64,000 nt of DNA from Gammaproteobacteria bacterium (GCA_965237805.1 OZ250153.1:1568001-1632000), one strand, 5' to 3'; counted from the stretch's first letter, positions 1 through 64,000 are shown. Notes: generated by a model from the sequence alone, not told the origin. Made by a program: numbers and translations.

Positions 1-1278
1 GAGCACCCTGTTGCAGCAGCGGGTGGTGCCGCCGTCATCGCGTCGATCAAAGGCTCTCCCGCCAGCTCGCATGACAACACTCCAGAGACCGCCAATGTCG
101 TGCCGATTCGGCGCTTGCATTGCCTTGAGGTCAAGGCCACCGATCTGTCTGCCAGCTTCCAGCGGCTCGCCACCCATTATGGCCTGCGCCTCGAGTGGTT
201 ACCGGAGGATGATCGCCGTATATTACAGGGCTACAAGCTGCGCTTTGATTGCTTTGAGGAGGGTTTGCGCCAGTTGTTATTACTCAATCCCCTGTTGGTG
301 GCCGATATTTACTACCCCAACCGTGTGTTGGTGGTGCGCGATGCCGACCGGCATACCACGGTCGATGCCACGCCATTGCGTTGCGAGACTTCCCCGATAC
401 GCTTGGCGCGCCCCTTGCCAGTCTGTGCGGGTGAGCGTCCACAGGCGGCCTTGCCGCGCCGGGCACGCCCGATAGTAGCGAAACCGGATGCCGCAAGCGT
501 TGCCCCTGCGATAGATAACCGTCGCTCCAGAGCGCAGAGTCGTCGGCAGGCGCGCGCCGAGCGTGCCAAAGCCCGCCAGGAGGCCAAAGTCCAAGAGGCC
601 AAAGCCCGCCAGGAGGCCAAAGCCCAAGAGGCCAAAGCCCGCCAGGAGGCCAAAGCCCGCAAGGAGGCCAGCACCCAAGAGGCCAGCCCCCAAGAGGCTG
701 GCATCCAAGAGGAACGCAGCAGACAGCGCGCTGAGCGTGACAGAGCTCGTGAGGAACGCAGCCAACGCCGCGCCGAGCGCGTTCGCGCCCGCGAGGAACA
801 GCGCAGCCAACGCCGTACCGAAAGTGCTGGACGCGCCGCCGCTGCCGAGGCCACACGACGCCTTGGCGAGACCGCCCGCCGCGCCGCTGCTGCCGAGGCC
901 ACACGTAGCGCCATTCCGGCTCCTGCGACGCGTTCCGACCGCGTTGAACGTTCCGAGCGCGTTGAACGCTCCGAGCGTGTCGACCGGGAACTCCGAGCCG
1001 CTCGGGCTGTTAGCAAGCGCAATCAGTGGACGGTGCGCGTCGCTGTCTACGACCGGCCAACCGGTGCGCAGCGTATGCTGGGGCGCCTGCGCGCCGACAA
1101 TTTCATGGCTTATGTGGCATCTGTCAAGAGCGGTGCACGGACTTTCAGTGGGCTCTATGTCGGTAAGGCCCTGAGCAAACACCGCGCCGAGCGCTTGGCG
1201 AAGGAGTTGGATCGGCGCTATGGCTTGGCCACACTGGTTGTCATGCGCACCAGCCCACCAGCCGAGGCGGCTCGATAG
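1..1278 (+). CDS. SPOR-domain protein with N-terminal TcpQ/PilL-like domain and charged repetitive linker (5' end probably outside the window)
   Basis: Frame 1 is open from base 1 to TAG at 1276-1278. The C-terminus WTVRVAVYDRPTGAQRMLGRLRADNFMAYV...GLYVG...AERLAKEL is SPOR-like. The N-terminal DLSASFQRLATHYGLRLEW...FEEGLRQLL resembles TcpQ-type domains. It lies upstream of a secretin. Confidence 0.6.
   Translation, partial: EHPVAAAGGAAVIASIKGSPASSHDNTPETANVVPIRRLHCLEVKATDLSASFQRLATHYGLRLEWLPEDDRRILQGYKLRFDCFEEGLRQLLLLNPLLVADIYYPNRVLVVRDADRHTTVDATPLRCETSPIRLARPLPVCAGERPQAALPRRARPIVAKPDAASVAPAIDNRRSRAQSRRQARAERAKARQEAKVQEAKARQEAKAQEAKARQEAKARKEASTQEASPQEAGIQEERSRQRAERDRAREERSQRRAERVRAREEQRSQRRTESAGRAAAAEATRRLGETARRAAAAEATRSAIPAPATRSDRVERSERVERSERVDRELRAARAVSKRNQWTVRVAVYDRPTGAQRMLGRLRADNFMAYVASVKSGARTFSGLYVGKALSKHRAERLAKELDRRYGLATLVVMRTSPPAEAAR
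565..660 (+). repeat. 33-bp in-frame tandem repeat (AKARQEAK[V/A]QE, about 3 copies)
   Basis: The unit gccaaagcccgccaggaggccaaagYccaagag starts at 565, 598 and 631 (last copy partial). Further short duplications occur at 832/880 (RAAAAEAT) and about 940-985 (RVERSE). Confidence 0.9.
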
Positions 1279-1280
1279 TC

Positions 1281-1787
1281 ATGGCTACGGGCAGGCCTGC
1301 ACTCGCCAGCGCTCAGCGGCCATTATTCATCGCTGTACTCTCAGCGTTGGTGTTGTCGCTTGCGGCCTGTGCCGGAGTGCCCAGTAGTGAGCGAGCTGCG
1401 ACTGGCCAATCCACTGTTGATGCCATGACGCCGTCTACGGGCACAACAAAACGCCGGATGCGGCGGGGCGACAAAGAGTTACTTGCCCGCAAGCATGCCG
1501 TTTCCCTGCGTCGAGCTGAGGTTTCCTGTGAGCGGGCAGGTTCCGAGGCGGAGCTCAACCAGTGGACCCTACGTATCGAGCTCTACAGCGATGCGCAGGC
1601 CGCACGCGAGCAGTATGAAGTCCTCAGTCGGGTGGGTTTCCCAGTGTACCTGCAGGAAGTTTCTGCAACGGATGGCCAAGTAGGGCTTTATACCGGGCGC
1701 GAGGTGACTTGTTGGCAGGCTCTGGAGGCCAAGCGCCTCTTGGACCCCAGCTATTCATTGGATACGACGATTGTCCGTGTTCGCTGA
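1281..1787 (+). CDS. SPOR-domain lipoprotein
   Basis: Hydrophobic signal with lipobox LAAC. The C-terminal WTLRIELYSDAQAAREQYEVLSRVGFPVYL...GLYTG is SPOR-like and paralogous to the upstream SPOR domain. It starts 2 bp after the upstream stop. Confidence 0.65.
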   Translation: MATGRPALASAQRPLFIAVLSALVLSLAACAGVPSSERAATGQSTVDAMTPSTGTTKRRMRRGDKELLARKHAVSLRRAEVSCERAGSEAELNQWTLRIELYSDAQAAREQYEVLSRVGFPVYLQEVSATDGQVGLYTGREVTCWQALEAKRLLDPSYSLDTTIVRVR

Positions 1788-1805
1788 TCTTCGGTACGAC
1801 ACAGA

Positions 1806-3527
1806 GTGAAAGCGATGGCGATATTAGCACAGACAAAGGCACAGGTGGCGGTTTTGGCGGGCCGTTGTGGCGCGATCCCAAGCCAAAGGATCCCAAGCCA
1901 AAGATTGTGCAACACACTATTATTGGCGGTATCCTTGGCTTTGTTGTCTGGCTGTGGCCTGATTGCCGACTTGAGTGGCAGCGCTCTCTCCAAGCAGGTA
2001 GATGGACACCGCGATCATATCAAAGGTCAGCTGGAAAAACTGGTTCAATCGCAGACGCCGAAACGTCCCTTGGTGCGCTTTCACGATTCCCCCTATACTG
2101 CTTTTGATTGGGTATCACGCGATGACATGGCGTGGTTGCAACAGCGGGTGCTGGTCAATGCGCGGCAGCTGCCGCTGAATTTGCTGATGGATCAAGTCAT
2201 GCGGCAGCTCGATGCCCCGCCCTTGGTGCGTTACGGCGATGTGGCCGAACAGGTGGACGCGGAGCGCCTGCGGCGGGAGCTCCGCTTTGGCGGAAAACTG
2301 TCGGCGGAGTTGGCCAACGTACGCTTGGAGTCGCTGGCGGCGAGCAAGACTTGGGTCGACACGTGGCGCCCGGTGACGCTGCGTTTCTCAGGCACGATGC
2401 TGGAGCTGCTGGAGCGCCTAGCATTGCTGAGCGACTATGCCTACACCACCAATGCTGATGATAACAGCCTGCATTGGCAGGCTTATTTGACCCGTTCTTT
2501 CCGCTTGGTTCACCCACAGGGCGACCAAGAATACGACATCGGCTTTTCTTCTGGTGGTGGTGGCGGTTCGGCGTCGGGTGGGGGTGTGACCACCGGTGGT
2601 AGCGGTGGGATCAGTGGCTCTTTCCGTTCGGATAACCAATATGTCGGCTTCGAAGAGAACGGCGGCGAATTCTGGGATGATCTGGAAACGGCGGTCGAGG
2701 CCATCCTCGACGGCGATGGTGACATAGATCGCTATATCAGTCGGTCAACTATCATCGTCACTGCTCCGGCCTCCAAAGTGCTGGCCGTGGGGCGTTTCGT
2801 GCGCGAGCTGAATGAAGATCTACAGCGCAAGATGCTGATCGAGTTCCGGGTCATCGAAGTCGCATTGAATGACTCGCATACTTTCGGCATCGATTGGTCC
2901 GTGATTCAATCCCAGCTGACCGGGCAGGATCTTGAAGTCATACTTCGTGGCAATTCGCTGACCATCGGTGGCGGTCAGCCGCCGGAGAATGTTGGCACAC
3001 ACGATCACTATGTCAACACGGTGCTGACCGCCCTGCGCACTCAAGGTGAGGTCAGTGTGGAGACGGCACCGCGGGCGTTGATCTATAACCATCAGGCGGT
3101 GGAAGTGCGTCGCACCGAGACCCAGTCCTACATTTCCCAAGTCTCTCGCTCTGTCGATAGCTTTGGCTCCAATGTCAGCGTGACTCCTGGTACCATCGAC
3201 TCTGGTGTCAGCTTCTATGCGCTGGCGAATATCCTCGACAGTCGGCGCGTCGTGCTACAGGTGTCCGGCTCCTTGCGCGATGCAATTATCGGCGAGGCAG
3301 TCGATATTGGCGGTGGATCGCAGGTCAACCTGCCTTCACTGACCGAGAATGTGTTCAATCAGCGCGCCATTTTGAACTCTGGGCAGTCCCTTTTGCTGAG
3401 CGGCCTGCGACGCCGCCGTGGTAATTATGCCAAGACCACGCGCTCCGATCTCGACTACAACAAGAACCAGAATTGGTCTCAGGTGGAGACCATCGTCATG
3501 ATCACGCCAGTTGTGGTGAGTGACTGA
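1806..3527 (+). CDS. Lipoprotein secretin, PilN/BfpB/MshL-like (type IVb or MSHA pilus outer-membrane pore)
   Basis: Lipobox LLSGC; Gly/Ser-rich Secretin_N2-type stretch; EFWDDLETAVEAIL; IEFRVIEVALND..FGIDWS; LRTQGEVSV; C-terminal ETIVMITPVVV. The true start may be slightly downstream. Confidence 0.85.
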   Translation: MKAMAILAQTKAQVAVLAGRCGAIPSQRIPSQRLCNTLLLAVSLALLSGCGLIADLSGSALSKQVDGHRDHIKGQLEKLVQSQTPKRPLVRFHDSPYTAFDWVSRDDMAWLQQRVLVNARQLPLNLLMDQVMRQLDAPPLVRYGDVAEQVDAERLRRELRFGGKLSAELANVRLESLAASKTWVDTWRPVTLRFSGTMLELLERLALLSDYAYTTNADDNSLHWQAYLTRSFRLVHPQGDQEYDIGFSSGGGGGSASGGGVTTGGSGGISGSFRSDNQYVGFEENGGEFWDDLETAVEAILDGDGDIDRYISRSTIIVTAPASKVLAVGRFVRELNEDLQRKMLIEFRVIEVALNDSHTFGIDWSVIQSQLTGQDLEVILRGNSLTIGGGQPPENVGTHDHYVNTVLTALRTQGEVSVETAPRALIYNHQAVEVRRTETQSYISQVSRSVDSFGSNVSVTPGTIDSGVSFYALANILDSRRVVLQVSGSLRDAIIGEAVDIGGGSQVNLPSLTENVFNQRAILNSGQSLLLSGLRRRRGNYAKTTRSDLDYNKNQNWSQVETIVMITPVVVSD

Positions 3528-3665
3528 GAGCTGGGGCGATCGATCGGGCTGTTGCATGCGCAGGCTTGGCCGCTGTTGTCTTGACATCGGCAGGACAACG
3601 GGGACGGATCACTGAGCTGGGTCTGAGCGTGGGATGCTGGGGTAGCGCAGGGGAGGTGTAGACTG

Positions 3666-5738
3666 ATGGCAGATGAGATCGATCCCCGCACAGCGGGGTC
3701 TGTGGGCGAGCCTGAGAATGTCATGGCGGGCTCTAAAGATGGTGCCGACGCTGCTGCTCGGGTTGAGGCAGCGCTGGGCTTGGACGAATCCGCCACCGAT
3801 ACGGACGGCGCAGCATCGGAACTGGAACCGAGCAAGGGTGGCCGCCGCCGATTCCGACGCTCTATCACCACGGGTCTGTTGCCGGACAAGATGCTGTCCG
3901 GTGATATCCTGACAGCGCCAGCCAGTCTTAGCGATTTTGCCAGTGCCCCGGTGCGGGAGACCATCCCCTACACCGCAGATCCGAAGACAGCAGTGCGCCA
4001 GCGGGCGCGCGAGATGGCCAAGCTCTACGGTGAGGAAGAGGATGGCCCCTATGTGAACTTTGTCGTCCGTCCGGGGCTTATTTCGGCGGTCTTCTATCCG
4101 CGTGAAGCGCATTTGCTGGGCGAGAGCGTGTGCGACATGATCGGCGATCGCGGTGGTAAGAACTATATCTGGTGTGAACGTGCGCTCTCCGATTGTCATA
4201 TTGTGGTGGTCATGGATGGCGAGGTGCGCGCTGATTTGGCGCAAGCACAGCAAAATTCTGGTCAAGAAGTGCGCCAGTGGCTCTTTACCATGCGCCGTCA
4301 CCTGAGCCAATCAACGACGCCGAGCGGTGCCGATAGCGCGGCAGATGCCCCCGCAGCACCGCTACAGACACCCAAATTATTTCTGCACAATATTACGCTG
4401 GCCGAGCTCGGCATCAGCGGCAGTACGGCCGCTCAGGTCGAGACCCTCGACCAAGACATCTTGGAATGGTGCTGGGATAATACCTCGCACCTCTATCCAC
4501 TGTTGCCGGTTCAGCGTGCCCTGCGCTTGGTATTTAGCCGCGAGAGCCGTGTGTTGCGCTCTGTGGTGTTCAATATCGCTGGCGTTATTTTGTTGCTCAG
4601 CGGTGCGCTGTATGCCTACACGACTATCTACCAATTCTTCCAGCAGAGGGAGATTGCGCAACAGCTGGCTGCCGCGCAACAGAGCCGCGAGCTGTTGGAT
4701 GACGAGTTGGTGCAAGCAACAGATGAGGGATCGGTAACGGCTGAGACCGTCGCTGATTCCGTGGTCGACCGGCAGGCTGAGTTGGTCAACCAACCGCTGG
4801 CAGACTTCACTGCCAACCAACGGGATGCCGGGGTGCTTTTGGAGTGGGTATTACAGAGCATTCTGGATCTCGGCAGCTATGTCAATTCGGATCCCAGCGG
4901 CGGCGGACACAGTTTTTACCGTTTGATGCAGAATGCGACTTGGTCCGATCTTGATCAACAGCTGGCCGTGCGCATCGTGGGTAGCGTCGGCCGCGTCACT
5001 CGCCTGTATCAAGTGGTGTCTGAAGAGCCGGATCTCCCTTTCAGAGTGCGCTCTTATTCCACCCGTCGAGGAGGCGGGAAATTGACCTTGCAGCACAGTC
5101 CGGTGCGCGCTGTGCCGCGCTTGAACGAACTGTGGTTGTCATCGCAAAGTGCGTTGGCCAATGTTGACGACGACTCTGCCAGCGCTGAGGTGGAGGATTA
5201 TGAGGCATTGCTCTTGCTGGACGATGCCGATAGCGGCCTTGTGACAGCGGATGATCGCTGGGAGCTGGGTGACGATCACTGGTCGGCAGCGACGGTCAAG
5301 CAGGGCGCACAAGCCCTGCCCGAGTTGCCGCAGCGTGAGCAATGGTTGTTGCGCGAGTGGGTGCTGTTGCTGGACTCGATGAACGGTAAAAACATCAGGT
5401 TGTACGAGGAGCAACGTTTGCATTACCGACTCTACGAAGTGTGGGCTGACCTGCCAGCGGTTAGCTTGGAGTCATGGCACTGGTTCGGGCAGTTGCTCAA
5501 AGGGCGCGATGTGCTGTTGCGTTATGTTGATATGGCGTTTGACCCCAATGACCCGCAACGTATGCAGGCGCAGGTACACCTCGGCATTACCTTGCCTTTG
5601 CGCAGTGGCGAAGTCCTGCAGCAGGTGGATCCCCGCATCCCCATCGCGCCCTTGCCCAAACAGGAGCTCGCCGATTGGGATCGCAACGTCGACGATGCAG
5701 ATCAGCGTACCCGCGGTCGTCGGCGTACGCTTCGTTAG
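3666..5738 (+). CDS. Bitopic membrane protein, putative PilO2/BfpC-like pilus accessory protein
   Basis: GGAGG RBS upstream. A cytoplasmic N-domain (HIVVVMDGEVRADL) is followed by one TM (VVFNIAGVILLLSGALYAYTTIY) and a large periplasmic part. It sits directly after a PilN-like secretin. Confidence 0.45.
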   Translation: MADEIDPRTAGSVGEPENVMAGSKDGADAAARVEAALGLDESATDTDGAASELEPSKGGRRRFRRSITTGLLPDKMLSGDILTAPASLSDFASAPVRETIPYTADPKTAVRQRAREMAKLYGEEEDGPYVNFVVRPGLISAVFYPREAHLLGESVCDMIGDRGGKNYIWCERALSDCHIVVVMDGEVRADLAQAQQNSGQEVRQWLFTMRRHLSQSTTPSGADSAADAPAAPLQTPKLFLHNITLAELGISGSTAAQVETLDQDILEWCWDNTSHLYPLLPVQRALRLVFSRESRVLRSVVFNIAGVILLLSGALYAYTTIYQFFQQREIAQQLAAAQQSRELLDDELVQATDEGSVTAETVADSVVDRQAELVNQPLADFTANQRDAGVLLEWVLQSILDLGSYVNSDPSGGGHSFYRLMQNATWSDLDQQLAVRIVGSVGRVTRLYQVVSEEPDLPFRVRSYSTRRGGGKLTLQHSPVRAVPRLNELWLSSQSALANVDDDSASAEVEDYEALLLLDDADSGLVTADDRWELGDDHWSAATVKQGAQALPELPQREQWLLREWVLLLDSMNGKNIRLYEEQRLHYRLYEVWADLPAVSLESWHWFGQLLKGRDVLLRYVDMAFDPNDPQRMQAQVHLGITLPLRSGEVLQQVDPRIPIAPLPKQELADWDRNVDDADQRTRGRRRTLR

Positions 5739-5787
5739 CCCAGCCTGAGCTTGCGCCAATCGCCGCAGCTGCTGGCGAGTCCCGCGC

Positions 5788-6612
5788 CTAGCCCGCGCCC
5801 GCCTGCACCATGAAGCCGCCATCGCTGACCACCACTGAGCCGGTGGTATAGCTGGCGGCGGCATCGCTGCCCAGAAACAGGGCTGCGCCGATGATTTCGC
5901 TACCGTGGGCCACGCGCCGCATGGCGGTGGATTTGGCGCTGAGCTCCATAAAACCCGGTGCCACTTGCTCGGCCTTGCGTAGCATATCGGTGTCGTAGGG
6001 TCCAGGGGCGAGCGCATTGATGCGTATCCGCCACGGTGCCCATTCTGCCGCCATGCTCTGGGTCAATGCAGCCAATCCAGCCTTGGCCGCACAGTAGATG
6101 GCGACCCCGGGGCCGGGCCGCAAACCGCCCACCGAAATGACATTGATGATGGCACCGCCCCCGGCATCGCGCATTTTCGGAGCTGAGCGTGCCGCCAGAT
6201 ACCACGGGCCGCGCAGATTGACGTTGATGATCTTCTCCCATAGCCCCAAGTCGGCATTTTCCAGCGGCGCGCCGAGGCCGACGCCAGCATTGTTGACCAG
6301 CACATCGATGCACCCACAATGGCTCCATGCCGCTTCGACCAGCCGATCGAGCTGGGCGGCATCGCCAGTGTCTGCGGTGATGGCCACAGCGCGACCGCCG
6401 CGCTCTTCGATCTCCCGCACCACGGTATCGCAGGCATCGGCCTTGCGGCTGGACACCACCACCTGTGCGCCGGCTGCCGCGAAGCCCAGTGCCATGCTGC
6501 GTCCGATGCCGCGGCTACCGCCGGTGATCAGCACACTGCGACCGCTGTAATCGAACAGCGCCGCCGGGGTTTGGATCGCTTCCCGCTCTGCCTGCGTGGC
6601 CTTCGCTCGCAT
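5788..6612 (-). CDS. Short-chain dehydrogenase/reductase (SDR)
   Basis: TGGSRGIG, NNAG and YCAAK motifs. ATG at 6612 lies just after the P450 stop. Confidence 0.92.
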   Translation of the reverse strand: MRAKATQAEREAIQTPAALFDYSGRSVLITGGSRGIGRSMALGFAAAGAQVVVSSRKADACDTVVREIEERGGRAVAITADTGDAAQLDRLVEAAWSHCGCIDVLVNNAGVGLGAPLENADLGLWEKIINVNLRGPWYLAARSAPKMRDAGGGAIINVISVGGLRPGPGVAIYCAAKAGLAALTQSMAAEWAPWRIRINALAPGPYDTDMLRKAEQVAPGFMELSAKSTAMRRVAHGSEIIGAALFLGSDAAASYTTGSVVVSDGGFMVQAGAG

Positions 6613-6617
6613 CGTCT

Positions 6618-7856
6618 TCAGGCGATGTCGAAAGCGATGGGCATGCGCTTGATGCCGTTGATGAAGTGCGAGCGCAACCACTCAACCGAGCCGTCAAAGC
6701 GCGGCTGGCGGATGCGTTCGACCACCGCCGCCATCGTCACCCGCAGCTCGAGCCGAGCCAAGTGGGTGCCGAGGCAGAAATGTTCCCCATAGCCAAAAGG
6801 CCGCGCTTCTCCCGCCACCGCTTCACGTTGCGGGCGGGTGATATCAAATATATCCGGTTGCTCGAAATGAGTCTCATCGGCGCTAGCCGATTGATAGAAC
6901 ATCACGATCTTGTCGTCCTTGGCGATCTGCTGGCCGCCCAGCTCGGTGTCTGCGGTGGCGGTGCGGCGGAAGGCGATCACCGGGGAGCAGTAGCGCAGCC
7001 CCTCTTCCACCGCATCGGGGATCAGACTGGGGTCATCGACCAGCATCTGGTACTGCGCTGGGTGTTCGATTAGCAGCCGCATCAGCTGGGAGGTCTGGTT
7101 GCGCGTGGTCTCGTTGCCAGCCACGATCAACAGCATCATAAAAGCGTGGAATTCATCGATGCTGAGTTGCTCACCTTCGACATTGCTATGCAGCAGGGTG
7201 TAGACCAAATTGTGTGCAGGGGCATCGTCTTGGTACCGTTCCGCCAGCTGGTCGGCGTAGCTGTACAAGGCGGTCGTGGCATTGATCTGCGCGTCGAGGC
7301 CGTGGCTGTACTCAGGGTCGTCGCCGCCGATCAACGTATTGCTCCACTCGAAGAATTGACGGCGATCTTCCTGTGGTACGCCGAGGATTTCGCAGATTGC
7401 CATCAGGGGCAGTTCGGCGGCGATGTCGGCGACGAATTCGCAACGCCCGCCCGCCAACGCTTTTTCGACCAAGCTGTGCGCACGTTGCTCGAAGCGGGGG
7501 CGGTAGCTGTCCACCATCGTCGGCGTGAAGGCGCTGCGCACGATGCGTCGGTATTTGATATGCCGAGGCGGATCCATGCACAGCAGGTTTTTGCGCTGCA
7601 TTTCGAGCTGATCTGGTGCGGTCTCATTTAGGTAGGGCAGCCGCACCTCCGAGGAGAACAGCTTGGCGTTCTTGGAGACGATGTCCACTTCGGCTTGTTT
7701 GGTGACCGCCCAGTAGCCACTGTCGGTGTAGGGGTCGTCCAGCCAGCAGACTGGCTGGTTCTGTCGCAGCTCGCGATATTGCTCGCGCGGCGGTCCGTTG
7801 AGGAAAAGATCGGCATCCAACAATTGAATGTGGGGACACTGACTCGCTTTGTTCAT
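6618..7856 (-). CDS. Cytochrome P450, CYP125/CYP142-like
   Basis: I-helix AGNETT, K-helix EEGLR, heme loop FGYGEHFCLG, MDPPRH. Confidence 0.93.
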   Translation of the reverse strand: MNKASQCPHIQLLDADLFLNGPPREQYRELRQNQPVCWLDDPYTDSGYWAVTKQAEVDIVSKNAKLFSSEVRLPYLNETAPDQLEMQRKNLLCMDPPRHIKYRRIVRSAFTPTMVDSYRPRFEQRAHSLVEKALAGGRCEFVADIAAELPLMAICEILGVPQEDRRQFFEWSNTLIGGDDPEYSHGLDAQINATTALYSYADQLAERYQDDAPAHNLVYTLLHSNVEGEQLSIDEFHAFMMLLIVAGNETTRNQTSQLMRLLIEHPAQYQMLVDDPSLIPDAVEEGLRYCSPVIAFRRTATADTELGGQQIAKDDKIVMFYQSASADETHFEQPDIFDITRPQREAVAGEARPFGYGEHFCLGTHLARLELRVTMAAVVERIRQPRFDGSVEWLRSHFINGIKRMPIAFDIA

Positions 7857-8087
7857 GATGTATGGACCTCTATACGCTGCTTCGGTACCGTGACAGTTTG
7901 ATCACCGTTGCGTTGCCCCTCTCACGCATCTTGCATTATAGGATTGATCGGGCATGGTGTGTGGTGCGAGCTGTATCCCGCGCCACAGTCGGTGGGTGGC
8001 ATCGTCTGGGCTGCCGAGCTGAGCCTATAATCTCAGGCGGATGATCTGACTCGCCACTGTCGTCGGCGCGCCCCGGTTTTCGAGCTG

Positions 8088-10991
8088 ATGCCACGCCATT
8101 CCCCATCCCACCATACCGCCTCCACGCCGCATTTCCCGCTGCACAGTTTTTGGGCGCTCTACGCCGTCTCTGTCGCTGGCTTGGCCTGGTCGATCCAGCT
8201 GGGGGTCGCGCCGCTCGGCGCGGTGTTGGGAAGTGCTGTCCGCGGCCTCAGTCTGCCAGTGTTTGCGCTCGCCGCCGCAGCGCTGGGCGCTTGGCTGTCG
8301 TCGATCCAAGCGCGTCGTGGCGGCGCGGCCTTGTTGGGGGCGATGGCGGTGCTGGCGCTGTCGGCGCTGTGGCTAGTTTTTGTAGTCGTGGCTGTGCGGG
8401 GGGATGTTGGCGCTGCGGTCAAGCACGGTGCTAGCTGGTGGTGGTATGCACTGGCGCTGACGGCGATCCCTGCCGCACTGTGTGGTGTGTTCGCAGCCCT
8501 ATTCGCGGCTGGCTTGCGTCGCCATTGTGGGATTGCGCCGAGCCTGTTGGTGGCGCGGATGTTGCTGTTGGGCAGCGGTGCTGCCGCGCTCGGCCTGCTG
8601 ATCTCGGTGCTGCCGTCCTCGGGGCGCTTCGACAGCAACCGCTTGCCGGCGATCGCCGGCCTCGTCCTAGGGGCTTGTGCGGTGTTCGGCTACGCCCTAT
8701 TTCGCCGCTTCTCTCCGCTCGGCAGTCGCCGTCCCGGCGCAGCGATGCCAGCACTTGCCATGCTGCCGTCCCGTATTGCACTGCCGCTCGCCGGGGTCGC
8801 CGCCGGCGCAGCGCTCGGCGCTTGGCACGACTTGGCGCTGGCTTGGGATGCCTGGTACGATGCCAGTCTATGGTTGGCCATTTGTTGCCTGTTGGCACTG
8901 GCTGCCGGTGTTGGCAGCGGGTTGCGCCGAGGCGGGGCGTGGCCGCCATCGGGGTGGCTGCTGTGGGCCGCTGCGCTCGCGGTGGCCACCCCTTGGTTGC
9001 TGAGTGCAGTCGCCCTGCTCGGCGATACCATCGCTCTCGGTGCATCCCAGTCCGATATCGCACCAGCCTACGGCGGCTACCGCGCCTTGGCTGGGCTCTG
9101 CTCGGTGCTGCTGGCGGTGCCGATGGCGGCGCTGGGGGCGGTGTTGCCGGGGCTACTCGGCGGCGCAGTGCAGCGCGTCGGACACGATGGCGGTTGGGGT
9201 ACCGCCCTCGCGACGCTTTTGTTGGGTAGCGCTGTTGGCATCGCTTGGAGCCAAGGCTATCTGCTCCCCGCTTGGGGTCCGGCCGCCGGACTGTTGCCAG
9301 CCGTCGTACTGCTGAGCTACGCCGCCGTCCTCAAGCCGCTGTCTCAGCGCTTCGGCAGCTGTCTGGCAGCCTGCGCTACGGTAGTTGTGGTGCTGGTGCT
9401 GGTGCTGGGCGTGGTGGTGGCTCCGTCACCATCGGCGCAGCTGGCCGAGCGGCGCGCGCAGCGCCTCGGTGACGGGGCGCAGTTGCTGTGGCAGCGTCGC
9501 GGCCATGCCGGCGAGACGCGCCTCTACCGCTATCCTGAGCTGAGCTTGCGCGCGCTGTTTGTCGGTGGGCGGCAGCGGGCGGTGACGCGTGATGGCCGCG
9601 CCCTCGAATTGCCGTTGGCGGCGGCGCTGGGCCTGCTGTCGGCACCGGCTGCACGCCGTGTGCTGGCCATCGGCGCGGAGCTCAACGCCGCCACTGTGTT
9701 GGCTTCTCGCGAGCTGTTGCAACTCGATCTCCTAGTGCCAGACGACATCGCTTTAGAGGCTGTGCGGGAACTGGGTGCGCCGCTGGACCGCCTGGTGTTG
9801 GATCCGAGGGTGTTCTCGCACAATATTCCGCCGCGCCGATTTTTGCTGGCTCAGGGGCACCGCTACCCGTTGATCTTGTCCGCAGAGTACGGTGACGGGG
9901 GTCGCTACACTCAAGCTTTCTACCGTCTGGTGCACGCTCGCCTCAAGGATGGCGGTATCTTCGTCCAACGCTTGCCGCCCTTGGGAATGACGGCTTTTGT
10001 CGCCGTCTACAAGGCGCTGAACTTCGCTTTTACCGACCTGTCGCTGTTTGTTGGCGGCGGCGGCCTAGTAGTGGTAGCGCGGCGCGGCGGGACTTTGCCC
10101 CCGCTCCCCTCGCAGCTGTGGCAACACCCGTCCACGGCAGCTTTTTTTGCCCGTCATGGCTTGGCGCATGCCAACGATGTGCAGCTCAGGTTTATCGGTA
10201 ACCGTCTGTGGTTGAACAGCTACTACCCGGTGCTCTCAGTGCCCAGCGCACAGGACCGGCTACGCTTCGTGTCGCGTCACTTGGCGCGGGCGCGATTTGC
10301 TGGTGCCCCATCGCCAGAACAGCGCCAGTTTCTGGCTCTGCGTGGCAGTGATGGCATCTCGCTGAGCGCGGTGCTCAGCCAGCGACCGCTGCATTCCTCA
10401 ACGCAGACACCAAGCGTAGCCAGCGACCCGCCGGATCTCTATTTGGCTGCGAGAGCGCGCGCTTTGGCAGAGGCGTTGGCGCAAGGTGATATCGCCGCTA
10501 TCCCCACTGTCGCCGCGCTGAGCCGCCCCTGCGCTGCGGGCGCACCGCTGTGCGGCGACGATTGGCCGCCACTGATTCGTCACCAGCTCTTGCCCCTGTT
10601 GCCGTGGTTGAGCGATGCCGAAGCCATCCGCTTGGGCGCGGCCTTAGGGCGTTGGCGCAAGGGACGCGAGCTCGGTGCTGTTGGCGAGGCCGAGCACCAG
10701 CTATTGCTGGCGCTGTGTCGCCGCGATTGGGAGCAGGTGGGCGACTTGGCCGAGGCGATGTTGCCACCGCCCGATGTGGCGCTCTCCACTGCAGCTCAGC
10801 GCCGCCACGCCCGCACTGCGCTGTTGGCCCACTTCCTCGAACTCGAGCTGCAGTCGGTACTACGCCTCGCGAATAGGCTGGGTGCAGATGGCCGCCAGCT
10901 GCCCTTTGCGGTCTATTTCGCCATCGCCTCGACGCAGGGGCAGCTCGAGATTTTCAAGCGGATACGCATCGGTGCCACGAGCGAGCAATAG
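8088..10991 (+). CDS. Multi-TM membrane protein fused to a degenerate spermidine-synthase-like methyltransferase fold
   Basis: Many hydrophobic helices in the N-terminal half, then RRVLAIG, DPRV, RRFL, YPLILS and YTQAFYRLVHARLKDGGIFVQ, all typical of fused MFS/spermidine synthases. Confidence 0.7.
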   Translation: MPRHSPSHHTASTPHFPLHSFWALYAVSVAGLAWSIQLGVAPLGAVLGSAVRGLSLPVFALAAAALGAWLSSIQARRGGAALLGAMAVLALSALWLVFVVVAVRGDVGAAVKHGASWWWYALALTAIPAALCGVFAALFAAGLRRHCGIAPSLLVARMLLLGSGAAALGLLISVLPSSGRFDSNRLPAIAGLVLGACAVFGYALFRRFSPLGSRRPGAAMPALAMLPSRIALPLAGVAAGAALGAWHDLALAWDAWYDASLWLAICCLLALAAGVGSGLRRGGAWPPSGWLLWAAALAVATPWLLSAVALLGDTIALGASQSDIAPAYGGYRALAGLCSVLLAVPMAALGAVLPGLLGGAVQRVGHDGGWGTALATLLLGSAVGIAWSQGYLLPAWGPAAGLLPAVVLLSYAAVLKPLSQRFGSCLAACATVVVVLVLVLGVVVAPSPSAQLAERRAQRLGDGAQLLWQRRGHAGETRLYRYPELSLRALFVGGRQRAVTRDGRALELPLAAALGLLSAPAARRVLAIGAELNAATVLASRELLQLDLLVPDDIALEAVRELGAPLDRLVLDPRVFSHNIPPRRFLLAQGHRYPLILSAEYGDGGRYTQAFYRLVHARLKDGGIFVQRLPPLGMTAFVAVYKALNFAFTDLSLFVGGGGLVVVARRGGTLPPLPSQLWQHPSTAAFFARHGLAHANDVQLRFIGNRLWLNSYYPVLSVPSAQDRLRFVSRHLARARFAGAPSPEQRQFLALRGSDGISLSAVLSQRPLHSSTQTPSVASDPPDLYLAARARALAEALAQGDIAAIPTVAALSRPCAAGAPLCGDDWPPLIRHQLLPLLPWLSDAEAIRLGAALGRWRKGRELGAVGEAEHQLLLALCRRDWEQVGDLAEAMLPPPDVALSTAAQRRHARTALLAHFLELELQSVLRLANRLGADGRQLPFAVYFAIASTQGQLEIFKRIRIGATSEQ

Positions 10992-11111
10992 CCGACGGCG
11001 TCGGCGAGCTGTTGCGCCCGTTATTTGTGTTGGTGTTAGGCTACAGCTACTTTTGGAGCGCAGGGATGGCGTGTATAGTACCGTCACGATGGCTGGGGAC
11101 AGAGCGAGCAG

Positions 11112-12335
11112 ATGACTAGACAAAAACGCGAGATACGCTATGGCGGTGCCATGATGGGGCAGGCCGAGATCGATGCCGTGACGGCGGTGATGCGCCGCGA
11201 GCACGGCCTTGTCGTCGGCGAGCATGTCGCCCGCTTCGAGCAGCGCGTTGCTGCCTTGATGGGCAAGCGCTATGGTGCGATGGTCAATTCTGGCAGCTCC
11301 GCCCTGATGGTTGCGTTGCGCCTGCTCGATCTGAAGCCGGGCGATGAAGTCATCACCCCAGCGCTGACTTTCAGCTCCGATATTGCCGCCATTGTCCATA
11401 CTGGTGGGGTGCCAGTACTGGCCGATGTCGAGCCCGACACTTACCAGATTGACCCTGGCCGCATCGAGCCTCTGATCACCGCCAAGACCCGCGCTCTGTT
11501 GGTGCCGGATCTGATCGGCGGCATGCCGGACTGGGATCTGCTACGCGACATCGCCGATCGCCACAAACTGATCTTGGTCGAGGACAGCGCCGATACCCTC
11601 GGCGGCACTTTTCGCGGCCAGCCGAGCGGAGCTCGCGCCGACATCGGCATCACCAGCTTCTCTATCTTTCACATCATGACCTGCTTGGGCAATGGTGGCA
11701 TGGTCTGCGTCGACGACGAGGCCGAGTGGGATCGCTCGTTGATGTTGCGCGCTTGGGGGCGCTCCTCAGAGAAGTATCTGTTCGGCAGCCTGCAGCAGGA
11801 CAGCGACGGACGCTTTTTCGAAGATCTGGACGGCTTGCCCTACGACGGGATGTTCATCTTCGAGGAGCTGGCCTACGGCTTTATCCCCAACGAGGCCGGT
11901 GCTGCCTTTGGCTTGGCTCAACTCGATCAGCTGGCGCACTTCGCCGAGCTGCGCGATCGCAACTTCCAAGCACACCAAAAGTTTTTGCAACAATATGACG
12001 ATCTCTTCCTGCGCCCGCGGATCCTCGATGATGTCGTCACCACTTGGATCTGCTATCCGTTGCAGCTGCGAGCCGAAGTGGGTTGGGACCGCCGTGAGTT
12101 GCAAGTGCATCTGGAGGACGCTGGTATCTTTACTCGCGTCATTTTCTCCGGCAACATCGCCCGCCAGCCGATGATGCGCGGTGTCGATTTCCGTGCCGAC
12201 CCGCAGGGCCTGCCCGGTGCCGACCAAGTGATGGAGCACGGGCTGATGCTGCCCTGCCATCCGACGATGGACGAAGACGACTGCGGCTATCTCTACGAGG
12301 TGCTGGAGGAGTTCATCGCCGCCCGCCGCAGCTGA
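11112..12335 (+). CDS. DegT/DnrJ/EryC1/StrS family enzyme, RfbH(DdhC)/ColD-like 3-dehydratase type
   Basis: VNSGSSAL, LKPGDEVITPALTF, VEDSADTLG, SFSIFHIMT.LGNGG (His at the usual Lys position), SLMLRAWGR, TRVIFSGNIARQP. Confidence 0.85.
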   Translation: MTRQKREIRYGGAMMGQAEIDAVTAVMRREHGLVVGEHVARFEQRVAALMGKRYGAMVNSGSSALMVALRLLDLKPGDEVITPALTFSSDIAAIVHTGGVPVLADVEPDTYQIDPGRIEPLITAKTRALLVPDLIGGMPDWDLLRDIADRHKLILVEDSADTLGGTFRGQPSGARADIGITSFSIFHIMTCLGNGGMVCVDDEAEWDRSLMLRAWGRSSEKYLFGSLQQDSDGRFFEDLDGLPYDGMFIFEELAYGFIPNEAGAAFGLAQLDQLAHFAELRDRNFQAHQKFLQQYDDLFLRPRILDDVVTTWICYPLQLRAEVGWDRRELQVHLEDAGIFTRVIFSGNIARQPMMRGVDFRADPQGLPGADQVMEHGLMLPCHPTMDEDDCGYLYEVLEEFIAARRS

Positions 12336-12350
12336 GTTGTCGCGACGGCT

Positions 12351-13175
12351 GTGCCGCGCCGCGGAACTTCGCCCGCACTCGCCAGCTCGCCGCTAGGGCG
12401 CGAAGCGGCTACAGCGCAGCGCTACGACCCCGCCCAGCTATGCTCCTTGCCGCGCTCGGCGAGGGGCGGGGTGGGCTTCGATCTGTGGCGTGCGTGGGAG
12501 CTCTCTTGGCTCGATTCGAGCAATCGCCCACAGCTGGTGCGCGGGGCCTTTTGGGTGCCTGCCGATTCGCCGCGTCTGCTCGAATCAAAGTCCGTCAAGC
12601 TCTACCTCAACTCGTTCAACCAGCATCGTTTGGCGAGCCGTTCCACCCTCGTCGAGCTGTTGCGAGCTGATCTCTCCGCTGCCGTCGGCGCACCGGTGCG
12701 GGTGGCGCTGGCCCCGCCCGACAGTGAGTGCGCGCCGTGGGGCACTCCACCACCGGTCGGGCGCTGCTTGGATCGCGCCGCCGGTGACTTTGCCGTGCGC
12801 CGTGCACCACGAGCGCAGCTGCTCGCCATCGTCCCCGGACGCTGGCGGCGCGAGGCTCTGCACAGCTGGTTGTTTCGCTCTCTGTGTCCGGTGACTGGCC
12901 AGCCGGATTGGGCGCTGATCTGCCTGCGCTACGAAGGCCCGGCGCTGGATGCGGCCGGGCTACTGTCCTATTTGGTGTCCTATCGCCGCCACCGCGCCTT
13001 CCACGAGTATTGCGTGGCGCGTATCCGCGATGACATCGTCCGTCGCTGCCGCCCGCAACGGCTGGAGGTGGCGGCTCTTTTCCATCGCCGTGGTGGCCTC
13101 GACATCAATCCCGTGCGCTATTTGCCGGGCACGCCACCGGGACAGCTGCGCCGGCATCTGCTGGCCCCCGCCTGA
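12351..13175 (+). CDS. queF: NADPH-dependent preQ0 reductase, bimodular QueF
   Basis: DLWRAWELSWL, ESKSVKLYLNSFN, SLCPVTGQPDW, FHE.CV, RRGGLDINP. Confidence 0.95.
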   Translation: MPRRGTSPALASSPLGREAATAQRYDPAQLCSLPRSARGGVGFDLWRAWELSWLDSSNRPQLVRGAFWVPADSPRLLESKSVKLYLNSFNQHRLASRSTLVELLRADLSAAVGAPVRVALAPPDSECAPWGTPPPVGRCLDRAAGDFAVRRAPRAQLLAIVPGRWRREALHSWLFRSLCPVTGQPDWALICLRYEGPALDAAGLLSYLVSYRRHRAFHEYCVARIRDDIVRRCRPQRLEVAALFHRRGGLDINPVRYLPGTPPGQLRRHLLAPA

Positions 13176-13237
13176 GGCCAACTGGTTTATAATTTGCCAT
13201 TGCAGCGCGGCACGACACAATCGCATGCTGGCTTTCC

Positions 13238-14737
13238 ATGCTGTCTAAAGATGCCATCCGCGACATCGCGCTAACTTTTGACGATGTCCTGATCCTGCCC
13301 GCTGCCTCGGATATCTTGCCCGCTGAGGCGCAGCTCGGCACCCGCCTTGCGGCCGACTTCGAGCTCGGCATTCCCTTGCTGTCGGCGGCCATGGACACGG
13401 TCACCGAATCGCAACAGGCCATCGCCATGGCACAGCACGGCGGCATCGGAGTCATCCATCGCAACCTCTCGGTAGAGCGCCAAGCCGAGGAGGTGCGGCG
13501 GGTCAAAAAATACGAGAGCGCCATCGTCCGCGACCCGGTCGCCGTGGCACCGGGTGACTCCCTCGACCACTTGCTGCAATTGCAGCACCGCTTGGGCATT
13601 TCGAGCATGCCGGTACTGGATTCCGGGCGCTTGGTCGGCATCGTGACCAGCCGCGATCTGCGGCTGTGCCACGAAGGCAACCGCCGCCCCGACCGTGTCG
13701 TCGACATCATGACCAGCAAGTTGATCACTGCGCCGGAAGGCACTGGCTTCTCTGCGGTGCAAGCGCTGATGCACGAGCATCGTGTCGAGAAAATCCTGCT
13801 GGTCGACCCTGCCGAGCCGACGCGGTTGTGCGGTTTGATCACCAGCCGCGACTTGGAAAAAGCGCAGCGCTATCCCAATGCTTGCAAGGATCGCGAGGGT
13901 CATCTGCGGGTCGCTGCCGCCGTCGGTGTCGGCCCGGACAGCGCGGAGCGCGTCGCGGCCTTGGTGGCGGCCGGCAGCGACGCACTGGTGGTTGACACCG
14001 CCCACGGTCATGCCTCGCGGGTGATCGCACGGCTGCGCGAGCTGCGTACTGCGCACCCAGATCTGTGCCTGATCGGCGGCAACATTGCCACTGCCGAGGC
14101 GGCTTTGGCGCTGGCCGAGACCGGCGTCAACGCGGTCAAAGTCGGCATCGGCCCCGGCTCGATCTGCACGACCCGCGTTGTGACTGGTGTCGGCGTGCCG
14201 CAGATCACCGCCTTGGCCTTGGTGCGCGAGGCTCTGGCTGGGCGTGGCATCGGCATCATCGCCGACGGCGGCATACGTCATTCCGGCGATGCCGCCAAGG
14301 CCATCGCCGCTGGCGCGGATGCTGTCATGCTGGGCAATCTCTTGGCCGGCACCACCGAATCGCCGGGTCAAGTGGAACTCTACGAGGGGCGCAGCTACAA
14401 GGCCTATCGCGGCATGGGCTCGGCGGCGGCGATGGGGGAGTACGGCGGCGACCGCTATTTCCAATTCCAAGACGAGGGCGCGGGGGCGTGCGGCGACAGC
14501 GACAAGCTGGTGCCGGAGGGCGTCGAGGGGCGGGTGCCGTTTCGTGGCCCGGTGGCGGGGGTGCTGCAGCAATTTTTAGGTGGGTTGCGCGCTTGCATGG
14601 GCTATACCGGCTGCCCGACTATCACCGAGCTGCGCGATCGCACGCAGTTCATTCGCATTAGCAATGCCGCTTGGATTGAGGGTCATGTCCACGATGTCAG
14701 CGTCACCCGCGAGGCCGTCAACTATCCCCGCAGCTGA
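13238..14737 (+). CDS. guaB: IMP dehydrogenase
   Basis: [20 protein letters not shown] pair, [35 protein letters not shown]. Confidence 0.98.
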
Positions 14738-16298
14738 AGCCGATGCCTTGCTGGTGGTCGATTTCGGCTCCCAGTATTCGCAGCTGATCGCCCGTCGGGT
14801 GCGCGCGGCGGGGGTTTATTGCGAGCTGTGCGCAGCGCAGGCACTCGATGACGATATCCTGCGCCGCCTGGCACCGCGCGGAGTGATCCTCTCCGGCGGC
14901 CCGGACACAGTGCTCTCCGCCACAGCGCTGTCGGTGCCGGTGGAGCTGTTCGCATTGGGGGTGCCAGTGCTGGGCATCTGCTACGGCATGCAGGCGATGG
15001 CGGTGCATTTTGGCGGTCGCGTCGAACGGGCCAGCGCTGCCAGCGAGTTTGGCCGCGCCGACGCGCACTTGGTCGGTGACGGTGGCGATCTGCTGGGCGG
15101 CTTGGAGGACGATACCGACGACCGCCAGTGCTGGGAGCTGTGGATGAGTCACGGCGATATGGTCGCCGAGTTGCCGCCGGGCTTCGCTGTCTCCGCTGCC
15201 ACCGACGCGGTGGCTATCGCGGCCATGCACGATCCAGTGCGGCGTTGCTATGGCCTCCAATTCCACCCCGAAGTGACGCATACGCCGCGCGGTGCGGCCA
15301 TCATCGCCAGCTTTGCCCACCAGATCTGCGGTTGCGCGGGGCACTGGACGGCGCGCAACATCGTCGCCCAAGAGCTGGCTGCCGTGCGGCGGCAGGTCAG
15401 CGATTCTCCAGTGTTGCTGGCGCTGTCGGGCGGCGTCGACTCGGCGGTGGCGGCGGTGCTGTTGCGGCGCGCCATCGGTGACCAGCTGCACTGCATTTTT
15501 GTCGACAACGGGCTGCTGAGGGCGGCTGAGGCCGAGCAGGTTCGCGCCATGGCGCGGCAGCTGCTCGGCGATTCCCTGATTTTCGTCGACGCTGCTGAGG
15601 AATTCCTCGGCGCGTTGGCCGGTATCACCGACCCCGAAAGCAAGCGCCGCGTCATCGGCGGCAAGTTCATCGAGGTCTTCGAACGCGAGGCGCAGAGCTT
15701 GGGCGCGGTCGATTTCCTCGCCCAAGGCACGATCTATCCGGATGTGATCGAGTCCGCCTCCTCCTCGGCATCGGCGCGGCTGATCAAATCGCACCACAAT
15801 GTTGGTGGCCTGCCAGAGCGCATGCGGATGCGCTTGGTCGAGCCTCTGCGCCGCCTGTTCAAGGACGAGGTGCGCCGAGTCGGTGCCGAGCTCGGCCTGC
15901 CAGCGGCGCAGCTCAGTCGCCACCCCTTCCCCGGGCCGGGCTTGGCAGTGCGCATTTTGGGCGAGATCACACCGGCGGCTCTGGCGACGCTACGCGTTGC
16001 CGATGCCATCTTTCTCGAGGAGTTGCGCCGCCGCCGCTGGTATCGCCGCGTCGCGCAGGCCTTCGCTGTCTTCCTGCCGGTGCGCTCGGTGGGGGTCACT
16101 GGCGATGCGCGCCGCTACGAGCCGGTCATCGCCTTGCGGGCGGTGGAGACCGACGATTTCATGACAGCGCGCTGGGCGCGCTTGCCGCCAGCACTGTTGG
16201 CGGCGGTGGCCGAGCGCATCGTCAACCAGCTGCCGGGGGTCTCGCGCGTGGTCTACGACATCACGAGCAAGCCACCGGCCACGGTGGAATGGGAGTAG
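14694..16298 (+). CDS. guaA: GMP synthase (glutamine-hydrolysing)
   Basis: DFGSQYSQLIARRVR, GICYGMQ, QFHPEV, LSGGVDS, IKSHHNVGGLP, HPFPGPGL, SKPPATVEWE. The start is uncertain (ATG 14685 or 14694, overlapping the end of guaB). Confidence 0.97.
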   Translation: MSASPARPSTIPAAEADALLVVDFGSQYSQLIARRVRAAGVYCELCAAQALDDDILRRLAPRGVILSGGPDTVLSATALSVPVELFALGVPVLGICYGMQAMAVHFGGRVERASAASEFGRADAHLVGDGGDLLGGLEDDTDDRQCWELWMSHGDMVAELPPGFAVSAATDAVAIAAMHDPVRRCYGLQFHPEVTHTPRGAAIIASFAHQICGCAGHWTARNIVAQELAAVRRQVSDSPVLLALSGGVDSAVAAVLLRRAIGDQLHCIFVDNGLLRAAEAEQVRAMARQLLGDSLIFVDAAEEFLGALAGITDPESKRRVIGGKFIEVFEREAQSLGAVDFLAQGTIYPDVIESASSSASARLIKSHHNVGGLPERMRMRLVEPLRRLFKDEVRRVGAELGLPAAQLSRHPFPGPGLAVRILGEITPAALATLRVADAIFLEELRRRRWYRRVAQAFAVFLPVRSVGVTGDARRYEPVIALRAVETDDFMTARWARLPPALLAAVAERIVNQLPGVSRVVYDITSKPPATVEWE

Positions 16299-16801
16299 TG
16301 GGAGCCGCCCCCGGTCGCGCCGACGATCCCGCGACCCAGCTGTTTGAGGATCGCCGCTGGATGCGCTGCGCGCTGGATTTGGCGCGGCGCGGCGCGGCGG
16401 CGGGCGAGGTGCCGGTCGGCGCGGTGTTGGTGCGCGATGGCCAATTGCTGGGCAGCGGCTGGAATCAGCCGTGCACAGCGCGCGACCCCAGCGCACATGC
16501 CGAGATCGTCGCGCTGCGTGCGGCAGCGCTGGCGGTGGGCAATTACCGTCTGCCGGGCAGTGTGCTATTTGTCAGCGTCGAACCTTGTGCCATGTGCGCT
16601 GGCGCTCTGCTCCATGCCCGCGTGTCGCGTTTGGTCTTCGCCGCCTTCGAGCCCAAGGCTGGCGCAGTGCACAGTCGCTTGCACTTGCTCGACGAGGCGC
16701 ATCTGAACCATCGCGTTGCTTGGTGCGGCGGTGTGCTGGCGACGCAGAGTAGCGCCCTGCTGCGGGATTTCTTCGCCGCCCGGCGCGGGAGTGGCAGCTA
16801 G
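16298..16801 (+). CDS. tadA: tRNA adenosine(34) deaminase
   Basis: GEVPVGAVLV, DPSAHAEI, NYRL, EPCAMCAGA, LNHR, FFAARR. GTG overlaps the guaA stop. Confidence 0.95.
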   Translation: MGAAPGRADDPATQLFEDRRWMRCALDLARRGAAAGEVPVGAVLVRDGQLLGSGWNQPCTARDPSAHAEIVALRAAALAVGNYRLPGSVLFVSVEPCAMCAGALLHARVSRLVFAAFEPKAGAVHSRLHLLDEAHLNHRVAWCGGVLATQSSALLRDFFAARRGSGS

Positions 16802-16804
16802 GGT

Positions 16805-19800
16805 ATGGCAGCGCAGCTGTTCTGCTTGGGTCCCGCTCGCGCCGATTTTCAGCTGGCGGCGTTGCGGGAGAAATTGGCCGAACGAGGCATTGTGGTACAC
16901 AGGGTAGAGGCACAGTATTTTTGCCTCGCCGAGTTCAGCACACCACCGCCCGATGGCTTGGCTACGCTGCTCGGTGCCACTGCATCGTCACTGCCCGACT
17001 GGCCAGCGGCTGAGCAGCGATTCGCTGTGCCTCGACGGGGGATGATCTCCGCTTGGGCTGACAAGGCAGAGGCGATTGTGCGTCGCGCTGGGATGGGGGA
17101 TTCCTGTGAGCGCCTTGAGCGTGTTGTCGCATGGCATATCGCACCGGCACCAAATTGGGATGCGTTACGAGAGATGATCTGCGATCGTATGATGGAAGAG
17201 TTGGTGGACGGCCCTGATCAGTTGACTGCCTTGCTAACGGCACAAGAGCCAGACAGATTGGAGCATGTTTATGTGATGGAGTCCGCTGGCTGGGAAAGTC
17301 TGCAGAGGGAGAGTCAGCGGCTTGGCTTGGAACTAACAAATCATGAGCTGCGCCATTTATATGACTTGTTCAAGAATCAGCTGGCGCGCAATCCTAGCGA
17401 TGTGGAGTTGATGAGCTACGCTCAGATCCACTCTGAGCACTGTCGGCATAAAGTCTTCAATATGTCGAGGTCTGTTGAAGATCAAAAGTCTACTGTAACT
17501 TATTCACTGATGGATCTGATTCGCCGAACCAGCCATGATGAGAAGGGTAGTGTCCTCCCCCATATTATTAGCGCTTACAGAGACAATGCAGCGGTGTTCT
17601 CCAGCTTGCCGTTGGCCGAGTTTACCCCTGAGCAAACACCGACTGGCTATTTCTATCGTCAGAGATCACGGCAGCTACATTTATTGGCCAAAGTAGAGAC
17701 CCACAACCATCCGACTGCCATTTCGCCCTTCCCGGGAGCAGGCACTGGCATCGGCGGCGAGTTACGCGATGAGGCAGCAGTCGGTCGGGGTGGGCGCAGC
17801 GTGGCAGGGTTGTGCGGCTTTAGCGTCTCCCATTTGCGCTTGCCGAATGCAGAGCAACCTTGGGAGGGGGAGCCTCTGCCAGCCCCAGCGCTGGCTTCGC
17901 CTCTGGACATCATGCTACAGGCGCCGTTAGGTGGTGCCGCATTCGCTAATGAATTTGGTCGCCCGACGCTGTGTGGGTATTTTCGCAGTTTCGAGCAGCT
18001 ACGGCGCCAGCGTTCCGATGAGGATCAGGAGTCCCGCCACGGCTACCACAAGCCAATCATGTTGGCAGGTGGCCTCGGTGTCATTCGCCCAGAGCATGTC
18101 AACGGCCAAGTGGAAGCGCTGAGCGATGGCGATTGTCTGGTCGTGCTTGGTGGCCCAGCGCTGCGCATCGGTCTGGGTGGCGGTAGCAGTTCCTCGCGTC
18201 CTACCGGGTCTGCCGACGCAGCTTTAGCATTCGCTTCGGTGCAACGGCAGAATCCGGAGATGCAGCGTCGTTGCCAGGAACTGATTGATCGCTGTCGGCA
18301 GTTGGGCAAGGACAACCCCATAGCATTGATCCACGATGTCGGTGCTGGCGGGCTGTGTAATGCTCTGCCCGAGTTGGTCTGGGAGTTAAGTGTTGGTGAG
18401 CCAGTACGGAATCTGGTGGCATATGGCTCAGCGGATCGCCAGCGGTTGGCGAAACAGTTGCTGGAGGAGGAGCAATGGGCAGCTCGCTTTGGTGCTGAAG
18501 TCGATTTGCGTGCCATCCCCAAGGCCGATTCCAGTCTGTCTCCACTGGAGTTGTGGTGCAATGAAGCCCAAGAGCGTTTTGTATTAGTTGTACGGCGCAA
18601 GTCTCTAGACACTTTTATAGCGTTGTGTGCACGGGAGGACTGTCCGTGTGCTAAGGTCGGTGAGTTGCGCGGTCGCCAGTTGGGCACAAGCCGTTTTGTG
18701 GTGCGTGATGGTGATTCACAAGTCCCACTAGATTTGCCGCTAGCCTACCTGTTCCTGCCAGCACCCCTCAGTTCGACCTTAGGAAACAATTGGAATTTTT
18801 CCCTTCATCGTTAGTTGACAAGCTGTTCGCTACAAAACTATTGCCGGAACCGGATCAAGATAGTGTTGCTACCCCCCCGCAGTCTCCGATGTTGCCCGAC
18901 CAACAATATGGAGCTTTTCCCCAAGCAGCCAGATCGTCTCAATATCAACGAAGCCGTACGTCGCATTCTGAAATTCCCCGACGGTAGCGGCCAAGCACTT
19001 TTTGATCACCATTGGTGATCGCACAGTGGGGGGGTTGTCCTGCCGCGATCAGTTGGTGGGGCCATGGCAAGTGCCAGTAGCTGATGTTGCTGTGGTGGCG
19101 CTGGACTACGACGGCTACCTCGGCGGCGCATTGGCGCTGGGCGAGCGCACGCCTTTAGCCGTGCGCAGCCCGGCCGCCGCCGCCCGCATGGCCGTCGGCG
19201 AGGCGCTGACCAATCTCGCCGCCGTGCCGCTGCGCGCCGCCACACCGCAGAAGGCACTGGCCGCCGCTGTACTGTCGGCCAATTGGATGTCCGCCAGCAC
19301 CAAAGGCAATCAGAGTGCTCCGGCACTGAATGATTTACAACATGCAGTTATAGCGCTGAGCAAGCTGTGCGTAGACTTGGGCATCGCGGTGCCGGTGGGC
19401 AAGGACTCGCTGTCAATGGAGGTGCGTTGGACGACTCCCAACGGTAGCCGCCACCGCGTCGCCGCGCCGCTGTCGCCAGTGGTGAGCGCCTTCGCACCAG
19501 TGGCTGATGTGCGCGCCGCGCTGACACCGCAACTCCGCGCCGAGTCGGGCGCATCGCTGCTGTTGATCGATCTGGCTGCGGGTCACACGCGTCTGGGGGG
19601 CTCTTGCTTGGCGCAGGTCTTCACTCGCGAGCTGGGAGCGGTACCGGATTTAGACAGCGTCCAGCGCTTCGCCGCCTTCTTCGCAGCCGTGCAGGACTGC
19701 CTCGCCGAGGGGCTTCTATTGGCCTATCACGACCGCTCCGACGGTGGTTTGTTCGCCTGTCTGTGCGAGATGGCCTTCGCCAGCCGCCTCGGCTTCGATG

Positions 19801-20966
19801 TCGAGCTGCCGCCGGGCGATGCCATCGCGCAGCTATTCAATGAGGAGCTGGGGGCGGTTTTGCAGTGTCGTGACGAGGCGGCGGTGCGCGAGCGCTGCCG
19901 TCGTCACGGGTTGCCTGCCAATTGCCTGCACCAGCTCGGCACCGCCACCGGCGCGGGTGCGCCGTTGCGCTTTCTCAGCGGTGGCGAGGAGCTGCTGTGC
20001 GGCGATCGCGCCGAGTGGCAGTCGCTGTGGCAAGGGACCAGTTACCACATGCAATCCCTGCGCGACCATCCAGACTGCGCACGCGAGGAGTTCGAGGCCG
20101 TTGGCGACGAAGCGGATGGTGGTCTATGTGCCCAGCTGAGTTTCGACCCCGCCGTCGCCCCGGCGATCAACACCGGTGCCCGCCCGCGGCTGGCCGTGCT
20201 GCGCGACCGCGGCAGCAACGGCCACTACGAGATGGCGGCGGCCTTCGACCGCGCTGGCTTTGACTGCCTCGATGTGCACAGCACCGACTTGGCGAGCGGT
20301 CGCCAGACGCTGGCCGATTGTCAAGGGCTGGCCGCCTGTGGTGGCTTTTCCTGCGGCGATGTGCTCGGTGCGGGTCGCGGCTGGGCCGCCGCGCTGGCCG
20401 GGGATGAGCGCAGCCGCGAGGCCTTGGCGGCTTTCCTCAGCCGCCCGGACAGCTTCGCTCTCGGTGTCTGCAACGGCTGCCAGCTGCTCTGTGATCCGCT
20501 GTGGCGCGAGTGGATCCCAGGCAGCGAGGACTGGCCGCGCTTTGCCGTCAACAGCTCGCGGCGCTTCGAGTCGCGCTGGGTGATGGTCGAGATTCCCCCC
20601 TCGCCCTCACTGTTGCTGGATGGCATGGCTGGCAGTCGGCTGCCGGTGCCAGTCGCTCACGCCGAGGGCCGCGCCGATTTCAGTGCTGCCGCCGACGGCG
20701 CGCTGGCTCGGCTCAAACTCGCCTCAGCGGTGGCCTTGCGCTATGTCGATCACTGCGGGCAAATCGCCGAGCGCTATCCGGCCAACCCGGCCGGTGCCCC
20801 CGCTGGCCTCGCTGGCCTGTGCTCCAGCGATGGCCGAGTGACGATTATGATGCCGCACCCAGAGCGCGCCTTCCGCACCGTACAGTATTCCTATGCGCCT
20901 GCGGATTGGGGCGAGAGCGCGCCTTGGCTGCGCTTGTTCCGCAACGCCCGCAGGCAGCTCGGCTAG
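16805..20966 (+). CDS. purL: Phosphoribosylformylglycinamidine synthase (large single-chain PurL), interrupted by a stop and frameshift(s) at about 18790-18980
   Basis: The N part (16805-18814) has [39 protein letters not shown] and WCNEAQER. The C part (19002-20966) has [28 protein letters not shown] and [17 protein letters not shown] joins [14 protein letters not shown] if one C is removed from the C-run at about 18976-18979. Confidence 0.93.
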
Positions 20967-20991
20967 AATTTGCCAGCGATCGGAAATAGCG

Positions 20992-22923
20992 ATGCCAGTC
21001 AAACAGTCACCACAGCGCCTCAATTACTACGCTTGGTGGCAGAATGTCCTCATCCTGCTGGTGGTGAGCTTGGGCATTCTCTATTCGATGCCGAATCTGT
21101 TCCGGCCTCAGGCGGCTATCCAAGTGCGCACTGAGAGCAGCCGTGGGCAGTTGGGGGCCACCGAGCTGGCCGGTGTCCAGCGGGCGCTGAGTGCGGCTGA
21201 CATCGCCTTCGGCATGGTTGAGTGGGATGACGGTGGCTTCCTGCTGCGGCTATCGCGTGACGAAGACCAGCTGCGCGCCCGCGATCTGGCCGAGCAGGCG
21301 CTAGGTGCTGGCCATGTGGTGGCCCTGAACCGCGCCGACACCACCCCCGACTGGCTGTCCGCCATCGGTGGCAAGCCGATGAACTTGGGCTTGGATCTGA
21401 GCGGTGGCGTCCACTTCCTGTTGCAGGTGGACACCCGCGGTTATCTCAGCGGGCTGATGAAGAACCGCGCCGACGAGCTGCGCCGCGCCCTGCGCGAGCG
21501 CCGCCTGCGCGCCGTCGTCGATCTCTCTCCGCCAGCGGACAGCGGCGGCCACATCCTGTTGCGTGCTGGCGACCCCGAGCTCCTGCGCACCCTGCGTGAA
21601 CTGCTGGTCGAGGACTTCGCCGATCTGCGCATCACCCGCGAAGAAGACGACAGCGGCTTCTCGCTGCTGCTGGACTTCGCCTCGGCGCAGCGTCAAGAGT
21701 TCATCACCTACGCCGTCGAGCAGAACCTCGGCATCCTGCGCAACCGCGTCAACGAACTCGGCGTAGCCGAGCCGCTGGTGCAGCGCCAAGGGCGCACGCG
21801 CGTCGTGGTCGAGCTGCCCGGTGTGCAGGATACCGCTCAGGCCAAGCGTGTGCTGGGAAAATTTGCCAACTTGGAGTTTCGCCTCGAGGCCTTGTCCACC
21901 ACGCCGCCGCTGGAGCGCGAGTTCTTTCGCTTTCGCGATGCCGCTACCGGTGCCGAGGGCGCTTGGCTACTGCGCCGTACCATCGTCAAGGGCGAGAGCG
22001 TGACCGGTGCATCGCCGGGCTACGATGAGAACAGCCAGCCAGCGGCGGTCATCTCGCTGGACAGCCCTGGCGGTGCGTCGATGAATCAGGCCTCGCGCGA
22101 CAATGTGGGGCGGCGTATGGGGGTGCTGTTTATCGAGCGGCGCACGCGCACCGCCGCCACCACGGAGCTGGCGGCAGCGCTGGTCGGCATCGGCGAGAAA
22201 TACCAGAGCCGGGAGTTGATCAGCTTGGCTGTGATCCGCAGTGCGCTGGGCTCACGCTTCCAGATTACTGGTCTCGACTCATCGGCAGAGGCATCCGAGT
22301 TGGCGCTGTTATTGCGCGCTGGTGCGCTGTCCGCGCCGCTGGAATTCATTGAGGAGCGCACGGTCGGCCCCTCGCTGGGAGCCGAGAATGTGTCGCTGGG
22401 TCTGCGTGCGGTACAAATGGGCCTGCTGATGGTGTTGCTGTTCATGGTTGCCTGGTACCGGCTCTTCGGCCTTGCCGCCGCCGTGGCACTGATCGCCAAT
22501 TTGTCGCTGTTGGTAGCGCTGATGTCGCTGTTGTCGGCGACGCTGACATTGCCCGGCATCGCTGGCATCGTGCTGACAGTGGGCATGGCCGTGGACGCCA
22601 ATGTGCTGATCTTCTCGCGCATCCGCGAGGAATTGCAGGACGGCCTGTCGCCGCAGCGCGCCATCCACGCTGGCTACTCGCGCGCCCTGACCACCATCCT
22701 AGATGCCAATCTGACCACATTGCTGGTGGCGTTGATCCTCTACATCGTCGGTACCGGGCCGGTGCGCGGCTTCGCCGTCACGCTCTCGCTGGGCATCATC
22801 AGCTCGCTGTTCTGCTCCATCCTGCTGACCCGCGCCCTCGTCAACTGGGTCTATGGGGGACGCCGCCTCAAGCAGCTGCGGCTGGGTTGGTCGGGGCAGG
22901 ACAGCAAGGTGCTGCCATCGTGA
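20992..22923 (+). CDS. secD: Protein translocase subunit SecD
   Basis: MNLGLDLSGGVHFLLQVD, LRNRVNELGVAEPLVQRQG, VELPGVQD, EERTVGPSLG, GMAVDANVLIFSRIREE. Confidence 0.97.
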   Translation: MPVKQSPQRLNYYAWWQNVLILLVVSLGILYSMPNLFRPQAAIQVRTESSRGQLGATELAGVQRALSAADIAFGMVEWDDGGFLLRLSRDEDQLRARDLAEQALGAGHVVALNRADTTPDWLSAIGGKPMNLGLDLSGGVHFLLQVDTRGYLSGLMKNRADELRRALRERRLRAVVDLSPPADSGGHILLRAGDPELLRTLRELLVEDFADLRITREEDDSGFSLLLDFASAQRQEFITYAVEQNLGILRNRVNELGVAEPLVQRQGRTRVVVELPGVQDTAQAKRVLGKFANLEFRLEALSTTPPLEREFFRFRDAATGAEGAWLLRRTIVKGESVTGASPGYDENSQPAAVISLDSPGGASMNQASRDNVGRRMGVLFIERRTRTAATTELAAALVGIGEKYQSRELISLAVIRSALGSRFQITGLDSSAEASELALLLRAGALSAPLEFIEERTVGPSLGAENVSLGLRAVQMGLLMVLLFMVAWYRLFGLAAAVALIANLSLLVALMSLLSATLTLPGIAGIVLTVGMAVDANVLIFSRIREELQDGLSPQRAIHAGYSRALTTILDANLTTLLVALILYIVGTGPVRGFAVTLSLGIISSLFCSILLTRALVNWVYGGRRLKQLRLGWSGQDSKVLPS

Positions 22924-23840
22924 GCAACCGCCGCCGCCTTGTCGCGCTGGACTTCATGGCGCTGGTACCGGCGGCGGCGCTGTGCTCGGTGGCGCTGTTG
23001 CTGGCCTCGCTGGCCTCGCTGAGCCTGCAGGGCTTGGCGCTGGGCTTGGACTTCACCGGCGGCACCTTGGTCGAATACGGCTATTCGTCGGCGGTGGATT
23101 TGGACCCGCTACGCGAGCGCTTGTCCGCGGGCGGCTACGCGGGTGCCCGCACGGTACACTTCGGCTCCGAGCGCGAGTTGCTGGTGCGCCTGCCCGGCAA
23201 CTCGGTGCACGATGACGGCAGCGAGCTGGTGGAGCTGTTGTCGGGAGCGGCTCCGGGCGGCACCCTGCGCCGCCTCGAGTTTGTCGGTCCGCAGGTTGGC
23301 TCCGAGTTGCGAGAGAGTGGTGGTTTGGCCTTATTGGCCGCTCTGGCGCTGGTGCTGATCTATGTTGCTTTACGCTTTCAGCTGAAGTTTGCCGTCGGCG
23401 CCGTCCTCGCCCTGTTCCACGATGTGCTGCTCACCCTTGGGCTGTTCTCGCTGTTGCGCTGGGACTTCGACCTCACTGTGCTGGCGGCGCTGTTGGCGGT
23501 GATCGGCTATTCCCTCAACGACAGCTTGGTGATCTCCGACCGCATCCGCGAGAATTTCCGCCGTCGGCGCCGCGCCAAGCCGCGCGAGGTCATCAACCTG
23601 TCGCTGACGCAGACGCTGGGGCGCACCTTGATCACCTCCCTGACCACGCTGTTGGTCTTGATGGCGCTGTTGCTGGCGGGCGGCGAGCTGATTCGCGGCT
23701 TCGCGCTGGCGCTCAGCATCGGTGTTGTGATCGGCACCTACTCGTCGATTTATGTGACCGCCTCGACGCTACTATGGTTGCGGCTCAGCTCCGTCGATTT
23801 GGCTCCGCCCGAAAGCGAGGGTGGCGATGGCGGCAGCTGA
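22920..23840 (+). CDS. secF: Protein translocase subunit SecF
   Basis: LGLDFTGG, EFVGPQVGSEL, ALFHDV, IGYSLND, DRIREN, GTYSSIYV. GTGA overlap with the secD stop. Confidence 0.97.
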   Translation: MSNRRRLVALDFMALVPAAALCSVALLLASLASLSLQGLALGLDFTGGTLVEYGYSSAVDLDPLRERLSAGGYAGARTVHFGSERELLVRLPGNSVHDDGSELVELLSGAAPGGTLRRLEFVGPQVGSELRESGGLALLAALALVLIYVALRFQLKFAVGAVLALFHDVLLTLGLFSLLRWDFDLTVLAALLAVIGYSLNDSLVISDRIRENFRRRRRAKPREVINLSLTQTLGRTLITSLTTLLVLMALLLAGGELIRGFALALSIGVVIGTYSSIYVTASTLLWLRLSSVDLAPPESEGGDGGS

Positions 23841-23861
23841 GCGCGGCGCTGCCGCCTCGGT

Positions 23862-26800
23862 CTAGTTCGCCAAGAATTGGCTGATCGCCGCTGCTACCGC
23901 CGCCGTATCGCGTCCGGCCAGTGATGCGCCGGAGCCGCCGAGCAGCTCCGGCGGCGCGCCGCTCAGCTGAGCCAACACCAACAGCAGATCGTCGCGGTCT
24001 TGGTTGCCGTCGCCGTTGACATCCAGTGCGCTGTCGGCGAGCAGGGAGCGGCTCAGCGCCAGCACGGTGGCGGGGTTGGCGCTGTCTGGCAGCGCGATGT
24101 TGTATACCATATCTACCGCCTCAAAGCCGCTCAGCATACGCAGTGCGATGACAAAGTCATCGGCGTCCCAAGCATCGTTCATATTGGGGGTCAGCGGTGC
24201 GGCCTGCACCTGTTGCAATAGCCGATGCGCGTTGAGCCGCCGCCCGCTGGCCACATACTGCTGTGCGATGGGTGCGCCGACGCCGATCTCGTAGAGTCGC
24301 AGGGCGGGCGTTTGGGCCTCGTTGTCGAAATTTCCCGGCAGGCTGAGGCTGAACACCAAGCGCAGGCCAGCGCTCAGCTGGCCGCTGGGGATGGCGCCAG
24401 TCAGCTGGCGTGATATCGCGGTGGTCGTGCTGATCGTCGTTGTGCTGAGCACGGTTTCATTGCCGCCGCTATCCAAGAGCGAAATGACCAGCCCATCGGC
24501 GATGGGAGCCGCTAATGGCCAGCCTGAGAACACGACGGTTACGCCAAACTGCGCCGCGCTGAGCCCGGACAGATCGAAGGGGGTGGAGACCAGTCGCAGG
24601 GTGCTGCTGCTGTGGTTGCCGCCAGCGGGGGCCAGCTGCCAGAAATAGTGCTTGCGTCCTCCCGCTGGCGGCAAGTCGCTGGCGCTGGCGATGTGCCAGC
24701 CAATCGCATCACTGCCCAGATCGCTCAGTGCGGCATCCCACGCCCCCGCATCGCTGCGCATATTGTCGTAGAAAGCATCGCCCACTTGCGGCAGGTAGTA
24801 GTCGCTACTGCCCGTGACCGTCGCCGCCAAGCTGGCGACACCATCGGCGCTCTGTAGCAAGCGGTGGCGCAGCTCGGCCGCCGCCATCGTCGGGCGCAGG
24901 CTCAGTGCTAGTGCGGCGGCACCAGCCACTTGCGGGGCGGCCATTGAGGTGCCGGTCCTGAGCTCGATAGCCACGGCGCTGGTAGCAGCGGTGGCCGCAC
25001 CAAATTTGATAAATTGGATAAAGATATCGTCGGCACTATCTGTGTGACCGAAGATTCCCAGCTGCGCCCCCGTGGTGAAAAATGTCGAGGGGACGGTCAA
25101 ATACAAATTTATAAAGTTGCCTTTCTCCCACCAATTGAACACATCGTCCATCAGAATGATAGAAGCGTCTCCAAAATCGGCGGCTATGGAGTTGGCACCG
25201 GAGCGGGTCAGGCCGGAGTTGCTGTCCCCATCAGTGTCTGCGCTGAGCACGATAGTGAGCTCGTCATCGCTGTTGAACTCGAGGCGTCGCATAAAGAAGT
25301 GCAGTGCCACATGCTCTTCACCGACAAATTGGCTGAGATCAAAAGTCGGGCTGTGCAGATAGAAAGTGCCGGTGCTGGTCTTGCTGAGATTTCTGCCGTC
25401 GAAGGTGGTGATTGCATCGAAACCCTGATGTTCCCAGCCATTCAGCGAGCTGATGCTGCCGATATCCGCCGCGGCACTCAGCGCTGGATTTTGCCGTTCC
25501 AAACTGAGGATCAAGCTGCCGGGCGCGGCGATTGGCACGGCGCTGCTGCCGAAACTGCTGCTGCCGGCGAGCTGGTCTCTGAAGTTGCTGTTAGCGACCG
25601 CCAGCACATTGCGCAGTGGCTCCACCAGCGGGTAATTGCTGCCGTCGCCGTAGCTGGCGAGATAAGCCGCATCGCCCAACAGGCTGACATTGCTAGCGCT
25701 GTTGCCGGCGGAGGTGACGAATAGCACACCGCGCTGCTCCAGCGCAGCGATGGCATCGTACAGCGCCTGGCTGTAGCTGCCGCCGCCCCAGCTATTGTTG
25801 ATCACGCGCAACGGGACCCCGCTGTCGACCATTGCCGCCGCATAGTTCAGGCAGGCTATCGCATCGCTGGTGAAGCCTCTGTTGACGGTGATGAAGCGCA
25901 GTATCATCAGGCTGAGCCGATGGTTGACGCCGACCACGCTCTTTTGATTGTCGCCGATGGCACCGGCGATGCCCGCCACATGGCTGCCGTGGCCGTCATC
26001 GTCCCACGGCGTGCCGCTGGCGGCGGCGCTGCGGCGAGCGTTGGTGCCAACGCAGTCCGCGCCGTGCACATCGTCCACATAGCCGTTGCCGTCGTTGTCC
26101 ACCCCGTCGTAGCTATTGTCCAACGGGTTGACCCACAGATTGGCGCGCAGCTCCTCGTGATCCAGCTGCGCGCCGCTGTCGAGTACGGCCATCACCACCG
26201 AGCTGCTACCGGTGCTGATAGCCCAAGCCTCCACGCTATCTATATCGGCAGCTGCGACGGTTAGACCAGCGATTGCGGCACCGATGGAGCTGCTGCCGTC
26301 AGAGTTTTGGGTGACTATGATTGGGATCGATTGACCGGTGTTGTTGTGTCCCCAGAGGTAGCGGAAGTGGGCATCGTCAGGACTTGCATGGTGCTGGACG
26401 ATATAGTCCGGCTCGGCGTACTCCACCAGCCCGGCACGCTCCAGCACACGCGCCATCTCCGCTGCGTTGTGCCCCGCTGGCAGTCGCAGCACCGTCAGTT
26501 CGGTCGCCCCGTGCAGCTGGTTCAAAATGCCGATGCCGAAGCGCTGGTACAGCTCCTCAGCCCGCGCCTGCGCCCCGCTCGCGCCACCGGCAAAGCGCGC
26601 CAGCAACACGCCGGGGCGGTGTGCGGCTTGGTCGTTGATGGCGTGCTGCCGCGTGGCGGTCATACGCATCGGGATGGCCTCCCCACGTGGTGTCGGTGTC
26701 ACCACTGCCGCCGCCCGCCCGCTCGCCGCCGCGGCTGGCCGCGGCTGGCCGGTGTCGTGGCTGGTGCTTTGAGCTTGGGGCTCGGGGGCGGGCAACGGCG

Positions 26801-26876
26801 CTCGCCATGCCACCACCGCAGCGATGACGAGGCCGACCAGCACGAACAGTGCCGCCAGTCGCCACTGCCCGCTCAT
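23862..26876 (-). CDS. Secreted or membrane-anchored S8 subtilisin-like serine protease with two inserted domains and C-terminal tandem dockerin/EF-hand-like modules
   Basis: N-terminal hydrophobic segment; prodomain (VEYAEPDY); triad VLDSG / GHGSHVAG / GTSMAAPQVAG; oxyanion SAGN; NNSWGG; C-terminal NMNDAWDADDFVIALRML and DVNGDGNQDRDDLLLVL. Confidence 0.92.
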   Translation of the reverse strand: MSGQWRLAALFVLVGLVIAAVVAWRAPLPAPEPQAQSTSHDTGQPRPAAAASGRAAAVVTPTPRGEAIPMRMTATRQHAINDQAAHRPGVLLARFAGGASGAQARAEELYQRFGIGILNQLHGATELTVLRLPAGHNAAEMARVLERAGLVEYAEPDYIVQHHASPDDAHFRYLWGHNNTGQSIPIIVTQNSDGSSSIGAAIAGLTVAAADIDSVEAWAISTGSSSVVMAVLDSGAQLDHEELRANLWVNPLDNSYDGVDNDGNGYVDDVHGADCVGTNARRSAAASGTPWDDDGHGSHVAGIAGAIGDNQKSVVGVNHRLSLMILRFITVNRGFTSDAIACLNYAAAMVDSGVPLRVINNSWGGGSYSQALYDAIAALEQRGVLFVTSAGNSASNVSLLGDAAYLASYGDGSNYPLVEPLRNVLAVANSNFRDQLAGSSSFGSSAVPIAAPGSLILSLERQNPALSAAADIGSISSLNGWEHQGFDAITTFDGRNLSKTSTGTFYLHSPTFDLSQFVGEEHVALHFFMRRLEFNSDDELTIVLSADTDGDSNSGLTRSGANSIAADFGDASIILMDDVFNWWEKGNFINLYLTVPSTFFTTGAQLGIFGHTDSADDIFIQFIKFGAATAATSAVAIELRTGTSMAAPQVAGAAALALSLRPTMAAAELRHRLLQSADGVASLAATVTGSSDYYLPQVGDAFYDNMRSDAGAWDAALSDLGSDAIGWHIASASDLPPAGGRKHYFWQLAPAGGNHSSSTLRLVSTPFDLSGLSAAQFGVTVVFSGWPLAAPIADGLVISLLDSGGNETVLSTTTISTTTAISRQLTGAIPSGQLSAGLRLVFSLSLPGNFDNEAQTPALRLYEIGVGAPIAQQYVASGRRLNAHRLLQQVQAAPLTPNMNDAWDADDFVIALRMLSGFEAVDMVYNIALPDSANPATVLALSRSLLADSALDVNGDGNQDRDDLLLVLAQLSGAPPELLGGSGASLAGRDTAAVAAAISQFLAN

Positions 26877-27709
26877 GTCGTCGTCGAGGCTCGCTGCGAG
26901 TCGGGTCGATCGGTGCCGTAGACGGATTGCAGTAGCGGCAGCAGCTGGCTGTAGCAGGCCGGTGCGCCGCAGACGATCGCATCGATCCCCAGCGGCTCAT
27001 CGCTTCCCCACTGCCCGCGGATCAGTCCGCCAGCCTCCTGCACCAGCAAGGCACCGGCGGCCATATCCCAAGTTTTGAGCCCTACATCCCACATCGCGTC
27101 CAGCCGTCCGGCCGCCACATAGGCCAAGTCCAGTGCCGCCGAGCCACTGCGCCTCAGGGTCGCGCCGCGCTCGCCAGCGCGCAGCATGCAGCGTGCAGTT
27201 TCCTCGCTGTGATCGGCGCTGCGCTCACTGTCCAGCGAGCAGCTGCTGATCAGCGACGCGGCCAAGCCCTGCTGTTCGCTGACCCGGATGCGGCGACCAT
27301 CGAGCATTGCGCCGCCGCCGCGGCTAGCGCTGAATTCTTCATCCCGCATCACATCGAGTACGACCGCATGCTCTGTCTGGCCGTGGTGTAAACAGGCGAT
27401 GGAGACGGCAAAATGGGGTAGCCCGTGCACAAAGTTGCCAGTGCCGTCCAGCGGGTCGATGACCCACTGCCAGGCAGTATCCTTGGGCAAAGAGCCGCGC
27501 TCCTCGCTGAGGATACTGTGTTGTGGGTAGCTCTCTTGCAGCTGCTCGATGATCTGATGCTCGGCCTCTATATCCACTGAGGTGACATAGTCGGCGGGGG
27601 ATTTCTCGTAGACCGCCACCCGATCCAAATTGCGGAAAGAGCGCATGATCATGCGGGCGGCGTTGCGGGCGATGCGGCGTGCTATGACGAGTGTCGGTGC
27701 TACAGCCAT
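26873..27709 (-). CDS. suhB: Inositol monophosphatase / Nus factor SuhB
   Basis: DYVTSVD, ILSEE, WVIDPLDGT.NF.HG.PHFAVSIA, RRSGSAALDLAYVAAGRLD, WDMAAG. The stop overlaps the subtilase ATG (ATGA). Confidence 0.95.
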   Translation of the reverse strand: MAVAPTLVIARRIARNAARMIMRSFRNLDRVAVYEKSPADYVTSVDIEAEHQIIEQLQESYPQHSILSEERGSLPKDTAWQWVIDPLDGTGNFVHGLPHFAVSIACLHHGQTEHAVVLDVMRDEEFSASRGGGAMLDGRRIRVSEQQGLAASLISSCSLDSERSADHSEETARCMLRAGERGATLRRSGSAALDLAYVAAGRLDAMWDVGLKTWDMAAGALLVQEAGGLIRGQWGSDEPLGIDAIVCGAPACYSQLLPLLQSVYGTDRPDSQRASTTT

Positions 27710-27780
27710 CGCATATTCATCTGTTGTGCGCCAGTGGACATCTGCTGATCCCACTGCCTTTGCGCACCTGACCACCTGGT

Positions 27781-27812
27781 CGGTAGACGCGGGCGAAGAG
27801 GGCGGTAGTTTG
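27781..27812 (+). promoter_or_regulatory. Candidate ops/JUMPstart-like element (RfaH-type antitermination site)
   Basis: GGCGGTAGttTG at 27801-27812 matches the ops consensus GGCGGTAGnnTG. A second GGTAG lies 22 nt upstream (27782). It is intergenic and points toward trmJ and the giant gene. Confidence 0.3.
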
Positions 27813-27909
27813 GTGCTTCCCGCAAGCCGCTCCGCATTGTTGCTCGCCCCTTTCAGCGTGGCTAATGATAGCATTTTCAGCTGTGCAACCAAATATGGAG
27901 CCCAGAGCC

Positions 27910-28674
27910 ATGTCGATGTCGCCCCTCTCGCACTTGCGTGTTGTGCTGATCGAGCCCTCCCACCCGGGCAATATCGGCGCAGCAGCCCGCGCACTGGCCA
28001 ATATGGGCCTTGAGCATTTGGTGTTGGTCGCGCCGCGCTGCGCCGTCGACGACGAGGCGCGCGCACGTGCGGCGGGTGGCGCATCCTTGCTGGAGCGGGC
28101 GCGCTTGGTCCCCAGCCTAGATGAGGCGCTGAGCGGTTGCCGGCTGTTGATCGGTGTCAGCGCACGGCAGCGCAGTCTGGCGTGGCCACGGTGGTCGCCG
28201 CGCGAAGCCGCTGGCCATGCCATCGCCGCGGCCACTGGCGCTGAGGTAGCGCTGCTGTTCGGGCGCGAGGACTGCGGCCTGAACAACGCGGAATTGCAGC
28301 GCTGCCACGCTCAACTCCAGATTCCCAGCGATCCCGACTGCCCCTCGTTGAATTTGGCGATGGCGGTGTTGTTGGTCAGCTACGAGTTGCGGCTGGCGGT
28401 GCTGGCTGCCACCGGGTCGCCGCCGCCCGCCCCACTGCTGGAAGATGCGGCTACCGCCGAGCAGATTGCTGGCTTCCACCGCCACTTGGAGCAGACTTTG
28501 GTGCAGCTCGGCTGCTTGAATCCCGCTGCGCCGCGCCAGCTGCTGGCTCGCATCAAACGGCTCTTCGCCCGCACTGGGCTGGACTGCACAGAAGTCGGCA
28601 TCCTCCGCGGCCTGCTGAGCGCCGTGCAACGCAGCGCTGGCGGCGGTTCCTCGCCAGAGCGGCTGGGGCGATAG
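27910..28674 (+). CDS. trmJ: tRNA (C32/U32)-2'-O-methyltransferase, SPOUT family
   Basis: VVLIEPSHPGNIGAAARA, LLFGRED.GLNN.EL, SLNLAMAV, EVGILRG. Divergent from suhB; GGAG RBS upstream. Confidence 0.93.
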   Translation: MSMSPLSHLRVVLIEPSHPGNIGAAARALANMGLEHLVLVAPRCAVDDEARARAAGGASLLERARLVPSLDEALSGCRLLIGVSARQRSLAWPRWSPREAAGHAIAAATGAEVALLFGREDCGLNNAELQRCHAQLQIPSDPDCPSLNLAMAVLLVSYELRLAVLAATGSPPPAPLLEDAATAEQIAGFHRHLEQTLVQLGCLNPAAPRQLLARIKRLFARTGLDCTEVGILRGLLSAVQRSAGGGSSPERLGR

Positions 28675-29020
28675 GCCACAGCTGATTTGGGGTGCCTGTG
28701 CGCACTGCCTCGCCGCCCCAGCGCTTGCCCCATAAATGGCCATCTGTTAGACTAGAGCAATGTATGCTTACGATGCGTAGTGTGGCCACGAGCGATGTTT
28801 CTCGCGTGCTCCGCTCTCTGCAACAGCCGAGTTGATCGCGATGCGAACGGCAGCTGCTTTGTCTTTTGTTGTGGCGCTCAGGTGGCGAGTGGGTCGCTGT
28901 GGCATAAATCAACAATTATTTGCGCATTGCATACATGACAGCTAGCAGGTTACGAGGCTCCCCTTTGGCTTTTGCAGCTGGGCGGGAGCCACGGCACAGA
29001 TTGGTTTTGGAGAATGGACC

Positions 29021-32000
29021 ATGAGATTGAAGCAGTTTGCTAAGCCGAAGTGGGTGGGGGTCAGTTCGCATTCGCAACTGAGTGCGGCTTCCCCGCGACG
29101 CGCCCGCGTCGGTCTGAGTTTGTTGTGGCGCTGCTGTTCGTCACCAAAGCGAGTGTTTTTCAGCGGCCTGTTATTGCTGGCAGCGCTGTATTCCGCTGTG
29201 GTTGCGCCCATCGCCGATGCCGCGACGACCGCGTCCTATCAAGGCGTGGTGTTGCCCTATGCGGATACGCCGGACTTCGAGGGAGCGGACGGGCTCATTG
29301 GCCAGACTTCCAATGCCCAGTCCGTGACGCTGCCCAGCGGCACCGCTGCCAGCTACCAAGTGGCCGAGAACAGCAGCTTTTCGCTGACCATTGGCTTTCG
29401 CATGACAGCCATCTCCCCCGAACCCACGACGATGACTGGCGAGATCAGATCTCTGACTTTCGAGCTGGTCTATTCCTCCGACAGCCGCTTCGTGTTTGAG
29501 GGCCATGAAATCCTTGACAGCGCTGCCGTCAATACTGGTGATAGCTGGGAGGACTACAGTGATCTCACTGTCTCTGAAGAGACTGGTAACGGCGGTAGCA
29601 CTAGCGGGATTACCATCTCGGCCGCGGTGACTGGCAGTGACGAGACCAGCATCCTCTGCGGTAAATTTTGCCTGTGGCCTGCTTTGGTGCGGCTCAACTT
29701 CTCCGTCGGTGCGCTCGACAGTGCGTCTGAGGAGCTGGATTTTGATTTACAGAGCCGCGTGCTATCTGTCGTCCACACCTACGGCGACTCCCCCGAGATC
29801 AGCTATCTCAGCAGCACCGCTGCCTTGGTGGTCACGCGGCCGACCGTTCTGCGTCTGCGCGATCTGTCCGACCCCTTGCTGGTGTCTGCTGAGGAGTTTG
29901 TTCGCGTCGAGGCAGCACTGGACAGCGACGGGGATGCACTCTACGGCGCCCCCAGCATTGGCGACTTTACTGTCTCTTTGACTGCGACATCGACCGTTTC
30001 ACTTGCTCCCAGCACCGCCAGCGGCGACAGCTTCAGCTTGGAGGTGCTGACAGCGACTGACGGCGAGCAGGCTTTGTTGACATTCACCGACAACGATCGT
30101 GCTCTCAGCGCCACGGCGACGGTGACACTGGATGTGGTGGCGACGGCGCTGACGGTATCGGCGCCGTCGACGGTGACATCGGGCGTGATCTTTGCGCTGA
30201 CGGTGACGGGGATGGACAGCAATAGCAATGAGGACACGGCCTACAGCCGGTCGGCGGCGACGACGGTGACGGCTTCGGCGGGGACGCTGGTGGTGGAGTC
30301 GAGCACGGCGAGCAGTATTGATCTGCGTTTGAGCGAGGTGACGGACGGCGATACGGTAACGCTGACGGTGACGGATGGCAGCGTGTCGGGCACGGCTGAT
30401 GTGGCGGTGAATGTGGTGGCGACAGCGCTGACGGTGAGTGCTTCACCGGATCCGGTGGTGTCGGGTCAGTCCTTCACGCTGACGGTGACGGGAGTCGATG
30501 CTGATGGCGCGACGGACACGGGCTACAGCCGGTCGGCGGCGACGACGGTGACGGCTTCGGTGGGGACGCTGGTGGAGGAGTCGAGTACAGCGACCAGTAT
30601 TGATCTGCGTTTGAGCGAGGTGGCGGACGGCGCTGATGTGACGCTGACGGTGACGGATGGCAGCGTGTCGGGCACGGCAGCTGTGACGGTGAATGTGGTG
30701 GCGACAGCGCTGACGGTGAGTGCTTCACCGGATCCGGTGGTGTCGGGTCAGTCCTTCACGCTGACGGTGACGGGAGTCGATGCCGATGGCGCGACGGACA
30801 CGGGCTACAGCCGGTCGGCGGCGACGACGGTGACGGCTTCGGTGGGGACGCTGGTGGAGGAGTCGAGTACAGCGACCAGTATTGATCTGCGTTTGAGCGA
30901 GGTGGCGGACGGCGCTGATGTGACGCTGACGGTGACGGATGGCAGCGTGTCGGGCACGGCAGCTGTGACGGTGAATGTGGTGGCGACAGCGCTGACGGTG
31001 AGTGCTTCACCGGATCCGGTGGTGTCGGGTCAGTCCTTCACGCTGACGGTGACGGGAGTCGATGCTGATGGCGCGACGGACACGGGCTACAGCCGGTCGG
31101 CGGCGACGACGGTGACGGCTTCGGTGGGGACGCTGGTGGAGGAGTCGAGTACAGCGACCAGTATTGATCTGCGTTTGAGCGAGGTGGCGGACGGCGCTGA
31201 TGTGACGCTGACGGTGACGGATGGCAGCGTGTCGGGCACGGCAGCTGTGACGGTGAATGTGGTGGCGACAGCGCTGACGGTGAGTGCTTCACCGGATCCG
31301 GTGGTGTCGGGTCAGTCCTTCACGCTGACGGTGACGGGAGTCGATGCCGATGGCGCGACGGACACGGGCTACAGCCGGTCGGCGGCGACGACGGTGACGG
31401 CTTCGGTGGGGACGCTGGTGGAGGAGTCGAGCACGGCGACCAGTATTGATCTGCGTTTGAGCGAGGTGGCGGACGGCGCTGATGTGACGCTGACGGATGG
31501 CAGTGAGCTGTGACGGTGAATGTGGTGGCGACAGCGCTGACGGTGAGTGCTTCACCGGATCCGGTGGTGTCGGGTCACGGACGGTGACGGGAGTCGATGC
31601 CGATGGCGCGACGGACACGGGCTACAGCCGGTCGGCGTGGCTTCGGTGGGGACGCTGGTGGAGGAGTCGAGCACGGCGACCAGTATTGATCTGCGTTTGA
31701 GCGAGGTGGCGGACGGCGCTGATGTGACGCTGACGGTGACAGATGGCAGCGTGTCGGGCACGGCAGCTGTGACGGTGAATGTGGTGGCGACAGCGCTGAC
31801 GGTGAGTGCTTCACCGGATCCGGTGGTGTCGGGTCAGTCCTTCACGCTGACGGTGACGGGAGTCGATGCCGATGGCGCGACGGACACGGGCTACAGCCGG
31901 TCGGCGGCGACGACGGTGACGGCTTCGGTGGGGACGCTGGTGGAGGAGTCGAGTACAGCGACCAGTATTGATCTGCGTTTGAGCGAGGTGGCGGACGCGC

Positions 32001-35000
32001 TGATGTGACGCTGACGGTGACGGATGGCAGCGTGTCGGGCACGGCAGCTGTGACGGTGAATGTGGTGGCGACAGCGCTGACGGTGAGTGCTTCACCGGAT
32101 CCGGTGGTGTCGGGTCAGTCCTTCACGCTGACGGTGACGGGAGTCGATGCTGATGGCGCGACGGACACGGGCTACAGCCGGTCGGCGGCGACGACGGTGA
32201 CGGCTTCGGTGGGGACGCTGGTGGAGGAGTCGAGCACGGCGACCAGTATTGATCTGCGTTTGAGCGAGGTGGCGGACGGCGCTGATGTGACGCTGACGGT
32301 GACGGATGGCAGCGTGTCGGGCACGGCAGCTGTGACGGTGAATGTGGTGGCGACAGCGCTGACGGTGAGTGCTTCACCGGATCCGGTGGTGTCGGGTCAG
32401 TCCTTCACGCTGACGGTGACGGGAGTCGATGCCGATGGCGCGACGGACACGGGCTACAGCCGGTCGGCGGCGACGACGGTGACGGCTTCGGTGGGGACGC
32501 TGGTGGAGGAGTCGAGTACAGCGACCAGTATTGATCTGCGTTTGAGCGAGGTGGCGGACGGCGCTGATGTGACGCTGACGGTGACGGATGGCAGCGTGTC
32601 GGGCACGGCAGCTGTGACGGTGAATGTGGTGGCGACAGCGCTGACGGTGAGTGCTTCACCGGATCCGGTGGTGTCGGGTCAGTCCTTCACGCTGACGGTG
32701 ACGGGAGTCGATGCTGATGGCGCGACGGACACGGGCTACAGCCGGTCGGCGGCGACGACGGTGACGGCTTCGGTGGGGACGCTGGTGGAGGAGTCGAGCA
32801 CGGCGACCAGTATTGATCTGCGTTTGAGCGAGGTGGCGGACGGCGCTGATGTGACGCTGACGGTGACGGATGGCAGCGTGTCGGGCACGGCAGCTGTGAC
32901 GGTGAATGTGGTGGCGACAGCGCTGACGGTGAGTGCTTCACCGGATCCGGTGGTGTCGGGTCAGTCCTTCACGCTGACGGTGACGGGAGTCGATGCCGAT
33001 GGCGCGACGGACACGGGCTACAGCCGGTCGGCGGCGACGACGGTGACGGCTTCGGCGGGGACGCTGGTGGAGGAGTCGAGCACGGCGACCAGTATTGATC
33101 TGCGTTTGAGCGAGGTGGCGGACGGCGCTGATGTGACGCTGACGGTGACGGATGGCAGCGTGTCGGGCACGGCAGCTGTGACGGTGAATGTGGTGGCGAC
33201 AGCGCTGACGGTGAGTGCTTCACCGGATCCGGTGGTGTCGGGTCAGTCCTTCACGCTGACGGTGACGGGAGTCGATGCCGATGGCGCGACGGACACGGGC
33301 TACAGCCGGTCGGCGGCGACGACGGTGACGGCTTCGGTGGGGACGCTGGTGGAGGAGTCGAGCACGGCGACCAGTATTGATCTGCGTTTGAGCGAGGTGG
33401 CGGACGGCGCTGATGTGACGCTGACGGTGACAGATGGCAGCGTGTCGGGCACGGCAGCTGTGACGGTGAATGTGGTGGCGACGGCGCTGTCGCTGAGCGC
33501 CTCAGTGGAGCCGGTGTTATCTGATCGCAGCTTCCTGCTGACGGTTGCTGGGGTGGATGCGGATGGCGCGACGGACACGGGCTACAGCCTGTCGGCGATG
33601 GCCACGGTGACGGCGTCGGCGGGGACGCTGGTAGAGGATTCGCGCGCGGGGCAGGTCATTGGCCTGAGTTTGAGTGGCTTGGCCGCTGGCTCGACGGCAC
33701 TGCTGACGGTGATCGACGATGGCTTGGAGGGTCAGCTCGAGCTGACAGTGGCGGCGGTGGCGGTGGTCTCCTTGGATGTGGCTGCACCTGAGACGGTGGT
33801 GTCTGGGGCGGCGTTCACGGTGACAGTGACGGCCCGCGATGCCAATGCTGTGGTGATTTCGGATGCGGATCTGTCGGCGGCGACGGCGGCCGTGTCGGTC
33901 GGGACGCTGTCGGCGTTCTCGCTGAGCGGGAACAACACACTGAGTATGGAGTTGCGAGCTGTGCCGGATGACACGACATCGACGCTGACGGTGAGCTTGG
34001 GCTCAGTCAGCAGTACGGACACGGTGACGGTGGATGTGGTGGCGACGGTGCTGACGGTCTCGGCACCGGAGACGGTGGTCTCTAGTCAGACCTTCACGCT
34101 GACGGTGACGGGAGTCGATGCCGATAGCGCGACGGACACGGGCTACAGCCGGTCGGTGACGGCAATGGTGACGGCTTCGGCGGGGACGCTGGTGGAGGAG
34201 TCGAGTACAGCGACCAGTATTGATCTGCGTTTGAGCGAGGTGGCGGACGGCGCTGATGTGACGCTGACGGTGACAGATGGCAGCGTGTCTGGCACGGCAG
34301 CTGTGACGGTGAATGTGGTGGCGACAGCGCTGACGGTGAGTGCTTCACCGGATCCGGTGGTGTCGGGTCAGTCCTTCACGCTGACGGTGACGGGAGTCGA
34401 TGCCGATGGCGCGACGGACACGGGCTACAGCCGGTCGGCGGCGACGACGGTGACGGCTTCGGCGGGGACGCTGGTGGAGGAGTCGAGCACGGCGACCAGT
34501 ATTGATCTGCGTTTGAGCGAGGTGGCGGACGGCGCTGATGTGACGCTGACGGTGACAGATGGCAGCGTGTCGGGCACGGCAGCTGTGACGGTGAATGTGG
34601 TGGCGACAGCGCTGACGGTGAGTGCTTCACCGGATCCGGTGGTGTCGGGTCAGTCCTTCACGCTGACGGTGACGGGAGTCGATGCCGATGGCGCGACGGA
34701 CACGGGCTACAGCCGGTCGGCGGCGACGACGGTGACGGCTTCGGTGGGGACGCTGGTGGAGGAGTCGAGTACAGCGACCAGTATTGATCTGCGTTTGAGC
34801 GAGGTGGCGGACGGCGCTGATGTGACGCTGACGGTGACGGATGGCAGCGTGTCGGGCACGGCAGCTGTGACGGTGAATGTGGTGGCGACGGCGCTGGCGC
34901 TGAGCGCCTCAGTGGAGCCGGTGTTATCTGATCGCAGCTTCCTGCTGACGGTTGCTGGGGTCGATGCGGATGGCGCGACTGATACGGCCTACAGCCTGTC

Positions 35001-38000
35001 GGCGACGGCAATGGTGACGGCGTCGGCGGGGACGCTGGTAGAGGATTCGCGCGCGGGGCAGGTCATTGGCCTGAGTTTGAGTGGCTTGGCCGCTGGCTCG
35101 ACGGTACTGCTGACGGTGATCGACGATGGCTTGGAGGGTGAGCTCGAGCTGACAGTGGCGGCGGTGGCGGTGGTCTCCTTGGATGTGGCTGCACCTGAGA
35201 CGGTGGTGTCTGGGGCGGCGTTCACGGTGACAGTGACGGCCCGCGATGCCAATGCTGTGGTGATTTCGGATGCGGATCTGTCGGCGGCGACGGCGGCTGT
35301 GTCGGTCGGGACGCTGTCGGCGTTCTCGCTGAGCGGGAACAACACACTGAGTATGGAGTTGCGAGCTGTGCCGGACGACACGACATCGACGCTGACGGTG
35401 AGCTTGGGCTCAGTCAGCAGTACGGACACGGTGACGGTGGATGTGGTGGCGACGGTGCTGACGGTCTCGGCACCGGAGACGGTGGTCTCTAGTCAGACCT
35501 TCACGCTGACGGTGACGGGAGTCGATGCCGATAGCGCGACGGACACGGGCTACAGCCGGTCGGTGACGGCAATGGTGACGGCTTCGGCGGGGACGCTGGT
35601 GGAGGAGTCGAGTACAGCGACCAGTATTGATCTGCGTTTGAGCGAGGTGGCGGACGGCGCTGATGTGACGCTGACGGTGACAGATGGCAGCGTGTCTGGC
35701 ACGGCAGCTGTGACGGTGAATGTGGTGGCGACAGCGCTGACGGTGAGTGCTTCACCGGATCCGGTGGTGTCGGGTCAGTCCTTCACGCTGACGGTGACGG
35801 GAGTCGATGCCGATGGCGCGACGGACACGGGCTACAGCCGGTCGGCGGCGACGACGGTGACGGCTTCGGCGGGGACGCTGGTGGAGGAGTCGAGCACGGC
35901 GACCAGTATTGATCTGCGTTTGAGCGAGGTGGCGGACGGCGCTGATGTGACGCTGACGGTGACAGATGGCAGCGTGTCGGGCACGGCAGCTGTGACGGTG
36001 AATGTGGTGGCGACAGCGCTGACGGTGAGTGCTTCACCGGATCCGGTGGTGTCGGGTCAGTCCTTCACGCTGACGGTGACGGGAGTCGATGCCGATGGCG
36101 CGACGGACACGGGCTACAGCCGGTCGGCGGCGACGACGGTGACGGCTTCGGTGGGGACGCTGGTGGAGGAGTCGAGTACAGCGACCAGTATTGATCTGCG
36201 TTTGAGCGAGGTGGCGGACGGCGCTGATGTGACGCTGACGGTGACGGATGGCAGCGTGTCGGGCACGGCAGCTGTGACGGTGAATGTGGTGGCGACGGCG
36301 CTGTCGCTGAGCGCCTCAGTGGAGCCGGTGTTATCTGATCGCAGCTTCCTGCTGACGGTTGCTGGGGTGGATGCGGATGGCGCGACGGACACGGGCTACA
36401 GCCTGTCGGCGATGGCCACGGTGACGGCGTCGGCGGGGACGCTGGTAGAGGATTCGCGCGCGGGGCAGGTCATTGGCCTGAGTTTGAGTGGCTTGGCCGC
36501 TGGCTCGACGGCACTGCTGACGGTGATCGACGATGGCTTGGAGGGTCAGCTCGAGCTGACAGTGGCGGCGGTGGCGGTGGTCTCCTTGGATGTGGCTGCA
36601 CCTGAGACGGTGGTGTCTGGGGCGGCGTTCACGGTGACAGTGACGGCCCGTGATGCCAATGCTGTGGTGATTTCGGATGCGGATCTGTCGGCGGCGACGG
36701 CGGCTGTGTCGGTCGGGACGCTGTCGGCGTTCTCGCTGAGCGGGAACAACACACTGAGTATGGAGTTGCGAGCTGTGCCGGATGACACGACATCGACGCT
36801 GACGGTGAGCTTGGGCTCAGTCAGCAGTACGGACACGGTGACGGTGGATGTGGTGGCGACGGTGCTGACGGTCTCGGCACCGGAGACGGTGGTCTCTAGT
36901 CAGACCTTCACGCTGACGGTGACGGGAGTCGATGCCGATAGCGCGACGGACACGGGCTACAGCCGGTCGGTGACGGCAATGGTGACGGCTTCGGCGGGGA
37001 CGCTGGTGGAGGAGTCGAGTACAGCGACCAGTATTGATCTGCGTTTGAGCGAGGTGGCGGACGGCGCTGATGTGACGCTGACGGTGACAGATGGCAGCGT
37101 GTCTGGCACGGCAGCTGTGACGGTGAATGTGGTGGCGACAGCGCTGACGGTGAGTGCTTCACCGGATCCGGTGGTGTCGGGTCAGTCCTTCACGCTGACG
37201 GTGACGGGAGTCGATGCTGATGGCGCGACGGACACGGGCTACAGCCGGTCGGCGGCGACGACGGTGACGGCTTCGGTGGGGACGCTGGTGGAGGAGTCGA
37301 GCACGGCGACCAGTATTGATCTGCGTTTGAGCGAGGTGGCGGACGGCGCTGATGTGACGCTGACGGTGACGGATGGCAGCGTGTCTGGCACGGCAGCTGT
37401 GACGGTGAATGTGGTGGCGACAGCGCTGACGGTGAGTGCTTCACCGGATCCGGTGGTGTCGGGTCAGTCCTTCACGCTGACGGTGACGGGAGTCGATGCC
37501 GATGGCGCGACGGACACGGGCTACAGCCGGTCGGCGGCGACGACGGTGACGGCTTCGGTGGGGACGCTGGTGGAGGAGTCGAGTACAGCGACCAGTATTG
37601 ATCTGCGTTTGAGCGAGGTGGCGGACGGCGCTGATGTGACGCTGACGGTGACGGATGGCAGCGTGTCGGGCACGGCAGCTGTGACGGTGAATGTGGTGGC
37701 GACAGCGCTGACGGTGAGTGCTTCACCGGATCCGGTGGTGTCGGGTCAGTCCTTCACGCTGACGGTGACGGGAGTCGATGCTGATGGCGCGACGGACACG
37801 GGCTACAGCCGGTCGGCGGCGACGACGGTGACGGCTTCGGTGGGGACGCTGGTGGAGGAGTCGAGCACGGCGACCAGTATTGATCTGCGTTTGAGCGAGG
37901 TGGCGGACGGCGCTGATGTGACGCTGACGGTGACGGATGGCAGCGTGTCGGGCACGGCAGCTGTGACGGTGAATGTGGTGGCGACGGTGCTGACGGTCTC

Positions 38001-41000
38001 GGCACCGGAGACGGTGGTCTCTAGTCAGACCTTCACGCTGACGGTGACGGGAGTCGATGCCGATGGCGCGACGGACACGGGCTACAGCCGGTCGGCGGCG
38101 ACGACGGTGACGGCTTCGGTGGGGACGCTGGTGGAGGAGTCGAGCACGGCGACCAGTATTGATCTGCGTTTGAGCGAGGTGGCGGACGGCGCTGATGTGA
38201 CGCTGACGGTGACGGATGGCAGCGTGTCGGGCACGGCAGCTGTGACGGTGAATGTGGTGGCGACAGCGCTGACGGTGAGTGCTTCACCGGATCCGGTGGT
38301 GTCGGGTCAGTCCTTCACGCTGACGGTGACGGGAGTCGATGCCGATGGCGCGACGGACACGGGCTACAGCCGGTCGGCGGCGACGACGGTGACGGCTTCG
38401 GTGGGGACGCTGGTGGAGGAGTCGAGCACGGCGACCAGTATTGATCTGCGTTTGAGCGAGGTGGCGGACGGCGCTGATGTGACGCTGACGGTGACAGATG
38501 GCAGCGTGTCGGGCACGGCAGCTGTGACGGTGAATGTGGTGGCGACAGCGCTGACGGTGAGTGCTTCACCGGATCCGGTGGTGTTGGGTCAGTCCTTCAC
38601 GCTGACGGTGACGGGAGTCGATGCCGATGGCGCGACGGACACGGGCTACAGCCGGTCGGCGGCGACGACGGTGACGGCTTCGGTGGGGACGCTGGTGGAG
38701 GAGTCGAGTACAGCGACCAGTATTGATCTGCGTTTGAGCGAGGTGGCGGACGGCGCTGATGTGACGCTGACGGTGACGGATGGCAGCGTGTCGGGCACGG
38801 CAGCTGTGACGGTGAATGTGGTGGCGACGGCGCTGGCGCTGAGCGCCTCAGTGGAGCCGGTGTTATCTGATCGCAGCTTCCTGCTGACGGTTGCTGGGGT
38901 GGATGCGGATGGCGCGACTGATACGGCCTACAGCCTGTCGGCGACGGCAATGGTGACGGCGTCGGCGGGGACGCTGGTAGAGGATTCGCGCGCGGGGCAG
39001 GTCATTGGCCTGAGTTTGAGTGGCTTGGCCGCTGGCTCGACGGCGCTGCTGACGGTGATCGACGATGGCTTGGAGGGTCAGCTCGAGCTGACAGTGGCGG
39101 CGGTGGCGGTGGTCTCCTTGGATGTGGCTGCACCTGAGACGGTGGTGTCTGGGGTGGCGTTCACGGTGACAGTGACGGCCCGCGATGCCAATGCTGTGGT
39201 GATTTCGGATGCGGATCTGTCGGCGGCGACGGCGACTGTGTCGGTCGGGACGCTGTCGGAGTTCTCGCTGAGCGGGAACAACACACTGAGTATGGAGTTG
39301 CGAGCTGTGCCGGACGACACGACAGCGATGCTGACGGTGAGTTTGGGCTCAGTCAGCAGTGCGGACACGGTGACGGTGAATGTGGTGGCGACGGTGCTGA
39401 CGGTCTCGGCACCGGAGACGGTGGTCTCTAGTCAGACCTTCACGCTGACGGTGACGGGAGTCGATGCCGATAGCGCGACGGACACGGGCTACAGCCGGTC
39501 GGTGACGGCAATGGTGACGGCTTCGGCGGGGACGCTGGTGGAGGAGTCGAGTACAGCGACCAGTATTGATCTGCGTTTGAGCGAGGTGGCGGACGGCGCT
39601 GATGTGACGCTGACGGTGACGGATGGCAGCGTGTCTGGCACGGCAGCTGTGACGGTGAATGTGGTGGCGACAGCGCTGACGGTGAGTGCTTCACCGGATC
39701 CGGTGGTGTCGGGTCAGTCCTTCACGCTGACGGTGACGGGAGTCGATGCCGATGGCGCGACGGACACGGGCTACAGCCGGTCGGCGGCGACGACGGTGAC
39801 GGCTTCGGCGGGGACGCTGGTGGAGGAGTCGAGCACGGCGACCAGTATTGATCTGCGTTTGAGCGAGGTGGCGGACGGCGCTGATGTGACGCTGACGGTG
39901 ACGGATGGCAGCGTGTCTGGCACGGCAGCTGTGACGGTGAATGTGGTGGCGACAGCGCTGACGGTGAGTGCTTCACCGGATCCGGTGGTGTCGGGTCAGT
40001 CCTTCACGGTGACGGTGATGGGAGTCGATGCAGATGGGGCGGAGGACACGGACTACAGCCTGTCGGCGGGGGCAACGGTGGTGGCTTCGGCGGGGACGCT
40101 GGAGGAGGATTCGCGGACGACGGATGTCTTTACTCTGCGTTTGAACGAGGTGGCGGACGGCACGATGGTGACGCTGACGGTGACGGATGGCAGCGTGTCG
40201 GGCACGGCTGATGTGGCGGTGAATGTGGTGGCGACGGCGCTGGCGCTGAGCGCCTCAGTGGAGCCGGTGTTATCTGATCGCAGCTTCCTGCTGACGGTTG
40301 CTGGGGTGGATGCGGATGGCGCGACTGATACGGACTACAGCCTGTCGGCGACGGCCACGGTGACGGCGTCGGCGGGGACGCTGGTAGAGGATTCGCGCGC
40401 GGGGCAGGTCATTGGCCTGAGTTTGAGTGGCTTGGCCGCTGGCTCGACGGCACTGCTGACGGTGATCGACGATGGCTTGGAGGGTCAGCTCGAGCTGACA
40501 GTGGCGGCGGTGGCGGTGGTCTCCTTGGATGTGGCTGCACCTGAGACGGTGGTGTCTGGGGCGGCGTTCACGGTGACAGTGACGGCCCGTGATGCCAATG
40601 CTGTGGTGATTTCGGATGCGGATCTGTCGGCGGCGACGGCGGCTGTGTCGGTCGGGACGCTGTCGGCGTTCTCGCTGAGCGGGAACAACACACTGAGTAT
40701 GGAGTTGCGAGCTGTGCCGGACGACACGACATCGACGCTGACGGTGAGCTTGGGCTCAGTCAGCAGTACGGACACGGTGACGGTGGATGTGGTGGCGACA
40801 GCGCTGTCGGTAGCGGCACCGGCGACGGTGGTGTCGGGTCAGCTCTTCACGCTGACGGTGACGGGAGTCGATGAGGATGACGCGACGGACACGGGCCACA
40901 GCCTGTCGACGGCGACGGTGTCGGCTGCGCCGGGGGAGATCGCGGATCTGAGTCAGACGGGCAACGAGTTGAGTGTGAGTGTGAGCAGGGCGACGGATGC

Positions 41001-44000
41001 TGAGACAGTGACGCTGACGGTGGCGGCCGGTGGCTTGTCGGGCACGGCAGCTGTGGTGGTAGATGTGGTGGCGACGGTGCTGACGGTCGCGGCACCGGAG
41101 ACGGTGGTGGCGGGCGCGAGCTTTGCGCTGACGGTGATGGGAGTCGATGCCGATAGCGCGACGGACACGGACTACAGCCTGTCGTCGACGGCCACGGTGA
41201 CGGCTGCGGCGGGGACGCTATTGCCCGTGACGCGCACGCCGACAGGCAACGGCTTCGGCGGTCTGAGTCTGAGCGTGGTGAGCGACGGCGATGTGGTGAC
41301 GCTGACGGTGACGGATGGCGTGCTGTCGTCTGCAGGCACGGCTGATGTGGAGGTGGATGTGGTGGCGACGGAGCTGACGGTCGCGGCACCGGCGATGGTG
41401 GTGGCGGGCGCGAGCTTTGCGCTGACGGTGACGGGAGTCGATGCCGATAGCGCGACGGACACGGACTACAGCCTGTCGTCGACGGCCACGGTGACGGCTT
41501 CGGCGGGGACGCTATTGCCCGTGACGCGCACGCCGACAGGCAACGGCTTCGTCGGTCTGAGTCTGAGCGTGGTGAGCGATGGCGATGTGGTGACGCTGAC
41601 GGTGACGGATGGCGTGCTGTCGTCTGCAGACACGGCTGATGTGGAGGTGGATGTGGTGGCGACGGTGCTGGCGCTGAGCGCCTCAGTGGAGCCGGTGTTA
41701 TCTGATCGCAGCTTCCTGCTGACGGTTGCTGGGGTGGATGCGGATGGCGCGACTGATACGGGCTACAGCCTGTCGGCGACGGCCACGGTGACGGCGTCGG
41801 CGGGGACGCTGGTAGAGGCTTCGCGCGCGGGGCAGGTCATTGGCCTGAGTTTGAGTGGCTTGGCCGCTGGCTCGACGGCACTGCTGACGGTGATCGACGA
41901 TGGCTTGGAGGGTCAGCTCGAGCTGACAGTGGCGGCGGTGGCGGTGGTCTCCTTGGATGTGGCTGCACCTGAGACGGTGGTGTCTGGGGCGGCGTTCACG
42001 GTGACAGTGACGGCCCGTGATGCCAATGCTGTGGTGATTTCGGATGCGGATCTGTCGGCGGCGACGGCGGCTGTGTCGGTCGGGACGCTGTCGGAGTTCT
42101 CGCTGAGCGGGAACAACACACTGAGTATGGAGTTGCGAGCTGTGCCGGACGACACGACATCGACGCTGACGGTGAGTTTGGGCTCAGTCAGCAGTGCGGA
42201 CACGGTGACGGTGAATGTGGTGGCGACGGCGCTGTCGGTAGCGGCACCGGCGACGGTGGTGTCGGGTCAGCTCTTCATGCTGACGGTGACGGGAGTCGAT
42301 GCGGATGACGCGACGGACACGGGCCACAGCCTGTCGACGGCGACGGTGTCGGCTGCGCCGGGGGCGATCGCGGATCTGAGTCAGAGGGGCAACGAGTTGA
42401 GTGTGAGTGTGAGCGGGGCGACGGATGCTGAGACAGTGACGCTGACGGTGGCGGCCGGTGGCTTGTCGGGCACGGCAGCTGTGGTGGTAGATGTGGTGGC
42501 GACGGTGCTGAGGCTGGAGCCCTCGCAGGATCCGGTCAATGGGGGCTCGCCCTTCACGCTGACGGTGACGGGAGTCGATGCGGATGACGCGACGGACACG
42601 GACTACAGCCTGTCGGCGACGGCCACGGTGACGGCTTCGGCGGGGACGCTGGTGGAGGATTCGCGGACGACGGCGGGCTTTGAGCTGAATTTGAGCGGGG
42701 TGGGCGATGGCACGCTAGTGACGCTGACGGTGACGGATGGCGCTTTGTCGAACACGCTGGATGTGACGGTGCAGGCGGCGGCGGCATCCTTGCTGGTGGC
42801 TGCACCGGCGACGGTGGTGTCTGGCGCTGACTTCACGGTGCAGTTGACGGCTTTGGACGCTGGGGACAACGTCATTCCAAACCACAATCTATCGGCGGCG
42901 CAGGCCACCGCCTCGGTGGGGAATCTGATCTTGGTCTCGCAGACGACGGACACGCTGACTCTACAGTTGCGCGGTGTGTCGGATAGTGCATCGGCGGTTT
43001 TGACAGTGATGGAGGGGTCCGCCAGCGGCACTGACACGGTGGCGGTGGATGTGGTGGCGACGGCGCTGTCGGTCTCGGCACCGGAGACGGTGGTGTCGGG
43101 CGCGAGCTTTGCGCTGACGGTGACGGGAGTCGATGCGGATGACGCGACGGACACGGGCTACAGCCTGTCGACGGCGACGGTGTCGGCTGCGCCGGGGGCG
43201 ATCGCGGATCTGAGTCAGATGGGCAACGAGTTGAGTGTGAGTGTGAGCGGGGTGACGGACGGTGCGACAGCGACGCTGACGGTGGCGGCCGATGGCTTGT
43301 CGGGTACGGCAGCTGTGGCGGTGAATGTGGAGGCGACGGCGCTGACGGTCTCGGCACCAGAGACGGTGGTGTCGGGCACGTCCTTCACGCTGACGGTGAC
43401 GGGAGTCAATTCAGCTGACGAGACGGACACGGACTACAGCCTGTCGAATGTGACGGTGACGGCCTCGACAGGGATGCTGACGACGGTGCAGACCAGCACC
43501 GGCTTCGAGCTGAGACTGAGCGGGTTGGCGGACGGCACGATGGTGACGCTGACGGCGACGGATAGCGTGCTGTCGTCTGCAGACACGGCTGATGTGGTGG
43601 TGAATGTGGAGGCGACGGCGCTGACGGTCTCGGCACCGGAGACGGTGGTGTCGGGCACGTCCTTCACGCTGACGGTGACGGGAGTCAATTCAGCTGACGA
43701 GACGGACACGGACTACAGCCTGTCGAATGTGACGGTGACGGCCTCGACAGGGATGCTGACGACGGTGCAGACCAGCACCGGCTTCGAGCTGAGACTGAGC
43801 GGGTTGGCGGACGGCACGATGGTGACGCTGACGGCGACGGATAGCGTGCTGTCGTCTGCAGACACGGCTGCTGTGGCGGTGAATGTGGTGGCGACGGCGC
43901 TGACGGTATCGGCACCGGCGACGGTGGTGTCGGGTGCGAGCTTTGCGCTGACGGTGATGGGAGTCGATGCAGCTGGCGCGACGGACACGGGCTACAGCCT

Positions 44001-47000
44001 GTCGAATGTGACGGTGACGGCCTCGTCGGGGACGATCTCGGGTCAAAGTCAGACCAGCACCGGCTTCGAGCTGAGTCTGAGCGGGGTGGCGGACGGCACG
44101 ATGGTGACACTGACGGCGACGGATAGCGTGCTGTCGTCTGCAGACACGGTGGCTGTGGCGGTGAATGTGGTGGCGACGGCGCTGACGGTATCGGCACTGG
44201 CGACGGTGGTGTCGGGCGCGAGCTTTGCGCTGACGGTGACGGGAGTCGATGCAGCTGGCGCGACGGACACGGGCTACAGCCTGTCGAATGTGACGGTGAC
44301 GGCCTCGACCGGGACGCTGACGACGGCGCAGACCAGCACTGGCTTCGAGCTGAGTCTGAGCGGGTTGGCTGACGGCACGATGGTGACACTGACGGCGACG
44401 GATAGCGTGCTGTCGTCTGCAGACACGGCTGATGTGACGGTGGATGTGGTGGCGACGGCGCTGACGGTGTCGGCACCGGCGACGGTGGTGTCGGGTGCGA
44501 GCTTTGCGCTGACAGTGACGGGAGTCGATGCAGCTGGCGCGACGGACACGGGCTACAGCCTGTCGAATGTGACGGTGACGGCCTCGTCGGGGACGATTTC
44601 GGGTCAAAGTCAGACCAGCACTGGCTTCGAGCTGAGTCTGAGCGGGGTGGCGGACGGCACGATGGTGACACTGACAGCGACGGATAGCGTGCTGTCGTCT
44701 GCAGACACGGTGGCTGTGGCGGTGAATGTGGTGGCGACGGCGCTGACGGTATCGGCACTGGCGACGGTGGTGTCGGGCGCGAGCTTTGCGCTGACGGTGA
44801 CGGGAGTCGATGCAGCTGGCGCGACGGACACGGGCTACAGCCTGTCGAATGTGACGGTGACGGCCTCGACCGGGACGCTGACGACGGCGCAGACCAGCAC
44901 TGGCTTCGAGCTGAGTCTGAGCGGGTTGGCTGACGGCACGATGGTGACACTGACGGCGACGGATAGTGTGCTGTCGTCTGCAGACACGGCTGATGTGACG
45001 GTGGATGTGGTGGCGACGGCGCTGACGGTGTCGGCACCGGCGACGGTGATGTCGGGTGCGAGCTTTGCGCTGACGGTGACGGGCGTCGATGCAGCTGGCG
45101 CGACGGACACGGGCTACAGCCTGTCGAATGTGACGGTGACGGCCTCGTCGGGGACGATTTCGGGTCAAAGTCAGACCAGCACCGGCTTCGAGCTGAGACT
45201 GAGCGGGTTGGCGGACGGCACGATGGTGACACTGACGGCGACGGATAGCGTGCTGTCGTCTGCAGACACGGCTGATGTGACGGTGGATGTGGTGGCGACG
45301 GCGCTGACGGTATCGGCACCGGCGACGGTGGTGTCGGGCGCGAGCTTTGCGCTGACGGTGACGGGCGTCGATGCAGCTGGCGCGACGGACACGGGCTACA
45401 GCCTGTCGAATGTGACGGTGACGGCCTCGTCGGGGACGATCTCGGGTCAAAGTCAGACCAGCACCGGCTTCGAGCTGAGTCTGAGCGGGGTGGCGGACGG
45501 CACGATGGTGACACTGACGGCGACGGATAGCGTGCTGTCGTCTGCAGACACGGTGGATGTGGCGGTGAATGTGGTGGCGACGGCGCTGACGGTCTCGGCA
45601 CCGGCGACGGTGGTGTCGGGTGCGAGCTTTGCGCTGACGGTGACGGGAGTCGATGCAGCTGGCGCGACTGACACGGGCTACAGCCTGTCGAATGTGACGG
45701 TGACGGCCTCGACCGGGATGCTGACGACGGCGCAGACCAGCACTGGCTTCGAGCTGAGTCTGAGCGGGTTGGCTGACGGCACGATGGTGACACTGACGGC
45801 GACGGATAGTGTGCTGTCGTCTGCAGACACGGCAGCTGTGACGGTGGATGTGGTGGCGACGGCGCTGACGGTATCGGCACCGGCGACGGTGGTGTCGGGT
45901 GCGAGCTTTGCGCTGACGGTGACGGGCGTCGATGCAGCTGGCGCGACGGACACGGGCTACAGCCTGTCGAATGTGACGGTGACGGCCTCGTCGGGGACGA
46001 TTTCGGGTCAAAGTCAGACCAGCACCGGCTTCGAGCTGAGTCTGAGCGGGGTGACTGATGGCACGATGGTGACACTGACGGCGACGGATAGCGTGCTGTC
46101 GGCTGCAGACACGGTGGATGTGGCGGTGAATGTGGTGGCGACGGCGCTGACGGTATCGGCACCGGCGACGGTGGTGTCGGGCGCGAGCTTTGCGCTGACG
46201 GTGACGGGCGTCGATGCAGCTGGCGCGACGGACACGGGCTACAGCCTGTCGAATGTGACGGTGACGGCCTCGACCGGGACGCTGACGACGGCGCAGACCA
46301 GCACTGGCTTCGAGCTGAGTCTGAGCGGGTTGGCTGACGGCACGATGGTGACACTGACGGCGACGGATAGTGTGCTGTCGTCTGCAGACACGGCTGATGT
46401 GACGGTGGATGTGGTGGCGACGGCGCTGACGGTCTCGGCACCGGCGACGGTGGTGTCGGGTGCGAGCTTTGCGCTGACAGTGACGGGAGTCGATGCAGCT
46501 GGCGCGACGGACACGGGCTACAGCCTGTCGAATGTGACGGTGACGGCCTCGTCGGGGACGATTTCGGGTCAAAGTCAGACCAGCACCGGCTTCGAGCTGA
46601 GTCTGAGCGGGTTGGCGGACGGCACGATGGTGACACTGACGGCGACGGATAGCGTGCTGTCGTCTGCAGACACGGCTGATGTGACGGTGGATGTGGTGGC
46701 GACGGCGCTGACGGTGTCGGCACCGGCGACGGTGGTGTCGGGTGCGAGCTTTGCGCTGACAGTGACGGGAGTCGATGCAGCTGGCGCGACGGACACGGGC
46801 TACAGCCTGTCGAATGTGACGGTGACGGCCTCGTCGGGGACGATTTCGGGTCAAAGTCAGACCAGCACCGGCTTCGAGCTGAGTCTGAGCGGGTTGGCGG
46901 ACGGCACGATGGTGACACTGACGGCGACGGATAGCGTGCTGTCGTCTGCAGACACGGCTGATGTGACGGTGGATGTGGTGGCGACGGCGCTGACGGTGTC

Positions 47001-50000
47001 GGCACCGGCGACGGTGGTGTCGGGTGCGAGCTTTGCGCTGACAGTGACGGGCGTCGATGCAGCTGGCGCGACGGACACGGGCTACAGCCTGTCGAATGTG
47101 ACGGTGACGGCCTCGTCGGGGACGATCTCGGGTCAAAGTCAGACCAGCACCGGCTTCGAGCTGAGTCTGAGCGGGGTGACGGACGGCACGATGGTGACGC
47201 TGACGGCGACGGATAGTGTGCTGTCGTCCGCAGACACGGCTGATGTGGTGGTGAATGTGGAGGCGACGGCGCTGACGGTCTCGGCACCGGCGACGGTGGT
47301 GTCGGGCACGTCCTTCACGCTGACGGTGACGGGAGTCAATTCAGCTGACGAGACGGACACGGACTACAGCCTGTCGAATGTGACGGTGACGGCCTCGACC
47401 GGGATGCTGACGACGGCGCAGACCAGCACCGGCTTCGAGCTGAGACTGAGCGGGTTGGCGGACGGCACGATGGTGACGCTGACGGCGACGGATAGCGTGC
47501 TGTCGTCTGCAGACACGGCAGCTGTGACGGTGGATGTGGTGGCGACAGCGCTGACGGTCTCGGCACCGGCGACGGTGACGTCGGGCGTGATCTTTGCGCT
47601 GACGGTGACGGGCGTCGATGCAGCTGGCGAGACGGACACGGACTACAGCCTGTCGAATGTGACGGTGACGGCCTCGACAGGGATGCTGACGACGGCGCAG
47701 ACAAGCACCGGCTTCGAGCTGAGACTGAGCGGGTTGGCGGACGGCACGATGGTGACGCTGACGGCGACGGATAGCGTGCTGGTGTCTACAGACATGGTGG
47801 ATGTGACGGTGCAGGCGGCGGCGGCATCCTTGCTGGTGGATGCACCGGCGACGGTGGTGTCTGGCGCTGACTTCACGGTGCAGTTGACGGCTTTGGACGC
47901 TGGGGACAACGTCATTCCAAGCCATGATCTATCAGCGGCGACGGCCACCGTCTCGGTGGGGACTCTGAGCTTGGTCTCGCGGACGGCGGACACGCTGACT
48001 CTACAGTTGCGCGGTGTGTCAGATAGTGAATCGGCGATTTTGACAGTGATGGAGGGTGACGCCATCGGCACTGACACGGTGACGGTGAATGTGGTCGCCA
48101 CGGCGCTGTCACTGGTGAGCAATGTGGCAGAGATAACGGCAGGGGCGCAGACAGGCGTCACCGTCACTGGCATCGACGCTGATGGCGCGATGGACACGGG
48201 CTACAGCCTGTCATTGGCACCCCAGATCACGGCCTCGATGGGCGTGACGGTCACTGGTATTACGGTATTCCCCACCGGTAGTGGTAGCCACCTCGTGCAA
48301 TTCACCCTGTCGGGTGCGCCAGATGGCAGCGAATTGTTGCTGACGATGACGGCTACCCCTCAGAATGGTGGGCTGGTCGGCAGTACATCCGTGACTTTGA
48401 ATGTGGTGGCGACGGCGCTGAGGCTATCGGCACCGGCGACGGTGGTGTCGGGCACGACAGCCACGCTGACGGTGACGGGAGTCGATGCAGCTGGCGCGAC
48501 GGACACGGGCTACAGCCTGTCGAATGTGACGGTGACGGCCTCGACCGGGACGCTGACGACGGCGCAGACAAGCACTGGCTTCGAGCTGCGTCTGAGCGGC
48601 TTGGCGGATGGCACGATGGTGACGCTGACGGCGACGGATAGTGTGCTGCTGTCTGCAGACACGGTGGCTGTGACGGTGGATGTGGTGGCGACGGCGCTGA
48701 CGGTATCGGCACCGGCGACGGTGGTGTCGGGCCAGCTCTTCACGCTGACGGTGACGGGAGTCGATGCCGATGGCGCGACGGACACGGACTACAGCCTGTC
48801 GACGGCCACGGTGACGGCTTCGGCGGGGGCGCTGGTGGAAGAGTCGAGCACGGCGAGCAGTATTGATCTGCGTTTGAGCGAGGTGTCCGACGGCGCTGAT
48901 GTGACGCTGACGGTGACGGATGGCAGCGTGTCGGGCACGGCTGAGGTGGCGGTGGATGTGGTGGCGACGGCGCTGTCGCTGAGTGCCTCAGTGGATCCGG
49001 TAGTTTCCGGCCAGCTCTTCACGCTGACGGTGACGGGAGTCGATGCCGATGGCGCGACGGACACGGGCCACAGCCTGTCGTCGACGGCAACGGTGACGGT
49101 TTCGGCGGGGACGATCGCGGATTTCAGTCAGACGGGCAACGAGTTGAGCTTGAGTCTGAGCGGTGTGACGGACGGTGCGACAGCGACGCTGACGGTGGCG
49201 GCCGATGGCTTGTCGGGCACGGTGGCTGTGACGGTAGATGTGGTGGCGACGGCGCTGAGGCTGAGCGCCTCAGTGGAGCCGGTGTTATCTGATCGCAGCT
49301 TCCTGCTGACGGTTGCTGGGGTCGATGCGGATGACGCGACGGACACGGGCTACAGCCTGTCGGCGTCGGCCACGGTGACGGCGTCGGCGGGGACGCTGGT
49401 AGAGGCTTCGCGCGCGGGGCAGGTCATTGGCCTGAGTTTGAGTGGCTTGGCCGCTGGCTCGACGGCAACGGTGACGGTGATCGACGATGGCTTGGAGGGT
49501 GAGCTCGAGCTGACAGTGGCGGCGGTGGCGGTGGTCTCCTTGGATGTGGCTGCACCTGAGACGGTGGTGTCTGGGGCGGCGTTCACGGTGACAGTGACGG
49601 CCCGCGATGCCAATGCTGTGGTGATTTCGGATGCGGATCTGTCGGCGGTGACGGCGGCTGTGTCGGTCGGGACGCTGTCGGCGTTCTCGCTGAGCGGGAA
49701 CAACACACTGAGTATGGAGTTGCGAGCTGTGCCGGACGACACGACATCGACGCTGACGGTGAGTTTGGGCTCAGTCAGCAGTGCGGACACGGTGACGGTG
49801 GATGTGGTGGCGACAGCGCTGACGGTAGCGGCACCGGCGACAGTGGTGTCGGGCCAGTCCTTCACGCTGACGGTGACGGGAGTCGATGCGGATGGCGCGA
49901 CGGACACGGGCTACAGCCTGTCGACGGCCACGGTGACGGCTTCGGCGGGGACGCTGGTGGAGGAGTCGAGCACGGCGACCAGTATTGATCTGCGTTTGAG

Positions 50001-51333
50001 CGGGGTGTCCGACGGCGCTGTGGTGACGGTGACGGTGACGGCCGATGGCTTGTCGGGCACGGCTGATGTGGCGGTGGATGTGGTGGCGACGGCGCTGTCG
50101 GTCTCGGCACCGGCGACGGTGGTGTCGGGCGCGAGCTTTGCGCTGACGGTGACGGGAGTCGATGCGAATGACGCGACGGACACGGGCTACAGCCTGTCGA
50201 CGGCGGCGGTGTCGGCTTCGCCGGGGACGATCGCGGATCTGAGTCAGACGGGCAACGAGTTGAGTGTGAGTGTGAGCGGGGTGACGGACGGTGCGACAGC
50301 GACGCTGACGGTGGCGGCCGATGGCTTGTCGGGCACGGCAGTTGTGGCGGTGGATGTGGTGGCGACGGCGCTGTCGGTGAGCGCCTGCACCGGAGCCGGT
50401 GGTGTCGGGTCAGTCTCTTCACGCTGACGGTGACGGGAGTCGATGCGGATGACGCGACGGACACGGGCTACAGCCTGTCGACGGCGGCAACGGTGACGGC
50501 TTCGGCGGGGACGATCGCGGATCAGAGTCAGACGGGCGACGAGTTGAGCTTGAGTCTGAGCGGGGTGACGGACGGCGCTGTGGCGACGCTGACGGTGGCG
50601 GCCGATGGCTTGTCGGGCACGGTTGATGTGACGGTAGATGTGGTGGCGACGGCACTGAGGCTGGTGGCCTCGCAGGATCCGGTCAATAGGGACACATCCT
50701 TCACGCTGACGGTGACGGCAGTCGATGCAGCTGGCGCGACGGACACGGGCTACAGCCTGTCGGCGTCGGCCACGGTGACGGCTTCGGCGGGGACGCTGGT
50801 GGAGGATTCGCGCGCGGCGACCAGTATTGAGCTGCGTTTGAGCGGGGTGTCCGACGGCGATGTGGTGACGCTGACGCTGACGGATGGCGTGCTGTCGAGC
50901 ACGCTGGCTGTGACGGTAACTGCGCGCAATCAGCTCGATATCGATCTCGACGGACGATGTCGACCAAACGGATGCCTTGATGATGTTCCGCACGCTGGGC
51001 TTTACGGTGTCCTTCCGCACCTTGATCAAGGACGGCACCTTGTCGGGTTTCGTGGTGGCTGGCAGCCCGGCCCTGCTCGACGAAGAGCTCAATATCATCG
51101 AGCGTATTGAGGCTCTTGAGGCCAGCTCCAACAGTGTCTTGGACATTGATCTCGACGGCGATGTCGACCAAACGGATGCCTTGATGATGTTCCGCACACT
51201 GGGCTTTACGGCGTCCTTCCGCACCTTGATCAAGGACGGCACCTTTTCTGGTGTCGTGGTGGCTGGCATTCCGGCCCTGATCGACGAAGAGCTCAATATC
51301 ATCGTGCGCATCGAGCAGCGCGCCGGCCTCTGA
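29021..51333 (+). CDS. Giant (~7,400 aa) secreted repetitive surface protein or adhesin: signal peptide, cohesin-like domain, about 75 Ig-like repeats, tandem dockerin-like C-terminus; split by indels
   Basis: ORFs 29021-31513, 31547-32008, 32005-50427, 50430-51110 and 50977-51333 encode one continuous repeat series. Signal-like FFSGLLLLAALYSAVVAPIADA-A (the start may be GTG 29153). Each break can be identified by comparison with sibling repeats. Confidence 0.85.
30140..50925 (+). repeat. Intragenic tandem array of ~279/282-bp units in several sequence classes, with higher-order periodicity
   Basis: Eleven near-identical 282-bp 'SASPDPVVSGQSF' units span about 30440-33495. A 1407-bp five-unit block recurs at about 33496, 34903 and 36310. 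A 561-bp two-unit period runs across about 43900-45600. Confidence 0.97.
50937..51315 (+). repeat. Direct duplication (68-aa period) encoding two dockerin/EF-hand-like modules DIDLDGDVDQTDALMMFRTLG
   Basis: Copies start at 50937 and 51142. Copy 1 carries one extra A at about 50954 relative to copy 2. Confidence 0.9.
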
Positions 51334-51374
51334 GCTAGCGCCGCGCCGTAGCCTCCTCGCGAGCTGGTGGGCGC

Positions 51375-52226
51375 TTGGGCAAAGCCTTGTGCCGCTCGGC
51401 ACCGCCCGCTGTGGAATTGCTGGCGCTGGGTCGCGCTGACTTGGATATCGCCGACGGCCCGCGCGTGATGCAGCGCTTGCGCGAGCTGCGCCCGGCGGCG
51501 ATCATCAACGCCGCCGCCTTCAGTGATGTCGGTGCCGCCGAATGCGATGATGCCGCCGCCCACCGGGTCAACTGCGAGGGGGTGCGCCAGCTGGCGCTGG
51601 GCGCGGCGGCGCATGCGCTGCGGCTGATCCACATCTCCACCGACTATGTCTTCGACGGTGATTTCGGTGCCGCGGTGGCGCGACCCTATGTGCCGGGAGA
51701 TTTGCCGCGCCCGCTGTCGGCCTATGGGCGCGGCAAATTGGCCGGCGAGCGTGCGGCCTTGGCCGCGCACCCACAGGGGACATTGGTGCTGCGCAGCGCG
51801 TGGCTCTACGATGGCCACAGCCACAACTTCGCCACCGCTCTGCTCGCGCGCATGGCTGCTGGCGAGTCGGTGGCGGTGGCCACCGATCAGGTCGCTTCGC
51901 CGACTTGGAGCGCCAATCTGGTGCGCGCGATTTGGTCGGCACTGCGTCGCCCGGAGGTGATCGGGCTACTGCATTTCTGCGACGACGGCGCGGTGACGCG
52001 CCATGTTTGGGCGGCGGCGCTGGCAGAGCTCGCCACGGCGAGTGCGGTATTGCCGGCGGCGGTGACGGTGTCCACGGCGCGGATGGCGGATTTTCCGGTG
52101 CTCGCGACGCGGCCGCGCTACTCGGCCTTGGATTCCAGCCGCGCCGCACAGCTGCTGGCGGTGCCGGTGATGCCATGGCGCGAGGCCACGGCGCTGATGC
52201 TGCGGGAGTATCGCCAGTCGAGCTGA
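51375..52226 (+). CDS. rfbD: dTDP-4-dehydrorhamnose reductase (N-terminus apparently damaged)
   Basis: IINAAAF, HISTDYVFDG, YGRGKLAGE, LRSAWLY, DQVASPT, RPRYSALD. The upstream in-frame RAGGRLG resembles GxxGxxG, but there is no proper start before it. Confidence 0.88.
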   Translation: MGKALCRSAPPAVELLALGRADLDIADGPRVMQRLRELRPAAIINAAAFSDVGAAECDDAAAHRVNCEGVRQLALGAAAHALRLIHISTDYVFDGDFGAAVARPYVPGDLPRPLSAYGRGKLAGERAALAAHPQGTLVLRSAWLYDGHSHNFATALLARMAAGESVAVATDQVASPTWSANLVRAIWSALRRPEVIGLLHFCDDGAVTRHVWAAALAELATASAVLPAAVTVSTARMADFPVLATRPRYSALDSSRAAQLLAVPVMPWREATALMLREYRQSS

Positions 52227-53567
52227 CTAAGCCTCCACGCGCTCTACGCGGCACAGCAGCTGTCCGCTGCCGAGGCGTGCGCGCAGCTTGTTGGCGGGGG
52301 TGGTGTCCGCAGCGCGGCGCAGGATCTGGCCGCTGTCGGCATCCTGCACGATGGCATAACCCCGCCGTAGCGTTGCCAGTGGTCCCACCGCTTCCAAGCG
52401 TGCACCCTGTGTCTGCAGCTGCGTCGCTGCCCGCTCCAGCGCTCGCTCCAGCGCTCGCTCCAGTCGCTGCGCCAGCTCGCGCACAGCCGGGCTCAGCTGT
52501 TGCAGTTGCCTGCCGCCGCCGCTGTGCAGCTGCCGCTCCAGCTGCTCCAGCCGCTGCCGCTGTCTGGCCAGCCGCTGTGCCGGGTCACCGAGGCGATGCC
52601 GCAGCGTCGCGAGCCGCAGCCCGCTCGCAGCCAAGTGGCGTCGGATGCGGCTGTCGAGCAGACTGGCCAGCGCATCCAGTCGAGCTCGCAGCTGTACTTG
52701 ATCCGCGCTCAGCAGCTCGGCTGCCGCCGATGGTGTCGGCGCGCGCAGGTCGGCGGCGAAGTCGGCGATGCTGAAATCGATCTCGTGGCCGACCGCGCAG
52801 ATCACTGGCAGGCGGCTGGCGACGATCGCCCGCGCCAGCCGCTCGTCGTTGAAGGCCTGTAGGTCTTCGACATCGCCGCCGCCGCGACACAGCAACAGCA
52901 CATCGGGGGCGGGCCAGTCGTCACCCCTCAGCGCGTTGGCGCGGGCGATGGCTGCCACCAGCTGCTGCGGTGCCCGTGCTCCCTGCACTAGGCTGGGCAC
53001 GATGCTGACGGCGGTGGCCGGGAAGCGGCGCCTGAGCACGCTGAGCACATCGTGCAGGGCGGCACCGCTGGGCGAGGTGATGACGGCGATGTGGCGCGCT
53101 TGGCGCGGCACTGGTTGTTTGCGCGCCTCGTCGAATAGCCCCTCAGCCTGCAGTCGACGGCGCAGCTGCTCGAAGCGCAGCAGTAGCTCGCCGCGCCCGG
53201 CCAGCCGCATCTGCGTGGCTAACAGCTGAAAGCGCCCCTGTGCTGCGAAGATATTCAGCCGCCCGCGCAGCGCCACCAGCTGTCCGGGTTGTGGCTCGAA
53301 GTCGACGGCACCGGTATGTCCTTTGAAGATCACGCAGTCCAGCTGCGCGGCTTGGTCCCTGTCCTTGTCCTTGAGACGCAGATACCAGTGTCCAGAGCGC
53401 GGCCGACTCAGTTCGCCGATTTCGCCCTCGACCCAGAGCGAGGGAAATTTGCTCTCCAGCAATGAGCTGGCCTGCGCGCACAGCTCGCTGACGCTGAGCG
53501 CTGGCTCTGGGGCTGTTCGGGGCGGTGGCATGATGCGGCGAGATTGGGGGTGGGGGGTTTTGGGCAT
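52227..53567 (-). CDS. xseA: Exodeoxyribonuclease VII large subunit
   Basis: LSVSEL, WVEGEI, SGHWY..LKD, ITSPSGAALHD, RGGGDVEDL.AFNDE, VGHEIDFSIADFAAD.RAPTPSAAAE, PLATLRRGYAIV. Confidence 0.97.
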   Translation of the reverse strand: MPKTPHPQSRRIMPPPRTAPEPALSVSELCAQASSLLESKFPSLWVEGEIGELSRPRSGHWYLRLKDKDRDQAAQLDCVIFKGHTGAVDFEPQPGQLVALRGRLNIFAAQGRFQLLATQMRLAGRGELLLRFEQLRRRLQAEGLFDEARKQPVPRQARHIAVITSPSGAALHDVLSVLRRRFPATAVSIVPSLVQGARAPQQLVAAIARANALRGDDWPAPDVLLLCRGGGDVEDLQAFNDERLARAIVASRLPVICAVGHEIDFSIADFAADLRAPTPSAAAELLSADQVQLRARLDALASLLDSRIRRHLAASGLRLATLRHRLGDPAQRLARQRQRLEQLERQLHSGGGRQLQQLSPAVRELAQRLERALERALERAATQLQTQGARLEAVGPLATLRRGYAIVQDADSGQILRRAADTTPANKLRARLGSGQLLCRVERVEA

Positions 53568-53657
53568 GGTGCTCGCCAGCTATAATAACGATTGCTGTTC
53601 AGCGGACAGCCATCCGGCCACTGGTGAGTGGTGCGGACAACATGGCGCGAGGAAATC

Positions 53658-55214
53658 ATGATGGCCGATCTAGGCTTGTGGAAGTTTGCAGAGCAAGATC
53701 CCGGTGCGCTGGCGATCGCCGCACCGGACGGGCGCGAGTGGACGCGCGGAGAATTGGCCGCCCAGAGCTATCAGCTGGTGCATGGCCTGCGCCGCGAGGG
53801 GCTCCAAGTCGGCGATGTGGTCGCGGCCATCCTGCCCAATCAGGCGGAGTTTTTGGCGCTGAACTTGGCCGTCACGCAGGCGGGATTTTATTTGGTGCCG
53901 ATGAACTGGCACTTGGCTGGTGCCGAGGTGGCCTATATCCTGCAGGATAGCGGTGCCAAGGTTTTTGTCTCCCACGAGCGCGTGCGAGAAGAGGCCGTGG
54001 CGGCGGTGAAAGAGGCCGGCTTCCCGGCCGCCAAAGCCTTTGCCTTGGGCGAGATTCCCGGCTTTCGGCCCTATGCGGAGCTCTATGCTGAGGAATCTGC
54101 CGAGCAGCCCGCAGATCGCACTGCCGGGGCGGTGATGAACTACACCTCCGGTACCACTGGCAAGCCCAAGGGGGTTCGCCGCTCGCTGACTGGCCTGCCC
54201 GCCGACGATGCCGCCGAGCTGTTCACTTGGTCCTTGCAGATGTTCGGTATTGCGCCGGAGGATGGCAATGTACACATCGTCGGCTCGCCGCTCTACCACA
54301 CGGCGGTGATGGTCTGGGCCACCTCCTCACTGCATATGGGGCACCCGGTAGTGCTGATGGACAAATGGGATGCCGAGCAAATGTTGCGCCTGACGCAGCA
54401 GTACCGCGTCACCCATAGCCATATGGTGCCAACGCAGTTCAACCGTCTGTTGCAGCTGCCCGAGGAGCTGCGCAATCGCTACGATATTTCCTCCTACCGC
54501 TACATGATTCACGCCGCCGCCCCCTGTCCGGTGTCGGTCAAGCACAAGATGTTGGATTGGTGGGGGCCGGTGGTCTACGAATACTATGCCGCCACCGAGG
54601 GCGGTGGCACGGTCGCACCGCCTAAAGAATGGTTGGAAAATCCGGGCACGGTGGGCTGCGCTTGGCCCGGCGCAGAAATCAAGATTCTCGACGATGACGG
54701 CAATGCGGTGCCGACTGGCGAGCGGGGCACCGTCTATATGTTGACCAATCAGGCGATGGATTTCCGCTACAAGGGTGACGAGGATAAGACGCGCAAGAAC
54801 CGCGTCGGTGACTTCTTCACTGTCGGCGATATCGGTTATCTGAACGAGCGGGGCTACCTGTTTCTGTGTGACCGCAAGATCGATATGATCATCTCAGGTG
54901 GTGCCAACATCTACCCAGCCGAGATCGAGAATGTGCTGATCCAGCACCCTCGGGTGGTCGATGTGGCGGTGTTCGGTATCCCCAATGATGACTGGGGCGA
55001 GGAGGTGAAGGCGGTGGTGCAGCTGGACGACGGCAGTGATGGCGGCGCGGCCTTCGCTGATGATCTGTTGGCTTTTTGCGAAGGCAAGCTGGCGCGTATG
55101 AAGCAACCGCGCTCTGTCGACTGCGTGGCGGAGTTGCCGCGCGACCCCAACGGCAAGCTGTACAAGCGCCGTCTGCGCGATCCGTATTGGGAGGGTCACG
55201 AGCGCCAAGTCTAG
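53658..55214 (+). CDS. Acyl-CoA synthetase / AMP-binding ligase
   Basis: YTSGTTGKPKG, PLYH, YEYYAATEGG, GDIGYL, DRKIDMIISGGANIYPAEIE, NGKLYKR. GAGGA RBS. Confidence 0.95.
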   Translation: MMADLGLWKFAEQDPGALAIAAPDGREWTRGELAAQSYQLVHGLRREGLQVGDVVAAILPNQAEFLALNLAVTQAGFYLVPMNWHLAGAEVAYILQDSGAKVFVSHERVREEAVAAVKEAGFPAAKAFALGEIPGFRPYAELYAEESAEQPADRTAGAVMNYTSGTTGKPKGVRRSLTGLPADDAAELFTWSLQMFGIAPEDGNVHIVGSPLYHTAVMVWATSSLHMGHPVVLMDKWDAEQMLRLTQQYRVTHSHMVPTQFNRLLQLPEELRNRYDISSYRYMIHAAAPCPVSVKHKMLDWWGPVVYEYYAATEGGGTVAPPKEWLENPGTVGCAWPGAEIKILDDDGNAVPTGERGTVYMLTNQAMDFRYKGDEDKTRKNRVGDFFTVGDIGYLNERGYLFLCDRKIDMIISGGANIYPAEIENVLIQHPRVVDVAVFGIPNDDWGEEVKAVVQLDDGSDGGAAFADDLLAFCEGKLARMKQPRSVDCVAELPRDPNGKLYKRRLRDPYWEGHERQV

Positions 55215-55227
55215 CGCCACGTGTGGG

Positions 55228-55584
55228 TTGATGACAGAGCCTCCCAAAGATCCATCGATCCACCCCGATGCGCGTCAAGGCGACTATATGCAGCGCGGCC
55301 TGAGCCAGCTGCGCTGGCTGCGACCCGCCTACTTCTATCTCAAGCGCCGTGAGTTATACCCCAAGAATGTTTTGGAGCTCGCACGGCTGGGGCTGTATCT
55401 GTCGCTGGCCGCCGCCTTGCCCCTCGGCCTGTGGCAGCTCTATCTGGTGGTGTTCGAGCCGATGCTCCACAGCGGCATCCATTTTTTGACCAAGCTGGTA
55501 CTGTGGCTGTCGTTGGGCTACACGGTCTATGCCGTGCTGTTGCTCTGGCAGCACCTCTGGCTGGCTTGGATCAGGAATCGTTGA
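55228..55584 (+). CDS. Small hypothetical membrane protein (2 TM)
   Basis: Two hydrophobic segments. It fills the gap directly after the ligase on the same strand. Confidence 0.55.
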   Translation: MMTEPPKDPSIHPDARQGDYMQRGLSQLRWLRPAYFYLKRRELYPKNVLELARLGLYLSLAAALPLGLWQLYLVVFEPMLHSGIHFLTKLVLWLSLGYTVYAVLLLWQHLWLAWIRNR

Positions 55585-55628
55585 GCGGGTCTCGCCGCGC
55601 TTGCTAGCGCACAGCATGTGGCCGCGCC

Positions 55629-56438
55629 TCATTGGGCTTGGCGCTCTTCCTCTTCAGCTTTGATGGCCGATTTTTCGATGAATGACCACAGTATCCCCGG
55701 TGCCAAGCGACGCGCCCAGTCCAGCACCTTGGCCTCGCGCCCCGGCCTGAGGATGAATTCGCCTTTTTCCATCGCCTCTTCGATGGCATCGACGATGAAA
55801 TTTGGATCGGCATAGCGCCCATCGTCGCGGCCGCGACGCAGCAGTACCGGATCCGAGCTCTGCACGGCTTGTTCGATCAGCGGCGTGTTCACCGCCGGTG
55901 GCTGCACCAGCAGGATGCGCAGCCCCGAACCCCGGTTCTCGCGGATCAGCTGCTCGCCAAAGATGTTGACAGCGGCCTTGCTGGCCGAATAGGCCCCCAT
56001 ATGCGGGGTCAGCACATGGCCGGCGATGGAGCCGAATATGATGATGTCGCCGCGACCTCGTGCCAGCATCGTGTCCAGCACCGACTTCACCATGTACACG
56101 GTGCCGTGGTAGTTGATGCGCATGATGTGCAGGATCTCGTCGGCCGGCATCTTCGCCAGCAATTGCGTCGGCATGATGCCGGCAGCATGGGTCAGTCGAT
56201 CCACCGGCCCCAGCTCCTCGACAACTTTGGCCATGGTCGTGGCGATGGCTTCGGGGTCGAGTATGTCGCAGCAGTACGGATGCAGTTGCGCCGCTTCGCC
56301 AGCCACTTTTTGTAGCGCTTCTTCATTGCGGTCGAGGATCGCCACCTGTGCGCCGACACCAGTCAAGCGCAGTGCAGAGACGCGTCCCATGCCGCTCGCG
56401 CCCCCGGTAACCACTGCCACTTTGCCCGTGAATGCCAT
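55629..56438 (-). CDS. SDR oxidoreductase
   Basis: TGGASGMG, HAAG, YSASK. Confidence 0.92.
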   Translation of the reverse strand: MAFTGKVAVVTGGASGMGRVSALRLTGVGAQVAILDRNEEALQKVAGEAAQLHPYCCDILDPEAIATTMAKVVEELGPVDRLTHAAGIMPTQLLAKMPADEILHIMRINYHGTVYMVKSVLDTMLARGRGDIIIFGSIAGHVLTPHMGAYSASKAAVNIFGEQLIRENRGSGLRILLVQPPAVNTPLIEQAVQSSDPVLLRRGRDDGRYADPNFIVDAIEEAMEKGEFILRPGREAKVLDWARRLAPGILWSFIEKSAIKAEEEERQAQ

Positions 56439-56584
56439 CGGCTAAAATCCTGTTGTTGCTATCGCTTGTCGATGCCCGAGCATCATGCCACGGGCGATTG
56501 CGCTCTATAATAACCGTGTGGTCATCGCGATGCCGTGTGCTGGTACCGTTGCTCGCCACCCCCAGCATGAGGTACACACAATCC

Positions 56585-57067
56585 ATGGCAGCGCGGGAAA
56601 TCATCCGGATGACAGCGGGGCAGGAACGTTTCGGAAAATTCATGATCCGCTATCTCTGTCGTCTGCAGATTGTGATCTACCGTCTGAGTGGCGGGCGTGT
56701 GTGGAATACATTTCTGGGCGGCAAGGTCGGGCTACTCGGGGTGGTCGGGTGCCGCAGCGGCACGATGCGCACCGTGCCGGTGGTCTTCGCCGAAGACAGC
56801 GCTGGACGCATTGTGCTGGCCGCCTCTCAAGGCGGTATGTCGACCCACCCGGCTTGGTACTTCAATCTGCGCAATAGCGAGACAGCCACTTTCCAAATCG
56901 GTGCAAAGCGTCGTCATATGGCGGTGCATATGGCGGGCGAGGACGAAGAGAAACCGCTGTGGGAGCTGCTGCAACAAGCCTACCCTGACTTCGCCGACTA
57001 CCGCGAGCGCGCTGCCTTGGCGCATCGTCGCATCGCTGTCTTTGTGTTGACACCCACCAGTGGCTGA
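56585..57067 (+). CDS. Deazaflavin (F420)-dependent nitroreductase/oxidoreductase, Ddn/FDOR-A family
   Basis: YRLSGGRV, G.RSG..R.VP, LAASQGG...HPAWYFNLR, YPDFADY..R...R.I.VFVL.P. Confidence 0.88.
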   Translation: MAAREIIRMTAGQERFGKFMIRYLCRLQIVIYRLSGGRVWNTFLGGKVGLLGVVGCRSGTMRTVPVVFAEDSAGRIVLAASQGGMSTHPAWYFNLRNSETATFQIGAKRRHMAVHMAGEDEEKPLWELLQQAYPDFADYRERAALAHRRIAVFVLTPTSG

Positions 57068-57071
57068 GGGC

Positions 57072-58190
57072 ATGCACACCAGCTCCAGCCCGCCGTCTCG
57101 GCGACGTTTGCCATCCGCTCCCAGGCACTGCTCGCAGTGGCTGTTATTGCTGGCAGTCTGCTATTGCCTCGCCCCCGTCGCAGCGCTTGCGACCACGCCG
57201 GATGAGACCAACACCATCGCGGTATTTCGCGCGGCGAGCCCGAGCGTGGTCACGGTCAGCAGTCGCCAGTACCGCCGCTCACGCCTGTTCAGTCAGTCCC
57301 CACAGAGTGCAGGCGGATCGGGCAGCGGCTTTATTTGGGATCGGGATGGGTATATCGTCACCAACCACCATGTGATCCACAGTGCCGATATGTTGCGGGT
57401 GACCTTGGAGGGCGGTGAGAGCTACGCCGCAGAGGTGGTCGGCTCTGCCCCAGAGCAGGATTTGGCTGTGTTGCGCATCACCGAGCCCAAACGCCGCCTG
57501 CTGTCGCCGTTGCCAGTCGGCGATTCCGACCGCCTGCAGGTCGGACACAAGGTGCTTGCTATCGGTCACCCATTCGGTTTGGGGCACTCGCTCAGCGTCG
57601 GGGTCGTCAGCGCCTTGGGGCGCGAATTGCGGACCTCTGGCGGTCGCCGGGCGCGCGGTGTCATCCAGACTGATGCCGCCATCAATCCGGGCAATTCGGG
57701 CGGCCCGTTACTCAATTCCCGTGGTGAACTGGTCGGCGTTAACAGCCAGATCTACACCACCACCGGCGGCAGTCTCGGCATCGGGTTTGCCATCCCGGTC
57801 AACACGGTGCGCACAGTCGTCCCGCAGCTGATCGCGCATGGTTATGTCATCCGCCCGCGTCTTGGGGTGGAATTGCTCAACGATTTTTGGCGGCGCTCAC
57901 TCGGTGTGCAACGCGGTGTGGTGGTGGCGGGGGTGGTGCCCGGTTCACCGGCCGCCCAAGCGGGCATTGTCGGCCTGCGCTCGCAAGGCGATTCGCGGCC
58001 GACGGTGGGTGATATCATCCTCGAAGTAGATGGCGTGGAGGTCGACAACTTTGACGATGTGAACACCGCGATTGAGCAGCACAAGGTCGGCGATACCGTC
58101 AACTTGGTGCTGTTGCGCGGCACCAAGCGCAAGCGCCTCAAATTGCGGCTCTACAATCTGCCGCCGCATAATCTGCGGGAGCGGCGCTGA
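57072..58190 (+). CDS. HtrA/DegP-family trypsin-like serine protease with one PDZ domain
   Basis: Signal peptide; GSGFIWD, VTNHHV, DLAVL, IQTDAAINPGNSGGPL, GIGFAIP; PDZ (GSPAAQAG, GDIILEVDG). Confidence 0.95.
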   Translation: MHTSSSPPSRRRLPSAPRHCSQWLLLLAVCYCLAPVAALATTPDETNTIAVFRAASPSVVTVSSRQYRRSRLFSQSPQSAGGSGSGFIWDRDGYIVTNHHVIHSADMLRVTLEGGESYAAEVVGSAPEQDLAVLRITEPKRRLLSPLPVGDSDRLQVGHKVLAIGHPFGLGHSLSVGVVSALGRELRTSGGRRARGVIQTDAAINPGNSGGPLLNSRGELVGVNSQIYTTTGGSLGIGFAIPVNTVRTVVPQLIAHGYVIRPRLGVELLNDFWRRSLGVQRGVVVAGVVPGSPAAQAGIVGLRSQGDSRPTVGDIILEVDGVEVDNFDDVNTAIEQHKVGDTVNLVLLRGTKRKRLKLRLYNLPPHNLRERR

Positions 58191-58209
58191 GGGCTGCGCG
58201 GCACTTAGC

Positions 58210-58992
58210 TCAGGCCAGCGCGCCACCGTCGACGCGCACGAACTCGCCGTTGATATAAGAGGCATCGTCAGAGGCCAGCATGGCCACCACTGCGGCCACC
58301 TCCGCCGGTTCGCCGAAGATCGGCTGACCGCTCTCGGTATAGAGATAGCCGGTTGAGTTGCCTCCCATCAGTGAGCGCGACATGCCTTTCTCGGGCTGGA
58401 CGTTAGTCATCTCGGTGTTGACCCCAGCCGGGCACACGCAGTTGCAACGCAGCTTCTGGCTTTTGACATATTCGATGGCGATGCTGCGGGTCATCGCCAG
58501 TACCCCACCCTTGCTGGCGCTGTAGGCGGCACCGTAAGGCAAGGCCGCCAAACTGGCCGAGGAAGCGGTATTGACGATGGCACCGCCATCGCCGTCGAGC
58601 AGATGGGGCAGGGCGTAGCGGATCATCAAGAAGGTGCCGGTCAGGTTGACATCCAGCACCTTTTGCCAGCGCTCTAGCACGCTTTGATCACTGTGCTCGA
58701 AGAGCAGGATGCCGGCCATATTGCACAGCACATCGAGCCTTTGCCAGTGCTCCATGCACTCGGCGACGCTGCGCTCGCACTCGCTTGCATCGCTGATATC
58801 GAAGCTGCCGCCGACGGCGGTGCCGCCAGACTCTTGCACCATGCTGACGGTTTCTTCGACGCCCGTTCGGTTGACATCAATGAGGAAGACGCTGGCACCC
58901 TCGTCGGCCAAGCGCAGGGCAGTGGCGCGACCGATGCCGCGAGCCGCGCCAGTGACGATGGCCACTTTGTTGCTAAAACGCTGTTTGCTCAT
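58210..58992 (-). CDS. SDR oxidoreductase
   Basis: TGAARGIG, NMAG, YSASK, YING..VRVDGG. Confidence 0.93.
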   Translation of the reverse strand: MSKQRFSNKVAIVTGAARGIGRATALRLADEGASVFLIDVNRTGVEETVSMVQESGGTAVGGSFDISDASECERSVAECMEHWQRLDVLCNMAGILLFEHSDQSVLERWQKVLDVNLTGTFLMIRYALPHLLDGDGGAIVNTASSASLAALPYGAAYSASKGGVLAMTRSIAIEYVKSQKLRCNCVCPAGVNTEMTNVQPEKGMSRSLMGGNSTGYLYTESGQPIFGEPAEVAAVVAMLASDDASYINGEFVRVDGGALA

Positions 58993-59154
58993 GAATCTTG
59001 AGTCGCCTGTAGGGAATGCTTGGTTCGTTGCCGCCCGCCGTATTTCACATGGGAGCCCAGCTGAGGTGGTTTGCTATTATAGATACTGGACATGGGCTGT
59101 GAATGCAGCGTTGCACTGGGGGGCAGATGCCGTTTCGTTTAGGGGGTTGCCCTG

Positions 59155-59889
59155 CTGTTTGATTTTGATGGCAAGGTGGTGCTGATCACTGGTGCTGGCC
59201 GTGGCATTGGCTTGGGCATCGCGCAGGTTTTGGCGGGTCGCGGTGCGCGCTTGGCCATCAACGACTACTTCGCCGAACGGGCTTTAGAGGCGGCGCGCTC
59301 ATTGCGCGACGATAGCGGTGCCGAGGCCATCGCCGTGCCGGCGGATATCTGCTCCGAGACGGCGGTGGCTACCATGGTGGAGGCTGCGGTGGCTGCCCTC
59401 GGTCCGGTGGACATCATCGTCAACAATGCTGGCATCCCGCCTGGCGGCATGGAACCCAAGCGCTTTGTCGAGACCACGCCCCAAGAATGGGACGAATATT
59501 TGGACATCAACCTGCGCGGTGTCATGCTGTGCACCCATGCGGTACTGAGCGGCATGTGTGAGCGGGGCTGGGGTCGCGTGATCAGCATTGTCTCTGAGGG
59601 GTGGCGCGCCGGTACCGGTATGGGCATCAGCGCCTATGCCGCTGGCAAGGGCGGTGCCGTCGGGCTGAGCCGACAGCTCAGCTCGGAGGTGGCTCGCGCC
59701 GGGGTCACGGTCAACTGCGTCTCCCTCGGCCCGATGGACAATATCGACATGAAGCCCACCCATATTCCGGTGGGGCGGCTCGGCTCGCCCGCCGATGTCG
59801 CCGCCGCCATCGTCTACTTGGCCTCCGACGAAGCCGCTTGGGTCACCGGGCAGGTGCTGCCGGTGAACGGCGGTCTCATCACGGCCTGA
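59155..59889 (+). CDS. SDR oxidoreductase (FabG-like); start uncertain
   Basis: LFDFDGKVVLITGAGRGIG, VNNAG, YAAGK, WVTGQVLPVNGG. An in-frame TAG lies at 59140; the first standard start is GTG 59176. Confidence 0.9.
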   Translation: MFDFDGKVVLITGAGRGIGLGIAQVLAGRGARLAINDYFAERALEAARSLRDDSGAEAIAVPADICSETAVATMVEAAVAALGPVDIIVNNAGIPPGGMEPKRFVETTPQEWDEYLDINLRGVMLCTHAVLSGMCERGWGRVISIVSEGWRAGTGMGISAYAAGKGGAVGLSRQLSSEVARAGVTVNCVSLGPMDNIDMKPTHIPVGRLGSPADVAAAIVYLASDEAAWVTGQVLPVNGGLITA

Positions 59890-59983
59890 GCGGTGCTGGC
59901 GTGGAGTTGCCGAAGCAGGCGGGGAGTATAGCGATGCAGTGGAGTATTCAGACCACAGCGATCTCGACGGCGGTGCCTCGGCG

Positions 59984-61138
59984 ATGAGCGCTGCCCCGGC
60001 AGTCGCAGCCGTGCTGTTCAGTGAAGAGCAGAACCTGCTGCGCGATTCGGCGCGCGAGTTCATCGCCGCCGAGGCTCCGCTATCCGCACTGCGCAGCTTG
60101 CGCGACAGCGCTGAGTGTGGCTACTCCGAGCCGCTGTGGCAGGGCATGGTGGCGCTGGGTTGGTCGGGTATTTTGCTACCGGAGTCGGTCGGCGGCACAG
60201 ATTTTGATTGCACTGGCCTCGGTGTGGTGCTGGAGCAGTCCGGTCGCTGGTTAGCCGCCTCGCCGCTGCTCAGCACGGCGGGTCTGTGCGCCCCGTTGCT
60301 GTGTGCGGCTGGTGTACAGCAGTGGGCGCAGCAACTGGCGGCGGTGGCCCGCGGCGAGCTGACGCTGGCCTTGGCGCTGGAAGAGAGTCCGCGCCACGCG
60401 CCGTTACAGACGGCGCTGGCTGCCCGCGGTGCCGATGGCGGCTATCGCCTCAGCGGTCGCAAGCTCTTTGTGATTGATGGCCACAGCGCTCGGCAGCTGC
60501 TCGTGGTGGTGCGCGAGTCCGGCGCGCCGGGCGATGAGTCGGGTCTGACTCTGTTGTTGCTGGATGCCGAAACCGATGGTATTGAGCGCCGAGCCAGCAC
60601 CATGATCGACAGCCGCGATGCCATCGACATCGTTTTCGACAGTGTTGCGGTGCCGAGCTCTGCTGTGGTCGGTGAGCCGGGGGCGGCGTGGGAACTGCTC
60701 GCCCCGGCCTTGGATCGCGGCCGCGCCCTGTTGGCGGCGGAGATGCTGGGCGGTGCCCGCGCTGTCTTTGAGCGCACGGTAGCCTACACCAAAGAGCGCC
60801 GCCAATTCGGTGCGTTGATCGGCAGCTTCCAAGCGTTGCAGCATCGCCTCGCTCATCTCTTTGTGGAGTTGGAAATCACCCAGTCCGGAATCTACACCGC
60901 GTTGCGTGCGCTCGACAGTGGTGCCGTCGATAGTGCCGCTTTGGTCAGTGCCGCCAAAGTTCGCGCCAACGACAGCTTCCTCGAGGTGGCGGGCGAGGCG
61001 ATTCAACTGCACGGAGGCATCGGCATGACCGACGAGTTGGACATCGGTTTCTATTTCAAACGCGCCCAAGCATCGTCCCAGACATGGGGCGACAGCGCTT
61101 TCCATAATGCGCGCTATGCGGAGCTGGTGGGCTTCTGA
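59984..61138 (+). CDS. Acyl-CoA dehydrogenase family protein
   Basis: SEEQNLLRDSAR.F, LSGRKLFV.DG, ERRQFG..IGSFQALQHRLA, IQLHGGIGMTDE. Alternative start GTG 59939. Confidence 0.93.
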   Translation: MSAAPAVAAVLFSEEQNLLRDSAREFIAAEAPLSALRSLRDSAECGYSEPLWQGMVALGWSGILLPESVGGTDFDCTGLGVVLEQSGRWLAASPLLSTAGLCAPLLCAAGVQQWAQQLAAVARGELTLALALEESPRHAPLQTALAARGADGGYRLSGRKLFVIDGHSARQLLVVVRESGAPGDESGLTLLLLDAETDGIERRASTMIDSRDAIDIVFDSVAVPSSAVVGEPGAAWELLAPALDRGRALLAAEMLGGARAVFERTVAYTKERRQFGALIGSFQALQHRLAHLFVELEITQSGIYTALRALDSGAVDSAALVSAAKVRANDSFLEVAGEAIQLHGGIGMTDELDIGFYFKRAQASSQTWGDSAFHNARYAELVGF

Positions 61139-61396
61139 GTTGGACTGTGCCCATTGCGGTGCACGCCACGCCAGCTGGCATGACTTGATGCGCGTCACAT
61201 TTTGGCGCATCCTTGTGCGACACACGCCGCTATATTGATATTTAATGCCGCCTGCGGCATGCTGGTTGCGCATATAGTGACATAGCGAGCTGGCATTGCG
61301 TTGCTCTGCCATCGGGGCTGGCGGGCTTGGCACCACACGACAGTGGCTTTGGTGCAATGGGGCATATTGGGGAGTGCGGTGATATAATCGACACCC

Positions 61397-63058
61397 ATGG
61401 ATACAAGCGACCAGTCGGAGCTGGACACAGCTGTTATGACCACGACGAAGGCCTCAGATATCTTCGTCCGCTGCTTGGAAAACGAGGGTGTCGAGCATGT
61501 CTTCGCGGTGCCGGGTGAAGAGAACCTCGACCTGCTCGAGTCCTTGCGCCAATCTAAAATTCGCCTGATTTTGACGCGCCACGAGCAGGGGGCGGCTTTT
61601 ATGGCCGCCACTTATGGGCGCATGACCGGCCACGCTGGGGTCTGTATGGCGACACTGGGACCTGGGGCGACCAATTTGGTCACCGCCGCTGCCTACGCAC
61701 ACCTCGGTGCCATGCCGCTGGTCATGGTGACTGGGCAGAAGCCGATACGCACCTCCAAACAGGGGCGTTTCCAGATCATTGATGTGGTGCAGATGATGCA
61801 GCCGATCACCAAATCGGCCCGCCAGATTGTCGATGCCGATATGGTGGCACCGCTAGTGCGCGATGCTTTCCGCCTCGCCGAGGAGGAGCGCCCCGGTGCG
61901 GTGCATTTGGAGCTGCCAGAGGATATTGCCGCCGAGACCACCGAGGATTGGCACCTCTACGACCCGAGTCCGGTACTGCGCCCACAAGCGGCAGAGGAGG
62001 CGGTGGAGCGGGCGGCAGAAATGATTCGCGAGGCGCATTGTCCGCTGTTGCTGGTGGGGGCAGCCGCCAACCGCCATTGGGTTTTCGAGCCCCTGACGCG
62101 CTTTGTCACCGCCTTGCAGCTGCCCTTCCTCAACACACAGATGGGCAAGGGGGTCATCAGTTGCGAGGTGGATGGTTTTCTCGGCACGGCGGCGCTGTCG
62201 GACAAAGATCTCATCCACGAAGCCTTCGAACTGAGCGATCTGGTCATCAATGTCGGTCACGATGTGATCGAAAAACCACCTTTTCTCATGCGTCGCGACA
62301 GCGCTTTCAAAGTCATCCACCTCAATTTCCAGAGTGCGGATGTCGATCCGGTCTACTTCCCGCACCATCAAGTAGTCGGCGATATCGGCAACGCCATTGA
62401 GCGCCTCGGTGCAAAACTGTCGATGGCACCCTTGCGCAGCGACCACAGCGCCCTATTGCGTCTGCGCGAGCGCATCGGCGATGCGATCCACGCCGATGAC
62501 GATGCCGCTGGCTGTCCGGTCAAGCCGCAGCGCGTGGTAGCCGAGGTGCGCAAGGGGATGGCGCAGGACGGTGTCATCGCCTTGGACAACGGCGTCTACA
62601 AGATATGGTTTGCACGCAATTATCCGACTTATCGTCCCAACACGGTGTTGCTCGACAACGCCTTGGCGACGATGGGTGCCGGACTGCCGCAGGCCATGGG
62701 GGTGGCGCTGATGTACCCGAAGCTGCAGGTGGCAGCGGTGTGCGGCGACGGTGGTTTCATGATGAACAGCCAAGAGCTGGAGACGGCCATCCGCCTCGAG
62801 TTGAATCTCTGTGTGCTGGTGTTGCGCGATGATTCTTATGGCATGATCCGTTGGAAGCAAGCGGATGCTGGCTTCCCTGATTGGGGGCTGGAATTTGGCA
62901 ATCCGGACTTCCTGCGCTACGCCGAGAGTTACGGTGCGCATGGCCACCGCGTCGAGGCTCCAGAAGACATCTCGCGCCTGTTGCGCCACGCGGCCGAGTG
63001 TGGCGGGGTCCATTTGATCGAAGTGCCTGTGGACTACAGTGAGAACGACAAAATCTAG
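61397..63058 (+). CDS. Acetolactate synthase large-subunit-like TPP enzyme
   Basis: VPGEENLD, TRHEQGAAFMA, TLGPGATN, LDNALATMGAGLP, GDGGFMMNSQELETA. Alternative start ATG 61436. Confidence 0.93.
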   Translation: MDTSDQSELDTAVMTTTKASDIFVRCLENEGVEHVFAVPGEENLDLLESLRQSKIRLILTRHEQGAAFMAATYGRMTGHAGVCMATLGPGATNLVTAAAYAHLGAMPLVMVTGQKPIRTSKQGRFQIIDVVQMMQPITKSARQIVDADMVAPLVRDAFRLAEEERPGAVHLELPEDIAAETTEDWHLYDPSPVLRPQAAEEAVERAAEMIREAHCPLLLVGAAANRHWVFEPLTRFVTALQLPFLNTQMGKGVISCEVDGFLGTAALSDKDLIHEAFELSDLVINVGHDVIEKPPFLMRRDSAFKVIHLNFQSADVDPVYFPHHQVVGDIGNAIERLGAKLSMAPLRSDHSALLRLRERIGDAIHADDDAAGCPVKPQRVVAEVRKGMAQDGVIALDNGVYKIWFARNYPTYRPNTVLLDNALATMGAGLPQAMGVALMYPKLQVAAVCGDGGFMMNSQELETAIRLELNLCVLVLRDDSYGMIRWKQADAGFPDWGLEFGNPDFLRYAESYGAHGHRVEAPEDISRLLRHAAECGGVHLIEVPVDYSENDKI

Positions 63059-63113
63059 TTGGCTGAAGCGGGCGCTGTTCGCGTCGGTTTGGGTCGCTCT
63101 AGAGGCGATGTAG

Positions 63114-64000
63114 ATGTCAGAATTGGAAATCGTCAACGCCTATAGTCGCGCAGTTTTGCGGCGCTTGCCGCTGCTTAGTGCCGCAGAGATTGAGGCGATG
63201 TTGGAGCGCGCATCAGCGTTGCACCGGAGTGCCGATGCGCCGTTGCCACCGTGGCGGCGCTTGGAGATCTTGGAGCGCCTTGCCACTCTGATGGCCGAGC
63301 GTGCCGAGTCCTTGGCGCAGCTGATCGCCACCGAGGGGGGCAAGCCCCTGCGCGATGCCCGCGTCGAGGCCGAGCGCGCCGTCGGCGGGGTGCGCGATGC
63401 CAGCGCCGCATTGCGCAAGCTGGCAGGGGAGGAGATCCCGATGGGGCTCAGCGCCGCCAGCGTCGGACGGCTCGCCTTCACCACCCGCGAGCCGTGCGGA
63501 GTGGTGGTGGCGGTCAGCGCCTTCAATCATCCGCTCAACCTGATCGTGCACCAAGTGGTGCCGGCCATTGCCGTGGGCTGTCCGGTGATCGTCAAGCCAG
63601 CTCCGCAGGTGCCGCTGTGCTGTTTGGAGTTTGCCGAGCTCTGCGCTCAGGCTGGTCTGCCCGAGGGCTGGTTACAGCTGGCCTATTGTGGCAATGAGGA
63701 GGCCGAGCGCTTGGTGACCGACCAGCGCGTGGCTTTTTTCAGTTTTATTGGCTCATCGCGCGTCGGCTGGATGCTGCGCTCGCGCTTGGCCCCCGGCACG
63801 CGCTGCGCATTGGAGCATGGTGGGGCTGCGCCGGTCATCATGCTCGACGATGCTGACTGCGCGGCGGCGGTGCCACTACTCGCCAAGGGCGGCTATTACC
63901 ATGCTGGCCAAGTGTGTGTCTCGGTGCAGCGTGTCTTTGCCACAGCTGCGCGTGCGGGCGATTTGGCGCGGCAGCTGGCCGATTGCGCACGCGGCCTGCG
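63114..64000 (+). CDS. Aldehyde dehydrogenase (runs off the window end; not in the ORF track)
   Basis: ATG at 63114 (MSELEIVNAYS...) is followed in frame by EGGKP, REPCGVVVAVSAFNHPLNL, VKPA, FIGS, LEHGGAAP and YHAGQVCVSVQR. Confidence 0.93.
   Translation, partial: MSELEIVNAYSRAVLRRLPLLSAAEIEAMLERASALHRSADAPLPPWRRLEILERLATLMAERAESLAQLIATEGGKPLRDARVEAERAVGGVRDASAALRKLAGEEIPMGLSAASVGRLAFTTREPCGVVVAVSAFNHPLNLIVHQVVPAIAVGCPVIVKPAPQVPLCCLEFAELCAQAGLPEGWLQLAYCGNEEAERLVTDQRVAFFSFIGSSRVGWMLRSRLAPGTRCALEHGGAAPVIMLDDADCAAAVPLLAKGGYYHAGQVCVSVQRVFATAARAGDLARQLADCARGL

What the first reader, a model, noticed from the sequence alone, without database searches (positions are those of the whole stretch)
23862..51333. 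Candidate non-cellulosomal cohesin-dockerin system: giant stalk protein plus dockerin-tagged subtilase
Seen in the sequence: two secreted proteins about 2 kb apart both end in a tandem pair of ~60-68-aa modules opening with a Ca2+-loop-like D-x-D/N-x-D-G-x-x-D-x-x-D motif plus a hydrophobic helix. The giant protein has DIDLDGDVDQTDALMMFRTLG twice. The subtilase has NMNDAWDADDFVIALRMLSG and DVNGDGNQDRDDLLLVLAQLSG. The giant protein also has a cohesin-like domain at its N-terminus. Established: duplicated Ca-loop/helix dockerins bind cohesins to build cellulosomes in Clostridia/Ruminococcus, and non-cellulosomal examples are poorly characterised. Inference: this may be a proteobacterial scaffold in which a ~75-domain stalk carries a protease at its cohesin tip, polymerises head-to-tail through its own cohesin and dockerin, or is anchored by a shared C-terminal sorting module.
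Basis: partly seen in the sequence, partly recalled or inferred. Interest (0 to 1): 0.88.

Follow-up and report, generated by a model that had tools for sequence, protein, structure and literature searches.

The report
Giant stalk protein with dockerin-like tail
A small-genome gammaproteobacterium encodes a roughly 7,400-residue repeat protein with a possibly cohesin-like head and two copies of a rare calcium-loop tail module that it shares with two other secreted proteins but not with the neighbouring protease.

Summary
The sequence features are real, but the proposed link between the two proteins is not.

**Giant gene (29021-51333, +)**
- It has a leader, a 217-aa N-domain, 74 tandem 282-bp repeats and two 68-aa C-terminal modules.
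- The assembly breaks it with seven frame changes. Read-derived contigs contradict two of the three that could be checked.

**C-terminal module**
- It is a rare family: 11 real hits among 1.84 billion representative proteins.
- It sits at or just under Pfam's Dockerin_1 cut-off.
- A profile of it finds only dockerins among solved sequences, all non-significant (E 0.069-1.3).
- In this genome it recurs on a 390-aa "mini" protein and on a CARDB/M23-peptidase protein.

**Subtilase (23862-26876, -)**
- Its tail shares only a 22-25-aa Ca-loop plus helix with the module. A module HMM finds no hit at E<=10, and hhalign gives 4-16% probability.

**N-domain**
- It has no Pfam Cohesin hit, and its AlphaFold model is weak (pLDDT 48.5).
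- That model's 11 best structural matches among 48,161 chains are all cellulosomal cohesin chains (Z 6.2-7.0).

Best reading: a lineage-specific dockerin-like attachment tag on a fibrillar surface protein. The partner is unproven. This is a new variant of a known kind, of moderate interest.

The parts
23862..26876 (-). Subtilase gene, 1004 aa: hydrophobic N-terminal leader, fervidolysin-like prodomain, S8 catalytic domain with an insert, an unassigned region of about 190 aa, and a 108-aa tail.
   Evidence: ORF. Pfam Peptidase_S8 E 4e-34, 118.7 bits; Fervidolysin_NPro-like 21.5 bits. The Asp, His and Ser motifs VLDSG, HGSHVAG and GTSMAAP are read in the translation.
23865..24188 (-). Subtilase C-terminal tail: one degenerate and one canonical Ca-loop plus helix, 53 aa apart.
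   Evidence: Sequence. Pfam Dockerin_1 is below cut-off (15.9 bits, E 0.016, second segment only). Conserved in the only close relative, P0004. Found once per genome in G000 and G001.
29021..51333 (+). Giant surface-protein gene, 22.3 kb, about 7,400 aa if read through. The assembly splits it into five ORFs.
   Evidence: ORFs at 29021-31513, 31547-32008, 32005-50427, 50430-51110 and 50977-51333. Frame maps.
29021..29221 (+). N-terminal leader with a hydrophobic core and an A-x-A site (…LLLLAALYSAVVAPIADA|ATT). Read as a Sec signal peptide.
   Evidence: Translation. The same layout is seen in the G001 orthologue and in the remnant copy. No signal-peptide predictor was run.
29210..29860 (+). N-domain, 217 aa, all-beta, possibly a cohesin-like beta-sandwich. 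It holds a conserved ILCGxFCxWP motif.
   Evidence: No Pfam family. Relatives only in G001, at 43% identity. AF2 pLDDT 48.5 with 12 strands. The first 11 VIA-align rows are cellulosomal cohesin chains, Z 6.2-7.0. The top three named Atlas clusters carry Cohesin in 13-25% of members, scores 0.87-0.88.
29861..30131 (+). Divergent spacer or first Ig-like unit before the regular repeat array.
   Evidence: Translation. It lies outside the TRF array.
30132..50917 (+). 74 tandem 282-bp (94-aa) repeats of several subtypes, read as Ig-like beta domains forming a stalk.
   Evidence: TRF: period 282, 74.0 copies, 78% matches. GC skew is 0.22-0.28 over the array. Only weak Pfam hints: BatD E 7.9e-4, Big_3_2 E 0.3, Big_3_3 E 1.1e-4 in relative P0130. 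No solved-structure sequence match.
31490..31640 (+). One repeat unit with three frame changes and short missing stretches.
   Evidence: Three-frame translation. DNA context.
31990..32000 (+). Frame change where one base is missing compared with neighbouring units (GGACGCGCTG against GGACGGCGCTG).
50385..50420 (+). Two +1 frame changes, at about 50390 and at 50416.
   Evidence: At 50416 one contig in each of runs X1 and X2 lacks one base (depth 683.3 of 1028.1 and 424.1 of 512.2). This is repeat sequence, so the contig may come from another unit.
50934..51138 (+). C-terminal module 1: Ca loop, then three helices. An extra base at 50954 breaks it in the assembly.
   Evidence: Module HMM E 1.8e-21. 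The extra base shows against the three other copies. The only covering contig in X1 and in X2 lacks that base (28.1 of 28.1; 18.7 of 18.7).
51139..51330 (+). C-terminal module 2, intact. It ends three residues before the stop codon.
   Evidence: Module HMM E 2.6e-26. Pfam Dockerin_1 22.0 bits over both modules, cut-off 22.9. The AF2 model of the near-identical mini-protein pair has three helices per module, pLDDT 73.4.

Best explanation
The window encodes a Sec-exported fibrillar surface protein of about 7,400 residues in an uncultured, small-genome (1.73 Mb) diderm gammaproteobacterium.

**Anatomy**
- An orphan beta-sandwich head that may be cohesin-like.
- A stalk of 74 Ig-like 94-aa repeats. 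At about 4 nm per domain (a recalled figure) this gives roughly 0.3 um; this is an inference.
- At the extreme C-terminus, two copies of a rare 66-68-aa module.

**The module**
- Each module opens with a dockerin-type 12-residue Ca loop (D1, D3, N/D/S5, G6, V8, D/N9, D12) that runs into a helix. A short helix follows, then a conserved VAG(F/I)P turn and a long helix.
- I read it as a lineage-specific, stretched dockerin variant: a Ca-dependent attachment tag that directs secreted proteins to a common receptor.
- The same tag is carried by a 390-aa mini protein and by a CARDB x13 / peptidase M23 x2 protein in this genome. In relatives it is carried by CARDB proteins, Ig-repeat proteins and an HExxH protein.

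**Shown and not shown**
- Shown: the anatomy, the rarity of the module, its sharing among proteins and its motif-level likeness to dockerins.
- Inferred: Ca binding, the attachment role and export.
- Not established: the receptor. The head domain is one candidate.

**The subtilase**
- It is an ordinary secreted S8 protease with its own tail, conserved in its orthologues.
- That tail has one canonical dockerin-type loop plus helix but is not the same module.

**The frame breaks**
- Most or all of the breaks in the giant gene are probably consensus errors of the assembly.
For: **Anatomy.** ORFs and translations; 74 repeats.

**Module rarity.** phmmer of the 136-aa pair against 1.84 billion representatives gave 14 proteins at E<=0.001. 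I judge 11 real (P0123-P0131, P0133, P0134), by reading the 14 sequences. Nine of these 11 carry the module at the C-terminal end, one carries it just after the leader (P0131), and one is a 68-aa fragment.

**Sharing within the genome.** The module HMM hit three ORFs: giant (2 modules), mini (2) and the CARDB/M23 protein (1), at E 1e-21 to 1e-26. The next hit had E 0.61.

**Distribution.** 3 of 41 related genomes have the module: G000, G001 (9 matches at E<=0.01) and G003 (weak). The N-domain is in 2 of 41, G000 and G001.

**Dockerin likeness.**
- Pfam Dockerin_1 scores: 22.0 (giant), 23.0-23.2 (mini), 23.4 (P0131), 23.7 (P0133), 21.6 (P0134), 18.8 (P0126). The cut-off is 22.9.
- The family profile against 177,635 solved sequences listed 4 at E<=10, all dockerins: 1ohz_B E 0.069, 4uyp_B, 4uyq_B, 2ccl_B.
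- AF2 gives three helices per module.

**Cargo.** CARDB x13 and Peptidase_M23 x2 in P0129, which is this genome's own ORF. An HEFAHH motif is read in P0131.

**Head.** The first 11 of 50 VIA-align rows are cellulosomal cohesin chains (Z 7.0-6.2, 116-128 residues aligned, rmsd 3.0-4.3 A). Six more cohesin entries lie by rank 25. The three best named Atlas clusters carry Cohesin.

**Diderm host with export machinery.** Four secretin matches and one TolC-type ORF (its two OEP halves). SecD and SecF are in the window. SecD's best named matches are Gammaproteobacteria at 54-56% identity.

**Assembly errors.** Contigs lack one base at 50954 and at 50416. purL is also split by frame changes.

**A precedent for the architecture.** In Chlorobium chlorochromatii, Cag_2037 has an N-terminal cohesin plus BIg repeats, and Cag_2038 has BIg repeats plus a C-terminal dockerin (passages of bioRxiv 10.64898/2026.03.19.712371).
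Against: **Dockerin likeness is thin.**
- The Dockerin_1 scores straddle the cut-off and cover only the loop plus helix.
- The two loops are 68 aa apart, not about 33 as in classical dockerins.
- All four dockerin rows are non-significant (E 0.069-1.3).
- Fold searches with the tail model found no dockerin. Foldseek's best E was 2.2. The best VIA-align Z was 4.5, to generic three-helix bundles.
- Four of the five AF2 models had pLDDT 47-54.
- A test for an internal second F-hand within a module was no better than a reversed control (E 0.28 against 0.23).

**The head is poorly determined.**
- The head model has pLDDT 48.5, built from 3 sequences.
- Z 7.0 is within the range that the tool calls common.
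- Foldseek ranked concanavalin-type lectins first, at TM 0.25.
- Pfam Cohesin has no match in the head or anywhere in the genome at E<=1.

**The repeats.** They have no curated family, so 'Ig-like' is an inference.

**The frame changes.**
- Five of the seven were not checked against reads.
- The contigs that contradict the other two could come from paralogous or repeated copies. 32 records in X1 and 11 in X2 fit two places.
Confidence: 0.55

Rival explanations
1. This is a working cohesin-dockerin system in which the head of the giant protein binds the subtilase tail (protease at the tip) and/or its own C-terminal pair (head-to-tail polymer).
For: - The head model's best structural matches are cohesins.
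- Both tails contain a dockerin-type loop plus helix.
- Head and module co-occur in G000 and G001 only.
- The genes lie 2.1 kb apart.
- An analogous pair is proposed in Chl. chlorochromatii.
Against: - The subtilase tail is not homologous to the giant's module beyond 22-25 aa.
- Its Dockerin_1 score is 15.9 bits, and only its second segment is canonical.
- The two genes are divergent and separated by housekeeping genes.
- Co-occurrence rests on two sister genomes, which are not independent.
- No Pfam Cohesin match.
- The head model is low-confidence.
Confidence: 0.15
2. The module is a cell-envelope anchor or sorting tag whose receptor is not the giant's head. Candidate receptors are lipopolysaccharide, an outer-membrane protein, or the large SPOR-ending proteins encoded next to the mini gene and next to the remnant copy. 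The head would then be the distal adhesive tip.
For: - Nine of 11 family members carry the module at the very C-terminus, ending in a conserved G-N, G-D or G-L.
- Module proteins outnumber head proteins: 3 to 1 in G000, and 9 module matches to 2 head matches in G001.
- The mini gene is followed within about 110 bp by a 1,885-aa protein with a C-terminal SPOR domain. A paralogue follows the remnant copy.
- The N-terminal regions of those proteins share short sequence signatures with the head: a 23-aa hhalign match (E 0.02), and a similar L-x-C-x-x-C-x-x-P motif seen by eye.
Against: - P0131 carries the pair near its N-terminus, so a strictly C-terminal sorting signal is unlikely.
- The head HMM does not detect the SPOR-ending proteins at E<=10, and hhalign probability is 2.3%.
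- No receptor has been tested.
Confidence: 0.25
3. The giant gene is a decaying pseudogene in an eroding small genome. The frame changes are real and no full-length protein is made.
For: - Seven frame changes, and one repeat unit with several short deletions.
- A truncated, frameshifted second copy of the head gene lies at G000:277905-278703.
- purL is split and the rmlD-like ORF lacks its usual N-terminal start.
- The genome is only 1.73 Mb.
Against: - Contigs from the reads lack the extra base at 50954 and at 50416.
- A 6,140-codon open frame persists between breaks, which would be unexpected in an old pseudogene.
- Splits in purL fit indel errors of the assembly as well as they fit decay.
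Confidence: 0.2
4. The Ca-loop motifs are incidental EF-hand-like stabilising sites of unrelated extracellular domains, with no shared targeting role.
For: - Such loops are widespread. Pfam Dockerin_1 'rings' in 8 of 14 control genomes.
- The subtilase tail and the giant's module are not homologous.
Against: - The whole 64-position module, not just the loop, is conserved across proteins with different cargo, and is 92% identical between the giant and the mini protein.
- The motif count is 4 observed against 0.1 expected.
Confidence: 0.05

Closest known systems
Type I dockerin (Pfam PF00404), e.g. the Clostridium thermocellum xylanase dockerin in 1ohz_B
   Same: - The same 12-residue Ca loop with Asp at position 12, followed by a helix, present twice in tandem and placed at the C-terminus of secreted proteins, including enzymes.
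- Borderline Pfam hits.
- Dockerins are the only solved sequences that the family profile finds.
   Different: - The loops are 68 aa apart instead of about 33.
- Each loop belongs to its own 66-aa, three-helix unit with a conserved VAG(F/I)P turn that dockerins lack.
- One family member has a single unit (P0129).
- No structural match to dockerins was found.
- The host is a gammaproteobacterium with no cellulosome context.
Cohesin modules (Pfam PF00963), e.g. 3ul4_A, 1ohz_A and the non-cellulosomal Archaeoglobus fulgidus cohesin 2xdh_A
   Same: The head model aligns best to cohesins: 116-128 of about 140 residues, Z 6.2-7.0 for the first 11 rows, and 2xdh_A at Z 5.8.
   Different: - No sequence-level match to Pfam Cohesin or to any solved chain.
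- The domain is about 60 residues longer than a cohesin.
- The model is low-confidence.
- It occurs as a single N-terminal copy, not as a scaffoldin array.
Cag_2037 / Cag_2038 of Chlorobium chlorochromatii (bioRxiv 10.64898/2026.03.19.712371; passages read)
   Same: A non-cellulosomal case in a diderm. There, an N-terminal cohesin sits on a BIg-repeat protein, and a C-terminal dockerin sits on a neighbouring BIg-repeat protein. The authors propose that these tether surface proteins.
   Different: - There the two modules sit on two proteins and are recognised by InterPro. The cohesin protein has an RTX/T1SS C-terminus.
- Here both ends are on one protein with a Sec-type leader, neither end reaches a curated family cleanly, and there are 74 repeats rather than 9 or 18.
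Giant RTX-type repeat adhesins exported by type I secretion (LapA, SiiE and MpIBP type; recalled, not looked up here)
   Same: Very long stalks of tandem Ig-like repeats with Ca-binding C-terminal regions in Gram-negative bacteria.
   Different: - There is no RTX nonapeptide (HemolysinCabind) hit.
- An N-terminal hydrophobic leader is present.
- The C-terminal Ca sites are EF/F-hand loops, not beta-roll repeats.
Non-cellulosomal cohesin- and dockerin-like modules surveyed by Peer et al. 2009 (FEMS Microbiol Lett 291:1). Only its reference entry was seen. The paper is not held, so its content is recalled.
   Same: Dockerin-like modules outside cellulolytic clostridia, often on proteases and of unknown function (recalled).
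   Different: The module here is a distinct, much rarer sequence family with a stretched layout.

Membership tests
Dockerin (Pfam PF00404) - giant protein tail | Pfam Dockerin_1 score at or above the gathering cut-off of 22.9 bits. | tested here: inconclusive
   - Window copy: 22.0 bits, E 1.9e-4; 19.1 bits in the genome scan.
- The 92%-identical pair of the mini protein: 23.0-23.2 bits.
- Relatives: 18.8-23.7 bits. P0129 and P0130 are not listed at E<=0.01.
Dockerin (Pfam PF00404) - giant protein tail | Two 12-residue Ca loops of the form D-x-[DN]-x-[DN]-G-x-[IV]-[DN]-x-x-D, each followed by a helix. | tested here: met
   DIDLDGDVDQTD plus ALMMFRTLG is read twice. The first copy needs the extra base at 50954 removed. 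The loop columns are conserved in 20 aligned modules. Ca binding itself was not tested.
Dockerin (Pfam PF00404) - giant protein tail | Both segments lie within one three-helix domain of about 60-70 aa, about 30-35 aa apart. | tested here: not met
   The loops are 68 aa (204 bp) apart. Each has its own three helices in the AF2 model. P0129 has a single unit.
Dockerin (Pfam PF00404) - giant protein tail | Fold like solved dockerins. | tested here: inconclusive
   Foldseek's best E was 2.2. The best VIA-align Z was 4.5, to generic three-helix bundles. The model was of the tandem pair, at pLDDT 73.4.
Dockerin (Pfam PF00404) - giant protein tail | Ca-dependent binding to a cohesin. | not testable with these tools
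   Needs pull-down or ITC with recombinant domains.
Dockerin (Pfam PF00404) - subtilase tail | Pfam cut-off reached and two canonical loop-helix segments. | tested here: not met
   15.9 bits and 16.4 bits, second segment only. The first segment, NMNDAWDADDFV, lacks Gly at position 6 and an acidic residue at position 12.
Giant-type C-terminal module family (defined here) | Match to the 64-position HMM built from 20 modules. | tested here: not met
   This row concerns the subtilase: it is not listed at E<=10 with all filters off, and hhalign probability is 15.8% and 4.2%. The giant, the mini protein and P0129 match at E 1e-21 to 1e-26.
Cohesin (Pfam PF00963) - giant protein N-domain | Match to the Pfam Cohesin HMM. 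| tested here: not met
   No Cohesin row at E<=1 or E<=10. There were 0 candidates in the whole genome at E<=1.
Cohesin (Pfam PF00963) - giant protein N-domain | Flattened beta-sandwich (jelly-roll) fold like solved cohesins. | tested here: inconclusive
   The first 11 VIA-align rows are cellulosomal cohesin chains (Z 7.0-6.2), and 17 of the 50 rows in all. But the model has pLDDT 48.5, and Foldseek ranks lectins first at TM 0.25.
Cohesin (Pfam PF00963) - giant protein N-domain | Binds a dockerin. | not testable with these tools
   Needs a binding experiment.
Subtilase, peptidase family S8 | S8 catalytic domain with the Asp, His and Ser motifs. | tested here: met
   Peptidase_S8 at 118.7 bits against a cut-off of 21.8. 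VLDSG, HGSHVAG and GTSMAAP are read.
RTX / type I secreted giant adhesins | C-terminal RTX nonapeptide repeats and no N-terminal signal peptide. | tested here: not met
   No HemolysinCabind or other RTX family in the C-terminal pieces. A hydrophobic leader with an A-x-A site is present (no predictor was run).

The most novel reading that the evidence does not exclude
A self-contained cohesin-dockerin-like system in a small-genome gammaproteobacterium, built from two unannotated module families. A single stalk protein of about 0.3 um would carry the receptor (a divergent cohesin) at its head and a new 'stretched' double dockerin at its tail. It could then polymerise head-to-tail, or display the module-tagged M23 peptidase/CARDB protein and the mini protein far from the cell.
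Probability: 0.2. Interest if true: 0.75.

Novelty: new variant of a known kind. Interest (0 to 1): 0.5.

Why it matters
- Cohesin-dockerin pairs are among the strongest known protein-protein links, but outside cellulosomes their roles are largely unknown.
- This lineage offers a compact case: a rare module shared by three secreted proteins in one genome and found at nine or more places in its sister genome, plus a candidate receptor domain on a giant stalk.
- If the pairing holds, it gives a new, sequence-divergent binding pair. It would also show how an uncultured bacterium with a 1.7-Mb genome builds long surface structures or displays peptidases.
- If it does not hold, the module is still an unannotated anchoring or sorting tag that deserves a family model.
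- The case also shows that the frame breaks in such repeat genes need read-level checks before they are called pseudogenes.

Tried and rejected
**Binding prediction.** Complex prediction with the N-domain (A2) against the module pair (A1) returned 'no answer', score 0.00 against a mark of 0.32. This is neither support nor evidence against binding.

**Fold searches with the tail model.** Foldseek pdb found nothing at E<=0.001. VIA-align wide gave only generic helical bundles, with no dockerin among its 50 rows.

**Fold search with the head model.** Foldseek listed concanavalin-type lectins (E 3.5e-4) at TM 0.25 and rmsd 16 A. I disregard this.

**Sequence searches against solved structures.**
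- Head profile: 0 hits at E<=10.
- Single tail sequence: 1 irrelevant hit.
- Subtilase tail: 4 non-significant hits, two of them chains of one dockerin, the better at E 0.62.
- Seven repeats: only antibody chains and one kinase subunit, non-significant.

**Family libraries.** NCBIfam had no family for the mini protein, the giant's pieces or the repeats.

**More head relatives.** The word-based search among longer proteins returned only the query itself. The head HMM against the genome's own six frames found only the remnant copy.

**Internal duplication.** Each module might be an internally duplicated F-hand pair, that is, one whole dockerin. hhalign of the first half against the second gave E 0.28, and the reversed control gave 0.23, so this is not supported.

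**SPOR-ending neighbours.** Their N-termini might be head paralogues. hhalign probability was 2.3% over 23 aa, so this is only a lead.

**Organism and collection searches.** The search for related loci in genome contigs with the tail found no relative.

**Reads.** Only 50300-51500 could be laid (one call allowed). The five frame changes upstream were not checked. Run X3 held next to none of the words.

**Closed or unavailable.**
- Peer et al. 2009 (PMC3035643) is not held.
- Supplementary files were not consulted. The supplements of the Chl. chlorochromatii preprint may hold the confidence figures of its cohesin-dockerin model.

**Not done.** So there is no fold of a single module, of the subtilase tail, of a repeat unit or of the SPOR-protein N-termini.

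Full report
**What is in the window**

The window is G000:C1:1568001-1632000 of a single-contig genome of 1,725,584 bases and 61.6% G+C. The finding covers two genes.

The first is a 1004-aa ORF on the - strand (23862-26876). It is a subtilase: Pfam Peptidase_S8 at E 4e-34 and 118.7 bits, plus a fervidolysin-type prodomain. The Asp, His and Ser motifs are readable in its translation.

The second is a + strand gene from 29021 to 51333. The assembly splits it into ORFs of 830, 153, 6140, 226 and 118 codons. Between the two genes lie an inositol-monophosphatase-like ORF and a methyltransferase-like ORF. The genes are therefore 2.1 kb apart, divergent, and not in one operon.

Upstream are guaB, guaA, a split purL, secD and secF. 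Downstream are an rmlD-like ORF and xseA. SecD's best named matches are Gammaproteobacteria at 54-56% identity. The genome has four secretin matches and one TolC-type ORF. So this is a diderm with standard export routes.

**Anatomy of the giant gene**

- Tandem Repeats Finder gives 74.0 copies of a 282-bp unit at 30132-50917. The repeat region has a marked G-over-C skew of 0.22-0.28.
- The repeats translate to 94-aa units rich in V, T, S, A and D, of several subtypes.
- They hit no Pfam or NCBIfam family and no solved sequence. The exceptions are weak hints: BatD E 7.9e-4, Big_3_2 E 0.3, and Big_3_3 E 1.1e-4 in relative P0130. 'Ig-like' is therefore my inference.
- Before the array lie a hydrophobic leader ending in A-D-A and a 217-aa N-domain.
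- After the array lie two 68-aa modules that reach the stop codon.

**Frame changes**

Three-frame maps show seven changes: three within one repeat unit (31490-31640), then about 31995, about 50390, 50416 and 50954.

I could lay contigs of two runs of one sample on 50300-51500 only.
- At 50954 the only covering contig lacks one base (depth 28.1 of 28.1 in X1, 18.7 of 18.7 in X2).
- At 50416 one contig per run lacks one base (683.3 of 1028.1 and 424.1 of 512.2).
- An alignment of the four loop copies in the genome shows that the window's first module has one extra base at exactly that spot.
- A 1.7-kb contig matches the flank without any difference, so the organism is in those runs.

Two caveats apply. 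The 50416 site is repeat sequence, and some records fit two places. Separately, purL, which is one gene in most Gammaproteobacteria (recalled), is also split by frame changes.

I conclude that at least some breaks are consensus errors. The gene is more likely intact than not, but five breaks remain unchecked.

**The C-terminal module**

*In this genome.*
- A strict motif scan of the genome's six frames found the loop plus helix in four ORFs, against 0.1 expected from shuffles.
- One of them is a 390-aa 'mini' protein at G000:264371-265627 (-). It has a leader, two of the same repeats, and an intact module pair 92% identical to the giant's.

*In public data.*
- An exhaustive phmmer of that pair against 1.84 billion representatives gave only 14 proteins at E<=0.001. 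I judge three of them spurious (FG-GAP, ankyrin and another repeat protein), from reading the 14 sequences.
- Of the 11 real ones, nine carry the module at the very C-terminus. These sit behind the same repeats or behind CARDB repeats.
- One (P0131, which has an HEFAHH motif) carries the pair just after its leader. One is a 68-aa fragment.

*HMM results.*
- I cut out 20 modules, aligned them and built an HMM.
- Against the genome's own six frames with all filters off, it hit the mini protein, the giant, and a 2,160-codon ORF that equals P0129 (CARDB x13, Peptidase_M23 x2, SH3). E-values were 1e-21 to 1e-26 per module, and nothing else scored below E 0.61.

*In relatives.*
- Among 41 related genomes the module is in G000, in the sister genome G001 (9 matches at E<=0.01) and weakly in G003. 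In G003 a 5,663-codon ORF ends in a similar double loop-helix arrangement.

**Is the module a dockerin?**

For:
- The loop fits the dockerin pattern, including Asp at position 12.
- Pfam Dockerin_1 gives 18.8-23.7 bits around its 22.9-bit cut-off.
- A profile of the family lists only four of 177,635 solved sequences at E<=10, all dockerins. None is significant, and only the loop and first helix turns align.

Against:
- The loops are 68 residues apart.
- Each loop heads its own unit of three helices in the AF2 model. The best model has pLDDT 73.4; the other four have 47-54.
- One family member has a single unit.
- Fold searches found no dockerin.
- My idea that each unit is itself a degenerate F-hand pair failed its control.

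I therefore call it a dockerin-like variant, not a member of the family.

**The subtilase tail**

- It aligns with the giant's tail only over 25 residues (BLASTP E 0.004).
- hhalign of the family against the tail of the subtilase and its one close relative, P0004 (56% identity), gives 15.8% and 4.2% probability over 22-25 columns.
- The module HMM does not list it at E<=10.
- Its Dockerin_1 score is 15.9 bits, for the second segment only.
- The tail occurs once each in G000 and G001, on the subtilase orthologue, with a weak match in G003.

The 'shared module' that links the two proteins in the finding is therefore not there. What they share is a common Ca-loop motif.

**The N-domain**

- It has no Pfam Cohesin match, and none exists anywhere in the genome at E<=1.
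- Relatives exist only in G001 (43% identity, contig ends after 984 codons), plus a fragment on another G001 contig. A frameshifted remnant lies at G000:277905-278703, downstream of a dksA-like gene. The G001 orthologue sits behind the same kind of gene.
- AF2 on three sequences gave an all-beta model of pLDDT 48.5.
- Foldseek's lectin hits have TM 0.25, and I disregard them.
- VIA-align against 48,161 representative chains put cellulosomal cohesin chains in the first 11 rows (Z 7.0 to 6.2, 116-128 residues aligned, rmsd 3.0-4.3 A). Ten of these name a cohesin or a cohesin-dockerin complex in their title. Rank 2, 3kcp_A, is titled only as interacting C. thermocellum multimodular components, and I count it from its size and aligned length. 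Six more cohesin entries lie by rank 25, including the non-cellulosomal A. fulgidus and C. perfringens cohesins.
- The tool warns that Z of 7 is common for a best match. What carries weight is that one fold family fills the top of the list.
- The protein-language-model Atlas independently gave, as its three best named clusters, clusters in which 13-25% of members carry Cohesin. Their scores of 0.87-0.88 are below the level the tool treats as more than a lead.

I put the chance that the head is a cohesin-type sandwich at roughly two in three.

**Mechanism**

The best-supported reading is as follows.
- The module is a Ca-dependent attachment tag, used by a small set of secreted proteins of this lineage: stalk proteins, CARDB proteins, an M23 peptidase and an HExxH protein.
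- The giant protein is a fibrillar surface protein carrying that tag at one end and a beta-sandwich head at the other.

Whether the head is the tag's receptor is open. Co-occurrence in two sister genomes is weak evidence.

A rival receptor is suggested by gene order. The mini gene is followed within about 110 bp by a 1,885-aa protein ending in a SPOR domain, and a 2,332-aa paralogue follows the remnant head gene. The N-termini of these proteins share only short signatures with the head.

The genome also holds a 2,516-aa cadherin-repeat protein with a dockerin-like stretch of canonical size: 21.6 bits by hmmscan, 32.8 bits summed in the genome scan.

**Comparison with known systems**

The closest described architecture is in Chlorobium chlorochromatii. 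There Cag_2037 (N-terminal cohesin, BIg repeats, RTX) and Cag_2038 (BIg repeats, C-terminal dockerin) are proposed to tether each other. I read passages of bioRxiv 10.64898/2026.03.19.712371.

Non-cellulosomal cohesin and dockerin modules were surveyed by Peer et al. 2009. I saw only its reference entry, and the paper is not held.

Against this background the finding is a new variant of a known kind. None turned up this module family or this lineage, but they were keyword searches of open-access text only.

**Verdict**

- The subtilase should be dropped from the proposed system.
- The real point of interest is the rare module family together with a possibly cohesin-like head on a protein of about 7,400 residues.
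- Interest 0.5. The bold reading, a self-contained divergent cohesin-dockerin pair, has a probability of about 0.2.

Noticed in passing
window 16805-20966 (+): purL (FGAM synthase) is split into ORFs of 669 and 654 codons, with a stop and at least one frame change at about 18814-19000. This is either an assembly indel error or gene decay.
   Followed up: partly
window 51335-52226 (+): The rmlD-like ORF starts at a TTG inside the usual Rossmann N-terminus. The upstream in-frame text (…SRAGGRLGKAL) looks like a degraded G-x-G-x-x-G region with no start codon.
   Followed up: partly
G000:C1:258523-265627 (-) (L031): The mini protein gene (two repeats plus an intact module pair) is followed within about 110 bp by a 1,885-aa protein. 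That protein has a hydrophobic segment near its end, a beta-barrel-like stretch (judged by eye) and a SPOR domain (E 8.5e-6).
   Followed up: partly
G000:C1:270564-279909 (-) (L032): A second, parallel locus holds a dksA-like gene, a frameshifted remnant of the head gene fused to one repeat, and then a 2,332-aa paralogue of the SPOR-ending protein. In G001 the intact head gene also follows a dksA-like gene.
   Followed up: partly
G000:C1:1007777-1015324 (-) (L002:4777-12324): A 2,516-aa cadherin-repeat protein (Cadherin E 1.5e-51) has a dockerin-like stretch of canonical size at residues 281-333.
   Followed up: partly
G000:C1:1248537-1255016 (-): The genome's own CARDB x13 / Peptidase_M23 x2 / SH3 protein (equal to P0129) ends in a single copy of the module.
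   Followed up: yes
G003:C1:761838-765116 (L017): A 5,663-codon ORF of a same-family genome ends in two loop-helix segments with long spacers. This resembles both the giant's module and the subtilase tail.
   Followed up: no
window 1806-3524 (+) and G000:C1:1560774-1563446 (+): A weak secretin ORF (28.6 bits) lies in the window. About 4.5 kb before the window starts there is an 891-codon ORF with a pilin-like N-terminus and a Dockerin_1-like stretch (23.5 bits summed).
   Followed up: no
protein P0103: One distant S8 peptidase in the database carries a precomputed Pfam Cohesin domain, so fusions of subtilase and cohesin exist elsewhere.
   Followed up: no
window 8088-10991 (+): A 967-aa, very hydrophobic ORF with no Pfam family lies in a stretch with AT skew of -0.395.
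   Followed up: no
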